Source of the DNA: a virus
Length of the DNA stretch: 64,000 nt
Reading direction: 5' to 3' (one strand)
Virus record (IMG/VR): IMGVR_UViG_3300002498_000005
Span: 1-64,000 of that record
Shown: piece by piece, positions 1-64,000 of the stretch
Numbering within the stretch: the first letter of the stretch is position 1
How the letters are laid out: each line of letters begins with the position of its first letter
Made by a program: the position numbers and the translations under genes
Notes under the pieces: model-generated
What the model was told of the DNA's origin: nothing
Databases searched by the model: none
The model's input: the letters and a program-made list of their open reading frames with translations, nothing else

Positions 1-17
1 TCTTTCTCTTTTATTAA

Positions 18-47
18 TTATATCATATATAGGATAACATTGTCAAA
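18..47 (-). promoter_or_regulatory. sigmaA-type promoter
   Basis: TTGACA-18-TATAAT on minus strand. Confidence 0.7.
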
Positions 48-69
48 TATTTTTTGTAAATAAAACCAA

Positions 70-354
70 TTAATTAACACATTTTCTCATTTCATAATCT
101 AGGGGAAATACCGTAATTAGTACATCTTCAAATGAAAAACAATACAAATATCCATTAAAAATTCTCCATTTATATTTACGATCATACTCAAGAACTTGTC
201 TGTCTAAGTATTTATGTAGTTTACCACGCGTTTCAGCATGAGTGATTCCTTCTCTAAGTGCTTTATCTGCTATTTTACTGACAGATTTTTTATTCAACCC
301 AAGACGTTGTCTCATTCTTTTCTCTGCGTGTTTTGTTAGTACCATTGGCTTCAC
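70..354 (-). CDS. Hypothetical protein, DUF4258/RelE-like N-terminus
   Basis: LTKHAEKRMRQR motif; GGAGG RBS. Confidence 0.5.
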   Translation of the reverse strand: MKPMVLTKHAEKRMRQRLGLNKKSVSKIADKALREGITHAETRGKLHKYLDRQVLEYDRKYKWRIFNGYLYCFSFEDVLITVFPLDYEMRKCVN

Positions 355-440
355 CTCCTAAATAAAACAATATAACTTGTCCACAATAAGGCAAGGTAGG
401 TATATTATGGAAATAAAATAATATAAAAAAATATAATATT

Positions 441-803
441 TTATTGTTTAATTAAATCTCCTACCCAAAATATCCATTGTGGCTTTGTTGTGTCTTCTTT
501 TAATACAACTAACTTAGGAACCCTACCATACTTTTCTTCGTATTCAACTGTGAAAACATCGTTTTGATGACTCTCTACCCATGTACGATATTTTTCGGTT
601 AAGTTTAGATAGTCTGGTTGCGCCATAATCTCATCTATATCAAGTTTAACTTTTACGCCCTCTGGGATTGGCTTATTCTTTTCGTCATAAATCTTTGTCC
701 TTGCCATAAAATCTTCTAATTTTTTAGTATCTGTTTTGTTTTTTGAAAGCCTACCATTTTTACCATACAAAGAATCGCTATAATGTTTATTTATTTTGAC
801 CAC
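441..803 (-). CDS. Hypothetical phage protein
   Basis: ORF with RBS, next to junction site 815. Confidence 0.6.
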   Translation of the reverse strand: MVKINKHYSDSLYGKNGRLSKNKTDTKKLEDFMARTKIYDEKNKPIPEGVKVKLDIDEIMAQPDYLNLTEKYRTWVESHQNDVFTVEYEEKYGRVPKLVVLKEDTTKPQWIFWVGDLIKQ

Positions 804-827
804 TTCCTTCGTTATAAAATTCCTATT

Positions 828-1058
828 CTATTTACTCTCAATTAAGTTAATAATCTCTTCATACGTATAGTCTATCCCATCAAAATTAAATATTATGGTA
901 TCGCCCGTAGGATTTGTAAGATCAAATGGAGAAAATATACAATAATAATCCTCCCCGAAGGCATACCCAATCCCATCGGCGCAATGATTAATTACATCTG
1001 CGGGTATGTCCGTATGTCCATTTTTTAAATTAATTTTAAAATGCAGTATCGGTTTCAT
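828..1058 (-). CDS. Hypothetical protein
   Basis: RBS; stop inside site 815. Confidence 0.6.
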   Translation of the reverse strand: MKPILHFKINLKNGHTDIPADVINHCADGIGYAFGEDYYCIFSPFDLTNPTGDTIIFNFDGIDYTYEEIINLIESK

Positions 1059-1096
1059 TATATCCCCCTTTTTATTAAATAGAATCTACTTTTTAT

Positions 1097-1261
1097 TCAC
1101 CAATATCTATCCCTATAATGTCTAATCATCCATTCTGGGACATCTGGATAGAATATGGTTACATATCTATGAAATACACGATAAAGTTTAGAAGCTTTAA
1201 TTCTATGACCTTTATCCTCTTCTTCGGCAATCCATTTTGCCAACAGGTTTAAATCAATCAT
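1097..1261 (-). CDS. Small hypothetical protein (54 aa, not in ORF track)
   Basis: GAGGTG RBS, MIDLNLLAKW...YW*, fills the unit between sites 1080 and 1276. Confidence 0.55.
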   Translation of the reverse strand: MIDLNLLAKWIAEEEDKGHRIKASKLYRVFHRYVTIFYPDVPEWMIRHYRDRYW

Positions 1262-1295
1262 GATAACACCTCAAATAAAAATTTCATTTTATTCA

Positions 1296-1775
1296 TTAAA
1301 TCCAACCATTAAACTTTAGATTTTTCTTCCAGCACCTTAAACACCTTTTATTTTGAAACCAATTTTTTATTTTAATTATTATCTTCCTTAATTTAGTATC
1401 TTTTTTACAAGAATATTTTACTTCTAAATTTTTCATATGTTGTACACAATGCCCATATGTCACTATATTATCAATCTCTTTACTTGTGATATTTTCAAAA
1501 CATTCGCCCTTATCACCGAATATAGAACACTCCACTCCACATTTACCGCCCATCCCATTATAAAAACACTCATCACTACCACCATTTGTCGCCCATACGT
1601 CATAAGAATTTTCTTCTCGTTTTATACGCGGTTCTAACTCGGTTTCAATTCTAAATTCTGCGTGGCTTAAATTAGAATACATTATTTGACTTTCTTTTTC
1701 TAATTCATCTATTCTATCTCCGCGCTTGCGATAACTCCAGAGCAAATCATTATATTTTTCTTCCCAAGTATCCAT
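1296..1775 (-). CDS. Hypothetical Cys-rich protein
   Basis: AGGAG RBS; bounded by sites 1276/1791. Confidence 0.65.
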   Translation of the reverse strand: MDTWEEKYNDLLWSYRKRGDRIDELEKESQIMYSNLSHAEFRIETELEPRIKREENSYDVWATNGGSDECFYNGMGGKCGVECSIFGDKGECFENITSKEIDNIVTYGHCVQHMKNLEVKYSCKKDTKLRKIIIKIKNWFQNKRCLRCWKKNLKFNGWI

Positions 1776-1807
1776 TTATTCTCCTTTGATTAAAATTACA
1801 ATTTTAT

Positions 1808-2014
1808 TTACATTCTAGCGTTTAAAAATTCTCTTAAGCAATAAAACTCATATCCAACTTGTTTTAATAGACTATCTGGTTCTTTAAATTCACTTGCTTG
1901 AACCCATTTAAAATCATTGTTTATATAAATTAAAAACCAAACACCTGTAATATTATCTTTGGTATCATATATGGTATACATGGTATTATCTTTTTTATAT
2001 CTAGCCTCGAACAT
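1808..2014 (-). CDS. Hypothetical protein
   Basis: RBS; between sites 1791/2031. Confidence 0.6.
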   Translation of the reverse strand: MFEARYKKDNTMYTIYDTKDNITGVWFLIYINNDFKWVQASEFKEPDSLLKQVGYEFYCLREFLNARM

Positions 2015-2043
2015 TATTTCTCCTTCGTTATAAAATCAATATT

Positions 2044-2235
2044 TTAATTGTCATTATAATATATCATATCGGCAAGTACTTTTCTACATTCAGTACATAG
2101 ATGTACATTGGTTATATCTAATTTGATTTTTGGTCTAACTATTTCACCCCAATTTTGTTCATCTACCCAACAAGGAAACTCAAATGTCCTTTGGTCTGTT
2201 TCTGCATTACAAATATTACAAATATATTTAATCAT
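2044..2235 (-). CDS. Small zinc-finger-like protein
   Basis: CxxC...HLCxxC; stop in site 2031. Confidence 0.6.
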   Translation of the reverse strand: MIKYICNICNAETDQRTFEFPCWVDEQNWGEIVRPKIKLDITNVHLCTECRKVLADMIYYNDN

Positions 2236-2397
2236 TTATCTGCTTCTATCTCCTTATCTTAATAAATATCTTTGTTGTTTTTTAATATCCTTCTAAATTT
2301 TCTGCGGTTATATCTTTTTTCAAATCTAAGTAAATTCAATCTAGCGTGATCGCAATAATAATGTCTTGCAAATTTATCTTCGCGAGTAAGTTTTTTA

Positions 2398-2619
2398 TTA
2401 AGGTTTCTTTTCATATAATGCCTCATCTTCAATAACTTGCAATAGACAATCATTAAGCCCGTCAATCCCTAAATCACAATGTTCAATTATATCCACATCA
2501 CCATACCCGTCGTCATCATAGTAAGAATATTCGATCCTATTATAAGGACAAGAGCAACAATCTCCAGCAACAAAATCATCGTCAACTTCAAATTCTATCA
2601 AGTATGTAGCCTTTTTCAT
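2398..2619 (-). CDS. Hypothetical acidic Cys-containing protein
   Basis: GGAGGTG RBS. Confidence 0.55.
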   Translation of the reverse strand: MKKATYLIEFEVDDDFVAGDCCSCPYNRIEYSYYDDDGYGDVDIIEHCDLGIDGLNDCLLQVIEDEALYEKKP

Positions 2620-2651
2620 TGTGACACCTCCAATTAGAATGTACCTTTTAT

Positions 2652-2960
2652 TTACATAGTTTGATTATATAAACTTTCCATTATTTCTTCGAGAGTATCT
2701 AACTCATAAAAATCTTTCGGTCTTGGATATAAAATTCGGCTAAAACATATATTGCAATGATTTATGGTTAATATTAGATGATCTTCCTTATAGTCTTCAG
2801 AAAAACATCTACTAATCCAAAACTTCAAGTCATTTTTATAACAATTTTCCCATCTTGTTTTTGCTATTTCATTCACTTTATTTTGAATACAATCTATTAT
2901 ATCTGTACCATCTATCATTAAATTTCTCCTTTTGTTCGAAAAATTAATAATACCATCCAC
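2652..2960 (-). CDS. Hypothetical protein (start probably at internal MIDG)
   Basis: AGGAG precedes the internal ATG. Confidence 0.55.
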   Translation of the reverse strand: MDGIINFSNKRRNLMIDGTDIIDCIQNKVNEIAKTRWENCYKNDLKFWISRCFSEDYKEDHLILTINHCNICFSRILYPRPKDFYELDTLEEIMESLYNQTM

Positions 2961-3210
2961 GTTGTTTCTCTCCTTGGTTTCTTGGTTCGCGAAATGTTGT
3001 ATTATAATTATCAGTTACTATTAAATATTGTTTGAGCGCCTCGTGCATGTCTACCCATTCGTCTATATCTTTTATATATACATCGTAATTTTTTATGAAG
3101 TCTGAATCACAGTCCCCATCTTCGAAATATACAACAATCTCACTCATCCCATGAATATTAAAATCATTGCTACTGCCTAGGCTCCCAGTATTTTTATTTC
3201 TTATTTTCAT
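2944..3210 (-). CDS. Hypothetical protein
   Basis: GGAG RBS. Confidence 0.6.
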   Translation of the reverse strand: MKIRNKNTGSLGSSNDFNIHGMSEIVVYFEDGDCDSDFIKNYDVYIKDIDEWVDMHEALKQYLIVTDNYNTTFREPRNQGEKQRGWYY

Positions 3211-3245
3211 ATTTATCTCCCTAATATCAAAGGCTCATTTCATAT

Positions 3246-3605
3246 TTATTCACTCAATATTTGTTCTAGTGATATTACACGATAAGCATATTCCTTTTGC
3301 GGTCTGCTAAAGTTTTGCAATCCAGCATTTCTCAGCCTAGCCAATATTGCCTGGAGTTCTTCGTATTCATCTTTAATACTTCTTCTTTCGATGCGAACTT
3401 TCTTTAGGGATTTCAGAAGTTTACTGCCAGCAACAGCATCATATTTTTCAAATTCAATATAATGTAATATATCCTGTTCTTTTAAATCGTAATTACTTTT
3501 AAGACGATGTAATTCAGCGAATCTTTTTGTCAATGTCTCTTGGAGATTTTTTACACTTTCCGTTGGCGTCATATGCTTGTCCTCTTTCGTTTTATTATTA
3601 TACAC
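3246..3605 (-). CDS. Coiled-coil hypothetical protein with own promoter
   Basis: ORF; TTGACA-17-TATAAT at 3608-3636. Confidence 0.6.
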   Translation of the reverse strand: MYNNKTKEDKHMTPTESVKNLQETLTKRFAELHRLKSNYDLKEQDILHYIEFEKYDAVAGSKLLKSLKKVRIERRSIKDEYEELQAILARLRNAGLQNFSRPQKEYAYRVISLEQILSE

Positions 3606-3607
3606 AT

Positions 3608-3636
3608 ATTATACCAAATTAAACCAAGTTTGTCAA
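3608..3636 (-). promoter_or_regulatory. sigmaA-type promoter
   Basis: TTGACA-17-TATAAT with extended -10 TG. Confidence 0.75.
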
Positions 3637-3700
3637 CTAGTTATTTCATTTAATACTAAATTATACCAAGTTATTTGTAGTGTCATTTAAATGCGTTATC

Positions 3701-4075
3701 TTATTTCCAGATAACCTTTTCTACGACCTGTTTGGGATTTCTTTTGCGCCATTCTTTGTTTGACCACAATTTGAATTTTAAATAAGAAATTAAATCAAGC
3801 TTCATACATCTACCATTAAATTTAATAATATCGGCGTGAATTTCATATTTCCAATAATCGCTACCCTCGCCAAAAAATGATCCATACCATGCCTTTTTTG
3901 TTTCCCAACAATTATACTTATTAAATTCTCTCATAAATGTATCAAAATTTCCCCACCCGATAGGCAAATGTTCTATTTTATTCATGTGAAGATGAATAAA
4001 CCATGAAGTCAAAATTGCGTATATGCCAGCCACGATACTTAAAACCATTAAAAAAATTAATATTTTTATTGTCAT
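3701..4075 (-). CDS. Membrane-anchored hypothetical protein
   Basis: N-terminal hydrophobic helix; AGGAG RBS. Confidence 0.6.
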   Translation of the reverse strand: MTIKILIFLMVLSIVAGIYAILTSWFIHLHMNKIEHLPIGWGNFDTFMREFNKYNCWETKKAWYGSFFGEGSDYWKYEIHADIIKFNGRCMKLDLISYLKFKLWSNKEWRKRNPKQVVEKVIWK

Positions 4076-4109
4076 TTGTATTCTCCTTATAAATTTCTAT
4101 CTATATACT

Positions 4110-4138
4110 ATTATAGCACATAATGGCATTATTGTCAA
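4110..4138 (-). promoter_or_regulatory. sigmaA-type promoter overlapped by an inverted repeat
   Basis: TTGACA-17-TATAAT; TATAGCACATA...TATGTGCTATA arms. Confidence 0.7.
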
Positions 4139-4409
4139 TATGTGCTATAAATAGAACCCTCATTTTATTCAATTTTACCAACCCGATTTATATGTTTGTT
4201 CTTTCTTTTTCATTGCTGTGTCAAAACGTTTTTCAATTTTACGTTCTTGCTCTTTCTTTTTGCCAACTTCATTGCATACGTGACGGATAATAGAACTTGT
4301 TTTAGACATTCTTTAACCACTCCTTTTTATTTATACTTATCTATATTCAAAACTTTATAATAATATGACTACTATTTTGAATATATTTTTGAGTAGTTAA
4401 AATCCTCTT

Positions 4410-4625
4410 TTATCCTTTATATTTTAATATCAAAAATATAGGTACTACTATCATTAATAACGCTTCGCCAACAATACATATTTCGGGTAATACCCCATAT
4501 CCCGAAACCATACCTAATATTAATAACGCAGATATTGTTCCTGTTATTAATAGCATAATTAATAATTCTACTAACTGTCTTATTTGTTTGCCCATCGGGC
4601 TATCTCCTCCGTTTAAAACGCGCAT
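4410..4625 (-). CDS. Small two-TM membrane protein (true start likely MGKQ)
   Basis: Two hydrophobic segments; GGAGGAG RBS before internal ATG. Confidence 0.6.
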   Translation of the reverse strand: MRVLNGGDSPMGKQIRQLVELLIMLLITGTISALLILGMVSGYGVLPEICIVGEALLMIVVPIFLILKYKG

Positions 4626-4630
4626 TTTAT

Positions 4631-5122
4631 TTATATAGTAAAATATTCTATCCCTTTTAATTTATGGACTCTCTTGTGCTTAGACATAACCCATATCGAA
4701 TAGTCTTTATATGTTTGATTCATAGTGTCTTTAAGGGCTTGAAGCCTCTTGTCACTAGTTCGATTAAATATATCAACCTCTATCAAGATAACTTTATTCG
4801 ACTGCAATATCATAAGACAATCGACTTTAAAGGTTTTTACTTGAGCCTCACGCTCTATATATTTGATTTCGTCTTTGAGCTTTAAGGCAATATCATTAAT
4901 TACCAAACTATGGAAACTAGGTAATTTGTTGGTGTAGTATACTTTTTTGCCGAGCATTGGGTGTATATCTGCCTTTAATAAATTATTGTCAGTCAGCATC
5001 TTTAACCGATTCGCTGATGCCCTGTAACCAGAAAAGAAAAGTTGGGCAATTTGTTCAATGGTTGCGCCCTTATTGGTTTCAATCCATTTGATTATTTCGG
5101 AGTCTCTTTCCATCAATTTCAT
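4631..5122 (-). CDS. Replication-relaxation family protein (wHTH + PD-(D/E)xK nuclease-like)
   Basis: ERDSEII..TIEQIAQLFF..RLKML and D..ILIEVD motifs; coupled to FtsK-like gene. Confidence 0.7.
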   Translation of the reverse strand: MKLMERDSEIIKWIETNKGATIEQIAQLFFSGYRASANRLKMLTDNNLLKADIHPMLGKKVYYTNKLPSFHSLVINDIALKLKDEIKYIEREAQVKTFKVDCLMILQSNKVILIEVDIFNRTSDKRLQALKDTMNQTYKDYSIWVMSKHKRVHKLKGIEYFTI

Positions 5123-5874
5123 TTTTTTAACAACTCCAATATGCTATCAATATTATTGTCTTTAGGAGGCGTATTATCGTCTATAAGGCGCGGTTCTACG
5201 GTTTTAGCATTAATTATCATAGGTTTAAAGCGTTTGATTTTATCTCTTAGATATTGTTGAATTATCTCGTGACTTACAGTAAAACTATATCCAACTTGCT
5301 CATCTAATGTTTTACAGATAAACTGTCTCTCTTTTAAGTTAGTTGCATTACCATTTCCCAGTACTGCCATGCTAGATGGGAGATCAACAATCTTGAATGA
5401 TATTCGCGTACACAACTGGGCTTTAATATCAGTAGGAATGCTATCAGCAGTAGGCTTCTGAAGGCTGGTAATTAAAAATATCCCAGAGGCTCTCCCTACG
5501 TTTACTAACGTCTTGATATGTTTTAAACATTGAAATTTAAGAGCCTTTTCATCCTTACTATCCCCTTTTGATATATTTAAAAAGGAAAACTCATCTATAA
5601 CCACATAGGTATATTTTAGTTTATTAATAGTAAATTTATTATAATCTCCAATACTAAAATATCCTTTCGTATTATCAATTAATATTTCTCTTCTTCTACA
5701 TTCTTTATCTATTTTTTCTAAGCAAGCTAAGACATCTGGAAGAGATTTTGCAAACGTTTTGACATTTTGTGTATTGGCGAAAATCCCTAAATCATTTTTC
5801 CTAAGTTGTAACATATGTATTTCGGCATCTGTTTGTATTAAATTAGTTAGAATCTGGAGCAATAATCTGGATTT
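5119..5874 (-). CDS. FtsK/SpoIIIE-like ATPase, exon 2
   Basis: Begins KSRLLLQ (end of Walker A); YVVIDEF Walker B; GRASGI..QKP motif. Confidence 0.85.
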   Translation of the reverse strand, partial: KSRLLLQILTNLIQTDAEIHMLQLRKNDLGIFANTQNVKTFAKSLPDVLACLEKIDKECRRREILIDNTKGYFSIGDYNKFTINKLKYTYVVIDEFSFLNISKGDSKDEKALKFQCLKHIKTLVNVGRASGIFLITSLQKPTADSIPTDIKAQLCTRISFKIVDLPSSMAVLGNGNATNLKERQFICKTLDEQVGYSFTVSHEIIQQYLRDKIKRFKPMIINAKTVEPRLIDDNTPPKDNNIDSILELLKK

Positions 5875-6108
5875 CGATTTTGTTACCCTATAGGCTTTTT
5901 ATCCTATAGTTCTTACACTTTACCATTGTGTAAGTCCAGCATATATTTTCACCTTTAACTTAATAGTAAGGTGGCGGAGGCTCTTGGATGGATTGTTGCT
6001 TTCATATTAACGCTCACCATCTATGCGTTACATACTATATTAGATATTATAGCACTCGGTATTATCCAATTAATCGGAGGACTTCACCGAAACACTCCGC
6101 TAATAATC

Positions 6109-7065
6109 TTAAATATTACTATTTAAGACGGCAATAACTTTATCGTATTTACGGTCAAGATATATATTAGCATCAAAATACATATCTTTTATTAGCCTTT
6201 TACTATCAGAACAATTAATAGCCAAATTATGAACGTTAGTTGTTGATGTTTTTTTCTCTATTCTATGGTGCCCTATGTTGAATTTATTGATTGCCATATC
6301 TATAAAAGATTGAGTTGCCATAAAACTTAGCCCAAGAGACTTGGTACGTCTCACTAAAATATACCCGTCTGCATCCACGTATCCTCTTAAATAATGAATT
6401 AATAATCCGCTTGGTACTGCCGTACAAAACTTCAACATTTCTGTTTTTCTCGGTGCGACCCCTAGTTTTATCAAATCATTGCAAATCTTTGTATTATAGA
6501 TACAGATTCTACATGCTTCATATGTTTTATTAGTGGCTTTCAAATACACAGATTTTAATTTTATATTATTGTCGCTTATCCCAATGAATTTACAGAATTT
6601 TTTTAAATGGCTTATATCTTTTATCGCTAATGCTATTTCTAAATTCATAGATTTGACTTTGCCATCCCTTATGTGTTCGCATATACATCCGTCGGCAGAT
6701 ATAAAACCCAACCAATATGCCTTTTCTTCGCTGTTTATATTTTCAAACACATCTTCATTGTAAGTAAATTTAATACTTGAATTAGAAATAGTTTCGCCAC
6801 GACTTTTAATATAGTCTGATAAATCTCCGCGATTAATGTTTAATATTTTTTGAATTTCAGTAAGCGACTTTCCTTGTCTCCAGAGCATATACCCCTCTTC
6901 TTTTTTATTAGAAGCGTTAATATTATAAGCCCCATTTTCTATTCCAATACGCTTAATAACCCTTCTTGACGTAGTGGTTATTCTTTCTATTTCTTTTTGA
7001 CTTCGGTTTTGATTTATTAGTTCAATAATTTGATGCTCTAATTCTTCAGATATTTTTGCTGGCAA
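6109..7065 (-). CDS. Intron-encoded LAGLIDADG homing endonuclease
   Basis: YWLGFISADG and YLRGYVDADG motifs; N-terminal HTH-like repeats. Confidence 0.88.
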   Translation of the reverse strand: MPAKISEELEHQIIELINQNRSQKEIERITTTSRRVIKRIGIENGAYNINASNKKEEGYMLWRQGKSLTEIQKILNINRGDLSDYIKSRGETISNSSIKFTYNEDVFENINSEEKAYWLGFISADGCICEHIRDGKVKSMNLEIALAIKDISHLKKFCKFIGISDNNIKLKSVYLKATNKTYEACRICIYNTKICNDLIKLGVAPRKTEMLKFCTAVPSGLLIHYLRGYVDADGYILVRRTKSLGLSFMATQSFIDMAINKFNIGHHRIEKKTSTTNVHNLAINCSDSKRLIKDMYFDANIYLDRKYDKVIAVLNSNI

Positions 7066-7091
7066 ATTATAATCAACTCCTTATAATTACA

Positions 7092-7121
7092 ATTATACCA
7101 TAAAATACTATAAGTTGTCAA
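7092..7121 (-). promoter_or_regulatory. Intron-internal promoter for the endonuclease
   Basis: TTGACA-18-TATAAT with TG; AAGGAG RBS downstream. Confidence 0.7.
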
Positions 7122-7125
7122 TATT

Positions 7126-7572
7126 ACCAGAACCAGTCTCGCCCGCAATCAAACAATGTGGGAATTGATTCATATCCACTCTAAGAGAGTCTTTTAACCC
7201 TTCGCCAACTAATAATATATTTGGTGGCAATTTTTGAGGCTCATAATCAGTATAAATATAATCTTTAACGCAATATAGATATACAATATTCCCTTCTGAT
7301 TCTAATAGTATATTGTCATACCCCAGACCCTCTGAGAAGATATCTATGTCTTGTCTTAGATGTTCTACGGTATATCCATAAGGAAGTTCAATCTCTAAGA
7401 TATTTCCATATATAGTCCTATAAATTTTCCAAAGTTTAATATCTTTATCTAATTTATTGGTGAACTGAGTTCTTGAGTGCATTATTTGTCTCCATTTTAT
7501 GCGAATAGAGAGCTTATCAAGATTATTAATTGTATACCAGCCCCCACCTAATAATATCGCCTCTGTAATCAT
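7126..7572 (-). CDS. FtsK/SpoIIIE-like ATPase, exon 1
   Basis: Ends PHCLIAGETGSG (truncated Walker A). Confidence 0.85.
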
Positions 7573-7768
7573 TTTTTAGACCTCCTAGCGTCAGGTATAA
7601 GGACATACATTGCAAGGAATATAATAAGTAAACTCATTAATTGTGTGGACGAATTAACTAATTGCTTTTGTATAAAATCTACTATGATCATATCTAAATT
7701 AAACATTAATATCACCTCACATTATTAATATTCAAAAGCTATTCAATTAATTACTCAAAATTTAAAAA

Positions 7769-8083
7769 TTGTTTGAATATATTTTTGAAAATAGGCATAT
7801 AAATGTAAAAAGGAGGTTGATGTCAATGTACACTGGTCAAATTAAGTATCTTGCTATAAAGTACAAAGTTCAAAAGAATGAATTTGAATGTTTTAGAAAC
7901 GGAGTAATATTCAATGATTTGGACAATAATAAAATATCCGTATGGATTACCTCTAATGGAATCTTTGCAGAAATAATAGGGAAAGATATATACGAATATC
8001 AATTAGTCGATACTTGCGGTTTTGAGGATGGCACGTCTCGCGATGTAGTTAATTGGTTGTTGGGAGATGATGCTTCTCCGTAA
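7769..8083 (+). CDS. Hypothetical protein on the opposite strand (start likely ~7826)
   Basis: AGGAGG before internal ATG. Confidence 0.55.
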   Translation: MFEYIFENRHINVKRRLMSMYTGQIKYLAIKYKVQKNEFECFRNGVIFNDLDNNKISVWITSNGIFAEIIGKDIYEYQLVDTCGFEDGTSRDVVNWLLGDDASP

Positions 8084-8142
8084 ATTAATCCTACTTGTTC
8101 AATATAAAAATAATCAAAAAAATTAAAGGAGAGATATATATT

Positions 8143-8703
8143 ATGAAAAAAACATTCGTTGTCTTTATGACCCTACTAAGTGCCTTATTTTTATCCGCTT
8201 GTTCATCTTCAGAAGCCTCTCTTTCACCTACTACAACATTACGTATCCCAGTTGTAATGCCACCATCTATTCCAAACATTACCGTAGGTGAAACTTTAAC
8301 AATCCCAGATATAGGTGAATTTACTGTAGAGAGCATAAAATTTGTGACCAAAGTAAGTCCGTCTAAACCCGATGGATTTTATCTATATTACCAAACTCAA
8401 AATAATGACCAAATAGCGTTAGACATTAAGGTTAAATATAAAAATCTACAATCAGATTCAATTTCAACTGCGTATTTTGCTTCACTCCAAATACAATATG
8501 ATAATAAATACAATTATGACGCTATGAGGTATTCCGAAGAACTCGATGGTTCTACCCTTAATATTTGGGCTGAATTCGAACCTCTAACAAATTATACCGT
8601 GCATTTTATAACCGAATTACCAAAAGAAGCATCGAATGATAGTAAAAGCATAATAGCAACTTTCACAATTGATAATAAGAGTTATTTATTCAAAATTAGA
8701 TAA
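8143..8703 (+). CDS. Lipoprotein (DUF4352-like)
   Basis: AAGGAG RBS, MKKT.. signal peptide, LSAC lipobox. Confidence 0.75.
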   Translation: MKKTFVVFMTLLSALFLSACSSSEASLSPTTTLRIPVVMPPSIPNITVGETLTIPDIGEFTVESIKFVTKVSPSKPDGFYLYYQTQNNDQIALDIKVKYKNLQSDSISTAYFASLQIQYDNKYNYDAMRYSEELDGSTLNIWAEFEPLTNYTVHFITELPKEASNDSKSIIATFTIDNKSYLFKIR

Positions 8704-9110
8704 TAGGAGGCAAATTTAATGTATAAAACTCGTCCACCATAAGGTGCAATTTTCTCGATGTTTCACTGAATAAAATATTACTTTTATTCATCTATATCCT
8801 TATATTCAATATTAATTTCATAAATACAATTACATTTTTTACATTTTTGCTTGCGATATAAAAACGGAAAACTATCATAGCATTCAATTTCATCCCCACA
8901 ATTAGGGCAAATATATTTTTTATATAAACTCATAATAAAACTCCTCATTTATTTACCACTTAACATTTTGTGTAACTGTTTCATTTGCCGTTTACGCAAT
9001 CTTTTAAGTTTAAACCTTTCCCACCAAGTTCTATTTATATCAATTGGGATTTCTAGTATTTCATCTCCAAGCACGATTTTAAGTTTTTTATCAATCTTTG
9101 CTTTACTCAT

Positions 9111-9314
9111 CTAATTATTTAAATACCCATCGTCATACCCGTCATCAAAGCCTTGTTGATATGAGTCCTTATATTCTTTTTGCAATTTTTTTATATATTC
9201 TAAAATAGGGTATACTCCACCAGAACCAATATATTTTTCAATAACATTTTCAATATCTCTTTGATTTTCAATCCAAACCATTTCCCCAAATTTATCAGTA
9301 AATAAAATTTCCAT
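9111..9314 (-). CDS. Hypothetical protein
   Basis: GAGG RBS. Confidence 0.55.
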   Translation of the reverse strand: MEILFTDKFGEMVWIENQRDIENVIEKYIGSGGVYPILEYIKKLQKEYKDSYQQGFDDGYDDGYLNN

Positions 9315-9602
9315 TATATAACCTCACTATTTATTTTAGTCGATGGTTGTCCCAGTTAAAATCTCGCTTTTATCTAATTAAATTTAAAAGTAATATTGGT
9401 ACGCTCATAAATATCCCAACAGATGAATTCATCTTATAAGATTCTTCATTTTTTATCATATTTATTAATGCCCAAATTTGTATTCCCAATAATAATGCCT
9501 GAATTAAATTAATAATACTAATCATATAGTTCCCCTTTAATTTATCTATTGTTTATGCTATACTATGAGAGGTATGTTTCCATACCAACCTCATTTTATT
9601 TT

Positions 9603-9632
9603 GCCCTACTGTCAAGGTAGGGTATTTTTTTT
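9603..9632 (+). terminator. Intrinsic terminator-like hairpin
   Basis: GCCCTAC...GTAGGGT followed by a T-run. Confidence 0.5.
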
Positions 9633-9635
9633 ATT

Positions 9636-10079
9636 TTAATCTTCATAATTTTTATCAATAGCAATTACAATTCCATTTTCCATATATGGTTCATGATGTT
9701 GATAATTATTGACATATTCGTCACTCATAGGAAGATTATAGTGTTTACTGCCATTTTCATAATTTAAATTTATGGCACAAATATCTTTAACTGTATTAAT
9801 TCTTTTTTGAAATGTATCGTCATCCCATGCAGTTATATTGGAGACTTTTGAAATGTCCTTAATCCAAATATAAAACTCGCCAGCCGATTCATTTTCTGAT
9901 ACTTTGCCATTATGCCCACTATAAGCGTTAATACTAGCTGTAATTCCCCTTAAGAAGAAACATTGAATATTATCCATGCTGGTTTCAAATACTTCACAAT
10001 TTTCAAAAACAAAATCTATACTATTTAACATTTCGTTCATCTCAATTAAAACTTCCTTTTTATTTACATAATTCATCAT
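9636..10079 (-). CDS. Hypothetical phage protein
   Basis: GGAG RBS, 147 aa. Confidence 0.65.
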   Translation of the reverse strand: MMNYVNKKEVLIEMNEMLNSIDFVFENCEVFETSMDNIQCFFLRGITASINAYSGHNGKVSENESAGEFYIWIKDISKVSNITAWDDDTFQKRINTVKDICAINLNYENGSKHYNLPMSDEYVNNYQHHEPYMENGIVIAIDKNYED

Positions 10080-10329
10080 ATCTCCACGATTTATCGACCA
10101 ATGTAGTCCATAAATCTAAATCTCCAGCTTGGCAAATTACTCTTGGATTTCGACTAGACCACGGATCACCAAACTTAGCATACTTGTTATCTGTAATATG
10201 AATTCCAACATAAGCAACGCCTTTTGTGCCATCACTATAAGTAACTTCTTGTGGTTCATCTTCCATAATAAGTCCTATACATCCATATCCACAATATGCA
10301 ATACTACCTTTTTTACAAACTTTACTCAT
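10060..10329 (-). CDS. Hypothetical protein
   Basis: GAGG RBS. Confidence 0.6.
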   Translation of the reverse strand: MSKVCKKGSIAYCGYGCIGLIMEDEPQEVTYSDGTKGVAYVGIHITDNKYAKFGDPWSSRNPRVICQAGDLDLWTTLVDKSWRYDELCK

Positions 10330-10352
10330 AATAAAATACCTCTTCTATCACA

Positions 10353-10538
10353 TTAATACTGCATAAGCGTAAACTTATTTATTGTCGCCCTATCTAATAT
10401 CCCAGTAGGTGGCAATCCCATCACTCTTTGAAATGATTTTATAGCATCTTCTGTCTTATCATCAAATTTACCATTAACATCTATATCATATTTAAGCGCA
10501 CTTAATGTTTGCTGTAGGGTTATAATTATCCCATTCAT
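10353..10538 (-). CDS. Stand-alone peptidoglycan-binding domain protein (PG_binding_1)
   Basis: LQQTL..GKFDDKTEDAIKSFQ..GLPPTGILD signature. Confidence 0.75.
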   Translation of the reverse strand: MNGIIITLQQTLSALKYDIDVNGKFDDKTEDAIKSFQRVMGLPPTGILDRATINKFTLMQY

Positions 10539-10564
10539 TTCAATACCTCATTAAAATCCTTCTT

Positions 10565-10834
10565 TTATTCTTGATCAAGTTCTATTACATCTAAATTATT
10601 GATAAAATATTCGGTAACTTCTCCGAAGTAAATAATACAGACACCATCAGTAAATTTATCAAAAATGACCTTTGCATCTTCAAATTTATCCATAGCGCGT
10701 ATTGACTTTTCGACGACATTGTTTGTACCGCTATCCCAAACAAACAATTGCATAAGAGCATCTTGCCAATCTGTTGCTTCGATAATGCCTACGCTCTCAT
10801 AATTATCTTCAATAACATATAAAAATTTCTTCAT
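10565..10834 (-). CDS. Hypothetical protein
   Basis: Between sites 10552/10837. Confidence 0.6.
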   Translation of the reverse strand: MKKFLYVIEDNYESVGIIEATDWQDALMQLFVWDSGTNNVVEKSIRAMDKFEDAKVIFDKFTDGVCIIYFGEVTEYFINNLDVIELDQE

Positions 10835-10853
10835 ATTAAATCTCCTGTTTTAT

Positions 10854-11090
10854 TCATAGTATTTGACGTCGCGTAAATATTTCCTCTGCGTCTTTGCCCT
10901 CTAAAGCACCACCACAGGCAAAAGCTTTTGAGCTATTCATATCGCGTTCTTTTAAAGCCATAAGTTCATTTGGCGTACCAATATGTTCGTACATTCTTAG
11001 TTTTTCAAAGCATATCCATTTATGTGTGAACGTTTTAATCCTGCCCCTAGACGATAATTCATCACTTGTTAATCGTTTTTCAAAATCCAT
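10854..11090 (-). CDS. Hypothetical protein
   Basis: ORF between junction sites. Confidence 0.5.
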   Translation of the reverse strand: MDFEKRLTSDELSSRGRIKTFTHKWICFEKLRMYEHIGTPNELMALKERDMNSSKAFACGGALEGKDAEEIFTRRQIL

Positions 11091-11121
11091 AGCGATCCCC
11101 TTCTAATTAAAATTAGTTTTT

Positions 11122-11355
11122 TTATTTATAGTCTACGTCGGCATTATCAACAATCTTATTTAAAATTTGTTTAGCAAAATCCCTTCCCATAAATTCGGTA
11201 TCTAAAAACACTTTGCCGTTTTTATTTATTATTATGCCTAATTGTCCGAACCCTACGTTTGCGCTCCAATCAATATTTATAACTGTATTGTTGGGGAACC
11301 TAGTAGGTTGAAATGCTTCAATTTTATTTATTTCAATTTCATAGTCTTTGTCCAT
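11122..11355 (-). CDS. Hypothetical protein
   Basis: GAGGGG RBS. Confidence 0.6.
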   Translation of the reverse strand: MDKDYEIEINKIEAFQPTRFPNNTVINIDWSANVGFGQLGIIINKNGKVFLDTEFMGRDFAKQILNKIVDNADVDYK

Positions 11356-11387
11356 TAATACCCCTCGCTTACATTAAAATCGGTCTT

Positions 11388-11993
11388 TTATTTGTTTAGT
11401 AAAATTGTATATTTGTAATTAACCGTGAACGTATCGGTTCCACTCTGCTTATCACACCATTTATCTAAAAAATCTTGCAATTCTTGTTCGTCTACAATGT
11501 TTGAGTAAGCGTCTTCGTGCAATTCTTCACATGCTTGTTCTATAACATTACCAGCGTCAATTGAAATAATATCTTTAGTGGTAGACCACACATACTCTGG
11601 AATTCCAACATTATTATCATTACAATCATCAATTAACTCTTCTATATCTGAAAAATATCCCTCATTATAACTATAAGATTCTGAAAATAGCATTTCCTTA
11701 TGATCGTCTGGTACTTCTTCATAATTTGCTTTAATGGCTTTATCAAATCTATTTCGTTCTGATTTTATAGAATCAAATTTTCTACATTGCGGATTTTGGC
11801 ACATACCCCTCTTTGGCTGGTGACATATCGGACATAATGTTAAAACACCATCATAACAAACTGGACATTTTTCAATATATCCTCTTTTTGTATCTTGAAG
11901 CCATCCGATTCCGCCACATGTATCGCACAATATTTCATTTTCTTTTGGCTCTTTTGGTAGTAGTTGAATTTTGTCTACTATTTTATCTAACAT
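11388..11993 (-). CDS. Zinc-finger (CxxCxGxG) protein with acidic C-terminus
   Basis: CDTCGGIG, CPVC, CPIC motifs. Confidence 0.65.
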   Translation of the reverse strand: MLDKIVDKIQLLPKEPKENEILCDTCGGIGWLQDTKRGYIEKCPVCYDGVLTLCPICHQPKRGMCQNPQCRKFDSIKSERNRFDKAIKANYEEVPDDHKEMLFSESYSYNEGYFSDIEELIDDCNDNNVGIPEYVWSTTKDIISIDAGNVIEQACEELHEDAYSNIVDEQELQDFLDKWCDKQSGTDTFTVNYKYTILLNK

Positions 11994-12024
11994 GGTTTTA
12001 TTCCTTTCGATTAAAACTAATCAT

Positions 12025-12243
12025 TTATCTACAAATTTTAAATTTGTTTTCTGGTACTTTAAATTCTTCATTATTTTTATCATAAAAATGGCAACCGCTA
12101 AACTTATTATTATATAAGAAACAATCATCTGGCAATTTTATCTTTATATGATTTTCTGTCAGTTTCATATCTGCGCCTATAATAACACTAAATTTTAATT
12201 TTATTAATAATTTACATAATATCGTACCTAATAATATCCTCAT
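12025..12243 (-). CDS. Hypothetical protein
   Basis: Between sites 12012/12255. Confidence 0.5.
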   Translation of the reverse strand: MRILLGTILCKLLIKLKFSVIIGADMKLTENHIKIKLPDDCFLYNNKFSGCHFYDKNNEEFKVPENKFKICR

Positions 12244-12267
12244 AATTTACCCCTTAAAACTTTTATT

Positions 12268-12495
12268 TTAATCATTTTTTATAACATCAGTTACAGTTAA
12301 TTCAACAAGCTCCCATTTAGAACATTGTTTTTGATAACTAGGGATACTATTATAATGCTTAAGAGCCGTTGATTGATTTTTAAAAACAAGCTTCTTATTA
12401 TAATCGTATGTTTTAAGGCAACTATCCTCTAAAATAGCATAAAATTTGTTCATTATAGACTCCCTTTTATAAACTTTGAACTCAATATATCCCAT
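12268..12495 (-). CDS. Hypothetical protein (start likely MNKF)
   Basis: AGGGAG before internal ATG; stop in site 12255. Confidence 0.55.
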   Translation of the reverse strand: MGYIEFKVYKRESIMNKFYAILEDSCLKTYDYNKKLVFKNQSTALKHYNSIPSYQKQCSKWELVELTVTDVIKND

Positions 12496-12818
12496 GCCCC
12501 TCTGATCGCCTTATGTTGCAGAACCAATTTCCCACTTAATCCATCATAGGGTACAATTGTATAATTTGTAGCCTTTGCTGAACATCTACCATTATTTAAT
12601 GTCCATACATCTACCGTAACTATGTCAATAGTATTTGAATGTATTACAGAGTTTCTCAATTTTAAATCAACAGGACTATCAGAGACGTCTAAAATATAAT
12701 ATTTTAAATTTCGTCCACTTTGATTAAAATTTATGTTGTCTTCATTTATTATCAACGACCAAGATACTGCGCCACCCAAAGATGTGTCCATATAGTGCAA
12801 TCTTTCATATCTGCGCAT
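12453..12818 (-). CDS. Hypothetical protein
   Basis: AGGGG RBS. Confidence 0.55.
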   Translation of the reverse strand: MRRYERLHYMDTSLGGAVSWSLIINEDNINFNQSGRNLKYYILDVSDSPVDLKLRNSVIHSNTIDIVTVDVWTLNNGRCSAKATNYTIVPYDGLSGKLVLQHKAIRGAWDILSSKFIKGSL

Positions 12819-12844
12819 TTAATTAACGCCCCTTTGTTTTAATT

Positions 12845-13030
12845 CTATTCATAATCTTCTATAATCATTGTAAGTGCTCCAAACCCAATACCAGCTATTA
12901 CCATCATTATCATTCCTGCCCAAAATAAGTCCTTATAAATTAGAATCCCACCAAAACTAATAAGTAAAGTGATTACCAATTGTAGAAACCCCGTTATAAT
13001 ATATTTTCTCATAATATCTCTTTCCTTCAT
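12845..13030 (-). CDS. Small two-TM membrane protein
   Basis: Hydrophobic segments. Confidence 0.55.
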   Translation of the reverse strand: MKERDIMRKYIITGFLQLVITLLISFGGILIYKDLFWAGMIMMVIAGIGFGALTMIIEDYE

Positions 13031-13037
13031 AAAATAG

Positions 13038-13286
13038 TCATTTTAATTCATAATCTCTGTCAAAAAGTTCCCAAAGAATTTTCGAACTCTTTTCGCCTAT
13101 AAGCTTAACGCTTGCTTCATATGAATCCTTTTGGTTAGCGTTATCAATTAATTTGGTTACTATATGGTTTAAAAGCGTTTCCACTTCATCTAAATTATTC
13201 AGTGCTTTCGCATCAATATTTGATTCACCATGAGATATATAAGTACCAACTAACTTATCAACTATTTCTGTAATTTCTAATTGCAT
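13038..13286 (-). CDS. Hypothetical protein
   Basis: GAGGG RBS. Confidence 0.6.
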   Translation of the reverse strand: MQLEITEIVDKLVGTYISHGESNIDAKALNNLDEVETLLNHIVTKLIDNANQKDSYEASVKLIGEKSSKILWELFDRDYELK

Positions 13287-13403
13287 TTTATACCCTCTAA
13301 TCTCGTCTGTTTTTTACCAATATAATAAGACATACAAATGACTTTTATTTCTTCATTAGTCAATCGCCTATTAAGTTTTCTGCTTGCCATTGCAATAATA
13401 CTA

Positions 13404-13652
13404 TTAACTTTCATCTTCGATCACCTTAATATACAACAACCCATTATTATCGTCATTATTTATATAAAACCCATACGTAGGTCGCAAGTAGGATACAGTT
13501 TCTATGTCCTTCCTAAGTTCCTCAAATGATGGCATCTTATCTTTAGAAGCGTTAGAACAAAGAAATTTATAAGCGACCTCAAAGTTGCTACCTTCAAATG
13601 TTTTCAATTCTTCAAAATGCTCATCGCGTCCTTTTGATATAATAAATCTCAT
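13404..13652 (-). CDS. Hypothetical protein
   Basis: GGGGG RBS. Confidence 0.55.
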   Translation of the reverse strand: MRFIISKGRDEHFEELKTFEGSNFEVAYKFLCSNASKDKMPSFEELRKDIETVSYLRPTYGFYINNDDNNGLLYIKVIEDES

Positions 13653-13681
13653 TTAATCCCCCTTAATTTAAAACAGACATC

Positions 13682-14167
13682 TTATTCTTTATTATTTAAC
13701 CATTGTTGTGCAAACAATTCGTCCATTGCTTCATTAACTAAGGCATCGGCACGATTGTTCCCATCGTTGTTAGCATGTCCCACACATTTTGTAAAAGAAA
13801 TTTCTCTGAACTCATTCTTTAATTGCACAAGCCGTTGCCATAGTTCTTTATTTTCAACTGGCTTTTTATCAGCCTTACGCCAACCCTTTTTAATCCAATT
13901 ATCTACCCATTGATTAATGCCAGTAATTACATATTGACTGTCCATAACTACTTCGGTTATTATAGTCTTATCCCTGATAGCTTCTAGCCCCTTAATACAA
14001 GAAGTAAGCTCCATTATATTGTTGGTGGTATTCCTAGTAGCCCCTTTTAATTCTTTGATTAGTTGCCCAGAATTATAGTTTAAAACTACGCCCCAACCGC
14101 CAATATTGTTATCTTTACTTTGATTATTGCGACATCCCCCGTCAGCCCACACTTGAATTAAATCCAT
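13682..14167 (-). CDS. rnhA: Ribonuclease HI
   Basis: ADGG, TTNNIMEL, DSQYV, W..KGW..PVENKELW, GH..GNNRADAL. Confidence 0.93.
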   Translation of the reverse strand: MDLIQVWADGGCRNNQSKDNNIGGWGVVLNYNSGQLIKELKGATRNTTNNIMELTSCIKGLEAIRDKTIITEVVMDSQYVITGINQWVDNWIKKGWRKADKKPVENKELWQRLVQLKNEFREISFTKCVGHANNDGNNRADALVNEAMDELFAQQWLNNKE

Positions 14168-14356
14168 ATGACCTCCTAAAATAAAACAGTAAATTTATTT
14201 ATCCTTTTTATTTTTTGTATCTCTAAATATAAAAAACCAAATTAAAAAATATCCTAATGATATGATTACAATATATCCCAAAAAACTAATAATATCTTTT
14301 AATATAAGCCCAATAGCTATACCCCACATATTTACACCTCATATTTTTAAATTTTG

Positions 14357-14498
14357 TGAAGAAGGCGAGATTGACTACTCACATGAAAGATTTTATTGAC
14401 CGACACTCTTGGATTCGAACCACTGAGTTTGCAGAATCGAACTGCGCTTCACTCTTTCTAGCGTCCACTTGCATAGCGTATATTTCCGCCACTTCTTC
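14357..14498 (-). ncRNA. tRNA-framed structured RNA with extra T-loop hairpins
   Basis: GAAGAAG/CTTCTTC acceptor stem, TGGCGGAA..ACGC D arm, GTGAG/CTCGC T-like arm, internal GCAGTTCGATTCTGC and TGGTTCGAATCCA. Confidence 0.6.
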
Positions 14499-14533
14499 AT
14501 ATTTAACTTATTCTTCTAAATAAAACATAAATT

Positions 14534-15211
14534 TTATTCGCTTTTAAAATTTTCATTTCCTTTAATGACTAGCCAGCTTTTTATTTTGTTAAATCTTTCA
14601 GTATCGAACTTTAAGTTTGGAGGCTGAAACCAATCGTCCCAGTCTAAATCGCGTTTTGAAGAATTGCATTGCTTACACGCTAAGACACAATTCTCAATGC
14701 CACCCGATCCATCGTTATATGCATGATCTTTATGTAGTTTTTGACCGTATAGGCTAATTGCTTCTCTTTCTGAAATTCCACAATACATACAAGATGATTC
14801 ACAATATGTATAAAGCTCTTGCAATTCTTCCTTAGAGATATTATGGCTTTTGTTTTTTGTATGGCGCTCTGCATATTCATGAATCTTATCACGATTATTG
14901 TTCGCCCATTGTTTCATTTGATTTTTAAAATCTTTGTTCTGTCTTCGTCTTATTTCCCTATATTTTTCAGTACGTTTAAACTTTTTTAGTCCCTTTTCAT
15001 AATCCTCCATATGATTTAATTTATACTTATAGGATTTTGCCGAAACACATGTTTTACAATTTGGGAATAATCCATCGGTTTTATTTTTGTTGTTTTTATA
15101 AAAATAATTTTCACTACAGGGATACCATTTTTTGCATTCTTTACATTGTTTTTCTAAAATATTATTATGAATTCTATGATTGTCCTCAAATTTAGTTCTT
15201 TGACCTCTCAT
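14534..15211 (-). CDS. HNH endonuclease with N-terminal zinc finger
   Basis: CMYCG..KDH..NCVLACKQCNSSK. Confidence 0.85.
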   Translation of the reverse strand: MRGQRTKFEDNHRIHNNILEKQCKECKKWYPCSENYFYKNNKNKTDGLFPNCKTCVSAKSYKYKLNHMEDYEKGLKKFKRTEKYREIRRRQNKDFKNQMKQWANNNRDKIHEYAERHTKNKSHNISKEELQELYTYCESSCMYCGISEREAISLYGQKLHKDHAYNDGSGGIENCVLACKQCNSSKRDLDWDDWFQPPNLKFDTERFNKIKSWLVIKGNENFKSE

Positions 15212-15220
15212 ATTTTGACC

Positions 15221-15550
15221 TCAATTTACATTTTCCAAAAATCTTATTCCATAGTTCTGCCCGCGTTTTATGAAAGTCCATACGGCATTTATTTTACCAT
15301 ATTCTATTTTCGCATTTTGAACCATGGTAAGCATATCTTTCATAAACATATTATGTTCAAGTCCTTCATCGTCTACTAAAGTAAATGTTGCTGAACTTTG
15401 ACCTCTTGACATATCAGACGCAGTTAATATTTTTTCAAAAGTATAGTTTTGTTTCCATATTATATCTGTTGTATTCCATCCAACATAAGATATCAATTCT
15501 TTGGTTTTAATAGAAAATGGAATTTCTATATCTGCAATTTTATAATTCAA
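15221..15550 (-). CDS. Hypothetical phage protein
   Basis: AGGAG RBS, TTG start. Confidence 0.6.
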   Translation of the reverse strand: MNYKIADIEIPFSIKTKELISYVGWNTTDIIWKQNYTFEKILTASDMSRGQSSATFTLVDDEGLEHNMFMKDMLTMVQNAKIEYGKINAVWTFIKRGQNYGIRFLENVN

Positions 15551-15578
15551 TTATTTTCTCCTAATTAAAAGTATGATT

Positions 15579-15773
15579 TTATTTACTTTTCATATTAAGC
15601 CATTCTGTCCAACATTGTTTACATTCCCCTAATCGTCGAGATGGATATGGGCAAGTTTTATATCTACCGCGCCTTTTTGAACCAAACCTATATGGGCATA
15701 TATTTAAATTATAATAAAACTCCGCCCACCACTCTAGTGGGTATTCTTTAATTTTATCAAAATTAGTTTTCAT
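15579..15773 (-). CDS. Small Cys-rich protein
   Basis: MKTNFDKIK..C..WL pattern; stop in site 15566. Confidence 0.55.
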   Translation of the reverse strand: MKTNFDKIKEYPLEWWAEFYYNLNICPYRFGSKRRGRYKTCPYPSRRLGECKQCWTEWLNMKSK

Positions 15774-15981
15774 AATGATTATTTACCATCTTTAATTTCT
15801 TCTAATGATAATATATATTTTTTACCATCAACCTCAAATTGGATTTCTCCACCATTAAAAAAATCAATACAGCCGTCATGTTTCCAAGCCTTAAACAATA
15901 CATTTTCAATGTTTTGTTGTATAACTTCTATAATATCTATTTGGTACATTTTTATTTCTCCTTTATTATAAAGTTGTTCTT

Positions 15982-16221
15982 TTATTTATTATTTTTAAGC
16001 ACCAACATTAAACTTTCAATGTCTTCAGCGCTCTCGTCAAATGCCCTATAACTGGGATAATATCGTACCCAGCCCCCTTGACATTGATTAAAATTCCCCA
16101 CTTTAATTACTGTTTCAACCTTTTGTTCATTTATCAGATTAAGAACTTGTTTTTCATGTTCGTTTTCTGGCGTTAATACAATTTGTGAAAGATTATTTTC
16201 GATAATTAATATTGATTTCAT
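15982..16221 (-). CDS. Hypothetical protein
   Basis: GAGGAG RBS. Confidence 0.6.
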   Translation of the reverse strand: MKSILIIENNLSQIVLTPENEHEKQVLNLINEQKVETVIKVGNFNQCQGGWVRYYPSYRAFDESAEDIESLMLVLKNNK

Positions 16222-16267
16222 TTTTTCTCCTCTCTCCCCTTCAAAGCATTATATTGTTAATAATCTA

Positions 16268-16540
16268 TTAATGAGGATTAATAGTTACTGATATTGCGCC
16301 GTCACCAGCTTTTACTTGATAGGTGATAATTAATTCCCTGTCCTGAAACGTAAGCCAGATATCTTTTGCATTATTTTCTATTTTTTTAGGGGGTTCTCCA
16401 ATCATCATTTTCTCTTGCTTCCATATATATATGTCTTGAGCATTCTTTATCTCAAGCTCATATTTCCCCTCTGGTAAATTCTTAAATAAATCTAACATCT
16501 TTATCCCTTCTTCTGGTGCCGACATTAATGTCGCTACCAA
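16268..16540 (-). CDS. Hypothetical protein (start likely MLDL)
   Basis: GAAGGG before internal ATG. Confidence 0.5.
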   Translation of the reverse strand: MVATLMSAPEEGIKMLDLFKNLPEGKYELEIKNAQDIYIWKQEKMMIGEPPKKIENNAKDIWLTFQDRELIITYQVKAGDGAISVTINPH

Positions 16541-16549
16541 ATAAACGCA

Positions 16550-17014
16550 CTATTTTATTTTGTTCCACTGCACCCAAGACGTTGTACACATGTCCGTATA
16601 TTTAGTATGTGGTAAAGAAAAAGAGTAGTCGTATACAATATCAGAAGTACGAGGTTGTTGAACATGTTCAAACTTTTGTTCATAAGGTTCGCCATATTTA
16701 TCTTGTATTTGCATTTGTAGTTCAATGCTCTTATCTCTAAGTCCTGGATTAATATGATAAGTCCAATTTTGTGCCTGTGTATATTTATGCTTAAAAGCAA
16801 TTATATTATTATATTTATCATAATAATTCCTTTTAATAGTTTGAGGTGGAAAATCATCAACATTATTGTCATATCTATTGATATTGTTTGATTTAACAAA
16901 ATCTAAAAATTCTTCCTTATTTACTTCTGTATAATCTGGGATATTCTTTTCAATTATATCTCGAACATTCCATATTATTTCTGTAATTTTTGTATCTATT
17001 AAATACTTTGCCAT
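16550..17014 (-). CDS. Hypothetical protein, paralog of 24455-24907
   Basis: Shared NIPDY..VN..EF, NYYDKY.NIIA.K, YxINP.LRD. Confidence 0.75.
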   Translation of the reverse strand: MAKYLIDTKITEIIWNVRDIIEKNIPDYTEVNKEEFLDFVKSNNINRYDNNVDDFPPQTIKRNYYDKYNNIIAFKHKYTQAQNWTYHINPGLRDKSIELQMQIQDKYGEPYEQKFEHVQQPRTSDIVYDYSFSLPHTKYTDMCTTSWVQWNKIK

Positions 17015-17257
17015 AATACTTCTCCCAATAAAACTACTATGCTATCTTCCCGACATTAATGTCGGCGACATAAAAACTATATTTTATTAACTAATTCATT
17101 AATTACTTTTAAGCAATCAAAACAAATATGAGTTGCGTCACCATGCCCACGCCAAGTTTTAAAATACACTACAAATTCTGTATCTTTTTTTATTAATTTA
17201 TCACAAACTTTACAATGTGCATCTTGTTTTGTTTTTCTAATTTCTAAATTATTCATA

Positions 17258-17674
17258 TTAACCTGCTTTCGGAGGTGGGGTACTCGGTCTTGGTTGTGAT
17301 GGTGGGTTATCATTCCCTCCATAAATTATATAGCTTTCGTTTAGCGGTTTTGATTTTTGTATTGACCCGCCTTTAGAGGAAGCATATTTGGTCTTAGTTG
17401 CGAAGGTGCCACTATGTATATAGCTTTCATTTAACTCTCTTATTATTGATGTTGGGATGTCTGCTTCATTTAAACCATGCCAAACCCATTTATCTTCTTT
17501 AGTAGCGCCATCTCTACCGCCACAACAACCACCAATATCACAATATTCATATGATGGGTATAATGCTTTATCACAATGCCCACAAACCGCACAATCAGCG
17601 TATATTTTTAATTCCGCCTTAAGCTGTTTATTTTCTGCTTCTAACTGCTCAATTATATTGGATTCAAAACTCAT
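17258..17674 (-). CDS. Hypothetical Cys-containing protein
   Basis: GGGG RBS; CAVCGHC. Confidence 0.5.
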   Translation of the reverse strand: MSFESNIIEQLEAENKQLKAELKIYADCAVCGHCDKALYPSYEYCDIGGCCGGRDGATKEDKWVWHGLNEADIPTSIIRELNESYIHSGTFATKTKYASSKGGSIQKSKPLNESYIIYGGNDNPPSQPRPSTPPPKAG

Positions 17675-17686
17675 TTTGTTTTCCCC

Positions 17687-17872
17687 TTATACTATCGGTT
17701 TACGATATTCACTATTAAACACTTCATTAGATGCATCGCAACTTTTTTGTAGGTCTCTGACTGATTCCTCTTCCGTTTCTCCGTGCCCATAGATAGTTAA
17801 TTGACCATCAAATTCTTTTATACAAGAAACCCAACTACCGTCGGCATGTTGTTTTGACTGAACGCTACCCAC
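17687..17872 (-). CDS. HicB-like small protein
   Basis: WVSCIKEF..YGHGETEEESVRDL resembles the HicB N-terminal domain. Confidence 0.5.
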   Translation of the reverse strand: MGSVQSKQHADGSWVSCIKEFDGQLTIYGHGETEEESVRDLQKSCDASNEVFNSEYRKPIV

Positions 17873-17911
17873 ACTGCTTGTCCCCCTTTTTAGTAAATTA
17901 AAAGCGTCGTT

Positions 17912-18700
17912 TTATTTGTTTAACTCTATTTGAAAATTATATTTCATAATATCTAAAAGAACATTATTTAATATGTTTTCACATTCTTTATTAACGAATA
18001 AAGCATTATTACGCATATATTCATTTTTAATGTTAACTATCTTATTGGTTAAACCTTGGGCAATTTTACGGGCTTCTTCAAGATTATATAGCCCCTTTTT
18101 AACATTAATCATATATTCTCTGCGCTTATAAAAAAGACAATCGATATATGGTTCCCCATTAATATATCTTGATAAAAATTCATACAAGCGGATAATGTGT
18201 GAAAGTTGTTTAAAATCGTAACCGTATTTTTTAATCTTATCAATTAGCGTAGGGTAAGGGTGTTCCATAGCTTTATATTTTTCTAAACTCATACCCGACA
18301 TACAATTAACACTCGCATAATTATTATATCGCGCTATCAATTCTGCATTATTCAAAAGCGGTTGAAATAAACTTTGGTATTTTGGGTTTAAGACTTTATA
18401 TTTAGTGAATAATATCTCTACAAAGTTTATATTTTGTTTCTTAAAACAATCGAACATAAGTCTAATGTCTTTTAAATCAATATGCTCATTATTGTCTAAT
18501 ATCAAGGTTGTGCTGACGGGACTTTTAGTGAGTACAAAATCATTGAACTTCGGCAAAATAATTGCCTTACTGTCAATGTCACTGTCTTCATAATGAAGAT
18601 TATAGTTCTGCGATCCTTGAAGAAATACACCCACAACTTCGTGTCCTTTATCGATTACTATATCATAATGTTCTTGTATTCTTTTTTGAATTTCGTCCAT
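17912..18700 (-). CDS. Nucleotidyltransferase (Pol-beta superfamily)
   Basis: GSQNY..DSDID motif. Confidence 0.8.
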   Translation of the reverse strand: MDEIQKRIQEHYDIVIDKGHEVVGVFLQGSQNYNLHYEDSDIDSKAIILPKFNDFVLTKSPVSTTLILDNNEHIDLKDIRLMFDCFKKQNINFVEILFTKYKVLNPKYQSLFQPLLNNAELIARYNNYASVNCMSGMSLEKYKAMEHPYPTLIDKIKKYGYDFKQLSHIIRLYEFLSRYINGEPYIDCLFYKRREYMINVKKGLYNLEEARKIAQGLTNKIVNIKNEYMRNNALFVNKECENILNNVLLDIMKYNFQIELNK

Positions 18701-19593
18701 TAATGTGCCTCCAAATCCGCTTGATGTAATAGCATTATTTCGTCATAAAATGCTTGCCCAACCAAATTGATAAATTTATTTTTTGCTTTTTCGGTTTCAA
18801 TAAAAAACGGTTGCATATGCCAGAGTATATATCCAGCCCTTGATATCCTGTCACAGTCTATTTCATAAAACAAACTATCATATGCTGATACTAAATGATG
18901 CTGAAAATAATGTGCTATATCTGTAGTTTCGCCTTTTGCATTTTTAAATTCTTTGGTAAATCGCTTGCCTATATCATGCAATAAAGCCGCCTGAAAAAGT
19001 TCAATTGTGATAGCGTCTATATTATATGCACATTCTAAACAATGCTGTCCTATAGTCTTTGTATGGTGTGGGTTATGTTGGCTTATATTATCTAATCCAT
19101 TCTCACCGTAAAATAGTGTATTTAAATTAAAGTCTTCCTTATTAAAATTATTAATTATATTAATTTTTTGCCAGCCTTCGTAATACTGAGGTATATAAAA
19201 ATTAAGATACATTCTTTTAATTACATAATCTGGGACTTGTCTTTCTCTTAACTTATTTTGTTCTAAGCACTTTTCATAAGGTGTGGCAACTAGATAACAA
19301 ATCTTTTCGCAATTAAAACTTTTTAATCCTTCGAGAAATGATTTACGTTTTTTATAACTAATATTACAAGCGTCATATATAACATTTATGCCCTGTGACA
19401 ATAAATCTTTAACACGCCTATGTAGTTCAGCAAATACTTCATCATTATGTTCTTGGTCTTTTGTATCGCCATATAATTCTTCTCTTAGCTTGTCCGAAGA
19501 AAGTATAGTGGCATTATATTCTTTTGCTAATTTCTGTGTGTATGTACTCTTACCGCTTGCGGGGAGTCCGACCATCAAAATTATTTTTGCCAT
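18700..19593 (-). CDS. Polynucleotide kinase (AAA_33) fused to HD phosphohydrolase
   Basis: GLPASGKST, SSDxxR, H..ALLHDIGK..HH..AD. Confidence 0.85.
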   Translation of the reverse strand: MAKIILMVGLPASGKSTYTQKLAKEYNATILSSDKLREELYGDTKDQEHNDEVFAELHRRVKDLLSQGINVIYDACNISYKKRKSFLEGLKSFNCEKICYLVATPYEKCLEQNKLRERQVPDYVIKRMYLNFYIPQYYEGWQKINIINNFNKEDFNLNTLFYGENGLDNISQHNPHHTKTIGQHCLECAYNIDAITIELFQAALLHDIGKRFTKEFKNAKGETTDIAHYFQHHLVSAYDSLFYEIDCDRISRAGYILWHMQPFFIETEKAKNKFINLVGQAFYDEIMLLHQADLEAH

Positions 19594-19600
19594 GCTTACC

Positions 19601-20527
19601 TCACATAAAAATTTCTTTTTTGCACTCTTTAACTTTTTGGATTACAAGAGAATTTAAAATTCTAAAATCAATCTTAGGATTTTTAAATTGTTTAACAAAA
19701 TTCCAACATTCTTCTTGGATTAACGTATAAAAGATGCGCCCTAATAATTCAGGAATATATCGACTTTGCCATCCTTCTTTCTCAACCACAAGTTTACTGT
19801 ATTCTTTTTCAATAAAAGCATTAGTACAAAAATCGTTTGTAATGCTTTCTTCAACTAATTTAGATGCTTGGATATTTGGACACCCAAATTCTTTAGCATT
19901 TTTTTCTTTAAATTCATTGGTAACTATTTTAGCCCACGTTTGTCTGCCATATTTATTATAGTAATTATAATTCTTAACAACTAGCCCCTCGCCATTACCA
20001 GCGCCATCTTTAACTAAAAACTGCCCAGTTTTTTCAAGGGCTTTGATAAGCGATTCATATGTAGGGTTTGTAATTGTGGCTATCGGTGGGATATAATCAA
20101 GATTAAATTCTTTTAACATAGGCATATATATATCATAAGGAATATATTCTAATACGTCCTCGTCCCTATCTATACATACATCAAAAATATAAAACCTACG
20201 CCAAGCATCGTCTCTATAAGTTTTTAAACTGTGAGGAACAAGCCATTCCCCAAACAACCTATGATTTGGGTGTTGAATAAAATAGTCTGTAATACGTGTG
20301 TCTTCTAGCATAGCGTTGTAAAACCCAACATTATCATTTTCTATACTTAAAGTTCTGTTGCGACTACCAGCGCACAATTTACTATCTGTATCGAGCCACA
20401 ATGAACCATTTGTACCATCTATTTTATAAAATATATAACAATTGCCAATTTCAATACCGTTGGTTTCATCTGTTCCAAATCTCTCTACATGTTGATATTT
20501 TTGAAATTCCATTAAATTTCTCCTCAC
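19601..20527 (-). CDS. RNA ligase (Rnl2-like)
   Basis: KIDGTN motif I, FGEW, FDV, EGLVVK, AKIV. Confidence 0.85.
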   Translation of the reverse strand: MRRNLMEFQKYQHVERFGTDETNGIEIGNCYIFYKIDGTNGSLWLDTDSKLCAGSRNRTLSIENDNVGFYNAMLEDTRITDYFIQHPNHRLFGEWLVPHSLKTYRDDAWRRFYIFDVCIDRDEDVLEYIPYDIYMPMLKEFNLDYIPPIATITNPTYESLIKALEKTGQFLVKDGAGNGEGLVVKNYNYYNKYGRQTWAKIVTNEFKEKNAKEFGCPNIQASKLVEESITNDFCTNAFIEKEYSKLVVEKEGWQSRYIPELLGRIFYTLIQEECWNFVKQFKNPKIDFRILNSLVIQKVKECKKEIFM

Positions 20528-20542
20528 ATTAAATTCACAGCT

Positions 20543-20746
20543 TTAATCAATATAGTCTAAGTTTTCATCTTCGTCTAGCGATGGGTTGATTATTGATAAA
20601 ATCTCCCATAGCGCAGTTTGGTAATCTGAATTATCATCAAAATATAATACATTATTTGCTATTTTATTAATCTGATATAAATCTTTTAGCGCGGACTTTA
20701 TTAATGCTTCTTTATCTAAATATTTACTCATTGTGTACTTATCCAT
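20543..20746 (-). CDS. Hypothetical acidic protein
   Basis: Between sites 20530/20763. Confidence 0.55.
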   Translation of the reverse strand: MDKYTMSKYLDKEALIKSALKDLYQINKIANNVLYFDDNSDYQTALWEILSIINPSLDEDENLDYID

Positions 20747-20775
20747 TATTTTATCCCCTAATTAAAATTCTAATT

Positions 20776-21675
20776 TTATTGATACATTGCATTTTGTAAT
20801 TGCTCTTTACTTATATTAAATGCGCCCTTTTCAGCCGCTTCTATATCTCTTTCGTCTATAAGGTGTTCGAGATATCTTTTAGTAGTTTTAACATCCTTCT
20901 GTCCTAATCTGCGCCCTATGGTTAAAATATCATTTCCTTGCGATCTAAGCATAGCGGCACATGTATGACGCAATTTATGCGGAGTTATTTTTTTGTTAAT
21001 TTCCGCTCTTTTAGCGATGCGCTCCACCAACCCATAGATGCCAGATGTGCTGTATTGTCTTTTCATATTAGATATAAACAAGTATTCTATATCATCATTT
21101 CTTGTATCAAGATATTCATTTATGGCTTCAGCAGTATGAGACCCAACAGCTAACACTCTTTCTATATTACCCTTTTCTATAACTCTTAGCCTTTTGCCAT
21201 CCCAGTCTGTTTTCTTCAAATTACATAATGCAGATTCACGCATTCCAGTATCAAGAAAAGTTATCATAAGCGCATAATTCTTTATTGATTTAGATGCTTC
21301 ATTTAAAAACTGTAACCCCTCATCAATCGTCATATGTACTGATAATCTCTCTGGTATTTTTCTAATTTTCTTAAAAGTTTTTTTGTGTATAATAGGGCAA
21401 TTGTCTGTTATGCCACTTTCATTTAAAAACTTATAGAAATTATTGATTGCCATAAACCGTCTGTTAGCAGTAGCAGGAGAATCTAACTTTAGAAAACCAT
21501 CAACGTCTTCAGTTGTTATTTCTTCAGGATTTTTGCCAACAACATCTAAAAATTTAACTATATCATTACAATATGACTCAATCGTATAGATTGAATTAAT
21601 CCCAGCAGATGATTCACAATTTCTTAAATTTTTAAGTTCATTTTTATATTGATTTACATAATCATTCATCGACAA
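20776..21675 (-). CDS. Tyrosine recombinase (XerC/D-like)
   Basis: SAM-like N-terminus; TGMR, KG, HKLRH, LGQ..TTKRY. Confidence 0.9.
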   Translation of the reverse strand: MSMNDYVNQYKNELKNLRNCESSAGINSIYTIESYCNDIVKFLDVVGKNPEEITTEDVDGFLKLDSPATANRRFMAINNFYKFLNESGITDNCPIIHKKTFKKIRKIPERLSVHMTIDEGLQFLNEASKSIKNYALMITFLDTGMRESALCNLKKTDWDGKRLRVIEKGNIERVLAVGSHTAEAINEYLDTRNDDIEYLFISNMKRQYSTSGIYGLVERIAKRAEINKKITPHKLRHTCAAMLRSQGNDILTIGRRLGQKDVKTTKRYLEHLIDERDIEAAEKGAFNISKEQLQNAMYQ

Positions 21676-21700
21676 TTACCTTCTTTTATTTGATACCCTT

Positions 21701-21729
21701 ATTATACTACATATACCTTAATTTGTCAA
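21701..21729 (-). promoter_or_regulatory. sigmaA-type promoter of the recombinase
   Basis: TTGACA-17-TATAAT. Confidence 0.75.
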
Positions 21730-21767
21730 TGTGGTATTTATATATTATTTAATATTTTTTTAAATCT

Positions 21768-22031
21768 CTAAACAGAATTTAATTCTTCAAAAAATAATTT
21801 AGCAAATTCTTTCCCAGTTCTCTCAATTCTTATTTTTAACAAACAATTGCCATATTTAGGATTTTTGGTAACAAAGGTGCCCAATTGCTCTTGGTTAATA
21901 GGACATCCTTCGCATCCATATAGGCGTAAGCGGTTAGCACATTGCTCTGCCATAAGCCTCATGCTATCCGCCTCCTTAGCTACCTCGCTAGATGTTTTTT
22001 TATTCACATAATCGCCCTCTATTAATAACAA
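21768..22031 (-). CDS. Hypothetical protein
   Basis: ORF; GAGG before internal GTG. Confidence 0.5.
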   Translation of the reverse strand: MLLIEGDYVNKKTSSEVAKEADSMRLMAEQCANRLRLYGCEGCPINQEQLGTFVTKNPKYGNCLLKIRIERTGKEFAKLFFEELNSV

Positions 22032-22627
22032 AAATAAGTCGTTGTATGTCCATTATTTATAGCCTTCCAAACGCCCTTGCTTTGTTTAAATTCTGCCTGA
22101 AAGAGAATGTTGGAGGGGCAAAACCTTTCGCCCTCTAAGAGCCGTTTAGCGTTCGCTATTGCCCTTGCGGTAGGCGTTCTTTTTATCATGCCATTTGTAA
22201 CGCACGCATATTGCCCCGATTGGTAAATAACTCCACGTATTGTATTTGGGAAGCCACTACTAGCTACCCGATTTAATACTACATTGCCCACCAATAATTG
22301 TTGTTCGTCCGAACAATAATCGGCTCCTGCCTCTGCTTGGATTAATCTAGCCAATAAATCCAAATCCTCTGCTGTATATGACACTTTTGTGCTAACAGAA
22401 GAGGTTGGTGTTGGCGTCGATGGCACCGACGTTTGTGTCGGTAAGACAGTTTCTATTGCCTCCGTTGGTATTGAGGATACAATAACCTGTATCGTTTCTA
22501 TTGTTGTTTCTGTCGGTATTGATATAGCCAATATAGAATTGGACTGAGTATTTATTGTACTTGCCGCCATAGATAAAATAACTATACTTATAGTCATAAA
22601 GATAGCAAATCTTTTAATAATTGCCAT
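22022..22627 (-). CDS. Cell wall hydrolase (SleB/Hydrolase_2 family), secreted
   Basis: Signal peptide, S/T/P linker, LLARLIQAEAG..VVLNRV..FPNTIRGVIYQSGQY. Confidence 0.9.
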   Translation of the reverse strand: MAIIKRFAIFMTISIVILSMAASTINTQSNSILAISIPTETTIETIQVIVSSIPTEAIETVLPTQTSVPSTPTPTSSVSTKVSYTAEDLDLLARLIQAEAGADYCSDEQQLLVGNVVLNRVASSGFPNTIRGVIYQSGQYACVTNGMIKRTPTARAIANAKRLLEGERFCPSNILFQAEFKQSKGVWKAINNGHTTTYFCY

Positions 22628-22814
22628 TAGAGACCTCCTTTAATTTGAAATAAAATTCCCCATTTATTTTTTTTGTTTACAATACATATATATAATTACT
22701 GCCATCATAATGGCTAATAAAATTAGCCCACAAATTATTTCTTTTAAATATATTCCAACCAAACACAAAATTGCCGTTGACATTTTTATAATCCTTTCAA
22801 TTAAAACCTAGATT

Positions 22815-23045
22815 TTATTTATCTTTTTCAATAAGTTTGTCCCAATATTTGTCTTCTTTTTTAAAGTGTCTTTTAAGTAATATTTTTATTATCCAATGCG
22901 GAAGAAGTGAATGTTTGCAAGGTGAATATATATCTTTTTGCAAGATACACTCCTCTTCGAATTCATCATAATTAAACGACATACGATAAAAAGCAGGGCA
23001 TGTTTCACATCTCTTCTCCATTGTGTCGTATAATTTATCTAACAT
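22815..23045 (-). CDS. Hypothetical protein
   Basis: Stop in site 22802. Confidence 0.55.
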   Translation of the reverse strand: MLDKLYDTMEKRCETCPAFYRMSFNYDEFEEECILQKDIYSPCKHSLLPHWIIKILLKRHFKKEDKYWDKLIEKDK

Positions 23046-23275
23046 ACTCTTCCTCTTTTATTCCAAGCGTCTATAGCTTGTTGAATTGCTTCTTCGGTAG
23101 CATTTCTGTAGTTTTGCTCATTACATAATATTCTTGTACCATATGCATTGCATTTTTTACAATATATGGCTACTTTTCTTTTCCCCTGCTTCCAATCCGT
23201 AGTCGCTGTTTTGTTCGATATTCCTAATTTATTACTACCGCAGAAAGGGCAAGGCTTTAGCTTTTCGTTACTCAT
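23039..23275 (-). CDS. Lar-family restriction-alleviation-like protein
   Basis: LKPCPFCG...CxxC...AIDAWNKR. Confidence 0.75.
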   Translation of the reverse strand: MSNEKLKPCPFCGSNKLGISNKTATTDWKQGKRKVAIYCKKCNAYGTRILCNEQNYRNATEEAIQQAIDAWNKRGRVC

Positions 23276-23430
23276 TATTATTTACCTCTTTAAATTTAAT
23301 TTCTAAAACTTCCTCTAAGGCTTTATAAATTATAGGTATTCTATCTTTGTTAAACTGTTGTGCAACCGCAATATCAGCCAGTGCCCTTTTTAGCATTTCT
23401 TCTTTTGTATCGCATGTCATATAATCTTCT

Positions 23431-23757
23431 TTATAAGTCATTGTTATTTACCTCCCAATTACTATCAAGCTCTTGTCCACAATGTCTACAATATAAGTTT
23501 GCTCTAGTAACATAATTACCGCAATTAGGACAACTAGCTTCTACAATTAAATTAAATGCATTTGATTTTGGGTTTACGACCTTCTTAGCAATGTGCTTTT
23601 CTTCTTTTGCAAGTTCGAGAGCTTCTATTGCTATTTTAAAAGCTTCTACTACTCTTGTTTTTCCATTTCTTCTAGTTGCGTACAATGGTTTCATATCGCA
23701 CTCAAATACTTGCTCTAACGTGATTTTTGCTTCTTCGTATATATTCATTAAACCCAC
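23431..23757 (-). CDS. Zinc-ribbon hypothetical protein
   Basis: CPNCG..YCRHCGQ. Confidence 0.65.
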   Translation of the reverse strand: MGLMNIYEEAKITLEQVFECDMKPLYATRRNGKTRVVEAFKIAIEALELAKEEKHIAKKVVNPKSNAFNLIVEASCPNCGNYVTRANLYCRHCGQELDSNWEVNNNDL

Positions 23758-24093
23758 CTACTTATTTTTTTTTGATATTTTTTCATAAGCCTCGTCAAGT
23801 TTTTTGCATATTTTATTACTTATTGATGGTTCGAAATAACTATAATCTCTATAACCTCCATAAGCCTCTGCAATTTCATGTATACGTTCTGGTCTTTCTT
23901 CCTCATCACGTTCCAAAACCTCTAGTATTCTTTTGTAATGGGGTAGCCATGTTTCTGCTTCAAGTCTTGTTACAAGCCTGCAAGTAAACGTATGCACCTT
24001 TTCATCTTCTTTTGTGTAAGAAATACGATCTTTATAAAGTGCTATTTTATTTTTTACAAGCTCTATTGTTTCTTCGTATTTATTTCCCATCAT
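23758..24093 (-). CDS. Hypothetical protein
   Basis: GGGAG RBS. Confidence 0.6.
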   Translation of the reverse strand: MMGNKYEETIELVKNKIALYKDRISYTKEDEKVHTFTCRLVTRLEAETWLPHYKRILEVLERDEEERPERIHEIAEAYGGYRDYSYFEPSISNKICKKLDEAYEKISKKNK

Positions 24094-24101
24094 TACACTC
24101 C

Positions 24102-24368
24102 CTATACGTTTGTATATTTAATCATCAATTCTTGGTTGTGCGCTTCTAGCCGTGCGATTGTATATTGTAAATGCTCAATTTTTTGTTCTTTTTTTTCAAC
24201 TAAAGACTGACAAATATCTAACTCTTGTTCTAACTTCCAATTTTCATATACTAAATCTTGGCATTTATCTGTTAGTGTTTTATTAGATTCTTGAAGCATT
24301 TTTATCTCAATAGGTGTAAGCCCTAAACCTAAAAACTGTTCATATTGTTCTTGATCATAATTACTCAT
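24102..24368 (-). CDS. Coiled-coil hypothetical protein
   Basis: AGGAGG RBS; GLTPIEI motif. Confidence 0.6.
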   Translation of the reverse strand: MSNYDQEQYEQFLGLGLTPIEIKMLQESNKTLTDKCQDLVYENWKLEQELDICQSLVEKKEQKIEHLQYTIARLEAHNQELMIKYTNV

Positions 24369-24454
24369 TAATAACCCTCCTTATTTAAATAAATTGCATC
24401 TTTTAATTGATCATATTGTCTGCTTGTCCAAATAAACTGTGTGTTTTATTTTTA

Positions 24455-24907
24455 TTAATCGTGTAAAATGTCAAAGTTTAAAGTGGTAGAACGTGGTACC
24501 GATGGTGTAATTTCTAAATAGGAATTTGGTTGAACATCAAATTTTGTCTCTTTTACATACTCTTCGCTATATTCATCATAAATTTTATGTCGCAGTTTTT
24601 CTCCTAGGTCTCTAAGCTCAGGATTAATATAATAATCCCAAAGTTTTTCATCATCATCTTTACACTTATAGGCAATGATATTATCGTATTTATCATAATA
24701 ATTTGTTTTATATTTGTATATGCTAGGTGGCATATCTGCCCACCCATTATTTTCATTATATCTATCTTGGGTACTAGCAGTTATAAAACCAAAAAACTCA
24801 CTTTGATTTACTTTAATATAATCTGGTATATTTTTTTTAATCAAATCTCTTGTTTTATAAGTTAATATAGCCGTTCCTTTTCCTATTGAATATTTTTGTT
24901 CGCTCAT
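24455..24907 (-). CDS. Hypothetical protein, paralog of 16550-17014
   Basis: Shared motifs; bounded by sites 24433/24925. Confidence 0.75.
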   Translation of the reverse strand: MSEQKYSIGKGTAILTYKTRDLIKKNIPDYIKVNQSEFFGFITASTQDRYNENNGWADMPPSIYKYKTNYYDKYDNIIAYKCKDDDEKLWDYYINPELRDLGEKLRHKIYDEYSEEYVKETKFDVQPNSYLEITPSVPRSTTLNFDILHD

Positions 24908-24937
24908 TATTCTACCTCTCCAAATAAAATCTCGAAT

Positions 24938-25150
24938 TTATTCACACGTATATGCAACCCAGCCATTGTTGTATCTATCTAGTTGTAGGTAAATTGGCAT
25001 TTCAGAGCCAAGGCTATAAAATACTGCGTATCCGTATTCCCAACAGCTTGCCACTTCCATACATCCAATATCTTTTGCGCTTTCTATCCAAACAGGAGAA
25101 CCAACCATCTGCTCTAATTTATCTAACGGAATTATACCTTTCCCTTTCAT
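24938..25150 (-). CDS. Hypothetical phage protein
   Basis: L.QMVGSPVWI..WVAY pattern; GGAGG RBS. Confidence 0.6.
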   Translation of the reverse strand: MKGKGIIPLDKLEQMVGSPVWIESAKDIGCMEVASCWEYGYAVFYSLGSEMPIYLQLDRYNNGWVAYTCE

Positions 25151-25188
25151 TTTAACCCTCCAATAACTTTATGATAGTATATATTAAC

Positions 25189-25218
25189 ATTATACACCAT
25201 AATATGGGTATTTGTCAA
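25189..25218 (-). promoter_or_regulatory. sigmaA-type promoter
   Basis: TTGACA-18-TATAAT. Confidence 0.7.
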
Positions 25219-25298
25219 TATTTTGGTAACATTTTAAGATAAAAAATATATGATAGAACATACGTTTTATTCTTTATGCGTTAAAATAATATTTTTAT

Positions 25299-25508
25299 TT
25301 AAAATAAGTTCGCATCATTCTCTTCGCAAGTATATTGTTGTAAATCAATATCCCAATCTAAGTCTTCGCCAATATTACCATCATTTTTACAATTGTTATA
25401 ATATATTAAGAATGGGCTTCCACAACATCCACATCCACCAATCTCAATATGATATTTAATCGTTAACGCTGATAACTCAACTAAAAATTCTTTTAATTTA
25501 AAATCCAT
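25299..25508 (-). CDS. Hypothetical protein
   Basis: GGCGCCGSP motif; between sites 25282/25526. Confidence 0.6.
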   Translation of the reverse strand: MDFKLKEFLVELSALTIKYHIEIGGCGCCGSPFLIYYNNCKNDGNIGEDLDWDIDLQQYTCEENDANLF

Positions 25509-25752
25509 TTCTATCTCCTTCCAAATAAAACAACGGTTTTAACTATCAATATCTTCTACAATAAGTCTCACCCTAGTTTTTTCTCCAACATATCCAGTTA
25601 ATAACTGTGCATTAACTAAAACATTATATAAATCTAAATATTGCCCATCATCTGTATCAATATATAATTCGCCATCGTGCCCTGCATATAAGTCCCCACT
25701 TAATTCTATTTTCATGTTTTTATTCCTTTCGTCTTCGGTTAAAACGACCCTT

Positions 25753-26229
25753 CTATTCATATTGTTCTTTATATCGCTTTTCTTTTTCAAGATTGTCTCT
25801 TTGCCACTTTAACGCTCCCTGTGCCTTCCTCCTTCTAATTGGGTTTTGAAAAAAGGCATAGGAGGCTTTAATATCATCAGCTAAAGTCGGTGTTTTTTTA
25901 GCACTTTGTTTTTTGGGCAATTTTTTAGTTTTTTGTTTTGATTTTTTTGGATTGTGCAGAACTAACGGTGGCTCTGGTAAACCTTTAACGTGCCTATATT
26001 CCTCCTCTGTTAAAGATGCCTTTTCTCGGTTACAATCCAAACAACATACTCTTAAATTCCGTGGGATAGTCTCTCCCCCACGACTTAATGGGGTTAGGTG
26101 GTCGATTGTGCATTCTTTTTTTGTTAATGACTTTCCACAGTAATAACATCTTAATTCAGAGCTATCCTTAATTTTCTTTATTGACGTTTTGTATTTGCTA
26201 CGACCCCTTACTCTTTGTGCCTCAGTCAT
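25753..26229 (-). CDS. HNH endonuclease
   Basis: CYYCG..TIDHLTPLSRGG..NLRVCCLDCNREK. Confidence 0.88.
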   Translation of the reverse strand: MTEAQRVRGRSKYKTSIKKIKDSSELRCYYCGKSLTKKECTIDHLTPLSRGGETIPRNLRVCCLDCNREKASLTEEEYRHVKGLPEPPLVLHNPKKSKQKTKKLPKKQSAKKTPTLADDIKASYAFFQNPIRRRKAQGALKWQRDNLEKEKRYKEQYE

Positions 26230-26254
26230 TTTTTTAAAATTTCCTTTTGTGTTA

Positions 26255-26704
26255 TTAAACTTCGCCCTGAAATTTTTTAAATAATTCAGCCATTGTCATA
26301 TTATTTTGTGCTGCCAAATCAACAGCTAATGCACATACGTTTTTCTCCATGCTTGATCCCATTTCTTCGCAAAAATATTCTAATAAATCTGAATATTCTC
26401 TGTTTGGGAACCACCTATCTTCTGGATCTTCTTCTTCCATTACCTCTTCACGTCCAACACTGTCCCAAGCCTTAATATAATGATGATTAATGTTAAATCT
26501 TTTTGTGACTTCCCCTGCATTTGAACCTTTTGCTGATCTCCACCAACCCCATTCGTCTTTCCAGTCCTTGTCCGATGTGTTACACATCGTTATAAAGTCT
26601 TCATCTGAAACTTCCCACACCTTGTAATATTCACCATTGTATGTCTTTGTTGTAACAATACCTAATTCTGATAAATTTAATTCTCCACCTAAAATTTCGA
26701 CCAT
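26255..26704 (-). CDS. Hypothetical phage protein
   Basis: GAGG RBS, 149 aa. Confidence 0.65.
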   Translation of the reverse strand: MVEILGGELNLSELGIVTTKTYNGEYYKVWEVSDEDFITMCNTSDKDWKDEWGWWRSAKGSNAGEVTKRFNINHHYIKAWDSVGREEVMEEEDPEDRWFPNREYSDLLEYFCEEMGSSMEKNVCALAVDLAAQNNMTMAELFKKFQGEV

Positions 26705-26754
26705 TTTTAATTTACCTCACTTTTTATATTTTTTTAATAAATAAATTGCGTAAT

Positions 26755-26961
26755 TTATTGCTTATTTTTATATTCAACATAACACTTATCGCAAAGCACT
26801 CTGCCGTCTTTAACTTTATGCATATCAGCCCATTTTATAGCCTGTTGCTTGCTATGTACATTTTCTGACCAACTATCGGGTGCAGTATCTTCTATTCCGC
26901 AATTATCACATTTAACTGTATATTGTGTCGTTTGATAACTTGTGACACCCATAAGTTTCAC
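26755..26961 (-). CDS. Small zinc-finger protein
   Basis: CDNC..LCDKC. Confidence 0.55.
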   Translation of the reverse strand: MKLMGVTSYQTTQYTVKCDNCGIEDTAPDSWSENVHSKQQAIKWADMHKVKDGRVLCDKCYVEYKNKQ

Positions 26962-27176
26962 TCACTTTCTATCTCACCGAGGTCTATGTCCTTTGCTGTT
27001 ATAGAAACTCCAACATTATTGGCAATACATTTAATATCGTACTCTATATAATCCTCAATAGGACAATATTTTTTCGGATTATACCCCAACATTTTTAATA
27101 TGTCATAATATAACTTGCCACCATTGGTTTTATATTTCTTTTTAAATATATTAAACATTTTGTCACTCCCTATCAA
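26958..27176 (-). CDS. Hypothetical protein
   Basis: GGGAG before internal ATG. Confidence 0.5.
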   Translation of the reverse strand: MIGSDKMFNIFKKKYKTNGGKLYYDILKMLGYNPKKYCPIEDYIEYDIKCIANNVGVSITAKDIDLGEIESE

Positions 27177-27194
27177 ATAAAATTGCTTTTTTAT

Positions 27195-27989
27195 TCAATC
27201 TAAATATTTTTCTGCTTCTTCCTGTTGGTCTCTGTCTATATAATAACCATATAAGAAATCTTTTTGTCTTTTTGTTAATGGTTTAATACTACTTGACGTT
27301 ACCATCGCTAATCCTTGCGTAGGATTATGAAGTAATACAAACCCTTTTGCATAAACAAGAAAGTCTCCTTTTGAACCACACCCGAAAGGAAGTTTTTCAT
27401 TATAATCCATATATTCATATTTGAGTCTATTTTTATTTACGTAGTCATCTGCCCAATCTTGATGGTCTCCAAAATCAGAAGGATAAAATTCGCCCTGTGG
27501 AGATAGCCAACCATAGTTATCATTATATCTTTGCGCTTTTAAAAAATTATCAAGTAAATCATCGCCATCTGTAGAAAAGTCTCGCACCGACTTATAACTT
27601 TTATCAAGTTGAGCTTCAGCTTCATCGGCTCTTTTATATGAAGATTTAAGAGTATTTGTTAATGTTTTAAAAAGTGAAAGTGTAACATTATCGTCTTCAA
27701 CGCCATAGGTATCGTTTCTTGTATTACCTGTTAGCTTTTGTTTACCTATTATAATATTTGACGCTATCTCTTTGCGCTGATCTATGGACAAACTATCGGA
27801 CACTAGACAATCTAATAGTAATTCCTCAACTACCTCATAAGGCTTTCCTTCTTTGTAAAACCATGAACGAACAAGTTCTGTTATATAATCGCCCGATATA
27901 TCAAATGTAACGGTTTTATATTCTTTGCCTGTTTGCTCATCAACCTCAAACCCATCATTATCTATTAAATTCATTTCTAATACCTCCAA
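27195..27989 (-). CDS. Hypothetical phage protein
   Basis: 264 aa; GWLSPQGEFY..H motif. Confidence 0.7.
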   Translation of the reverse strand: MEVLEMNLIDNDGFEVDEQTGKEYKTVTFDISGDYITELVRSWFYKEGKPYEVVEELLLDCLVSDSLSIDQRKEIASNIIIGKQKLTGNTRNDTYGVEDDNVTLSLFKTLTNTLKSSYKRADEAEAQLDKSYKSVRDFSTDGDDLLDNFLKAQRYNDNYGWLSPQGEFYPSDFGDHQDWADDYVNKNRLKYEYMDYNEKLPFGCGSKGDFLVYAKGFVLLHNPTQGLAMVTSSSIKPLTKRQKDFLYGYYIDRDQQEEAEKYLD

Positions 27990-28002
27990 TTTAAAATATT
28001 TT

Positions 28003-28230
28003 TTATTCGTTATATTTAACTATTGCATCTTCTATGTTATCAAAGTCATATATTGTTCCGCCTTTGCCAACCTGAAAAAACATCTTCATTTTACCAAAAT
28101 CATAAATGCCATCTAATCCCTTACGGTCTCCGCTACTACTCGCAATAGTAAATCTATGTTTAAAATTTGCTAGTTCTTGAATATTAATTGTATGTATCTG
28201 TAACATCATTTTAATCTCCTTTATTCTCAC
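28003..28230 (-). CDS. Hypothetical protein
   Basis: AAGGAG before internal ATG. Confidence 0.5.
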   Translation of the reverse strand: MRIKEIKMMLQIHTINIQELANFKHRFTIASSSGDRKGLDGIYDFGKMKMFFQVGKGGTIYDFDNIEDAIVKYNE

Positions 28231-28986
28231 TCATGCTCGTTTATCCTCGCTTATGCTCAACATAAATGTCAATAAAATCCCCATTTTATTTCAGTATTAA
28301 TTTAATTTGTTCATCAAGTATTTTTAATTTTATATCAAACGTTTTATATCTTTCTATTGACCTTTTTGTTTTCATGCCCTTATAAAAGATTTTTGCATTC
28401 TTTACTGCTTCCTCATAATCGTTCTGCTGAATATTATAAGCAATTAATTTATAAAAATTATCTAAAAATTCTTTCATATTATATAACTCCTTCGGGTGGC
28501 ACAATAGTTGTGCTGTTATACTGTTTCGGGCAAGGATAGCAGTCAAAATATCTATCACAATCATCAACTTGTACTTTTAAAAGGTCGCAGATACATGTAT
28601 AATCGTCAATACTCATATCCCAAATATGAAAATGGACACAGTCTTTGCCCCAACAATCTTTTGGAAATTTATCGCTCATATTTTTATCCTCTCGTGGCAT
28701 AGTTTTCTCGCTGTTACTTTGTTTATTTTATTTGAACAAGAGTAAGACTTTGAATGCGTTCTCTGTAATAACCAACAATTATATTAGGTGAACCTTGAAT
28801 ATGCGTAGAGAGCTTATCTCCATTTACTAATTCCATTTCTATATGCCATTGTTGATCCCAACAGTCATAATTATCCTTTAAAATCGTAGACATCTCACAT
28901 AACAAACACTTGTTATCCATAATATTAACCTCATCATAAGTAAAATTATTTATATTTTTGCATTTATATTTATGTCAACAAGGCTG

Positions 28987-29250
28987 TTATTTTTCAAGTC
29001 CAATTTTCTGTCGGATAGTTTTTATTACAGCATCGACTTTTTGCTCGTCTTCAAATCTATAATACCCACTACCATCTGCATAATCCAAATAAGTATAACC
29101 ATTAATTAAAGAAATTAAATCGTGTCTATCGTCCACCGTAATATAACCTTCCACATAATTTTTCCAAAATAATTTACCTAATAATTCCGTCAATGCTTGG
29201 TGTACTCTACCTTCTTCTTGCTCAATAGCTTCTTCTAATTGAAATTTCAT
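28987..29250 (-). CDS. Hypothetical protein
   Basis: GAAGGG RBS. Confidence 0.55.
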   Translation of the reverse strand: MKFQLEEAIEQEEGRVHQALTELLGKLFWKNYVEGYITVDDRHDLISLINGYTYLDYADGSGYYRFEDEQKVDAVIKTIRQKIGLEK

Positions 29251-29265
29251 TTGTGTAGCCCTTCA

Positions 29266-29517
29266 CTATTTTATTAGTTGTTCTAATCCTATCCCCGCAA
29301 ACGCACATAGTCTTATAGCACTCTCAAACACTGGTTTATTACCCCCACGCTTTGTCCATGCATAGACTGCATGTATTGTTGTTCCTGTTTTATCTGCTAT
29401 TTGCTGGGCTTTATATGGTCTTAATAGCTCTGCTATATTCAATCTTATTGTCTCTTTTGGTGTTTCGTTATACTTATCTATTGTTTCTAATATTTGTTGT
29501 ACCGTTGCATCCTGCAT
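29266..29517 (-). CDS. HTH (Cro/XRE-like) regulator
   Basis: AQQIADKTGTTIHAVYAWTKRGGNKP..AIRLC. Confidence 0.7.
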   Translation of the reverse strand: MQDATVQQILETIDKYNETPKETIRLNIAELLRPYKAQQIADKTGTTIHAVYAWTKRGGNKPVFESAIRLCAFAGIGLEQLIK

Positions 29518-29733
29518 TAAAATTCCTCCATTTTTATTGTCTATTACCTCTCAATAGCTCTAGTAAATGGTCATTGTCTGCTTTAACCTTTTTACATTCC
29601 TCAAACCAATAACTTTCGCCACGTTCAAAAGGCTCTAGTCTCGCTACTAATTCTTCGTTTTCTTCTATTAATCTTTTATTTTGTTGCAATATTCCATCTT
29701 CAATTATATACATTTAATTAACCCCTTTTCTAT

Positions 29734-29762
29734 ATTATAACACTAAATATCTAGTATGTCAA
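29734..29762 (-). promoter_or_regulatory. sigmaA-type promoter
   Basis: TTGACA-17-TATAAT. Confidence 0.7.
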
Positions 29763-29974
29763 TCATTATTTAGGCATATTAATTCTCCTTCTGCCGAGCT
29801 ACGGCTTTGTTACTGTTATAGATACCACAGCTTAACCCCAAAGTCTAAATATTGTATTTTACATTTGCTTAAATTTATTTCCCTGTCTCTTGCCCACTCT
29901 GTAGCTTCTTTATCCGTAGAGAAAATCATTATCATAATGTGTTCTCCTTCGTAATAAATTATTAATTCTATTCA

Positions 29975-30157
29975 CTAAAACTCACAAACACTATCCCAAT
30001 ATCCAATTTTTTCTCCGTCTGGGTTATAAATTATGCCATCATCATGCTGTAGTTCATTCATTTCTAACATAATGCCGTTGACTATTTCTGTTATTGCATT
30101 TTCATGGTTTCCATCTGCAAAAATATCATGGTCTGTATCAAATTTAATTATAAACAT
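29975..30157 (-). CDS. Small acidic protein
   Basis: AGGAGG RBS. Confidence 0.6.
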   Translation of the reverse strand: MFIIKFDTDHDIFADGNHENAITEIVNGIMLEMNELQHDDGIIYNPDGEKIGYWDSVCEF

Positions 30158-30549
30158 GGATTAACCCTCCTTTATTTCGTAACCAATCACATCAACAACA
30201 TCTTTATCAAAAAACTCTGCAACCTCTTTTGATTCTTTCCCATATTTGTGTTCTAAGCAATCAAGCATAAATTCTAAGTCCTTATATTTTTTTGTTCTTC
30301 TATCCGCTATTTCAGCCATAAACTTATAAACCTTCATATTATAAAACCTCCATTTTATTTAGCATTCTTGTTCTTCTATTCCATAAATTACAATTGAGCT
30401 TTCATGGTCAACCTTGCTCTCCGATATAATTTTATAAAATCTAGCTAACGCTTCGTCTTTTGTTTCGTCTTCGTTCATTGTTAGATAAAATCCCATGTGT
30501 ACATATAATTCTTTTTCTTTCATCGTGGCACAGCTCTCTTTCTGTTATA

Positions 30550-30840
30550 CTATTCTGACTCAATATAAACTTTATTAGGTATTCCGAACATTTCAAAGTA
30601 GTGAGTGATGCCAGTTTCAATAAGCTCCTTTTGTTCCTTGTCGGGCTTATCGGAAATATCAATCAAGCATGTATCCATTCCGTAGCCACCAATCATAATC
30701 ATATTGTTATCATAAAAATCTTGTTTTTCAATTCTGCGCCAAGTATTCTCTTCTTCGTCTTCGCAAAAATCAAACCCCTCGCCTATTTCAAAATTTATGG
30801 CTTCTTCAATTATCTCGTTAAGTGTTATTGGTTTTAACAT
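30550..30840 (-). CDS. Acidic hypothetical protein
   Basis: AGGAG RBS. Confidence 0.6.
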   Translation of the reverse strand: MLKPITLNEIIEEAINFEIGEGFDFCEDEEENTWRRIEKQDFYDNNMIMIGGYGMDTCLIDISDKPDKEQKELIETGITHYFEMFGIPNKVYIESE

Positions 30841-31261
30841 TTTTAAATCTCCTAATCTTTAATACCTTTGCTGTTATACTATATCTCAACCCCAAAAGGG
30901 ATTTCAATATTATTTGTTTTTAAGGTCTCAATAATTTCTATATATCTTTTTTCTTCTTGCTCCGTTAGGTTGATATCTTTATCTTGCTTATGGACATAAT
31001 CTGAAAGTTCGTCTAATAGTTCGTCAAAATTATATATCATAATCAATTCTCTCCTTCTAATTAAAAGCTTCATTTTATTAAGATTCCATATCATACATTT
31101 TAAAATCTTCATCATCTTCTGGGTTTAACAACATTGTTGTCATATAGTTCCCGTTATCAATAATATCTTGAATAATATAACCATTTGAAATATCTTCCCA
31201 TATTGCTTGCATCTGTATTAAATTTGTTTTAAATTCTTTTTCCATGAATAAAAACCTCCTT

Positions 31262-31507
31262 TTATTCACTTATATTGTAAAATTCATCTATTATATAATA
31301 ATCGCTAAATGTTTCTATAGCTCGGATTATACTGCTTTCTAAAGTGTCTCCCATTCTTTCTAATTCCCATATACCATTGACATTTACAAATTCGTCAGTA
31401 TACGTTATTTCCCAAACCTTATCAAGCAAAACAGGCTTATCAAATTTGCTTTTTCTTATTTTGTTTTTTATCGTTTCTAATTCTGTTTCTGTTAAGGTTA
31501 TATCCAT
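31262..31507 (-). CDS. Hypothetical protein
   Basis: AGGAGG RBS; stop in site 31249. Confidence 0.6.
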   Translation of the reverse strand: MDITLTETELETIKNKIRKSKFDKPVLLDKVWEITYTDEFVNVNGIWELERMGDTLESSIIRAIETFSDYYIIDEFYNISE

Positions 31508-31520
31508 TTGAAACCCTCCT

Positions 31521-31808
31521 TTAATCCATATAATCTTTTATTATTTGTGCTTTGGTCTCCGCTATAAAATCATCTTGCTTTAAAAACTCTTTTATGTGCC
31601 TTAGTGTTGTGTCGCTGAATGTACCAAAAACCTTTGCTGTTTCTCTCTCTGTGTCAATCTCTGCTACGATTGTGTTATAGCTTCTAAGCCTTTTGATATT
31701 GCCCTCTTGCTCTACTCTTGCCTTACTATAAAAGCTTGCTCTGCTGTCGTATCTTGCATCTAATTCATAACTTATCATTGTGTTACCTTCTTTTAAATTT
31801 ATTTGCAA
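31521..31808 (-). CDS. Hypothetical early phage protein
   Basis: SFYSKARV..LRSYNT.VA..S.TT.RHIKEF. Confidence 0.65.
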   Translation of the reverse strand: MQINLKEGNTMISYELDARYDSRASFYSKARVEQEGNIKRLRSYNTIVAEIDTERETAKVFGTFSDTTLRHIKEFLKQDDFIAETKAQIIKDYMD

Positions 31809-31862
31809 GGGGCTTGTAACCTTGCCACCGCATTACCGACCTAAAAGGTCGTTACTCTGCTG

Positions 31863-32240
31863 TTACTCTATATCTTCGCATGTCATTTCGATATCTTCTT
31901 CGTCTTGCTCCTCCTCTTGAAATATTACGGTGCAACCATAATAATTTTCTTCGTCTCCGTCTGTCATACCTTCTAATTCGTCTATTAAATTTGTTCGTTC
32001 TCCGTCTTGATAATCGCTAAAACCGCAGTCATAAGCTATTTCGTCTACGCTCTTAAAGGCTTGTGATGCGCTGTAGTCTATTCCGCATATGTTTACGTCT
32101 CCAAAACAATCGTCTAGCATGTTATCATATTCGTCTTCGTCTATGTAATCTATTAAATAGTCTCCTGCTTCGTCTGCTGTATTAAATTCTTCTGTGCCGT
32201 CTATAATATATTTTGCCATTTCTGTTATACCTTCTTTCAT
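31863..32240 (-). CDS. Very acidic protein, candidate DNA mimic
   Basis: D/E-dominated sequence; first gene after promoter 32257-32285. Confidence 0.6.
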   Translation of the reverse strand: MKEGITEMAKYIIDGTEEFNTADEAGDYLIDYIDEDEYDNMLDDCFGDVNICGIDYSASQAFKSVDEIAYDCGFSDYQDGERTNLIDELEGMTDGDEENYYGCTVIFQEEEQDEEDIEMTCEDIE

Positions 32241-32256
32241 TATTTATTATAGTATT

Positions 32257-32285
32257 AGTATACCATGTTATATATAGTATGTCAA
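32257..32285 (-). promoter_or_regulatory. sigmaA-type promoter
   Basis: TTGACA-17-TATACT with TG. Confidence 0.7.
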
Positions 32286-32443
32286 TACTATATATAAAAT
32301 ATTCTTAAATATTTTTCTGTTATCCAATGCTATTTTTAATCCCTACAATGATTGCTGTTATGCCTATTAGCGCATCTATAGTCAATAATATTTTTGCTTT
32401 TCTTGTCAAGACTGTTTCCTTCTTTCGTGATAAAATATTCTTT

Positions 32444-32704
32444 TTAATCGTTTCCAAGTATGTCATTAGGATTAATATGTAATATTGAAGCGATAACCCT
32501 AGCTTTTATTAGGCATTCTTCTTGTTGCTTCTCCAGTTTGGATTCTTCTTTTGTGCCGAGTATATCACCGTTCCAAGCCTGTATAGTTTTTCTATAAGCT
32601 GTTTTAAACGCTAAGTATGCTTGCTTTAAATCATTTTCTTTTAAGCAAATATGCCCTATATTTTCACAAACTTTTGCATTTTCATTTTCTAAATTATATT
32701 TCAT
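32444..32704 (-). CDS. Hypothetical protein
   Basis: Between sites 32431/32748. Confidence 0.55.
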   Translation of the reverse strand: MKYNLENENAKVCENIGHICLKENDLKQAYLAFKTAYRKTIQAWNGDILGTKEESKLEKQQEECLIKARVIASILHINPNDILGND

Positions 32705-33056
32705 TTTTACCCTTCTTTCATGAGCGACAAAACTGTCGCTGTTATAATAAAATCTGTTTTTTATTCTGTTATTTGATCTTTAAATTTATCATATAATAAT
32801 AAAAAGGCATATGTTATAGTATAATAATTATCTTTCATAGTCTCGAACCCTTTTCTTAGTTCTATCATATCTTCGAAATGATTATCATTAAATTTTATTA
32901 GGTCAATAGCTTCGTTAATGGTTTCTTTTTCGTATTCCTTAAACGTTTTTTTTATTTCCTTTCTTGCTAAACTGCATATAGTTTGCTGTTACTGCATATA
33001 TTATATAGAATATAATGCACCTATTTTGATTTTTGCCTTTTAAAATGCTTATTTTA

Positions 33057-33308
33057 TTAAAAACTTAATGCAGATAGATTTTTTTGTAATCCCCTACATA
33101 CAATATTAATCCAACAATCTGGTGTATCATCATAACTTGATTGAATATAAACTTCTACAACTGTAATTTTTGACAAGTCTATTTTTTTAATTGCTGTCGG
33201 CAATGAAATCATATTATATTTGTTGTTTACATCTACAACGTTTATAGTGTAATCATTTTGGTTTAATACTTTTACTAACGTATTTAATTGCATTTTATAA
33301 CCCTCCAT
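33057..33308 (-). CDS. Hypothetical protein
   Basis: GGAGGG before internal ATG. Confidence 0.55.
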   Translation of the reverse strand: MEGYKMQLNTLVKVLNQNDYTINVVDVNNKYNMISLPTAIKKIDLSKITVVEVYIQSSYDDTPDCWINIVCRGLQKNLSALSF

Positions 33309-33665
33309 GTGTGACAGCTTGCTTGCTGTTACGCTATTTTTTTATTTAAGGCTGTTAAGCACTTATTGAAAAACATTAATATATAATGTTCTCCGTAAAC
33401 GCTTTAAAATGTTACGTTGTTGTATTGTTTTTGCGTTATTTCGCCATTTTTACATAAGCTATCTATAAAATACGACCATTCCAATTGAACTTTGCAATAA
33501 TCGTCTTTTCTAGCTTTACGGTATGCGTTATAATCTCCGTTGTATATCTCATTAATAAACCTACTTTTTATAGTCATTTATAAACATCTCCATATTTTTA
33601 TTTAATGCCTAAAGCACTCTATATTATATATTGCTTGCTGTTATACAATATATAATAACAACGCT

Positions 33666-34079
33666 TTAATTTGTACGATATATATAATATTCTCCTTCTT
33701 CGATTTCTTCCCCGTCATATCCGCTCAAAAAATGCCCTCTGCCGTCTGCTTCAACTGCGTCCGAAATAAATTCGTCAAGGTCTATTATAATTGCTTTTAC
33801 AATTTCGTTTGCATTTTCGCAAAGTTCGCTTTGCATTGTTTGAAACGCTTTTAGTGTTTTCTCTGTATAATTCTCTAAATTAGAATGATCGAGTATAAAG
33901 TCTGTATTAAATGCCCACAATAATTCTTTTATTTCTTCGCTTGTTTTGTCTTCTGCTTCTTCATCTGTTAATACTAAAAATTCGCCTTGTTCTGTTTCAA
34001 AATTATTATTATCATATCCGTTTTTTATTTCTGTTTCTTCAATGTTTAAAAATTTTGCTAATGCTTCTATTTTGTTCAT
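33666..34079 (-). CDS. Acidic hypothetical early protein
   Basis: E/D-rich; DGRGHFLSGYDGEE. Confidence 0.65.
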   Translation of the reverse strand: MNKIEALAKFLNIEETEIKNGYDNNNFETEQGEFLVLTDEEAEDKTSEEIKELLWAFNTDFILDHSNLENYTEKTLKAFQTMQSELCENANEIVKAIIIDLDEFISDAVEADGRGHFLSGYDGEEIEEGEYYIYRTN

Positions 34080-35028
34080 GATAAAACCTTCTTTTTATTT
34101 ATTAATAGTCATGAGCTATATTTTGCTAGCTGTTATAGACTATTTTATAATTCGCTTTGTCGGTCATTGACTGCAACAAAGCAAACTGGTAAAATATTCT
34201 AACTTTGTTCTGCTCCTTCCTTTTTTTTTGTTATATGTATATATTCGCCATAACTTTTTAAAATCCTGCTTATTTACAAAATTTACATTTTATTTTATTT
34301 TATTGACTTGGATATTTTCAATTTTGCATTGTTCTATTAGTCCTTGCCATATTGGATAGATTGCAAATTTTTCTTTTGCTTCCTTGCAAGTTTTGCTTTG
34401 TGTTGTACTGCAAACATAGTTATTATTATAATAAATGTCAATTTTTTTCATGTTCTTTCCCTTCTTTCCTGTTAAAATAGATATTTTATTTCGTGAGCTA
34501 CAAAATATTTTCTGTTACGTGAGCTATGCAAGGTCGGCTGTTACCTATAGGCAATCCGACAAGGTTAATCAGTTGATTAGTATGTTGGTTCATTAGTCAA
34601 GTAACTAACTAAAATTTTACATATTAATAAGTGACTTTTAATTCGCAAACATTACAATTATAACGTGTAACCATATTATCATTATTAGTAATTAAGTAAC
34701 CATTACAGCTAGTAGTAATACTTTTAATATTCCACAATGTAATAAAATGCCTTTTAAAAAATGTGCCTTTTTTAAAAACTTCAACAATCATTTTTTATAT
34801 ACCTTCTTTATTTTATTAATAATCATTAGATTATTTTAACTAGCATACTAACATCAGTATGCTATAAAAGCAATCTAGCCAATTATTAGCCACATTTCAA
34901 TATAGGCAATATAAACACATGCAAGAACTAGCATAAAACATAATGCACCATTAATATAATATAATGGGCTGTCTTGTCTTACTCTGTACTTTTTCATTTT
35001 TTACACCTCATTTTTTTAATTTTTTCTG

Positions 35029-35382
35029 TTATACAAAATACATTTTGTTGTCTATTTCAAGGCTTATAGCGTCTTGTTTTAAATTGCTTTTTAAATAATT
35101 GGCAATACTTAAAGTTTCTTTTATCGCCTTTTCAAAACTTTCATTGTTTACATAAGCAAATATAATATTGACTTTTTCGGTCACATTGCCGACCGTTTCA
35201 GAGTGCCAAAACCCTAAAGCACTAGTTATTGTTGCGCCACCACATACAGCCGTTAAACGGCTTGCAGTTTCGTTTATGTATTCGCTATTGTCGATTGTTT
35301 CATTAATATTTATTGTACTTGGCACGTATATGCTTATTTTATGGTTTAGCGGGATAAATTGTTTAAGTGCTTTATTGTTCAT
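35029..35382 (-). CDS. Hypothetical protein (DUF3574-like alpha/beta fold)
   Basis: GGAT...G.W..LKQDAI pattern. Confidence 0.55.
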   Translation of the reverse strand: MNNKALKQFIPLNHKISIYVPSTININETIDNSEYINETASRLTAVCGGATITSALGFWHSETVGNVTEKVNIIFAYVNNESFEKAIKETLSIANYLKSNLKQDAISLEIDNKMYFV

Positions 35383-35437
35383 GGTTTTTTATTTCCTTTC
35401 AAATTTAAGTTATTAAAGTAATGCAAGTTAAGCTATT

Positions 35438-35629
35438 TTAATATGTTCTATCTTCGATTCCGTTTTTTATGCCGTCTAAAATATCAAGCCTTCCATAAAG
35501 ACAATTTACAATAATTATTTTGTTAGCTTGTGTTAGTTTGTTTTTGCTTTGTAAGTTGTTTAAAGCTTTTTCAAGTTCTGCTATTTCTTTGTTGGTTTCT
35601 GCTAATTCTTCTTCATATTGTACTAACAT
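35438..35629 (-). CDS. Coiled-coil hypothetical protein
   Basis: GAAGG RBS. Confidence 0.5.
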   Translation of the reverse strand: MLVQYEEELAETNKEIAELEKALNNLQSKNKLTQANKIIIVNCLYGRLDILDGIKNGIEDRTY

Positions 35630-36036
35630 TGTTTAACCTTCTTTACTATTTATTAAGTGTATTAATAACACTTTATAAACCTTCTTTAATTTATTTATAT
35701 ATTACATAATATATATTAGATACTACTATCACAAAATAGTAATATCTATATACTTTATATAGTATAGCTTATATCTTAGTCATGCGCCTGTATTAGCTTT
35801 ATTGCACTTGGTACGCTCAATGCATACTTTGCCATGCTACAATGCCCACAATTAGCTCATAAGTAAGGTATAAAATATTTAATTGTCAAACCGTCACGCT
35901 AACGTATGAGCCAAGCGGTCAACCGCTAATTTATTGCTATCTATGCGCTATTATCCAGAGTAGTTACAAGCAAACATAGTACAAAAATTAGTAAAAACAA
36001 TCAAGGTGCAGAGTGTGTGCCACTCTTATATTGTCA

Positions 36037-36065
36037 ATTATATAGTATAGTATATAGTATATCAA
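36037..36065 (-). promoter_or_regulatory. Candidate early promoter at head of the accessory arm
   Basis: TTGATA-17-TATAAT. Confidence 0.5.
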
Positions 36066-36405
36066 TACTAGTATAGGACTATACATGCTTGTATATGGTA
36101 TATATGGTAAGTATGCTCAATATAGCTCCTATTATCTGCCATTTGCTACTATTTACTACGTTTATTAAATATATATATTGTCGTTTGATTATTAATAAGA
36201 TAGCAAAGTGTAGCAATCAATTACAATGGCATTTTAAGCGTTTTAAAGGGCTTTAGTATGTGTTGATATAAACATATTAAGGGATTTTTTATGTGGTTTA
36301 GAATTAATATTGTGACGTTGGTTTTTATAATGTGCATAGATTGTTGTATGATTATGCATAGTATTGTATATTTATACAGTATATAAAAGTATAAAAAAAA
36401 GAGAA

Positions 36406-36888
36406 TTACATTCTCTTAATATTCGCCCATTTTGTTTTTTTAAATAATTCGTATAATGTTTTATTTATTCTTTTGCCCTTCATAAATATAAATGGATTAA
36501 CAATATAGGCAAATTTTTTAGTCCCCGTTTTGTGTTTGCCTAAAATTTCTTTTTCAACTAAGCTTAATAATAATCTATCTATTGTTCTTTCCGTTTGTTT
36601 GGTTTCTTGTATCATTATTTCCCTTGTTAGTAGTTGTCTATTTTTCTCTAATATTCCGTCATCATAATTTATATACTGTATTAGATAATATAAAAATAGG
36701 CTTTCTTTACCTGTCAAATCTTCGGATAAGTCAAATAATACATTACTAAATATTTTTATAAATGGTTCGTTTTTATTTAATTCTATAGAATTAATATATT
36801 TATCTATGGATGTACTTCTAACTATTCTATCGCCCTGTTGAATTTCTCCCGTAATTGCTCCCGTATCTGTATCAACTACTATGTGCAT
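36406..36888 (-). CDS. RepL-like replication/maintenance wHTH protein
   Basis: VDTDTGAI N-terminus, HTH, YIVNPFIFMKG. Confidence 0.7.
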   Translation of the reverse strand: MHIVVDTDTGAITGEIQQGDRIVRSTSIDKYINSIELNKNEPFIKIFSNVLFDLSEDLTGKESLFLYYLIQYINYDDGILEKNRQLLTREIMIQETKQTERTIDRLLLSLVEKEILGKHKTGTKKFAYIVNPFIFMKGKRINKTLYELFKKTKWANIKRM

Positions 36889-36906
36889 TGTTTATCCCCT
36901 TTTCAT

Positions 36907-36985
36907 TAGTTACAGTCATTTTTTGACTGTAAAACGCCTAGTTACAGTCAGTTTTTGTCTGTAACTTTTGGCTGTAATCCAGTCA
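36907..36985. repeat. Tandem palindromic TTACAG...CTGTAA sites upstream of repL-like gene
   Basis: AGTTACAGTCA twice, each followed by CTGTAA; a third CTGTAA half-site. Confidence 0.65.
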
Positions 36986-37028
36986 TACCAGTACTTTTTG
37001 TATTTTGCTCTCTCTTACTCTTAATACA

Positions 37029-37742
37029 TTAATAATCTACTCTATATTTTGTATTTTCTAAACACTTTATAATTGATTTTTCTATGTTAATATTTTTATT
37101 TTTACTTAAAGTTAATACATTATGCACAGAGAATATTATACTTTCTCGCCATCTATTTTCAATTTTTGTATAACTTAACTTAAAATAGACTTTAGAATTG
37201 AAAGAATAACTTTCTATATAAATACTGGGTTTAAGAGTATCTAATATTATTTTATCTTTGTTCTTTTCAAACCAATAATATTCAAGGATATAGTGATAAA
37301 TGGGTAGTATCTTTAATAGATTAATCTTTCTTTTCAATTGTTTTGTGCCGTCTAAATACGGTAATTTTATTATAATATTCTTAAATGTATTTCTATATAT
37401 TAAATAATCTTTAAGGAGTTTATTAAACTTTTCATTGTCTGGAATAATAGGCTCTTTTTGATTAACAATAGATATATTGTAACCGTTATTAATACTATCG
37501 TATTGTTTAATATAATAGCTTTCTTTGGATGGCAATTGCTCTAGATTTTCAATGGCTTCTAAGGTTTTATATATAAATGATTTATGGTCATATATATTCC
37601 AATCTATTTGAAACTTATAAGAATGATGTTCATTGCTATTTAATAATTGTTTGTGTTGTTTGATTCTCTTTTCTATATTGGTGCTACTGCCTATATAACA
37701 TTTGTTATTTACTTTGTTTATTATCTGATATATACCCTGCAT
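37029..37742 (-). CDS. GIY-YIG endonuclease
   Basis: GIYQIIN..CYIGSS..R..H..E..NGYN. Confidence 0.88.
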   Translation of the reverse strand: MQGIYQIINKVNNKCYIGSSTNIEKRIKQHKQLLNSNEHHSYKFQIDWNIYDHKSFIYKTLEAIENLEQLPSKESYYIKQYDSINNGYNISIVNQKEPIIPDNEKFNKLLKDYLIYRNTFKNIIIKLPYLDGTKQLKRKINLLKILPIYHYILEYYWFEKNKDKIILDTLKPSIYIESYSFNSKVYFKLSYTKIENRWRESIIFSVHNVLTLSKNKNINIEKSIIKCLENTKYRVDY

Positions 37743-37777
37743 ATTAGTCCTTCCTTTACTTGTATGTATTACCTTAT

Positions 37778-37807
37778 ATTATATCATATTATGGTGTGTA
37801 TTGTCAA
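37778..37807 (-). promoter_or_regulatory. sigmaA-type promoter
   Basis: TTGACA-18-TATAAT with TG. Confidence 0.7.
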
Positions 37808-37816
37808 ATGTGGAAG

Positions 37817-37848
37817 TTATACACAATGTGTTGATAATGTGTGGATAA
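37817..37848. promoter_or_regulatory. DnaA-box cluster
   Basis: TTATACACA (37817), TGTTGATAA (37829), TGTGGATAA (37840). Confidence 0.6.
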
Positions 37849-38911
37849 GTATAATTAATAGTATATAGTTATGTAGTATACAGTATATATCGTGAGCATA
37901 TAAGAGTATATAGAAGTGTGTATATGTGATATATACAATATGTGTAATAGTTAATTGTAATACTGGTTACATTTTAAAGTCATCTCAGAAATTCGGCTTG
38001 TTACCCAAGAAATACACCAAAAAACAGTAATAAAACAACACAAAGCAAAGTACAGCCAAACACTAGCAAACAACAATAATATACTAAGCTATACAGCTTT
38101 AAAATGTGCAATATCTGAACTTGTCTAAAATAATTACCATATTTTAGTTAAATATAGCCTTAAAACAAGTGTATAATGTACCGTTATAATGTGGTTTGGG
38201 TGCATATAGTGCTATATAGTGTAGTGGGGGGTATTTTACAATAATAAATACCATAAATTCCCAAATACCCGTATAGCACATTCATCCACACACAAATATC
38301 CAAATTCCACCAATTCAAATATCCCGACACTCACCAACAAAACCCCACCAAACTCCCCACATCCCAAACATTTCCAATTTCCCCGACAAATCCCACACAA
38401 AAATAAAAACATTAATACTTGCATACTATTTTTATCACTGGGCACACTAATATAAAGAAGGTGATAAAATGATACAACTATGGCTACGACACATTATCAA
38501 GCAATTGGCAATCAAAAAACAAAAACAACGTAACCAACAATTAAAAATAAATAATTGCTTAGAAAAAATAAATAAACAACGTATATAATCAGCATAATTG
38601 GACATAATACTAACAATACAACAAATCAACACACAAAATAGCACAGCCACGCAACAAAAAAATCCACACCAAAATGATGTGAAATAAAAAAAACATAAAT
38701 AACACAAGTAAAAATATATTATATAATATATTATGATTCCCAGACAAACTAAGGACACCCAACATTACAACTAAACATGCAAATTCAAACAACCAGTTAA
38801 TTGAACATAGTTTTAATGCACATTTTGATAAATAGAATGAATAGTTCTATTTATTTTATTGCACAAACATATATAACTTGTCCCACAATACACAATGAAA
38901 TTATCTAATAG

Positions 38912-39258
38912 GTCATGAATTGTGACCCATAACATATTAACTATATATATAATATTATATATATTAATAGTATTATAGGTATTATATATATAACTATATA
39001 ACTATATTATAATATATATATTATATAATTATATATATGTTATGAGTCATTAATTGTGACCTATTGACAAAATTAACCTGTTGGTGGTATACTTAATCAG
39101 TCATTAATAATGACCTATAACATATGTATATAATATTATAATTATATCTAAACAATATATACTTAGATTATTATATATAACTATATTATTTATTATAAAT
39201 ATTATTATATATAATATAACTATAAAGTTAATATATATTATAAGTCATGATTTGTGAC
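38912..39258. repeat. Four palindromic GTCAT-N5-RTGAC sites in an extremely AT-rich tract
   Basis: Copies at 38912, 39046, 39100, 39244. Confidence 0.75.
39064..39093 (+). promoter_or_regulatory. sigmaA-type promoter flanked by operators
   Basis: TTGACA-18-TATACT with TG. Confidence 0.7.
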
Positions 39259-39275
39259 TCTTTAGGAGGTGTAAT

Positions 39276-39593
39276 ATGACAGGTAAATCTGCCCCCACAT
39301 TAATATATTCTACTGATAAAGGCTTAAACAAGGGGTTTTATCAAATACCACAATCTTTTATGCAAGTCATATTTAAGCACTTCTCATATAATCAAGCTAA
39401 GATATTATTGACTCTATGCGGTACTAAAGCTGGGTTTAAACCTTCAGCTAAATGGATGACTCAGCAAACTGGACTTGCCAGTAATGTTTATTTCAAAAAT
39501 AAAGCAGAACTTATAAAACAAAATTATATTGTCTATGACGCTGCCAAAAATACAATTTCAATCAATTATGAAAAAATCTATGCTATGCTATAA
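39276..39593 (+). CDS. wHTH DNA-binding protein
   Basis: AGGAGG RBS; SAKWMTQQTGLASNVYFKNKAELIKQNYI. Confidence 0.6.
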   Translation: MTGKSAPTLIYSTDKGLNKGFYQIPQSFMQVIFKHFSYNQAKILLTLCGTKAGFKPSAKWMTQQTGLASNVYFKNKAELIKQNYIVYDAAKNTISINYEKIYAML

Positions 39594-39595
39594 AT

Positions 39596-39887
39596 TTCCT
39601 TACTGGAATACTGTGCTATCTCAGAAGGTTTTCGTATGCTCTAAGCGTTTTTATATCACTTTAGGTATAATCTATCCACCAGCACATTAAATTCAAAACA
39701 GGGGGTAAAAACTCTCAAAAACATATGCCTATATCAATACATGTAAATTTTAAAATTTAGATTAGGGAAACCTAGTCTTTTTTTTGTTGTCCCCCTGCCA
39801 AGTTCCTTACTGGAATATTGTGGCACTAGAGAAGGTTTTGGCATACTCTAAGACGTTTTATACCATTACTGGCACAATCTATCCACC
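39596..39887 (+). repeat. Diverged ~85-bp direct repeat (39596-39680 and 39803-39887)
   Basis: TTCCTTACTGGAATA..AGAAGGTTTT..CTCTAAG..AATCTATCCACC shared. Confidence 0.75.
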
Positions 39888-39918
39888 TAGGGGTAAAAAA
39901 TGAAAATAGATAATTTTA

Positions 39919-40602
39919 ATGGCTAAAAATGTAAAGTACCATACATATATGGTAAACTTGACAAAACTTCCCAATATGTGGTATAATAATGATATAAAGA
40001 ATGGCAGGAGGAACAACATCTTGAGTAGTAGTTATTCATACATATTAAAAAATTTTAAAGGTAAATATAATTTGTCAGTGCCATATGATTTAGAAAAAAA
40101 CGAGTTCCCCGTTGAGATAGATGGAGAATACAGCAATTATTATGACATACGGATAGACTGCCGTAAGGGTTTTATATATCATGCGGGGCAATCTACGTTG
40201 ATGGCATGTTTTGACACTATAAATTTACGGAATAGAGTGCTAAAACAATTAGACCCATCTATCATTATAGAGGCTGAAAAAAATTGGTATGATTTTTCGT
40301 TTGATGCGAAAGACATAGAGCCAGTGGCAAAAGCTATGCAAGCAAAGATATCACACAAAAATCGAAGTCCGTATAGCGTGAAGAATTTACCCCAATATGT
40401 TCCTAATAACGCATATTTATGCAAACAAGTTTCCAAGTTTATAATTGATAAATATGGGATAGGTCAATACAACAAGGTCATGCAAAAGTATTTCCGCAAA
40501 TATAAGATTAAGTATAAAAAAGAAGGTCGTCTAAAATATATTCACATTTTGGACAAGCATAATAAACTACAAGAGGTGCTCGATGACATCAATAAATTAT
40601 AA
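39919..40602 (+). CDS. Hypothetical protein (start likely TTG ~40021)
   Basis: AGGAGG before TTG; TTGACA/TATAAT just upstream. Confidence 0.6.
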   Translation: MAKNVKYHTYMVNLTKLPNMWYNNDIKNGRRNNILSSSYSYILKNFKGKYNLSVPYDLEKNEFPVEIDGEYSNYYDIRIDCRKGFIYHAGQSTLMACFDTINLRNRVLKQLDPSIIIEAEKNWYDFSFDAKDIEPVAKAMQAKISHKNRSPYSVKNLPQYVPNNAYLCKQVSKFIIDKYGIGQYNKVMQKYFRKYKIKYKKEGRLKYIHILDKHNKLQEVLDDINKL

Positions 40603-41716
40603 TATCAAAACTGTAGAGGCGCGCATTAGAAGGGTTAATAAAATATTAGAAGAAAATGAAGATAGCATACAGAGATATTTTGATAATGTGTTTCTTAATA
40701 AAGCGACTAAAATCCCATATCATTATTTATTGAATCAATTATCAAATTATATTTTATATGACAAGCCATCCTCTCCATACAAAAAAGAGATGCAAGACAA
40801 ATTTGAAAATTCAGCACTTGGATTGCACGGAGATGGAGAACCATATTATTTAAAAGATAAAATAACAATTGAGGAAAAAGATTTGGACATTCCAGAGATA
40901 AAAGAGAAGCAAGACCTAATAAATGCCCTAAAAACACAAAAAAAATGGGCAAAAGAGGCTAAATATGACCAAATATTGATAAAAGAGAGCAAATTACCCC
41001 CATTGCGGGCACATTCTATCTGCTGTGTGCCACAATATGAGCAAATTTTTGAGTTTGAGGAAGAAGATCAGCAATCATATTATTGCCAAGAAAATGAAGA
41101 TGTGGATATATTTGAAATTGATACTACAAATAATCCTCTCAATTTAGACTTATTTGACGAGGATAATTGGAATAAGATTATTTTAAGAGTTCTGCCGTAC
41201 CAAAATCAAGTTGGCAGTAGAGTGGACAAGCTGGTGACAATTTTTAATAAAGTATATCCGCTTTGTGAATTTCGGAAAGTTGAAAGAGATATAATACGGA
41301 TTTTCCAAGAGTCTAAAAAGAAAGATTATGGATATGAAATTGTCAAAAATATTGATGTATCCAAAAAACTTGGCATAGACCAAAATGCGGTCAGTCGCAA
41401 CATCCAATCGATTTGCAAAAAGCTTTGCGATGCCTATGAGGAATTATTTACTGATTATTATTACACATTTTTAGTTAAAGGCACTTATAAAAAATGCTCA
41501 AAATGTGGAGAAAACAAAATTATTCAAAAATATCATAAGAATAGCAATTCGGCAGATGGTCGTAAATCTATTTGTACAGATTGCTTAAAGGCAATGTACA
41601 AAGTGTGTAATATATGCGAAGAAAATTTAAACATTGATGAATTTGCTTTAGATAAAAACACAAAAGATGGGCACAAAAGTTACTGTAAAACCTGTGACGC
41701 AAACCGTAAAAAATAA
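40583..41716 (+). CDS. HTH (sigma region-4-like) plus tandem zinc-finger protein
   Basis: IDVSKKLGIDQNAVSRNIQ; CSKC, CTDC, CNIC, CKTC. Confidence 0.6.
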   Translation: MTSINYNIKTVEARIRRVNKILEENEDSIQRYFDNVFLNKATKIPYHYLLNQLSNYILYDKPSSPYKKEMQDKFENSALGLHGDGEPYYLKDKITIEEKDLDIPEIKEKQDLINALKTQKKWAKEAKYDQILIKESKLPPLRAHSICCVPQYEQIFEFEEEDQQSYYCQENEDVDIFEIDTTNNPLNLDLFDEDNWNKIILRVLPYQNQVGSRVDKLVTIFNKVYPLCEFRKVERDIIRIFQESKKKDYGYEIVKNIDVSKKLGIDQNAVSRNIQSICKKLCDAYEELFTDYYYTFLVKGTYKKCSKCGENKIIQKYHKNSNSADGRKSICTDCLKAMYKVCNICEENLNIDEFALDKNTKDGHKSYCKTCDANRKK

Positions 41717-41828
41717 AACCATTTGCGGAAAATGCCAAAATTTAGGTGCAGTTTTTGGGAGTTATATCGGAGTAAAAAATGGGCTGTTCTAAAAGTACGG
41801 ATTTTTTGCTTCAAAACCACATATATAA

Positions 41829-42143
41829 GTGAGGAAGTATTTTATGAATAAAATTAATGCGAGTGAATTTTGCAAATTATTGTCTCCGCATACAAGAGGA
41901 CAAGTTAACGCAAAACAATGGAAAGATTTACTAAAGATATTGCAAATGGAAATTGGAAAACAATTAAATCAAAATGATTGCGAAATACACTTACCGTTTG
42001 GAACGTTTTCAAAAATAGAGAATAAACAACAATTTATAAAAAAATCAATTAATGGCGTAGAGAATGTGCCGATTAAAAATAAATATCAAGCAAGGTGCTC
42101 TTGCAATCAACTAAAGGAGTTAGTTAATGACGGAGAAAATTGA
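41829..42143 (+). CDS. Divergent HU/IHF-like DNA-binding protein
   Basis: EIHLPFGTFS motif, size and position. Confidence 0.5.
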   Translation: MRKYFMNKINASEFCKLLSPHTRGQVNAKQWKDLLKILQMEIGKQLNQNDCEIHLPFGTFSKIENKQQFIKKSINGVENVPIKNKYQARCSCNQLKELVNDGEN

Positions 42144-43374
42144 ACAAAAGAAATACGTTATACAACTAAAAATAAATGAAAATCTTGATTATAGAGAAAC
42201 GGCAATCCGTGCAAATAAAAATTTTAATACAGATTATTGGGACGGCGAAAGAGTCAGAGATGTAATGCGTAAGTTTCGTAGGAAAGAAAATGAAAAACGA
42301 ATAGGTGTATCAGAAGGAAATTGTGAATCAAATCTACAATCAAAAGAAGATAGTAAATATAAATTACAAGAAGATAAAATCAATCAAAAAATACAAGAGC
42401 TGCAAAAAGAACGTATTAGAGTTCAAACCGAAAAAATTGAATTAAATAACTTATTGCGGCAACAAGTTAGAGCTGATATGACTGAAGATAAAATAGTCGA
42501 TGCGTTAAAAAATAAGCTAAAAGATATATACGTCTCAAACATCAAACCTATTCAAAGAAAAAAGAATGACATATCTACATTGGTTGCTTTAGCAGATATG
42601 CATTATGGTGTTGAATTTGAGATATTAGATTTAATTGGTAATGTTTTAAATAAGTATAGTCCTGAAATTTTTGAGCAGAGAATGTGGACAATCTTAAATG
42701 ATATTGTTATATATGCTAACAAAAATAACATAAATGAAGTAACAATTCTTAACCTCGGTGATGAGCTGGAGGGAATAATCCACGTTAGTCAATTAATGAG
42801 TTTACGATATGGGGCAATTGAATCGGTGATTCTTTTATCTGATTTTTTAGTTAAATGGATATTAACTTTAGCTCAATATCTAAGAGTAAATTATAAACAA
42901 GTTCAGGGAAACCACACAGAATCCAGAATTCTAACTGGAAAGAAGGGGGACTTCCCTCATGAAAATCTTTCTAAAATAATTATTTGGCATTTACGCTCCG
43001 TAATGGAGAGCAAAAATGTACCTAACATAAGTATACAAGAATATAATGCTGAAGGCAATGTTTATTTTAATTTAAGTGGATACGATATATTAGCCGTTCA
43101 CGGGCACAACGAAAGTAATAATTTAATTAAATCATTAAATGACTATACTATGCTTTATAATAAAAATAATATTGATTATTTAATGGCAGGACATTTACAT
43201 ATGGGGTTATCCGCAGACGCTTGTAAGGATAAAGAAGTCGTGCGCTTCCCTTCAATAATGGGCGGCAATGAGTATTCTTTAAGTATTAAAAAAATGTCCA
43301 ATGCTGGTACTAAAATTATATTATTTGAAAAAGATAAGGGCATTACCGACGAGCATCGAATTTTGCTAAAATAA
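42127..43374 (+). CDS. Calcineurin-like metallophosphoesterase
   Basis: ADMHYG, NLGD, GNH, HGH, GHLH. Confidence 0.85.
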   Translation: MTEKIEQKKYVIQLKINENLDYRETAIRANKNFNTDYWDGERVRDVMRKFRRKENEKRIGVSEGNCESNLQSKEDSKYKLQEDKINQKIQELQKERIRVQTEKIELNNLLRQQVRADMTEDKIVDALKNKLKDIYVSNIKPIQRKKNDISTLVALADMHYGVEFEILDLIGNVLNKYSPEIFEQRMWTILNDIVIYANKNNINEVTILNLGDELEGIIHVSQLMSLRYGAIESVILLSDFLVKWILTLAQYLRVNYKQVQGNHTESRILTGKKGDFPHENLSKIIIWHLRSVMESKNVPNISIQEYNAEGNVYFNLSGYDILAVHGHNESNNLIKSLNDYTMLYNKNNIDYLMAGHLHMGLSADACKDKEVVRFPSIMGGNEYSLSIKKMSNAGTKIILFEKDKGITDEHRILLK

Positions 43375-43429
43375 GAATCGAGTAAAAACTCAAAAAAAGA
43401 GTTATTAGGTATAAAATCTCAACAAAAAA

Positions 43430-43593
43430 TATGTGATGGCGGAATCTATATAATAACCGATGTAAGCGGTTTGTACTTACTGAAAGGGCTTTTATGTAAA
43501 GACGCATCAAGTACGGTATGACATCGGGCGCACGGTGAGATTACTTTAGCAAAAATCATACCTTCCCATGGTGTAAGTCCATGGGTCACATAT
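43430..43593 (+). ncRNA. Second tRNA-framed structured RNA with large insertions
   Basis: TATGTGA/TCACATA stem, TGGCGGAAT...AGACGC, CCATGG-TGTAAGT-CCATGG arm. Confidence 0.5.
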
Positions 43594-43845
43594 TTATTTT
43601 ATTAAAGCAAATGTTTACCGCTTGCCGATGGCACGGAATATAAATGATTCGGTTTGCAAATTATTAAAGCGGTTGACGTTCTAGTAACCAGACCGCTAAA
43701 TTACCTTGTTGGTAAATTATTAGAAACAAACTAATCCAACTAAAGAAAACGAGAAGACGGTCACATAAACAGTGATTTTTGTTTGTTAGTATTCACTTAC
43801 CAATTCTCCACATCTTAATTTTGAAGGCTTTATAAGATGTAACAT

Positions 43846-43920
43846 GCTGAAGTAGCTCAATGGTAGAGCCACTGATTTGTAATCAGTAGGTTAAGAGTCC
43901 GAATCTCTTCTTTAGCTCCA
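43846..43920 (+). tRNA. tRNA-Thr(TGT)
   Basis: Cloverleaf, ACTGA-TTTGTAA-TCAGT anticodon arm, encoded CCA; T-loop TCCGAAT is atypical. Confidence 0.9.
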
Positions 43921-44097
43921 ACTGTAGGCGTAACGCCGATTGCCTCCTCTTATGAGGAGTATCCTACTAGTGGTGCCCCGCTACCAATAAGTGCGGATTA
44001 TAGATGTCAAAAATAGGTTAATAAATATTAGCCTTCACTTTATGGAGAGGCTAAATACCTCTCTTGTAAGGTGTAAATTATTGATTGGAGCGAATAA

Positions 44098-44271
44098 ATG
44101 ATACAAGCAGTAGTAGTGTTAATATGTTGTACAGCAATATTGCTAATCAACTTTGATCAAAATAGAACTATTAGGGAATATGAGGACATTATCGGAGAGT
44201 TAATAGGAGAAAACGAAGCACTGGTTAGTTTATACAATGAAAAAATCAAAGAAACTTTACATAAAGAATAA
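44098..44271 (+). CDS. Small membrane-anchored protein (57 aa, not in ORF track)
   Basis: GGAG RBS; MIQAVVVLICC.. hydrophobic N-terminus. Confidence 0.5.
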   Translation: MIQAVVVLICCTAILLINFDQNRTIREYEDIIGELIGENEALVSLYNEKIKETLHKE

Positions 44272-44339
44272 AACTATAAAATAGCTGCCAATATGATATG
44301 TGCAGCTATTTTCTTTATTATAGGATAAGGGCGTTGATA

Positions 44340-44825
44340 ATGAACATACTCTCACTTGACCAAGCCAGCGTAATTTCAGGTTATGCAATATTTGATCTTG
44401 GGGGGCGAATAGTTGCTTACGGCATTATAGATCTTTCGAAATTGCCTAAGTCGACACAGCAAGATCAAGCAAATAAAAGGAATGTTTTAATTAATAATAT
44501 ACACGATTTAGTGCAGAAATATGATATACAACAAATTATCACAGAGGGAATTTATTACCATTCAAACCAGTCTACATACGAAAAACTTGCAAAGGTTCAG
44601 GGGTGTGTGCAAGATTATGCTGTGCGTAAAAATCTGGTTTGTTTTTCTTGGGCTAATGCGGGTGAGTGGCGCAAATGGATTTCAATAACAGGGAAAAAAC
44701 GAGAAGATTATAAGGCGGCAACAAAAAGATATGTAATTGAAAATTTTGATGTGCCAGACGATTTAGTGGAAGATATCTACGACGCGATAGGGATATGTAG
44801 TGCGTATTTTGTGATGCTAAAGTGA
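44340..44825 (+). CDS. RuvC-like Holliday junction resolvase
   Basis: ILSLDQA..GYAIF, IITEG, DIYDAIGI. Confidence 0.8.
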   Translation: MNILSLDQASVISGYAIFDLGGRIVAYGIIDLSKLPKSTQQDQANKRNVLINNIHDLVQKYDIQQIITEGIYYHSNQSTYEKLAKVQGCVQDYAVRKNLVCFSWANAGEWRKWISITGKKREDYKAATKRYVIENFDVPDDLVEDIYDAIGICSAYFVMLK

Positions 44826-44844
44826 CAGGAAGTGAATAAAAGGA

Positions 44845-45837
44845 ATGGTCAAAAACGAACAACATAGATGTATTTGGTGTGGAAAAATATTAACTGATAA
44901 AAATACCTATGTTTCTAGGTCAAGAACAAGCTTTGAAGGGCGCACAATTTTTTGCAAGGACTGTATGACAGAAACATATAAAGAATATTATAACAAATTT
45001 GGGAATGTCAAAAAGGCAATATGGCACAATTGTAGGAAATTCGACGTTCCTTTTATTGATGATAGATATTCAATGGTTGAGACACAACTTAACGATAAGG
45101 AATATGTAAGCGAAAAAGCTTTTGGCGTTTATATGCAAAAGCTTTATTCATTTAAGCCCGTAGATGGAGACCCATCTTGTTTTGAAGATGGAAATATTAA
45201 TATTAAATTTTCTCAGGATGAAAATCTTGATAGCGAAACAGAAAAAAGCCTTGTTGATAAATGGGGCAACTATTCCTCAAGAGAACTTAATTCTTTTGAA
45301 AAAAAATATAACGCACTTAAAAATAACTATCCTGAAAAAACCGCCCTACACACTGAGGCTTTGATGAATTATGTTCGTTATCGCTGTAAGGAAGAATTGG
45401 CTACCTCTGATGGTGAAGTCAAAGAAGCGGAATCATGGTCAAAAATGGCTGCTAAGGCTGCTACGGACGCGAAAATTAATCCTTCACAATTATCTGCCGC
45501 AGACTTACAGGGTGGGCTAAATAGTTTTAGTGAGATAACAAAAATTGCAGAAGAAGAATCTGATATTATAAAAAAACTACCTCAGTTTACGTATAGACCT
45601 AATGATTCTGCTGATTTTATTATGTGGTGCATTATAAATTATATGCGTAAAGCCAAGGGGCAAGAAGAAGTAGATTATCATAGTATCTACGCTTTTTATG
45701 ATCGTAGAAGAGATGAATATATAGAACAATATGGCGATCCTTATGAAATCTTTAAAGATGACCCTACCATTGGCAATAGGGATAAGATAGATAAGTTTAT
45801 TAAAACGTCATATGGCGACGGTGATAAGAATGGCTAG
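44845..45837 (+). CDS. Zinc-finger protein upstream of terminase (possible small terminase)
   Basis: CIWCG..CKDC; position. Confidence 0.5.
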   Translation: MVKNEQHRCIWCGKILTDKNTYVSRSRTSFEGRTIFCKDCMTETYKEYYNKFGNVKKAIWHNCRKFDVPFIDDRYSMVETQLNDKEYVSEKAFGVYMQKLYSFKPVDGDPSCFEDGNINIKFSQDENLDSETEKSLVDKWGNYSSRELNSFEKKYNALKNNYPEKTALHTEALMNYVRYRCKEELATSDGEVKEAESWSKMAAKAATDAKINPSQLSAADLQGGLNSFSEITKIAEEESDIIKKLPQFTYRPNDSADFIMWCIINYMRKAKGQEEVDYHSIYAFYDRRRDEYIEQYGDPYEIFKDDPTIGNRDKIDKFIKTSYGDGDKNG

Positions 45838-47551
45838 TTTTAAGAACTTCCAATCAGATAATTTCAAATATGGAGCCGATAATAGAAGTGTTTATAATCC
45901 AATATTAAGCCCAACCATCTCGGCATTGAGCGAAACGGACAAAGAGATTATAAATTCTAGTAAAGAAAATTATTATAGGTTTGTTAGTTGGGCAAGGTGG
46001 TACCCCGATTTATTTTTAGATTTAATTAAACCAAAAACGGGTGGAATTAATTTACATTTAGATCAAAGAATTTTAATGCGTTCAATTGTACGTTTCCCTA
46101 GTACGTCTGGAGTATTTTCAAGAGGATTTGGTAAAACCTTTGATGAGGTAGCATGTATGCATCTCGTCGGTATATTTTATCCCAGCATTGATTTAGCTTT
46201 GACCGCCCAAACAAAAGCCAACGCTTCTGAACTTTTAAAAGATAAACATAATGAATTAATGAAGTTTTATCCAATTTTAAAGAATGAAATTGTAAGTGTA
46301 AAATTTTCAAAAGATGACGCCGAAATTAATTTTCTTTCTGGAAGTAGGATTGACATACTAGCCAATGCAAAATCAAGCCTCGGTCAGAGAAGAAAAAGAA
46401 TTAATGTTGAGGAATCAAATATCGTAGATCATGATTTGTTTGATAATGTAATCGCTCCAATTGTTGAAGTTCCGCGGCTTACATTTGGTAAGCTTGGGAT
46501 TGTTGATCCAGAGGAATTAAATCAGCAAATCAACTTTTTCACAACTTCTGGGTTTCGTGGTTCGGATGAACATGCTAGGGTGTGTGAAATGATTGATAAT
46601 ATGATGGATTTAAAAGGCGATATGGTATTGGGGAGTAGTTGGAGGTTGCCATGTTGGTATGGTCGTGGCTCTACTAAATCACAAGTTCTTGAAAAGAAGA
46701 AAAAAATGTCATCTGTTTCATTTGCACAAAACTATGAAAGTGACTGGGTCGGGAATGTTGATGGAGCTTTAGTTGGAATTAATAAGGTCTTAAAACTGCG
46801 TAATTTGACAGAAGTAAAAACCAAGGCAGACAAAGCCTTTGACTATATTTTAGGAGTTGACGTAGCTCGTTCTCAAAGTAGCACTAATAATCAATCTTCA
46901 GTTGCAGTAATTGAAATTCATAGAAATTCTAACGGGAAGATTATTAATTTAAATTTAGTTAACCTATTTACGATTTCCAATTCTCTGAATTTTACTGCAC
47001 AAGCAATTGAGGTAAAAAAAATAAAGAGAGCATTTAATGCTAAAGTGGTTTGCATTGATGTAAATGGACTTGGAGTTGGACTTTCAGATGAATTGCTCAA
47101 AGAAACTTTTGACCCTAATACTGGCGAGAATTTAGGTTGTTGGAAAACACTTAATACCGATAAAGTTCCAGAGGTTCAAAATGCAGAACGATGTTTATAC
47201 GAATTAACTCCACAATCAGAACGTACAAATTCGATTACTAATTTTATTAGTGTGGTTGATTCTGGTATCTTAAGATTGCTTGAAAAGCGTAATGACATAT
47301 ATGATTCAGATAATAATGATAATTATGTAGACAATATATTACCATTTTTACAAACAGATTTTTTAGTAGAAGAAATAGCAAATTTACAATTAGAAACTTT
47401 ATCTACTGGCAAACTCAAAGTCAAACAGACGAGTAAGAAATATGATAAAGATAGATATTCTGCCGTTGAATATGCTACTTGGTATGCTATGACATTTGAA
47501 AACCGCGATAGCGGTATTAACTTTAATTGGAATGAATTTTGTCATTTTTAA
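45830..47551 (+). CDS. Terminase large subunit
   Basis: SRGFGKT Walker A, INVEE Walker B, GVDVARS, IDVNGLG, KDRYSA. Confidence 0.92.
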   Translation: MASFKNFQSDNFKYGADNRSVYNPILSPTISALSETDKEIINSSKENYYRFVSWARWYPDLFLDLIKPKTGGINLHLDQRILMRSIVRFPSTSGVFSRGFGKTFDEVACMHLVGIFYPSIDLALTAQTKANASELLKDKHNELMKFYPILKNEIVSVKFSKDDAEINFLSGSRIDILANAKSSLGQRRKRINVEESNIVDHDLFDNVIAPIVEVPRLTFGKLGIVDPEELNQQINFFTTSGFRGSDEHARVCEMIDNMMDLKGDMVLGSSWRLPCWYGRGSTKSQVLEKKKKMSSVSFAQNYESDWVGNVDGALVGINKVLKLRNLTEVKTKADKAFDYILGVDVARSQSSTNNQSSVAVIEIHRNSNGKIINLNLVNLFTISNSLNFTAQAIEVKKIKRAFNAKVVCIDVNGLGVGLSDELLKETFDPNTGENLGCWKTLNTDKVPEVQNAERCLYELTPQSERTNSITNFISVVDSGILRLLEKRNDIYDSDNNDNYVDNILPFLQTDFLVEEIANLQLETLSTGKLKVKQTSKKYDKDRYSAVEYATWYAMTFENRDSGINFNWNEFCHF

Positions 47552-47566
47552 TTGGGAGGTGAACAA

Positions 47567-48994
47567 ATGAGCGAAATAATCGATGAGACTAATGAAATAA
47601 ACAATAAGCCTAAAGAATTTTTTGTACCACGAAATATAATGAAAACTAATATCAAACCTATGTGGGCAATGACGTATACTAAGGCTTTGGCACAAACTTA
47701 TTCTGAAGCTCAAATTCTTGAGTTTTTAAAAGACCCTAGAACTAATTATAAAAAATTACAGGGGGTCTCAGAGTATTTATATAATACAAGTAAGCTATAT
47801 CAAAACTTTTTATATTACCTATCAACAGTAATGACGTTTGATTATATCATATTCCCCACCGAGATAGATAATATAAAAGAAAAAACATTGTGGTCGAGAC
47901 TTGAGACTTCTGCAATGAGAGTCTATAACATTCAGCCTGAGTATAATTTTCCCCATATGCTAATGCGTACATTACTTAATGGCGAATCGTATTGGTATAA
48001 CATTTCTACTGATAATGCTGAAATTTTTTCCGAAGTTCCAAGTAAATATTGCCAAGCGGCTGGATTTGATAATAATAATTTGTGGAGATATTGGGTTAAC
48101 TTAACTTTAATTGATCCTAATATGCTTAATGAATTACCGCTAGAAATTCAGGATGCTTACAACAAATATAATAAAAAGAAAATTAAAACCGAAGATGATA
48201 ATTTTTATCTTGTAAGTGATCGCGGTTTTGCAATGTTCTGTCATGGGACAAGCGAGACGCATGATTATCCATATTTTTCTTCTATGTTTATTGATTTAAC
48301 TAGACTTGAGGGCGATAAAGATTATTTTAATAACTTTATCAAAGCAGATAATATTAAATTAATTCACTGTAAGGTGCCGATAGACGAGAAGTCTGGAATG
48401 CCACTAATGGAAAAAGGTGTTATCCAAGATTACCACGATTCTCTAAAAGAACATTTGCCAGAGAATGTTGCACCTATTACTAACCCATTTGAAACAGAGG
48501 GTATTAATTTAGATAGCGCTCAAAAAACGGGCATTAATATTGTTGAAGTCGCCAAAAAGAACGTACAGGACGATAGCGGAATATCTGATTCTATGTTTGC
48601 CGCAGATACAACAATGGGGTTAAAATATTCTACACTTGCTGACTCTGCGAACATGTATCCTTTACTTGCTTACTTTGAAAACTACGTAAATTTTAAACTT
48701 AAAGACCAAAAGTTTAAATGTAAATTCTTGCGAATTAATCATTATGATAAATTAGAATGGAATAAATCATTTGCAAGCGGTATGTCAATGTCTGGGGATA
48801 ACAGAAGTAAGTATATTGCTACTTCACAAACTGGCTTATATGAGTTTATTATGACTGCAAAAATGGAAAAAGCCATTGATATTGACTCGTTAATGCCAAT
48901 AAAAGAAAGTGCATTTACACAGTCTGGCGATGCTGGAAGACCAGAGACCACAGAGCCAACTCCATCAACAGAGGAGGTAAATAAAACAAAATGA
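47567..48994 (+). CDS. Portal protein
   Basis: Follows terminase; ~475 aa; C-terminal GRP motif. Confidence 0.8.
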   Translation: MSEIIDETNEINNKPKEFFVPRNIMKTNIKPMWAMTYTKALAQTYSEAQILEFLKDPRTNYKKLQGVSEYLYNTSKLYQNFLYYLSTVMTFDYIIFPTEIDNIKEKTLWSRLETSAMRVYNIQPEYNFPHMLMRTLLNGESYWYNISTDNAEIFSEVPSKYCQAAGFDNNNLWRYWVNLTLIDPNMLNELPLEIQDAYNKYNKKKIKTEDDNFYLVSDRGFAMFCHGTSETHDYPYFSSMFIDLTRLEGDKDYFNNFIKADNIKLIHCKVPIDEKSGMPLMEKGVIQDYHDSLKEHLPENVAPITNPFETEGINLDSAQKTGINIVEVAKKNVQDDSGISDSMFAADTTMGLKYSTLADSANMYPLLAYFENYVNFKLKDQKFKCKFLRINHYDKLEWNKSFASGMSMSGDNRSKYIATSQTGLYEFIMTAKMEKAIDIDSLMPIKESAFTQSGDAGRPETTEPTPSTEEVNKTK

Positions 48995-49173
48995 AATTGA
49001 TATATGTAATTGATGAAAGTTACAAAGATGAATTACTATCCAAGGGTTTTAAGTTTATTCAAAAAACAGAAATAGATAAGGAGACTTGTTGGGTCTTAAA
49101 ATCAAAAAATAAATTTGATTTTTCTACTCTTGATAGTAGCAAATATTTTTGTAACAACAAATTATTCTTATGA
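48991..49173 (+). CDS. Small hypothetical protein
   Basis: GGAGG RBS. Confidence 0.6.
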   Translation: MKLIYVIDESYKDELLSKGFKFIQKTEIDKETCWVLKSKNKFDFSTLDSSKYFCNNKLFL

Positions 49174-49185
49174 TATAGAAAGGAG

Positions 49186-50544
49186 GTGAAATTATTGAAG
49201 GATAGAATAAAATTTGAGGCAAATATAGATACCAAATCTTTTGAAGTTTTAAACTCCGAATTTACAAAAGCTAAATGTTATATTTTATATACGGGGCTGA
49301 ATCGTAATGGCAGTTTAATGAGCAAGGAAACCGTTGAGGCTTCGCTAAAATCAATTTATAATATTCCAGTTATTGCTGAATTTGTTAATAAAGATGATGG
49401 GGAAAAAGATTTTGGAACTCACGGCGGGCGGATAATTATTGATGGCTCTGGCGTTAAATATGAGCAAACTACTGTTCCATATGGTGTTGTGCCTGAATCG
49501 TCTAATCCTCGCTGGGAAATGGTTGAAGATAAAGAATATCTTGTATGTGAGATTATATTATGGTCTGGGCGTTATGATGACTTAGATGTATTTCTTGCTG
49601 ACGGGGTTCGTCCACAGAGCATGGAAATTTCTCCACTTGAGTTCGAAGAAAAAGATAATATATTTGAAATAACATCTTTTGAATTTTCTGCTTTGACAAT
49701 TCTTGGTTCAGATATTGAACCCTGTTTTGAAGAAGCAAAAATAGAAACTTATGAATGCGATACGTTTAAAAAACAGTATGAAGAGATGGTAGACAAATTT
49801 ACTCAGTATATAAGTTCTTTAAACGAAGAAGACATACCTAAAGTAGAAGAAACATTCTCTCTTACCATGAAAGAAAAGCTTAATTTATTACAGAATTCTA
49901 TTGAAGATGAGCGTATAGCGGATGAGGATGACAACACAATTAATTATACGTCTTATTGGGTAATGGACTTTGACGATAATTATGTTTATATCAATATCTA
50001 TGGCTGGTCAAATGATGGTTCTAATAAAGATTATTATGTTCGCGGGGCTTATATTATAGATGAAAAGAATAGTTCTGCAATAATTAATAAAGAATCTTTT
50101 GAAGAAATAATTAATAAATGGGTTACTTTAATTGAGGCAAATACAATAGATTCTGAACGTGAAACAATGGAGTTAGAATTTAATCAATTAAAAGATGATT
50201 ATAATCATCTCCAAAACGAAAATCAACTTCTTCAAAATTTCAAAGAAAATGTGGAAAAAGATGAAAGAAAAATCGAAATAAAAACAGTTTTAGATGAATT
50301 TTCTTTTGATCTTGAAAATTCTGAAGATTATAAAAATTTCCGAGATGAGGCATTAGAAAAAGAATTATCTGATGACGAAATTCGTAAAGAATGCTTTTCA
50401 ATTTTAGGGAAATTCAAATTTGAACAAAAACCTAAAAAAGATAAAGAAAAACCTTTGGCAACTTTTGTTAGTACCAGCTCAATAACAGATAAGGCTGGGG
50501 AAAGATATGGTTCCGCTACTCGGTTTTTCACACCAAAAAAATAA
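49186..50544 (+). CDS. Prohead protease/scaffold protein
   Basis: NRNGS, QSMEI, ILG..PCFE, acidic coiled-coil C-terminus. Confidence 0.75.
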   Translation: MKLLKDRIKFEANIDTKSFEVLNSEFTKAKCYILYTGLNRNGSLMSKETVEASLKSIYNIPVIAEFVNKDDGEKDFGTHGGRIIIDGSGVKYEQTTVPYGVVPESSNPRWEMVEDKEYLVCEIILWSGRYDDLDVFLADGVRPQSMEISPLEFEEKDNIFEITSFEFSALTILGSDIEPCFEEAKIETYECDTFKKQYEEMVDKFTQYISSLNEEDIPKVEETFSLTMKEKLNLLQNSIEDERIADEDDNTINYTSYWVMDFDDNYVYINIYGWSNDGSNKDYYVRGAYIIDEKNSSAIINKESFEEIINKWVTLIEANTIDSERETMELEFNQLKDDYNHLQNENQLLQNFKENVEKDERKIEIKTVLDEFSFDLENSEDYKNFRDEALEKELSDDEIRKECFSILGKFKFEQKPKKDKEKPLATFVSTSSITDKAGERYGSATRFFTPKK

Positions 50545-50565
50545 TTAAATTTATAGGAGGTTAAT

Positions 50566-51039
50566 ATGGCTAATTTAATAAATCTTAGTAAAGTAAAAGC
50601 TAGCACAACTATTTTTGATATAGTTGCCCCTGCATCTTATGCCAACGGATATTTGGCTACTCTTGGAACTATTAATACTGATGGCACTTATGATTGTGCC
50701 GCTCCTGTTGCCGTTACTGATTTGGGAATGGTGGTAGTTCTGGCTGTGCCTTTGTCTTATGAGGCAGAAAAAGTTGAAAACGATTATGTAATTGCAACTG
50801 GCGAAATTGTAAGGGCTTATGTTCCGTATAGTGGTTTTGTTGTTGATGTCCCAGCCGCAAACATTACTGCTGGAGTCGCATTGGCTGCTGGAAAATATGT
50901 TATCCCTGTTGCTGGTGCTGGCAAAATGACTTCTGCTGATGCACTCGGTGGCACTGAGGCAGTCGCTTTTATAATTGATTCGCTTTACACTAAGTCTGGT
51001 GTGTCTATGGCTTCTATTAGATGCATCAAGGCAATATAA
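50566..51039 (+). CDS. Capsid decoration/cement-like protein
   Basis: Ala/Gly/Val-rich, between scaffold and capsid. Confidence 0.6.
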   Translation: MANLINLSKVKASTTIFDIVAPASYANGYLATLGTINTDGTYDCAAPVAVTDLGMVVVLAVPLSYEAEKVENDYVIATGEIVRAYVPYSGFVVDVPAANITAGVALAAGKYVIPVAGAGKMTSADALGGTEAVAFIIDSLYTKSGVSMASIRCIKAI

Positions 51040-51057
51040 GAAAGGAGGTTTAATATA

Positions 51058-52044
51058 ATGAATAAATTAACAGATTTACAAACACTCGCACTTGATACTT
51101 ATAGAAAAGCTCCTATCGGCTATTCCTTAGTCGAATCTAATGAAGCTGTCAGAAAAGCTGTTCGTGATGCCTGTGGTGGCGAATGGAATTACTATAATTT
51201 CATGAAAAATCAATGGGACGTATATGCAGTAATCGCTGAAGTCATGCCTGTTTCTATGAATGCATCGTTGGCAAATAAATTCAGTGGATTTGCAGACTTT
51301 ATAGATACTGCAATGGGAGACGAAAATAACTTCATTGTTGAGGATAATACACTTTTCCCAGTTTATACAGTTAGCCGTGGTAATGGAGACGTAGCTCGTC
51401 AGAAGATTTCTGGTAGAAGTTTCTCCGTAAGCACAGTTAATAAAGAAATTAAATTCTATGATGAATTTGATCGCTTTATGTCTGGTAAGATAGATTTTTC
51501 TGCTCTTACAGATAGGGCTTCGGCTTCTTATGCACATTATACAGGACAACTTATCTCTGATACTATTTATGGTTCTTATGCAAGTGTAAATACAAACAAT
51601 AAAGCTACTGGTGCTTATGATGCAGATACTCTTGCTGGCATTATAGAGCATACTAAAGCCGCTACTGGTGCAGACAGGCTTCAAATTTGGGGTACAACTA
51701 CTGCTCTTGGATATATCTCTGATGGCTTTGGATATTCTGATGGTGCTAAAGATGCAGCAAATCAGCTTGGCTTCTATGGTAATTTCCGTGGTACTGATTT
51801 AGTTGCTTTCCCACAAGCATATCTTCCACAATCTACTACTTTTGCGGTAAATGATGCTCACGTTATTATTCTACCTGCTAATGAAAAAATAGTTAAGGTT
51901 GCTTTTGAGGGAACACCTTTTGTTGGTATCACTGATGCAATGGCAAGAAGCGATAGACAAATGGAATTTGTTTATGGTCGTCGTGTAGGTGCCGCTGCTA
52001 TCACTGTTCCTGACAACATGTTCGGATTCTACAAATTCACTTAA
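51058..52044 (+). CDS. Major capsid protein
   Basis: 328 aa, strong RBS, position, followed by terminator. Confidence 0.8.
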   Translation: MNKLTDLQTLALDTYRKAPIGYSLVESNEAVRKAVRDACGGEWNYYNFMKNQWDVYAVIAEVMPVSMNASLANKFSGFADFIDTAMGDENNFIVEDNTLFPVYTVSRGNGDVARQKISGRSFSVSTVNKEIKFYDEFDRFMSGKIDFSALTDRASASYAHYTGQLISDTIYGSYASVNTNNKATGAYDADTLAGIIEHTKAATGADRLQIWGTTTALGYISDGFGYSDGAKDAANQLGFYGNFRGTDLVAFPQAYLPQSTTFAVNDAHVIILPANEKIVKVAFEGTPFVGITDAMARSDRQMEFVYGRRVGAAAITVPDNMFGFYKFT

Positions 52045-52057
52045 TAAAGTTTGATAT

Positions 52058-52080
52058 AGGGGTATTTTGAATACCCCTTT
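52058..52080 (+). terminator. Intrinsic terminator
   Basis: AGGGGTATT-TTG-AATACCCCT-TT. Confidence 0.65.
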
Positions 52081-52107
52081 CAAATTAAAATTAGAGAGGT
52101 ATTTTTT

Positions 52108-52761
52108 ATGGCTAGGCTAACAAAAATTGAAAGTATAGAAAAACAATTAAAGGGGTTAACCCCAGACGTTCAAAAATTAGTGGAAGAATTGCTTGCTGCT
52201 AAAACTAAAGATTTGACAGAAGAAAATAAAGCAATTAAAAAAGAATTAGAAACTCCAAAACAGAAATCTAATGGGCACAGATTTGTTCCAACTAATACAA
52301 AAGTTAAGATTCGTAGTAATATAGACGGTACGTTTATATTTTCTCACAATAAAGGGAAAGTTAATGTATTTATAACTCTGCCTAATTATGGCGATACTAT
52401 TGATTTAGATTATGATGAAATTAAAGTAGTTAATAACGCCAAAGGTAATTTTTTCAAAAAAGGCATTTTGTCTATTGACGATGTGATGTCCGAAGACGAA
52501 AACATTACTATTGAAGACGTATATTACGATTTAGGTATAGCAAAAATTTATAAGGGTAAGTTTACTCCATTAAATTTTGAAGAACTATTAGATAATAGTG
52601 TTTCATACCCAATATTTGAAAAATATTTGCTTGATAATAAAGAAGTCGCAGAAACGGTAATGATTATAAGTGCCATTCTGCACCGAGAAGGTAGACTTAA
52701 CGATAATGCTAAAATAGAATTTTTCAGAAAACATTTTAATAATAAAAATTTGTATAGGTAG
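52108..52761 (+). CDS. Hypothetical head-module protein
   Basis: Position after capsid. Confidence 0.6.
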   Translation: MARLTKIESIEKQLKGLTPDVQKLVEELLAAKTKDLTEENKAIKKELETPKQKSNGHRFVPTNTKVKIRSNIDGTFIFSHNKGKVNVFITLPNYGDTIDLDYDEIKVVNNAKGNFFKKGILSIDDVMSEDENITIEDVYYDLGIAKIYKGKFTPLNFEELLDNSVSYPIFEKYLLDNKEVAETVMIISAILHREGRLNDNAKIEFFRKHFNNKNLYR

Positions 52762-52772
52762 GAGGTGGGCTT

Positions 52773-53423
52773 ATGGCTACTTCTTTTAGTGTGCCATTTA
52801 GTTATTTCTTATCGCTATTGGATGACCATGATATTGCGACTAACTTAACGGATGAGCAATTAACAGACTTGTTATTTACTTTCATAAATCAATCCATGTC
52901 TTTATATTTCAAAAGTTGTGATGTTGATTTGGCAGATTATGAAATACCCGATTATTATACTCAAAGCTATACGGCAAGTGGTGCAAGCTCTGACTTTGTT
53001 TTGTCTCAATATCCTACATCACCAGACATCAATGCAATTACATACACGGTGACAGTAGATGGTACTGCGACAACCGCATATACTTTTACTGAGTCAACAA
53101 AAACATTTTCATTGACTTCAATTCCTACAGTTGGGCAAACAGTAGTTTGTTCGTATGAATTTATAGGGCAATTTAATAATCTAATTTCAAATGAAATCGC
53201 TTGGATTTTAGCTTATGGAATGATTATAGGATGGCTAAGTGGTAAAATGTATAACCCCTCGAAAATGAAAGAACGGTTAAGTTTAAAAGATTGGAATTCT
53301 TCACATTCTCCAGCAAACCTACTTAAGGAGCTTAGGATTTTATATGAGATGGCACAAACCAATTTAAGAAATTTAGTTGTGAGTTATAGTTTTAATAGTG
53401 GGTATAATTTTGATGAAGAATAG
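52773..53423 (+). CDS. Head-tail adaptor-like protein with inserted beta domain
   Basis: MATSFS..F; S.KDW..HSPANLL; Thr-rich insert. Confidence 0.6.
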   Translation: MATSFSVPFSYFLSLLDDHDIATNLTDEQLTDLLFTFINQSMSLYFKSCDVDLADYEIPDYYTQSYTASGASSDFVLSQYPTSPDINAITYTVTVDGTATTAYTFTESTKTFSLTSIPTVGQTVVCSYEFIGQFNNLISNEIAWILAYGMIIGWLSGKMYNPSKMKERLSLKDWNSSHSPANLLKELRILYEMAQTNLRNLVVSYSFNSGYNFDEE

Positions 53424-53517
53424 AGATGAGTTATTTATGACTTGTCTCTATTCTATTTATTTTGTAAATTAGCCTATATAATGTAGGCTTTTTAATAAAA
53501 GGGAGGTTTTGTTAGGC

Positions 53518-54396
53518 ATGGCATTAACAGAATATGGACAATTTTTTTCCAAGTGGTTTGGAGATGCTACTCCAAAAAATGCAAAAAAAGCAACTGGTAC
53601 ATTAACAATTTCTGGGGTGGTATCTGACGCACAAATTGTAACAGTAGGGTCAAAGACATATGAATTCGATATAGACAATACTATTACTGCGGGACGAATA
53701 AAAGTAGATATAGCAGACCTTAGAAATCAAGCAACTGGGACTCTTACATTTACTGGTGTACCTGTAGCGGCAGAAACTGTTACGGTTGGAACGGAAGTTT
53801 ATGAACTAGTAGCGGCAGCAGAAGATATAGCTGTTCCCACTAATATACCTGTTGTTCTTGGCGTAACTCTTACGGCAGATAATGCAGTTACGAAATTAGC
53901 CGAGGCAATTAGTGCAAACTCTGCTATTGTAGATGCGGTTGGCAATACAACTGCTGATACTGTTGTTTTAGTAGCTGATGTAAAAGGTACAGCTGGTAAT
54001 AGCATAGATACTACTACAACTTGTAGCAATGCAACTTTTGGCGGAGCAAATCTTAGTGGTGGGCTTGATACTATTACGGCTCCAAATGCAGTAACGGCAT
54101 TAGTTACGGCAATTACGGTAAATGATACTAGTGTTGTAGCAGCTGACGGAGCTGGGGATACAGTGGTTGTAACTTATGGCGTAGTTGGTACTGAAGGTAA
54201 TTCTATAGTAACCACAAAGACGATGACAAATGGTTTGTGGGCTGCCGCTACGCTTACTGGTGGGCAATATGCAACTCCATTTAAAGCAAGTGCTGGGTTT
54301 ATTATTATAAGCGGAACGTGGTATATTTGCACAAAACCTTGTGATAAATATACAACTGATGCGTGGTATAGTGCTTCTCCAACTATCATATCTTAG
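53518..54396 (+). CDS. Thr/Ala/Gly-rich virion structural protein
   Basis: Repeated ATGTLT and GT.GNSI.TT..LxGG units. Confidence 0.65.
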   Translation: MALTEYGQFFSKWFGDATPKNAKKATGTLTISGVVSDAQIVTVGSKTYEFDIDNTITAGRIKVDIADLRNQATGTLTFTGVPVAAETVTVGTEVYELVAAAEDIAVPTNIPVVLGVTLTADNAVTKLAEAISANSAIVDAVGNTTADTVVLVADVKGTAGNSIDTTTTCSNATFGGANLSGGLDTITAPNAVTALVTAITVNDTSVVAADGAGDTVVVTYGVVGTEGNSIVTTKTMTNGLWAAATLTGGQYATPFKASAGFIIISGTWYICTKPCDKYTTDAWYSASPTIIS

Positions 54397-54426
54397 TCAA
54401 AATATTAACGAGAGGTGGTGGTATAG

Positions 54427-55632
54427 TTGGGATTTTATGACAATTATCGCGCAAGAGTACAATCTACTTTAACTGATTCAGAATATGTTAATGAAGATAA
54501 TAGAAATTTAATTATTGAAAATTTTTTTGTACAGCCTAATTATTATAGCATTACTAAAAATTATGATGCGGTTACACACTATGATGTTTTAATTGCCGAA
54601 GAGAATAAGAAAAAAGATGCTGTTGGTTATAAAATATTAATTTCTTACCCATATACTACCACACAATTCTCTATTGGAGATTACATCAATTGGGAGTCAA
54701 AAGTATGGTTATTAACTACATTAGATTCCCAATATGATTATTCTATCGGCGGTAAAATCGTTGAAACTAATATTGATTTAAATTGGCTAGACGACAATTC
54801 TACATTAAAATCTTATCGTGCTTATGCAAATAACCGCATTTCTGATGCTGGGTTTAACGAAAATAAAAATTTATTTGCATTAAATGGAGATATAATTATT
54901 CGAGTTCAATCCAATGTTGACACTATTTCATTAAAAGAAAATAAAAGATTTATAATAAATGGCAATGCTTATAGAATAACAAATATTAATAATTTTGTTG
55001 ATGGGTTGCTTGAATTTTATATGGAATCTGCCGATGTGTCTGAATACGATGACATCATAAATAATATCGCCAATAACACAGATAATGTTTATACGCTTGA
55101 AATCAATCAAGATTCTTTTAATAATATTATTGGTTATTCTTCCACTTTATCCGCTACCGTTAAGTTAAATGATGACGTTGTGTCTAAAAGCGTTATTTGG
55201 TCAAGTTCCGCACCAACTAAAGTTTCTATAACTTCTGCTGGTGTAATTACTTGTCTTGCGCTTGGGAGCGCCGTTATTACGTGTAAAATGGCAGACAATG
55301 TATTAATAACAGACACGATAACAATTACTGTCGTTGCATCTACTACCCCTATAGAAGAAATACGTATTTTACCTAGCATTACAATGATTACACAAGGAGA
55401 TACGGTAAATTTTTCTGTGTATAAATATTTAAATAATGTTCAGCAGGTTAAAACATTTGCTGTAACTGCTTCTGGTGTGCCTAATTCTTATTACAATTTA
55501 ATAAATGTTGATGCCAATCATTTTAGCATTCAAAATCTACAAAGATATATTACTAATGATTTACATGTTTTATGTACATGTGACGATGGCACAACAGCAT
55601 CTTTTAACATTACCTTATTGGGATTGTGGTGA
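54427..55632 (+). CDS. Head-closure-like protein with Ig-like (Big_2) domain
   Basis: VIWSSSAPTKVSITSAGVIT..GSAVIT. Confidence 0.65.
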   Translation: MGFYDNYRARVQSTLTDSEYVNEDNRNLIIENFFVQPNYYSITKNYDAVTHYDVLIAEENKKKDAVGYKILISYPYTTTQFSIGDYINWESKVWLLTTLDSQYDYSIGGKIVETNIDLNWLDDNSTLKSYRAYANNRISDAGFNENKNLFALNGDIIIRVQSNVDTISLKENKRFIINGNAYRITNINNFVDGLLEFYMESADVSEYDDIINNIANNTDNVYTLEINQDSFNNIIGYSSTLSATVKLNDDVVSKSVIWSSSAPTKVSITSAGVITCLALGSAVITCKMADNVLITDTITITVVASTTPIEEIRILPSITMITQGDTVNFSVYKYLNNVQQVKTFAVTASGVPNSYYNLINVDANHFSIQNLQRYITNDLHVLCTCDDGTTASFNITLLGLW

Positions 55633-55707
55633 ATCCATAATTAAATTTTAAAGAATAATTTTCTTTGAATAATACATCATTTTTATTGGTTAATTTGGGG
55701 GTGAAAA

Positions 55708-57045
55708 ATGAATAAAATGATAAAGTCTACTTTAATTATTAACAATATTTCCTATAAAATAATTGGAGATTATAAAAATAAATATGAAAAAGTGATAATT
55801 GAAGATGATGATGGCTATAAATATTATATCTCCACGTATAGCATAATTCATAACCCAAACAAGCCAAGAATTTTTACTAAAAGCAATCCTTTCACGATAT
55901 ATAATATTAATCGTTGGCTCAATATTAATAACAAACAAATTGAATTAATTAGTGATAAATATATAAATACTCACGATATGTTAACGTTTAAATGTTTAAG
56001 TCCAAATTGTTTATCTATTTTTAATAATAGTTGGAGTAATGTGTATAGAGGGGTTGGGTGTCCTTATTGCAACGGTAAAAAAGTGAATGTTACGAATTGT
56101 TTAGCCACCATTAATCCAGAATTGGCGTTAGAATGGCATCCAGTAAAAAATGGAGATTTAACTCCATATAATGTTACGGCAAGAAACACCAGAAATGTTT
56201 GGTGGGTTTGTAAAAATGGACATGAGTGGGTTAGTTCAATTTATAACAGGGATAACGGGTCTGGGTGCCCATGTTGTTTTGGAGTAAAAGCGACAACGGA
56301 AAACAATTTGTTTGTTAATAATTTTAAATTATGTGAAGAGTGGGATTATAACAAAAACGCTAAATCTCCAGAAGATTATACCCCAAATTCTGGGCATAAA
56401 GTTTGGTGGAAGTGTAGTATTTGTAATCGAAGTTGGCAAGCTGTTATTAGGGACAGAAATTCTTCGCATTATGGTTGTCCATATTGTTCTGGAAAGCTTC
56501 CAACTGAAGAATATAATTTATTGGTTTTATATCCAGATATTTGTGCAGAATGGGATTATTTAAAAAATTTAAAGTCTCCCGAAACATATCTGCCACATTC
56601 AAAGGAGCATGTATGGTGGACATGTAAAAATAATCATCATTATAAGGCTCAAATTTCTAATAGAGTGTATGGCACAGGATGCCCTATATGTAAACAATCT
56701 AAAGGAGAATTAACAATTCAAAATTGGTTGTTAAATAATAAATTTTATTTTGAACCAGAATTTTCTTTTGATGGGTTAATCGGCGATGCTAGGTATCCAT
56801 TACGTTTTGATTTTGCTATATTTAATGATGAAGAAAAAACAAGTTTAAATTGTTTGATTGAATATGACGGGGAATTTCATTTTAAACAATATTTTAAAGA
56901 ACAAAATTATCGAAAAATGCAAAGATATGATAAAAAGAAAAATGAATATTGCGTTAAACATCATATCCAATTACTTCGTATCCCATATTGGGACTTTAAT
57001 AATATTGAAGAAATTTTAAGTAGGGAGTTGATGTTTAAAAAATGA
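55708..57045 (+). CDS. Free-standing endonuclease: zinc-ribbon repeats plus C-terminal PD-(D/E)xK-like domain
   Basis: Repeated EW..KN..P..VWW.C..GCP.C; FDFAI..IEYDGEFH..LLRIPYW. Confidence 0.8.
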   Translation: MNKMIKSTLIINNISYKIIGDYKNKYEKVIIEDDDGYKYYISTYSIIHNPNKPRIFTKSNPFTIYNINRWLNINNKQIELISDKYINTHDMLTFKCLSPNCLSIFNNSWSNVYRGVGCPYCNGKKVNVTNCLATINPELALEWHPVKNGDLTPYNVTARNTRNVWWVCKNGHEWVSSIYNRDNGSGCPCCFGVKATTENNLFVNNFKLCEEWDYNKNAKSPEDYTPNSGHKVWWKCSICNRSWQAVIRDRNSSHYGCPYCSGKLPTEEYNLLVLYPDICAEWDYLKNLKSPETYLPHSKEHVWWTCKNNHHYKAQISNRVYGTGCPICKQSKGELTIQNWLLNNKFYFEPEFSFDGLIGDARYPLRFDFAIFNDEEKTSLNCLIEYDGEFHFKQYFKEQNYRKMQRYDKKKNEYCVKHHIQLLRIPYWDFNNIEEILSRELMFKK

Positions 57046-57590
57046 CTGAAGATGGTTACAATAAATTTACTGGGTTTTCAAACCTCCCATATAACATTAT
57101 TAGTAATCTAATTTTGAATGACGAGGAAATCTGGAAATTACTTAATTTCCCTACAAATGATGCGTTGGCGCAACCCAATTTAACATTGGCTCAAAAGGGA
57201 GCGTTAATTTATAAAGGGCAAGAAGATTCAACGCTATTTCGTGTTTTTACTACTCCGTTTGTTGATGATGCCTTTGAAGCAAGGCAAACTCATTTACACA
57301 TATACCCAGTTAAGGTATATCCAGAAAATTATGTAATGGGCGTGGTTGATTTTGCAATTGATATAATATGTCATAATAAAATTGCGATTTTATCTAATGC
57401 ATCAAATAGGTTGGACGTTATGTTTGAGCATATAATGAAAGCACTTAACGGTAGCGATATTGAAAGTGTTGGCACTTTATATTTTAATGCAGACAGACAG
57501 CATTCGGGAAGCGTAAGTAAACTTATGAGGGTTAATAATTTCTATACTGGCTATAGAATTATAATGAGTGTGAATTATGCAAATAGCTGA
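57042..57590 (+). CDS. Tail completion/terminator-like protein
   Basis: Position and size. Confidence 0.5.
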   Translation: MTEDGYNKFTGFSNLPYNIISNLILNDEEIWKLLNFPTNDALAQPNLTLAQKGALIYKGQEDSTLFRVFTTPFVDDAFEARQTHLHIYPVKVYPENYVMGVVDFAIDIICHNKIAILSNASNRLDVMFEHIMKALNGSDIESVGTLYFNADRQHSGSVSKLMRVNNFYTGYRIIMSVNYANS

Positions 57591-58464
57591 AAATAATAGT
57601 GTGCTTGAAAAATATTATAATTATAACAATGATATTTGGGGAATGCCACAGAAGTATAAAAACATATTGTTTTATCCACTGATGATTAATCAGCGAGAAG
57701 AATATGAAAATTTTTATACTTTATTTACGTTTAATAAAGACCAAATACCAGATAAAAATATTGGTAAAATGTCTTATCTTAAATTTCTTATTTGTATTTT
57801 GCCCAATGTTTATAGGACAGATATAAAAAATATTTTAATCGATTTTTTGAAAATAATAACTAAAACAGATAATGTTGAAATTTTTGATAATCAGAGCGAC
57901 GAAGATAAACTGGCTATAGCCAGTTTTTTTTCAATGGTTTCCGAAGAAGAAATCAATGAGAATAATATACATTATGAATTTTTCACTTTGGAACAATTAA
58001 ATAAACTTAAGTTTTTTATACAAATTGGTGATTCTAAATTTTCAGAATATGATTTTGATGTCATCCGAGAAATTATTTTAAAACAGTATGATTTAGATTT
58101 AGATTATATCCGTGCTTTTGATGCTACCTTGGAAGAGAACTTAAGGATTTTACATAGGGGTAATGACGTTACATTTGAAGAACATATATTTGCTTTTAGT
58201 GCTTTAATGAAAATCCCAATATGTGAAATAAAAAATATGTTTACAATCTATCAATTCAATAAAACCATTGAAAGATTGCATATTATAGAAGATTATGAAT
58301 CTATGAAAGGGTTAGAAAGTGCGGGTTTTATTAAATTTAAAAAAGGAGAAGTCGCACATTGGCTTTCTCACGTTCCGAAAAAAGGAAGATATGGTGATCT
58401 TCTAATCAAAAAAGAAGACTTTATAAAAGATAGTGATATTTTTAAAGCTTCAGAATCTAAATAA
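57577..58464 (+). CDS. Hypothetical tail-module protein
   Basis: Position. Confidence 0.55.
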   Translation: MQIAENNSVLEKYYNYNNDIWGMPQKYKNILFYPLMINQREEYENFYTLFTFNKDQIPDKNIGKMSYLKFLICILPNVYRTDIKNILIDFLKIITKTDNVEIFDNQSDEDKLAIASFFSMVSEEEINENNIHYEFFTLEQLNKLKFFIQIGDSKFSEYDFDVIREIILKQYDLDLDYIRAFDATLEENLRILHRGNDVTFEEHIFAFSALMKIPICEIKNMFTIYQFNKTIERLHIIEDYESMKGLESAGFIKFKKGEVAHWLSHVPKKGRYGDLLIKKEDFIKDSDIFKASESK

Positions 58465-58489
58465 AATTTTAAAGGGAGTATGATATAAT

Positions 58490-59521
58490 ATGGCTGATAA
58501 TACATTTTTAGTATCCGTTGCAAATGTTTTGGCATTAAACCCAACTACAAATGCAGCACTTTTTTACGGTAAAGCAAATCTTAACAGTGCTTTTACTCTA
58601 GCTATGCAAGCTACAGATGTAAGAGGAGGCATAAATAACCCTCGACTCTTTCAATTTGTCCATGATAGAGATTTAACTGTTTCAATTGAATCTGCAACTT
58701 TTGGTAAAGATATCCTTGCGCTTAATGTTGGTTCTACTATTGTAAATGGTTCGTTAAATGTGTGGAAGTCTGAGTGTGTCACTTTGGCTACAAACGTAGG
58801 AACTGTAACGGAAACTCCGATTGGTACTGTCAATGTCCAAAAGGCAGATGGAACTTGGGCTGTTGTAACTCCGTCAAGTAAGACAATTACTGTTAGTGGC
58901 GGAGGCGATACTAGTGTTTGGGTGCATTATCTATATGCTGACACAGTTGATCGCATTACAATTGGTACAACTACTCCTCCTAATGTTGTTAAATTAGTAT
59001 TTACAGCAGAAGTTAGAACACAAGCTGGCGGCGTCGTTGAGTATCTACAGATTGAAGTTCCATATTTCCAAGTTGATGGTAATTATGAACTTGCTCTTGC
59101 ATCAGATGGAGTTAGTACAGAGAAAATTACTGGTACTGCACTTAATGTTAATAGTACAACATGTGCAAATGGAGATTACTATGCATATGTTTCATGGATA
59201 CCAAATACAGCAACAGCTATTCCTTATGCTGATATTTTCGTTACACCAAACGTATTCGAGCCTGATGCGGGAGTTCTTGCAACTCAGCAATTGACGGTAA
59301 TGGGGGTACGTGGCGGTACTTATGCTAATGTAAATATTACTTCACTTTGTACTTTTGCGAAGAATGTCGCTGGCGACGCAGACATTTCTGTTGGCGCGTC
59401 AACTGGGTTAATTTCCGTAGCTGCAACATCAACGGCGGCAGACACAGCAGTAATTACGGCAACTTATACAGACGGAACCGTTACATTAACAGATGATTGC
59501 ATCGTTACTGTACAAGCATAA
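58490..59521 (+). CDS. Major tail tube protein with C-terminal Ig-like domain
   Basis: DVRGG.NN motif, Thr/Val-rich, terminator follows. Confidence 0.75.
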   Translation: MADNTFLVSVANVLALNPTTNAALFYGKANLNSAFTLAMQATDVRGGINNPRLFQFVHDRDLTVSIESATFGKDILALNVGSTIVNGSLNVWKSECVTLATNVGTVTETPIGTVNVQKADGTWAVVTPSSKTITVSGGGDTSVWVHYLYADTVDRITIGTTTPPNVVKLVFTAEVRTQAGGVVEYLQIEVPYFQVDGNYELALASDGVSTEKITGTALNVNSTTCANGDYYAYVSWIPNTATAIPYADIFVTPNVFEPDAGVLATQQLTVMGVRGGTYANVNITSLCTFAKNVAGDADISVGASTGLISVAATSTAADTAVITATYTDGTVTLTDDCIVTVQA

Positions 59522-59551
59522 CAATTTTATACTATTAATTACTAGCGATTT

Positions 59552-59583
59552 GAGGGGAGTGTATTTTATAATGCACTCCTCTT
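59552..59583 (+). terminator. Terminator-like hairpin
   Basis: GAGGGGAGTGTATT/AATGCACTCCTCTT. Confidence 0.55.
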
Positions 59584-59662
59584 AAATATTACTTAGACAA
59601 ATCTCAGAGCTTAAATAATAAATTCTGATTAAATATATTTTAAAAAATAATGGGGTGAAAGC

Positions 59663-59929
59663 ATGGCAGATGAAAATAAGATTGAAGTTGAAGAAATAAC
59701 TTCTGAGCTAATAAAAAAACAATCAGTTTCCAAACCATATAAGCCTAAATCTACAAAACAAATTTGTAACGTAATAAATAAAACAGATAGAAGATTCGCA
59801 ATCGATTTTAATGGTTGTGGCATTGGTTTTATAGATAAAACTCCTAATAAAACTTCACAAGTTGAAGTTTCTTACATTGGAGAATTCGGAACCAAATCAT
59901 TTAAAATCGAATCATATAAATTTATTTAA
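59663..59929 (+). CDS. Hypothetical protein
   Basis: GGGGTG RBS. Confidence 0.55.
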   Translation: MADENKIEVEEITSELIKKQSVSKPYKPKSTKQICNVINKTDRRFAIDFNGCGIGFIDKTPNKTSQVEVSYIGEFGTKSFKIESYKFI

Positions 59930-59947
59930 CAAGGATGGTGTTTAAAT

Positions 59948-60286
59948 TTGGTTAAGACAATTCACACATTTCATGATGCTATAGTAGCTACTGGGGATGG
60001 TACCACATTAAAATTAAATTTTGATATGTCTCCAGAAGCAGTTTTAGTATTTGCTATTACTGGGACGGCAACTGCAAGGACTGTAGACTTTAAAGCATTA
60101 GATACCAATGGGAAATATACTGATCTTTTATGCACAAATCTTAAGGCTGGTACTACGGCAGTTAAATCTACGGCGACGACTGATGATGTTTGGAAAGTTG
60201 CGGTGGCTGGTTTAGCGGGCGTACAATGTGTCGTATCTGCTGTTTCTGGCGGGAATCTTACCGTGACGGGTAAACTTGTTATCTAA
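59948..60286 (+). CDS. Small beta-rich structural-like protein
   Basis: Thr/Ala/Val-rich. Confidence 0.55.
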   Translation: MVKTIHTFHDAIVATGDGTTLKLNFDMSPEAVLVFAITGTATARTVDFKALDTNGKYTDLLCTNLKAGTTAVKSTATTDDVWKVAVAGLAGVQCVVSAVSGGNLTVTGKLVI

Positions 60287-60287
60287 T

Positions 60288-60303
60288 TAAAATACATATT
60301 TTA
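60288..60303. repeat. TAAAA-N6-TTTTA site left of the tail-region recombinase unit
   Basis: TAAAA-TACATA-TTTTA. Confidence 0.65.
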
Positions 60304-60393
60304 TCACACAAAAGACACTACATATTGTGGTTGAACAATGGTCTTACCACCATATATAGTATGCTTAAAACCAAAGTAAAGGAAAATTGAAAA

Positions 60394-60675
60394 ATGAATA
60401 ACGATTACATCTGGACAACTACGGACATTAATCATGTGGCTTATTTGATTTCCGTCGGTGGATTTAAAATCCAAGACTTTCATAAAGAAAATAAAAACGG
60501 CAAAGAAGTCGTAAGTTTTGTATTTTATGAATCCGAGACCACAATTAACAATGAACTAAGAAACTATATTAATAGTGAAATCGCTAAATTTAATCAATCA
60601 AAAAATGAACTCCTTTCTCTTATCAGGCAAAATAAATTAACTAAAGAAGAAATGCTAGGTAAAGTCAATGGGTAG
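60394..60675 (+). CDS. Small hypothetical protein coupled to the recombinase
   Basis: TTDINHVAYL..GF..VSFVF; overlaps recombinase start. Confidence 0.6.
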   Translation: MNNDYIWTTTDINHVAYLISVGGFKIQDFHKENKNGKEVVSFVFYESETTINNELRNYINSEIAKFNQSKNELLSLIRQNKLTKEEMLGKVNG

Positions 60676-61696
60676 ATCGTCAGTTTATAATAGCATAACC
60701 TCCGATGAAACATGGGAAGCGGTTAATAAAAAAAATAAGAGTTTATTGAATGAATTTATTGATTATTTGCGGTCTACTGATAAATCTGCATTAACTATTG
60801 TTAATTATGAAAGCGATTTAAAGATTATATTTACGTGGTGTGCGCTTGAAAATGATAACAAATTTTTCGTTGAATTTACAAAAAGGGATATAATTAAATG
60901 TCAAAATTATTTACTCAATGAGATGAAACTTGGGTCTAGCCGTATCAGACGTATGAAAAGTAGTATGTCTAGTTTATCGGGTTATATTGAAAATATTTTG
61001 GACGAAGATTTTCCAGAATTTAGAAATATTATAAATAAAATACCTCACCCCGCTCCTAATGAAGTACGTGAAAAAACTATAATGTCAGAAAAAGATGTGG
61101 ATAAATTACTGAATTACTTAGTTGAACATAAAGAGTATCAGAAAGCGTGTGCGGTTGCATTGGCTGTTTGTAGTGGAGCAAGAAAAGCTGAGTTGCTTCG
61201 ATTTAAAGCATCTTATTTTATTGATGAAAATATTATATACGGTTCACTTTATAAAACTCCAGAAAAGATAAAAACGAAAGGGCACGGAGTCGCAGGTAAA
61301 AAAATCTTCAAGTACGTTCTTATGAACAGGTTTCAATTATATTTTGATTTATGGGTGAAAGAAAGAGAAGAGCTTGGCGTTAATATCGATGACTTGTTTA
61401 TCAATAATGAAGACGATCAATATGTATGTGCGAGTATATCTATGTTAAATAGTTGGGCTAATTCATTTTCGAAAATAATTGAATTAGATTTTTATTGGCA
61501 TTCATGCCGACATTTTTTTACAACATATCTTTCAAAGGCTAATGTTCCCGCCGAGATTATAAAGGAAATATCTGGGTGGTCGTCCATAGATATGGTATCA
61601 AGATACGACGATACTGAAGTAGACGAATCTTTAGGCAAGTATTTTAATGCTAATGGCATTAAAAATACAGAATCTAAATCATTAAGTGATTTATAA
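60668..61696 (+). CDS. Tyrosine recombinase in the tail module
   Basis: SGARKAEL, KTKG, HSCRH, GWSS.DMVSRY. Confidence 0.9.
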   Translation: MGRSSVYNSITSDETWEAVNKKNKSLLNEFIDYLRSTDKSALTIVNYESDLKIIFTWCALENDNKFFVEFTKRDIIKCQNYLLNEMKLGSSRIRRMKSSMSSLSGYIENILDEDFPEFRNIINKIPHPAPNEVREKTIMSEKDVDKLLNYLVEHKEYQKACAVALAVCSGARKAELLRFKASYFIDENIIYGSLYKTPEKIKTKGHGVAGKKIFKYVLMNRFQLYFDLWVKEREELGVNIDDLFINNEDDQYVCASISMLNSWANSFSKIIELDFYWHSCRHFFTTYLSKANVPAEIIKEISGWSSIDMVSRYDDTEVDESLGKYFNANGIKNTESKSLSDL

Positions 61697-61724
61697 ATAT
61701 TGCGAGGTGCAAACCTCGTTGATA

Positions 61725-64000: not shown

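Follow-up and report, generated by a model that had tools for sequence, protein, structure and literature searches.

The accessory arm of this SPbeta-like phage is punctuated by a strict palindrome of 16–18 bp, found on the stop codons of dozens of small genes. It is a two-fold symmetric DNA site W-TAAAA-N6-TTTTA-W rather than an RNA hairpin, is conserved group-wide in SPbeta-like phages despite almost no common genes, and is most likely a joint built in for swapping accessory genes. Sites of this kind mark the exact points of gene swapping in the related model phage SPbeta. The reading that we prefer, with a probability of roughly 0.55, is that these are tyrosine-recombinase crossover sites for the in-register exchange of accessory genes between related phages. 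No published description of a TAAAA-N6-TTTTA site was found in the literature.

The window, i.e. the whole 64,000-nt stretch analysed, contains 33 perfect copies of TAAAA-N6-TTTTA, compared with 1.93 ± 1.38 expected from dinucleotide shuffles (0 of 100 shuffles reached 33). This bears out the initial annotation, which had considered the motif enriched over an expectation of a few perfect copies per 64 kb. In the 100,348-bp record there are 46, and the backwards control gave 3. Enrichment was confined to a six-base centre, each other spacing from 0 to 15 giving at most 6 copies in the window. Inside 815-34488 we counted 29 perfect copies, so that the abundance reported initially stands and the exact figure of 28 does not; the roughly 20 near-perfect copies reported there agree with the approximately 22 one-mismatch copies that we counted at junctions of the arm. 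The symmetry reaches one base further on each side, all 46 copies having A or T, and never C or G, at positions 0 and 17. Compensated double mismatches (21 of 378) were at the level of our chance estimate, which indicates that the arms are read as sequence and not as a hairpin. The perfect copies, with centres on the + strand, are:

1276-1291: centre ATTTCA, 7 nt past stop of ORF 1296-1775(-)
1791-1806: TTACAA, 4 nt past stop of 1808-2014(-)
2031-2046: TCAATA, starts on stop of 2044-2235(-)
4614-4629: CGCGCA, 4 nt past stop of 4631-5122(-)
8771-8786: TATTAC, on stop of 8784-8948(-)
9357-9372: TCTCGC, on stop of 9370-9525(-)
10047-10062: CTTCCT, on stop of 10060-10329(-)
10552-10567: TCCTTC, on stop of 10565-10834(-)
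11375-11390: TCGGTC, on stop of 11388-11993(-)
12255-12270: CTTTTA, on stop of ORF 12268-12495(-)
13030-13045: TAGTCA, overlapping stop of 13038-13286(-)
14521-14536: CATAAA, on stop of HNH endonuclease gene 14534-15211(-)
15566-15581: GTATGA, on stop of 15579-15773(-)
17071-17086: ACTATA, at end of ORF 17077-17322(-)
17899-17914: GCGTCG, on stop of 17912-18700(-)
20763-20778: TTCTAA, on stop of recombinase gene 20776-21675(-)
22802-22817: CCTAGA, on stop of 22815-23045(-)
25282-25297: TAATAT, just past stop of ORF 25299-25508(-)
25526-25541: CAACGG, on stop of ORF 25539-25790(-)
27178-27193: TTGCTT, 4 nt past stop of 27195-27989(-)
28273-28288: TCCCCA, on stop of 28286-28567(-)
30342-30357: CCTCCA, next gene's RBS in centre (GGAGG, - strand), next ATG 4 nt on
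31062-31077: GCTTCA, immediately past stop of ORF 31078-31269(-)
31249-31264: ACCTCC, RBS in centre, on stop of 31262-31507(-)
32431-32446: TATTCT, on stop of 32444-32704(-)
32748-32763: TCTGTT, intergenic
33041-33056: GCTTAT, immediately past stop of 33057-33308(-)
34082-34097: CCTTCT, RBS in centre, 2 nt ahead of start of 33666-34079(-)
34473-34488: AGATAT, intergenic on - strand reading
44474-44489: within RuvC-like gene, function doubtful
57377-57392: within ORF 57042-57590(+), function doubtful
60288-60303: TACATA, 2 nt past stop of 59948-60286(+), brackets the recombinase operon upstream, with an NrdR-box block after it
61725-61740: GTGCCA, 29 nt past recombinase stop (60668-61696)

The last of these is at the same time one half, the 5' one, of a terminator-like hairpin. 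One-mismatch copies include:

815-830: on TAG stop of 828-1058(-)
4397-4412: on stop of 4410-4625(-)
8936-8951: on stop of 8949-9110(-)
11108-11123: at stop of 11122-11355(-)
12012-12027: on stop of 12025-12243(-)
13669-13684: on stop of RNase H gene 13682-14167(-)
14182-14197: on stop of 14195-14329(-)
15969-15984: on stop of 15982-16221(-)
16542-16557: overlapping stop of 16550-17014(-)
24925-24940: on stop of 24938-25150(-)
25740-25755: on TAG stop of HNH gene 25753-26229(-)
34277-34292: on stop of 34290-34451(-)

Sites thus lie directly 3' of accessory genes, usually beginning on the TAA stop and ahead of the next ribosome-binding site. Going by crude gene calling, 16 of the perfect copies in the window and 13 of those with one mismatch overlap a stop codon; 12 and 11, respectively, are intergenic, and most of the remainder lie 3–7 nt past a stop. 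All eleven stops that the initial annotation had placed on sites were verified (828, 2044, 10565, 11388, 13682, 14534, 17912, 20776, 22815, 25539 and 28286), 828 and 13682 belonging to one-mismatch copies. The enrichment persisted after conditioning on the stop codon and on AT content: among the 41 genes with a TAAAA stop, TTTTA followed at offset +11 in 21, and none of the other offsets between 5 and 21 had it in more than one gene.

Perfect sites are also present in distant SPbeta-like phages, namely SPbeta (34; control 2), E3 (30), PBC2 (23) and Perkons (17), and in two further genomes (G004, 60; G003, 28). Only 8 of the 177 ORFs of the window phage had a tblastn match in SPbeta, the recombinase being among the 8. 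Centres common to different genera occurred at chance level only, and this includes the window phage compared with SPbeta, G004 and G003.

The key test, on breakpoints, was run on five other genomes, all Spbetavirus, with SPbeta as reference against Goe11, SPR, SPbetaL7 and BUCT082. Of 268 alignment ends, 42 fell within 10 bp of a perfect site, compared with 0.9% at random, and 21 of the 34 SPbeta sites carried a breakpoint. Breakpoints were found at 20 of 26 site-bearing junctions and at 71 of 181 others (odds ratio 5.2, p = 3e-4); in the accessory arm alone, the figures were 17 of 20 and 47 of 107 (p = 6e-4). Within 1–3 bp of the site edge, identity dropped from 100% to the background of about 30–40%. 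Gene replacements in the SPbeta genus start and stop at sites, where the initial annotation had proposed to look for gain and loss. In 16 site-genome pairs, no tblastx similarity was detected within 600 bp on either side of the site. Two results count against crossover sites. A perfect site is missing from 71 of the 91 SPbeta junctions with breakpoints, so that exchange does not require one; and for SPbeta x phi3T hybrids made in the laboratory, 15 of 16 junctions reportedly fell in homologous regions (bioRxiv 10.1101/2020.05.06.055103).

Within the SPbeta genus, 22–26 centres per genome were kept in the same orientation and order, compared with 0–1 in the reverse-complement control. Across seven genomes, no centre was duplicated within a genome, either directly or inverted (2.2 and 2.1 expected), and none of 238 was palindromic (5.2 expected). 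That all centres are distinct and asymmetric argues against site-to-site recombination within one genome. Where both flanks were vertically inherited, no extra selection on centres was visible, as they changed about as fast as the flanks (3.3% versus 4.8%), which also counts against crossover sites.

The phage has genes for two tyrosine recombinases that retain their catalytic residues:

60668-61696, + strand: YomM-family tyrosine recombinase, 342 aa, candidate site reader, Pfam PF00589/PF13495
20776-21675, - strand: Xer-type tyrosine recombinase of 299 aa, encoded within the accessory arm, Pfam 3e-29

The first, 30% identical to SPbeta YomM, has R172, K202/K204, H278, R281, H282, W304 and Y313 invariant in 16 homologues, and a two-domain recombinase fold whose best PDB matches are XerA, IntI4, Tn1549 Int, Cre and XerH. 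Sites 60288 and 61725 flank its gene, and a YomM-type homologue is present in 6 of 6 array-bearing genomes. In one relative (L056), an extra gene of about 480 bp lies between two sites downstream of the recombinase gene, and homology to the window resumes at 61724, 1 nt ahead of site 61725, with the same centre GTGCCA; in another (L055), homology stops at its site directly past the recombinase stop. Homologues with 49–57% identity also occur in genomes with few or no sites (G005, G006, G007, G008-G012). The family is far wider than the site arrays, and this counts against its being the site reader. This conserved enzyme is nevertheless the best candidate, on circumstantial evidence. The second recombinase is a weaker candidate. 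Its profile matches are XerA (1e-43) and XerD (1e-26); R146, K168, H233, R236 and Y268 are invariant in 5 sequences, with Q replacing the second His. Its family is rare (29 matches), and tblastn against SPbeta gave no homologue.

If a phage tyrosine recombinase reads these sites, a dimer would bind both arms and cleave where the 6-bp centre begins and ends; strand exchange would be completed only with a partner site of the same centre. Since centres are different and non-palindromic at every site of a genome, sites of one genome should not recombine together, and no deletion, inversion or shuffling between them would be expected. Recombination would be possible with the correspondingly numbered site of a related phage or prophage in the same cell, yielding chimeras in register. 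Over time, the genes between sites would be replaced and the sites and their order left intact. Extending the SPbeta-genus result in this way, we infer that the window phage exchanges genes likewise.

It is rather unlikely, though worth weighing, that a symmetric dimeric protein (a silencer, an insulator, a stoperator-like roadblock or a nucleoid protein) binds the sites in an operator-like or architectural role and that the breakpoints are incidental, falling there because sites are short conserved islands among unrelated genes, through microhomology-driven or selected exchange. However, for exchange driven by homology, 16–18 bp of identity is little. Any dimeric binder would be compatible with the two-fold symmetry and the invariant arms, and the pace of change of vertically inherited centres, the many breakpoints at junctions without sites and the occurrence of the YomM family without arrays all fit such a role. 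But a regulator has no use for a distinct centre at each site, and centres outlive the replacement of both flanks (the 16 pairs above) and are neither repeated within a genome nor palindromic. Moreover, none of the four perfect sigma-A promoters of 1-20 kb coincides with a site, and an HU-like gene was not found in the 100-kb record. SPbeta MrpR, a recombinase-fold protein, does act purely as a repressor (PMC10516654); its site SPBRE, however, is a different sequence (ACAAATACAAAnAATATGTATA, our derivation), and MrpR ChAP-seq gave ten peaks only, all at SPBRE promoters (PMC10516654).

The initial annotation is supported in part: the sites are built like tyrosine-recombinase core sites, and in the SPbeta genus genes are replaced at them. 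Its integron-like part, in which cassettes are excised as circles and re-inserted or shuffled by a recombinase tolerating non-identical centres, now appears very improbable. Units are indeed small (of 47 site-to-site intervals in 1-35 kb, 21 contain one gene, 10 two and 5 three), with the site at the 3' end of genes and few promoters; in L056, a single additional unit lies between two sites, and IntI4 is a structural neighbour of the recombinase. Site order is, however, strictly collinear among the four SPbeta relatives (0–1 descents, the single ones fitting a different record start), with no sign of shuffling, and all centres within a genome differ. An integrase end of the array was not found, the recombinase genes lying among the tail genes and in mid-arm, and no site-bounded repeats were found inside the genome. 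Nor is the Tn916-type tolerance of non-homologous cores invoked initially needed, since centres are identical at breakpoints. Integron attC sites are imperfect folded sites of about 57–141 bp, long hairpins in contrast to perfect palindromes of 16–18 bp.

Least probable of all is a UAAAA-N6-UUUUA RNA element at the cistron end steering mRNA processing, stability, or termination and re-initiation of translation: the strict tie to the stop codon ahead of the next RBS would suit it, but a stem of only five A-U pairs would be very weak, compensatory changes are not in excess of our chance estimate, the symmetry continues into both flanks whatever the direction of transcription, some sites (60288, 61725) are found between convergent or non-coding stretches, and centres surviving gene replacement are left unexplained.

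Among known recombinases, Cre and XerCD have arms of 11–13 bp, whereas the conserved arm of the phage site spans only 6–7 bp, and this counts against crossover sites. Judged by its sequence, the phage site is built like a core site of the single-recombinase Xer type, and the likeness to tyrosine recombinase core sites pointed out initially, inverted arms around a 6-bp centre, holds. Also in favour of the preferred reading, difH, the site defined by experiment for XerH, reads TGAAAA-N6-TTTTCA and requires its four A's (PMC3325230).

The initial annotation described a repeated TAAAA-N6-TTTTA palindrome, and this repeat proved to be real: the window holds 33 copies where 1.9 are expected, and the whole record (100,348 bp, estimated to be 67% complete, of which the window is the first 64 kb) holds 46 against 3 in the control. 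When the spacing between the arms was varied from 0 to 15, N6 gave the 33 copies and every other spacing at most 6. The enrichment also survives conditioning on stop codons: among the 41 genes ending in a TAAAA stop, TTTTA lies exactly at +11 in 21, and at any other offset in no more than one. Of the copies in the window, 16 perfect ones and 13 with one mismatch overlap a stop codon, and most of the remaining copies lie 3-7 nt behind one. Since the distance from the site to the next start codon varies (2 to ~25 nt) and the ribosome-binding site is sometimes found inside the 6-bp centre, the site is anchored on the end of the upstream gene and not on the start of the downstream one. The consensus in gene direction is A-W-TAAAA-(T)NNNN(A)-TTTTA-W-T, with A or T as the first base outside each arm, on both sides, in 46/46 copies. 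Judged from its sequence, the site has the symmetry expected of double-stranded DNA that a dimer reads. The 48 junction copies in 1-35 kb delimit 47 intervals, 31 of which contain one or two genes; sites are also present on both arms and past 64 kb. Self-BLAST found no site-bounded repeats inside the genome.

The site is common to the SPbeta-like group, as the counts below show; no description of the palindrome was found in the SPbeta literature searched.

Perfect copies of the site in phage genomes, with control counts
This record: 46 perfect sites, 3 in the control
SPbeta: 34 perfect sites, 2 in the control
Geobacillus E3: 30 perfect sites, 7 in the control
PBC2: 23 perfect sites, 1 in the control
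Perkons: 17 perfect sites, 2 in the control; in addition, 10 copies of TGAAA-N6-TTTCA
G004 (IMG/VR): 60 perfect sites, 4 in the control
G003 (IMG/VR): 28 perfect sites, 9 in the control
Sundance: 0 perfect sites, 4 in the control
G006: 0 perfect sites, 0 in the control
phiL47: 7 perfect sites, best other spacing 7, hence no enrichment
G005: 9 perfect sites, best other spacing 12, hence no enrichment
G007: 3 perfect sites, weak at most
G008-G012: 0-6 with a stricter 18-mer pattern, 1-3 in the control

The arms are identical in this phage and in SPbeta though only 8 of its 177 ORFs have an SPbeta counterpart by tblastn, so whichever protein reads the sites must be strongly conserved. The variant arm is enriched in the Psychrobacillus phage Perkons (10 TGAAA-N6-TTTCA copies against 1.6 expected; for the ATGAAA form, 8 against 0.23). 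Among array-less relatives this variant is weak; G007 (45% GC) has 6 copies against 0.6, some of them over start codons. Three large genomes (G008, G009 and G010, IMG/VR contigs of 146-209 kb, the source of loci L101, L108 and L109) encode the recombinase family with just 1-6 sites each, and have in common the 18-mer ATAAAATCAAGATTTTAT, which could be the single primary site of the recombinase. Some SPbeta copies are annotated as stem_loop in the GenBank record, for example at 2622-2651 and 116406-116431.

The phage itself is a distant member of the group. Its terminase, portal, tape measure, DNA polymerase and tail-region recombinase share 22-41% amino-acid identity with their counterparts in SPbeta-like siphoviruses; about 95 small minus-strand genes occupy 1-39 kb and are followed by the plus-strand structural genes. 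Megablast and blastn against phage records matched only an RNA-ligase fragment and revealed no close relative, the terminase and the 299-aa recombinase, used as queries against IMG/VR and metagenomes, returned distant loci only, and a search with the full 16-mer of one site gave three matches, all attributable to chance. Features noted in the record are listed next.

Features of the record
46-17, 3636-3608, 4138-4110 and 7121-7092 (minus): four perfect extended sigma-A promoters of the minus-strand arm (TTGACA, 17-18 nt spacer, TG-TATAAT)
5119-7065 (minus): FtsK/SpoIIIE-like ATPase fragment (5119-5862) adjoining an endonuclease ORF (6109-7065)
17912-20527 (minus): RNA-repair-like trio of nucleotidyltransferase, polynucleotide kinase/phosphatase-like ATPase and RNA ligase, with sites 17899 and 20763 at its ends
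20776-21675 (minus): 299-aa tyrosine recombinase
36406-36888: RepL-like ORF
37029-37742 (minus): GIY-YIG homing endonuclease, close to the arm junction
55708-57045 (plus): HNH endonuclease, among tail genes
60304-60370: ~75-bp block with NrdR-box-like palindromes (CACAAAAGACACTA.ATAT.GTGGT ... ATATAGTATGC), after site 60288
60668-61696 (plus): 342-aa tyrosine recombinase, among tail genes
61722-61775: terminator-like hairpin (AAAGTGCCA ... TGGCACTTT, then a T-rich run), of which site 61725 is the 5' half
96595-96690: the NrdR-box-like block again, inverted, between sites 96595 and 96675, which are 80 bp apart

The RNA-repair trio may serve to counteract anticodon nucleases of the host. The sites far outnumber the promoters: the four perfect sigma-A promoters are scattered over 1-20 kb and none of them is at a site.

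The coincidence of sites with breakpoints was examined in the SPbeta genus, by comparing SPbeta with Goe11, SPR, SPbetaL7 and BUCT082 in place of close relatives of this phage. Of 268 alignment ends, 42 were no more than 10 bp away from a perfect site, where 0.9% would be expected at random, and 21 of the 34 SPbeta sites coincided with a breakpoint. A breakpoint was found at 20/26 gene junctions bearing a site against 71/181 lacking one (odds ratio 5.2, p = 3e-4); when the count was confined to the accessory arm, the figures were 17/20 and 47/107 (p = 6e-4). Each relative retained 22-26 of the SPbeta centres in unchanged orientation and order (0-1 in the reverse-complement control), and the 0-1 order breaks among the four relatives fit a different record start. 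In 16 site-genome pairs, tblastx similarity was absent within 600 bp on both flanks, and 26 further pairs were similar on one flank only. Alignments anchored on the sites showed 100% identity over the 16 bp, dropping to ~30-40% 1-3 bp beyond the edges, and at the breakpoints the centre was identical in both genomes. These results indicate that sites and centres stay in fixed slots while the surrounding genes are replaced. Where both flanks were inherited, the change rate was 3.3% in centres, 4.8% in flanks and 1.0% in arms, so that in vertical descent no extra conservation of centres over flanks was seen. Within the genus, 71 breakpoint junctions are without any perfect site; in laboratory SPbeta x phi3T hybrids, 15/16 junctions are reported to lie in homologous regions (bioRxiv 10.1101/2020.05.06.055103), which shows that ordinary homologous recombination operates too. 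The single junction outside homology, "after yosA", is close to SPbeta site 116415.

Two loci carrying relatives of the 342-aa recombinase bear on this phage directly. In the first (L056, recombinase 65% identical), a site right after the recombinase stop is followed by an extra gene of ~480 bp and then by a site with the centre GTGCCA; the extra gene is absent from the window, and homology resumes at 61724, 1 base ahead of the window's own GTGCCA site at 61725. The terminator-like hairpin at this position is kept in the same locus. In the second (L055, 73% identical), homology stops at the site behind the recombinase stop.

Across seven array-bearing genomes, no centre was repeated within a genome, either directly (2.2 expected) or inverted (2.1 expected), and none of 238 was self-complementary (5.2 expected, Poisson p ~0.006). 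Directional, partner-specific strand exchange needs unique, asymmetric centres, as seen here. Between genera, centres were shared at chance level only, and this also holds when this phage is compared with SPbeta, G003 and G004. The three that it shares with SPbeta are likewise ascribed to chance, two being in opposite orientation and one inside a helicase gene, and conservation of the addresses across genera is rejected for this phage.

Two tyrosine recombinases are encoded in the record. The 342-aa protein is the homologue of SPbeta YomM, and its family numbers over 1,600 proteins; recombinase homologues were found mainly in Bacillota MAGs, for example of Clostridium, Tissierellia and Ruminococcus. 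R172, K202/K204, H278, R281, H282, W304 and Y313 are invariant among 16 homologues, and the fold is that of a two-domain recombinase, with XerA, IntI4, Tn1549 Int, Cre and XerH as the best matches. Sites flank its gene on both sides, and homologues are present in 6/6 array-bearing genomes tested; the family is also present in several array-less genomes. The 299-aa protein is of the classic Xer type and belongs to a rare family with no homologue in SPbeta; 7 contigs encode an identical recombinase product of 297 aa. Both candidates keep the catalytic set R-K-H-R-H/W-Y, except that the second His is replaced by Q in the 299-aa protein. At tblastn E <= 1e-4, no protein was exclusive to the array-bearing genomes. 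An HU-like reader was also considered and set aside, as the 100-kb record has no such gene.

The comparative evidence thus supports the reading of the palindromes as recombination sites. It does not bear out the integron-like cassette array proposed for 815-34488, with units excised, inserted and shuffled by a phage tyrosine recombinase: site order was collinear among the four SPbeta relatives, gene positions revealed no attI/Pc platform, and the sites are unlike attC. The best model, to which we assign a probability of about 0.55, is in-register exchange at barcoded crossover sites, the candidate enzyme being probably a YomM-type recombinase. A more extensive version is put forward tentatively. 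Each SPbeta-like phage genome would carry 20-60 "addressed" site-specific crossover points forming a genome-wide network; the conserved phage YomM-type tyrosine recombinase would exchange DNA solely between sites of the same 6-bp centre; and co-resident phages could trade any accessory gene, including those for anti-defence and RNA repair, with no need for homologous flanks and with gene order kept. The main rival holds that the sites belong to a symmetric regulator or an architectural protein and only happen to fall at the breakpoints. It seems unlikely to us: it accommodates the symmetric arms, but unique, asymmetric centres would be useless to a regulator. An RNA hairpin is unlikely because paired compensatory changes (21 of 378 two-mismatch windows, about chance by our own estimate) are not enriched and a stem of five A-U pairs would be very weak.

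It has long been asked how mosaic phage genomes acquire joints between unrelated genes precisely at gene boundaries, and here such joints are marked by a short, strictly defined DNA site. Exchange at barcoded sites, if true, would explain why accessory and counter-defence genes are replaced so quickly across a large group of Bacillota phages. It would also allow module boundaries to be predicted by rule in phage genomes from metagenomes, and would supply a set of orthogonal recombination sites with one common pair of arms. The more extensive version would in addition give an enzymatic form to the old "linker sequence" idea of phage mosaicism. With 34 copies in SPbeta, a genetically tractable model phage, the idea is directly testable there.

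Several known systems resemble the array in part. The stoperators of cluster A mycobacteriophages (L5 gp71 sites) are likewise dozens of short sites spread genome-wide in intergenic gaps by stop and start codons. Each is an asymmetric 13-mer that follows the direction of transcription and binds the immunity repressor, whereas the present site is two-fold symmetric; stoperators are not known to have a variable centre, and no tie to breakpoints is reported for them. The SPBRE of SPbeta, read by MrpR (YopR), is a repeated intergenic element of the same phage group recognised by a protein of recombinase fold. It is promoter-associated and present in about ten copies, and MrpR, which is without recombinase function, gave ten ChAP-seq peaks only (PMC10516654). 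Identity of the two elements was rejected: the 15-bp SPBRE sequence that the ten ChAP-seq promoters yield, ACAAATACAAAnAATATGTATA, is unrelated to the palindrome, and MrpR ChAP-seq has no signal at the palindromes. In SPbeta NC_001884, SPBRE reads ACAAATACAAA(A/T)AATATGTATA and lies 20-90 bp ahead of start codons, upstream of yorE, aimR, yonT, yonP, yonX, yorZ, yosX, yopV and yopM.

Integron attC sites also lie at the 3' end of small, mostly promoterless genes, integrons too use a tyrosine recombinase, as is proposed here, and IntI4 is a fold neighbour of the 342-aa recombinase. An attC site is a long imperfect palindrome that has R and L boxes, contains extrahelical bases and recombines in the form of a folded single strand. 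In contrast, the sites described here are 16-18 bp long, with perfect arms, no extended pairing, conserved order and unique centres, and judging from gene positions no intI-attI-Pc end is apparent, the recombinases being mid-arm (20776-21675) and among tail genes (60668-61696). The PeSL (promoter-early stem-loop) cassettes of T4-type phages combine a strong sigma-70 promoter with a terminator hairpin and recombine by homology, giving mini-circles (Arbiol et al. 2010, PMC2839356). They too are short repeats between small non-essential genes in plastic phage regions, marking insertion, deletion and replacement between relatives; unlike them, the present site is without promoter hexamers, spans 16-18 bp only and has a variable centre.

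Plasmid pdif sites are XerC/XerD sites of asymmetric make-up that alternate in orientation and depend on host enzymes. In Acinetobacter, pdif/dif modules place many Xer-type sites on one replicon, in accessory regions, flanking small gene modules that vary between relatives (PMC6449649, PMC13141974). Those modules are reported to shuffle, whereas here the arms are perfectly palindromic in place of asymmetric XerC/XerD half-sites, the sites keep their order, no centre occurs twice in a genome and the candidate enzyme is encoded by the phage. The anatomy is that of a tyrosine-recombinase core site of Xer/dif type, with two inverted arms around a 6-bp central region (WTAAAA-N6-TTTTAW) and six as the sole enriched spacing, and the closest known site is difH, the XerH site of Helicobacter/Campylobacter. 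It is experimentally defined as TGAAAA-N6-TTTTCA, with four essential A's (PMC3325230; XerH-difH structures 5jjv and 5jk0). Both have palindromic inverted arms ending in A4/T4 round a 6-bp centre; difH is served by a single recombinase, as the present site would be, and XerH is a sequence and fold neighbour of the 342-aa protein, though the protein similarity is weak (E 2e-4). difH occurs once per chromosome and serves dimer resolution with FtsK, whereas here 30-60 sites per genome lie on gene ends, each with its own centre. The base ahead of the A-tract is G in difH and T here, and TGAAA is also used in Perkons.
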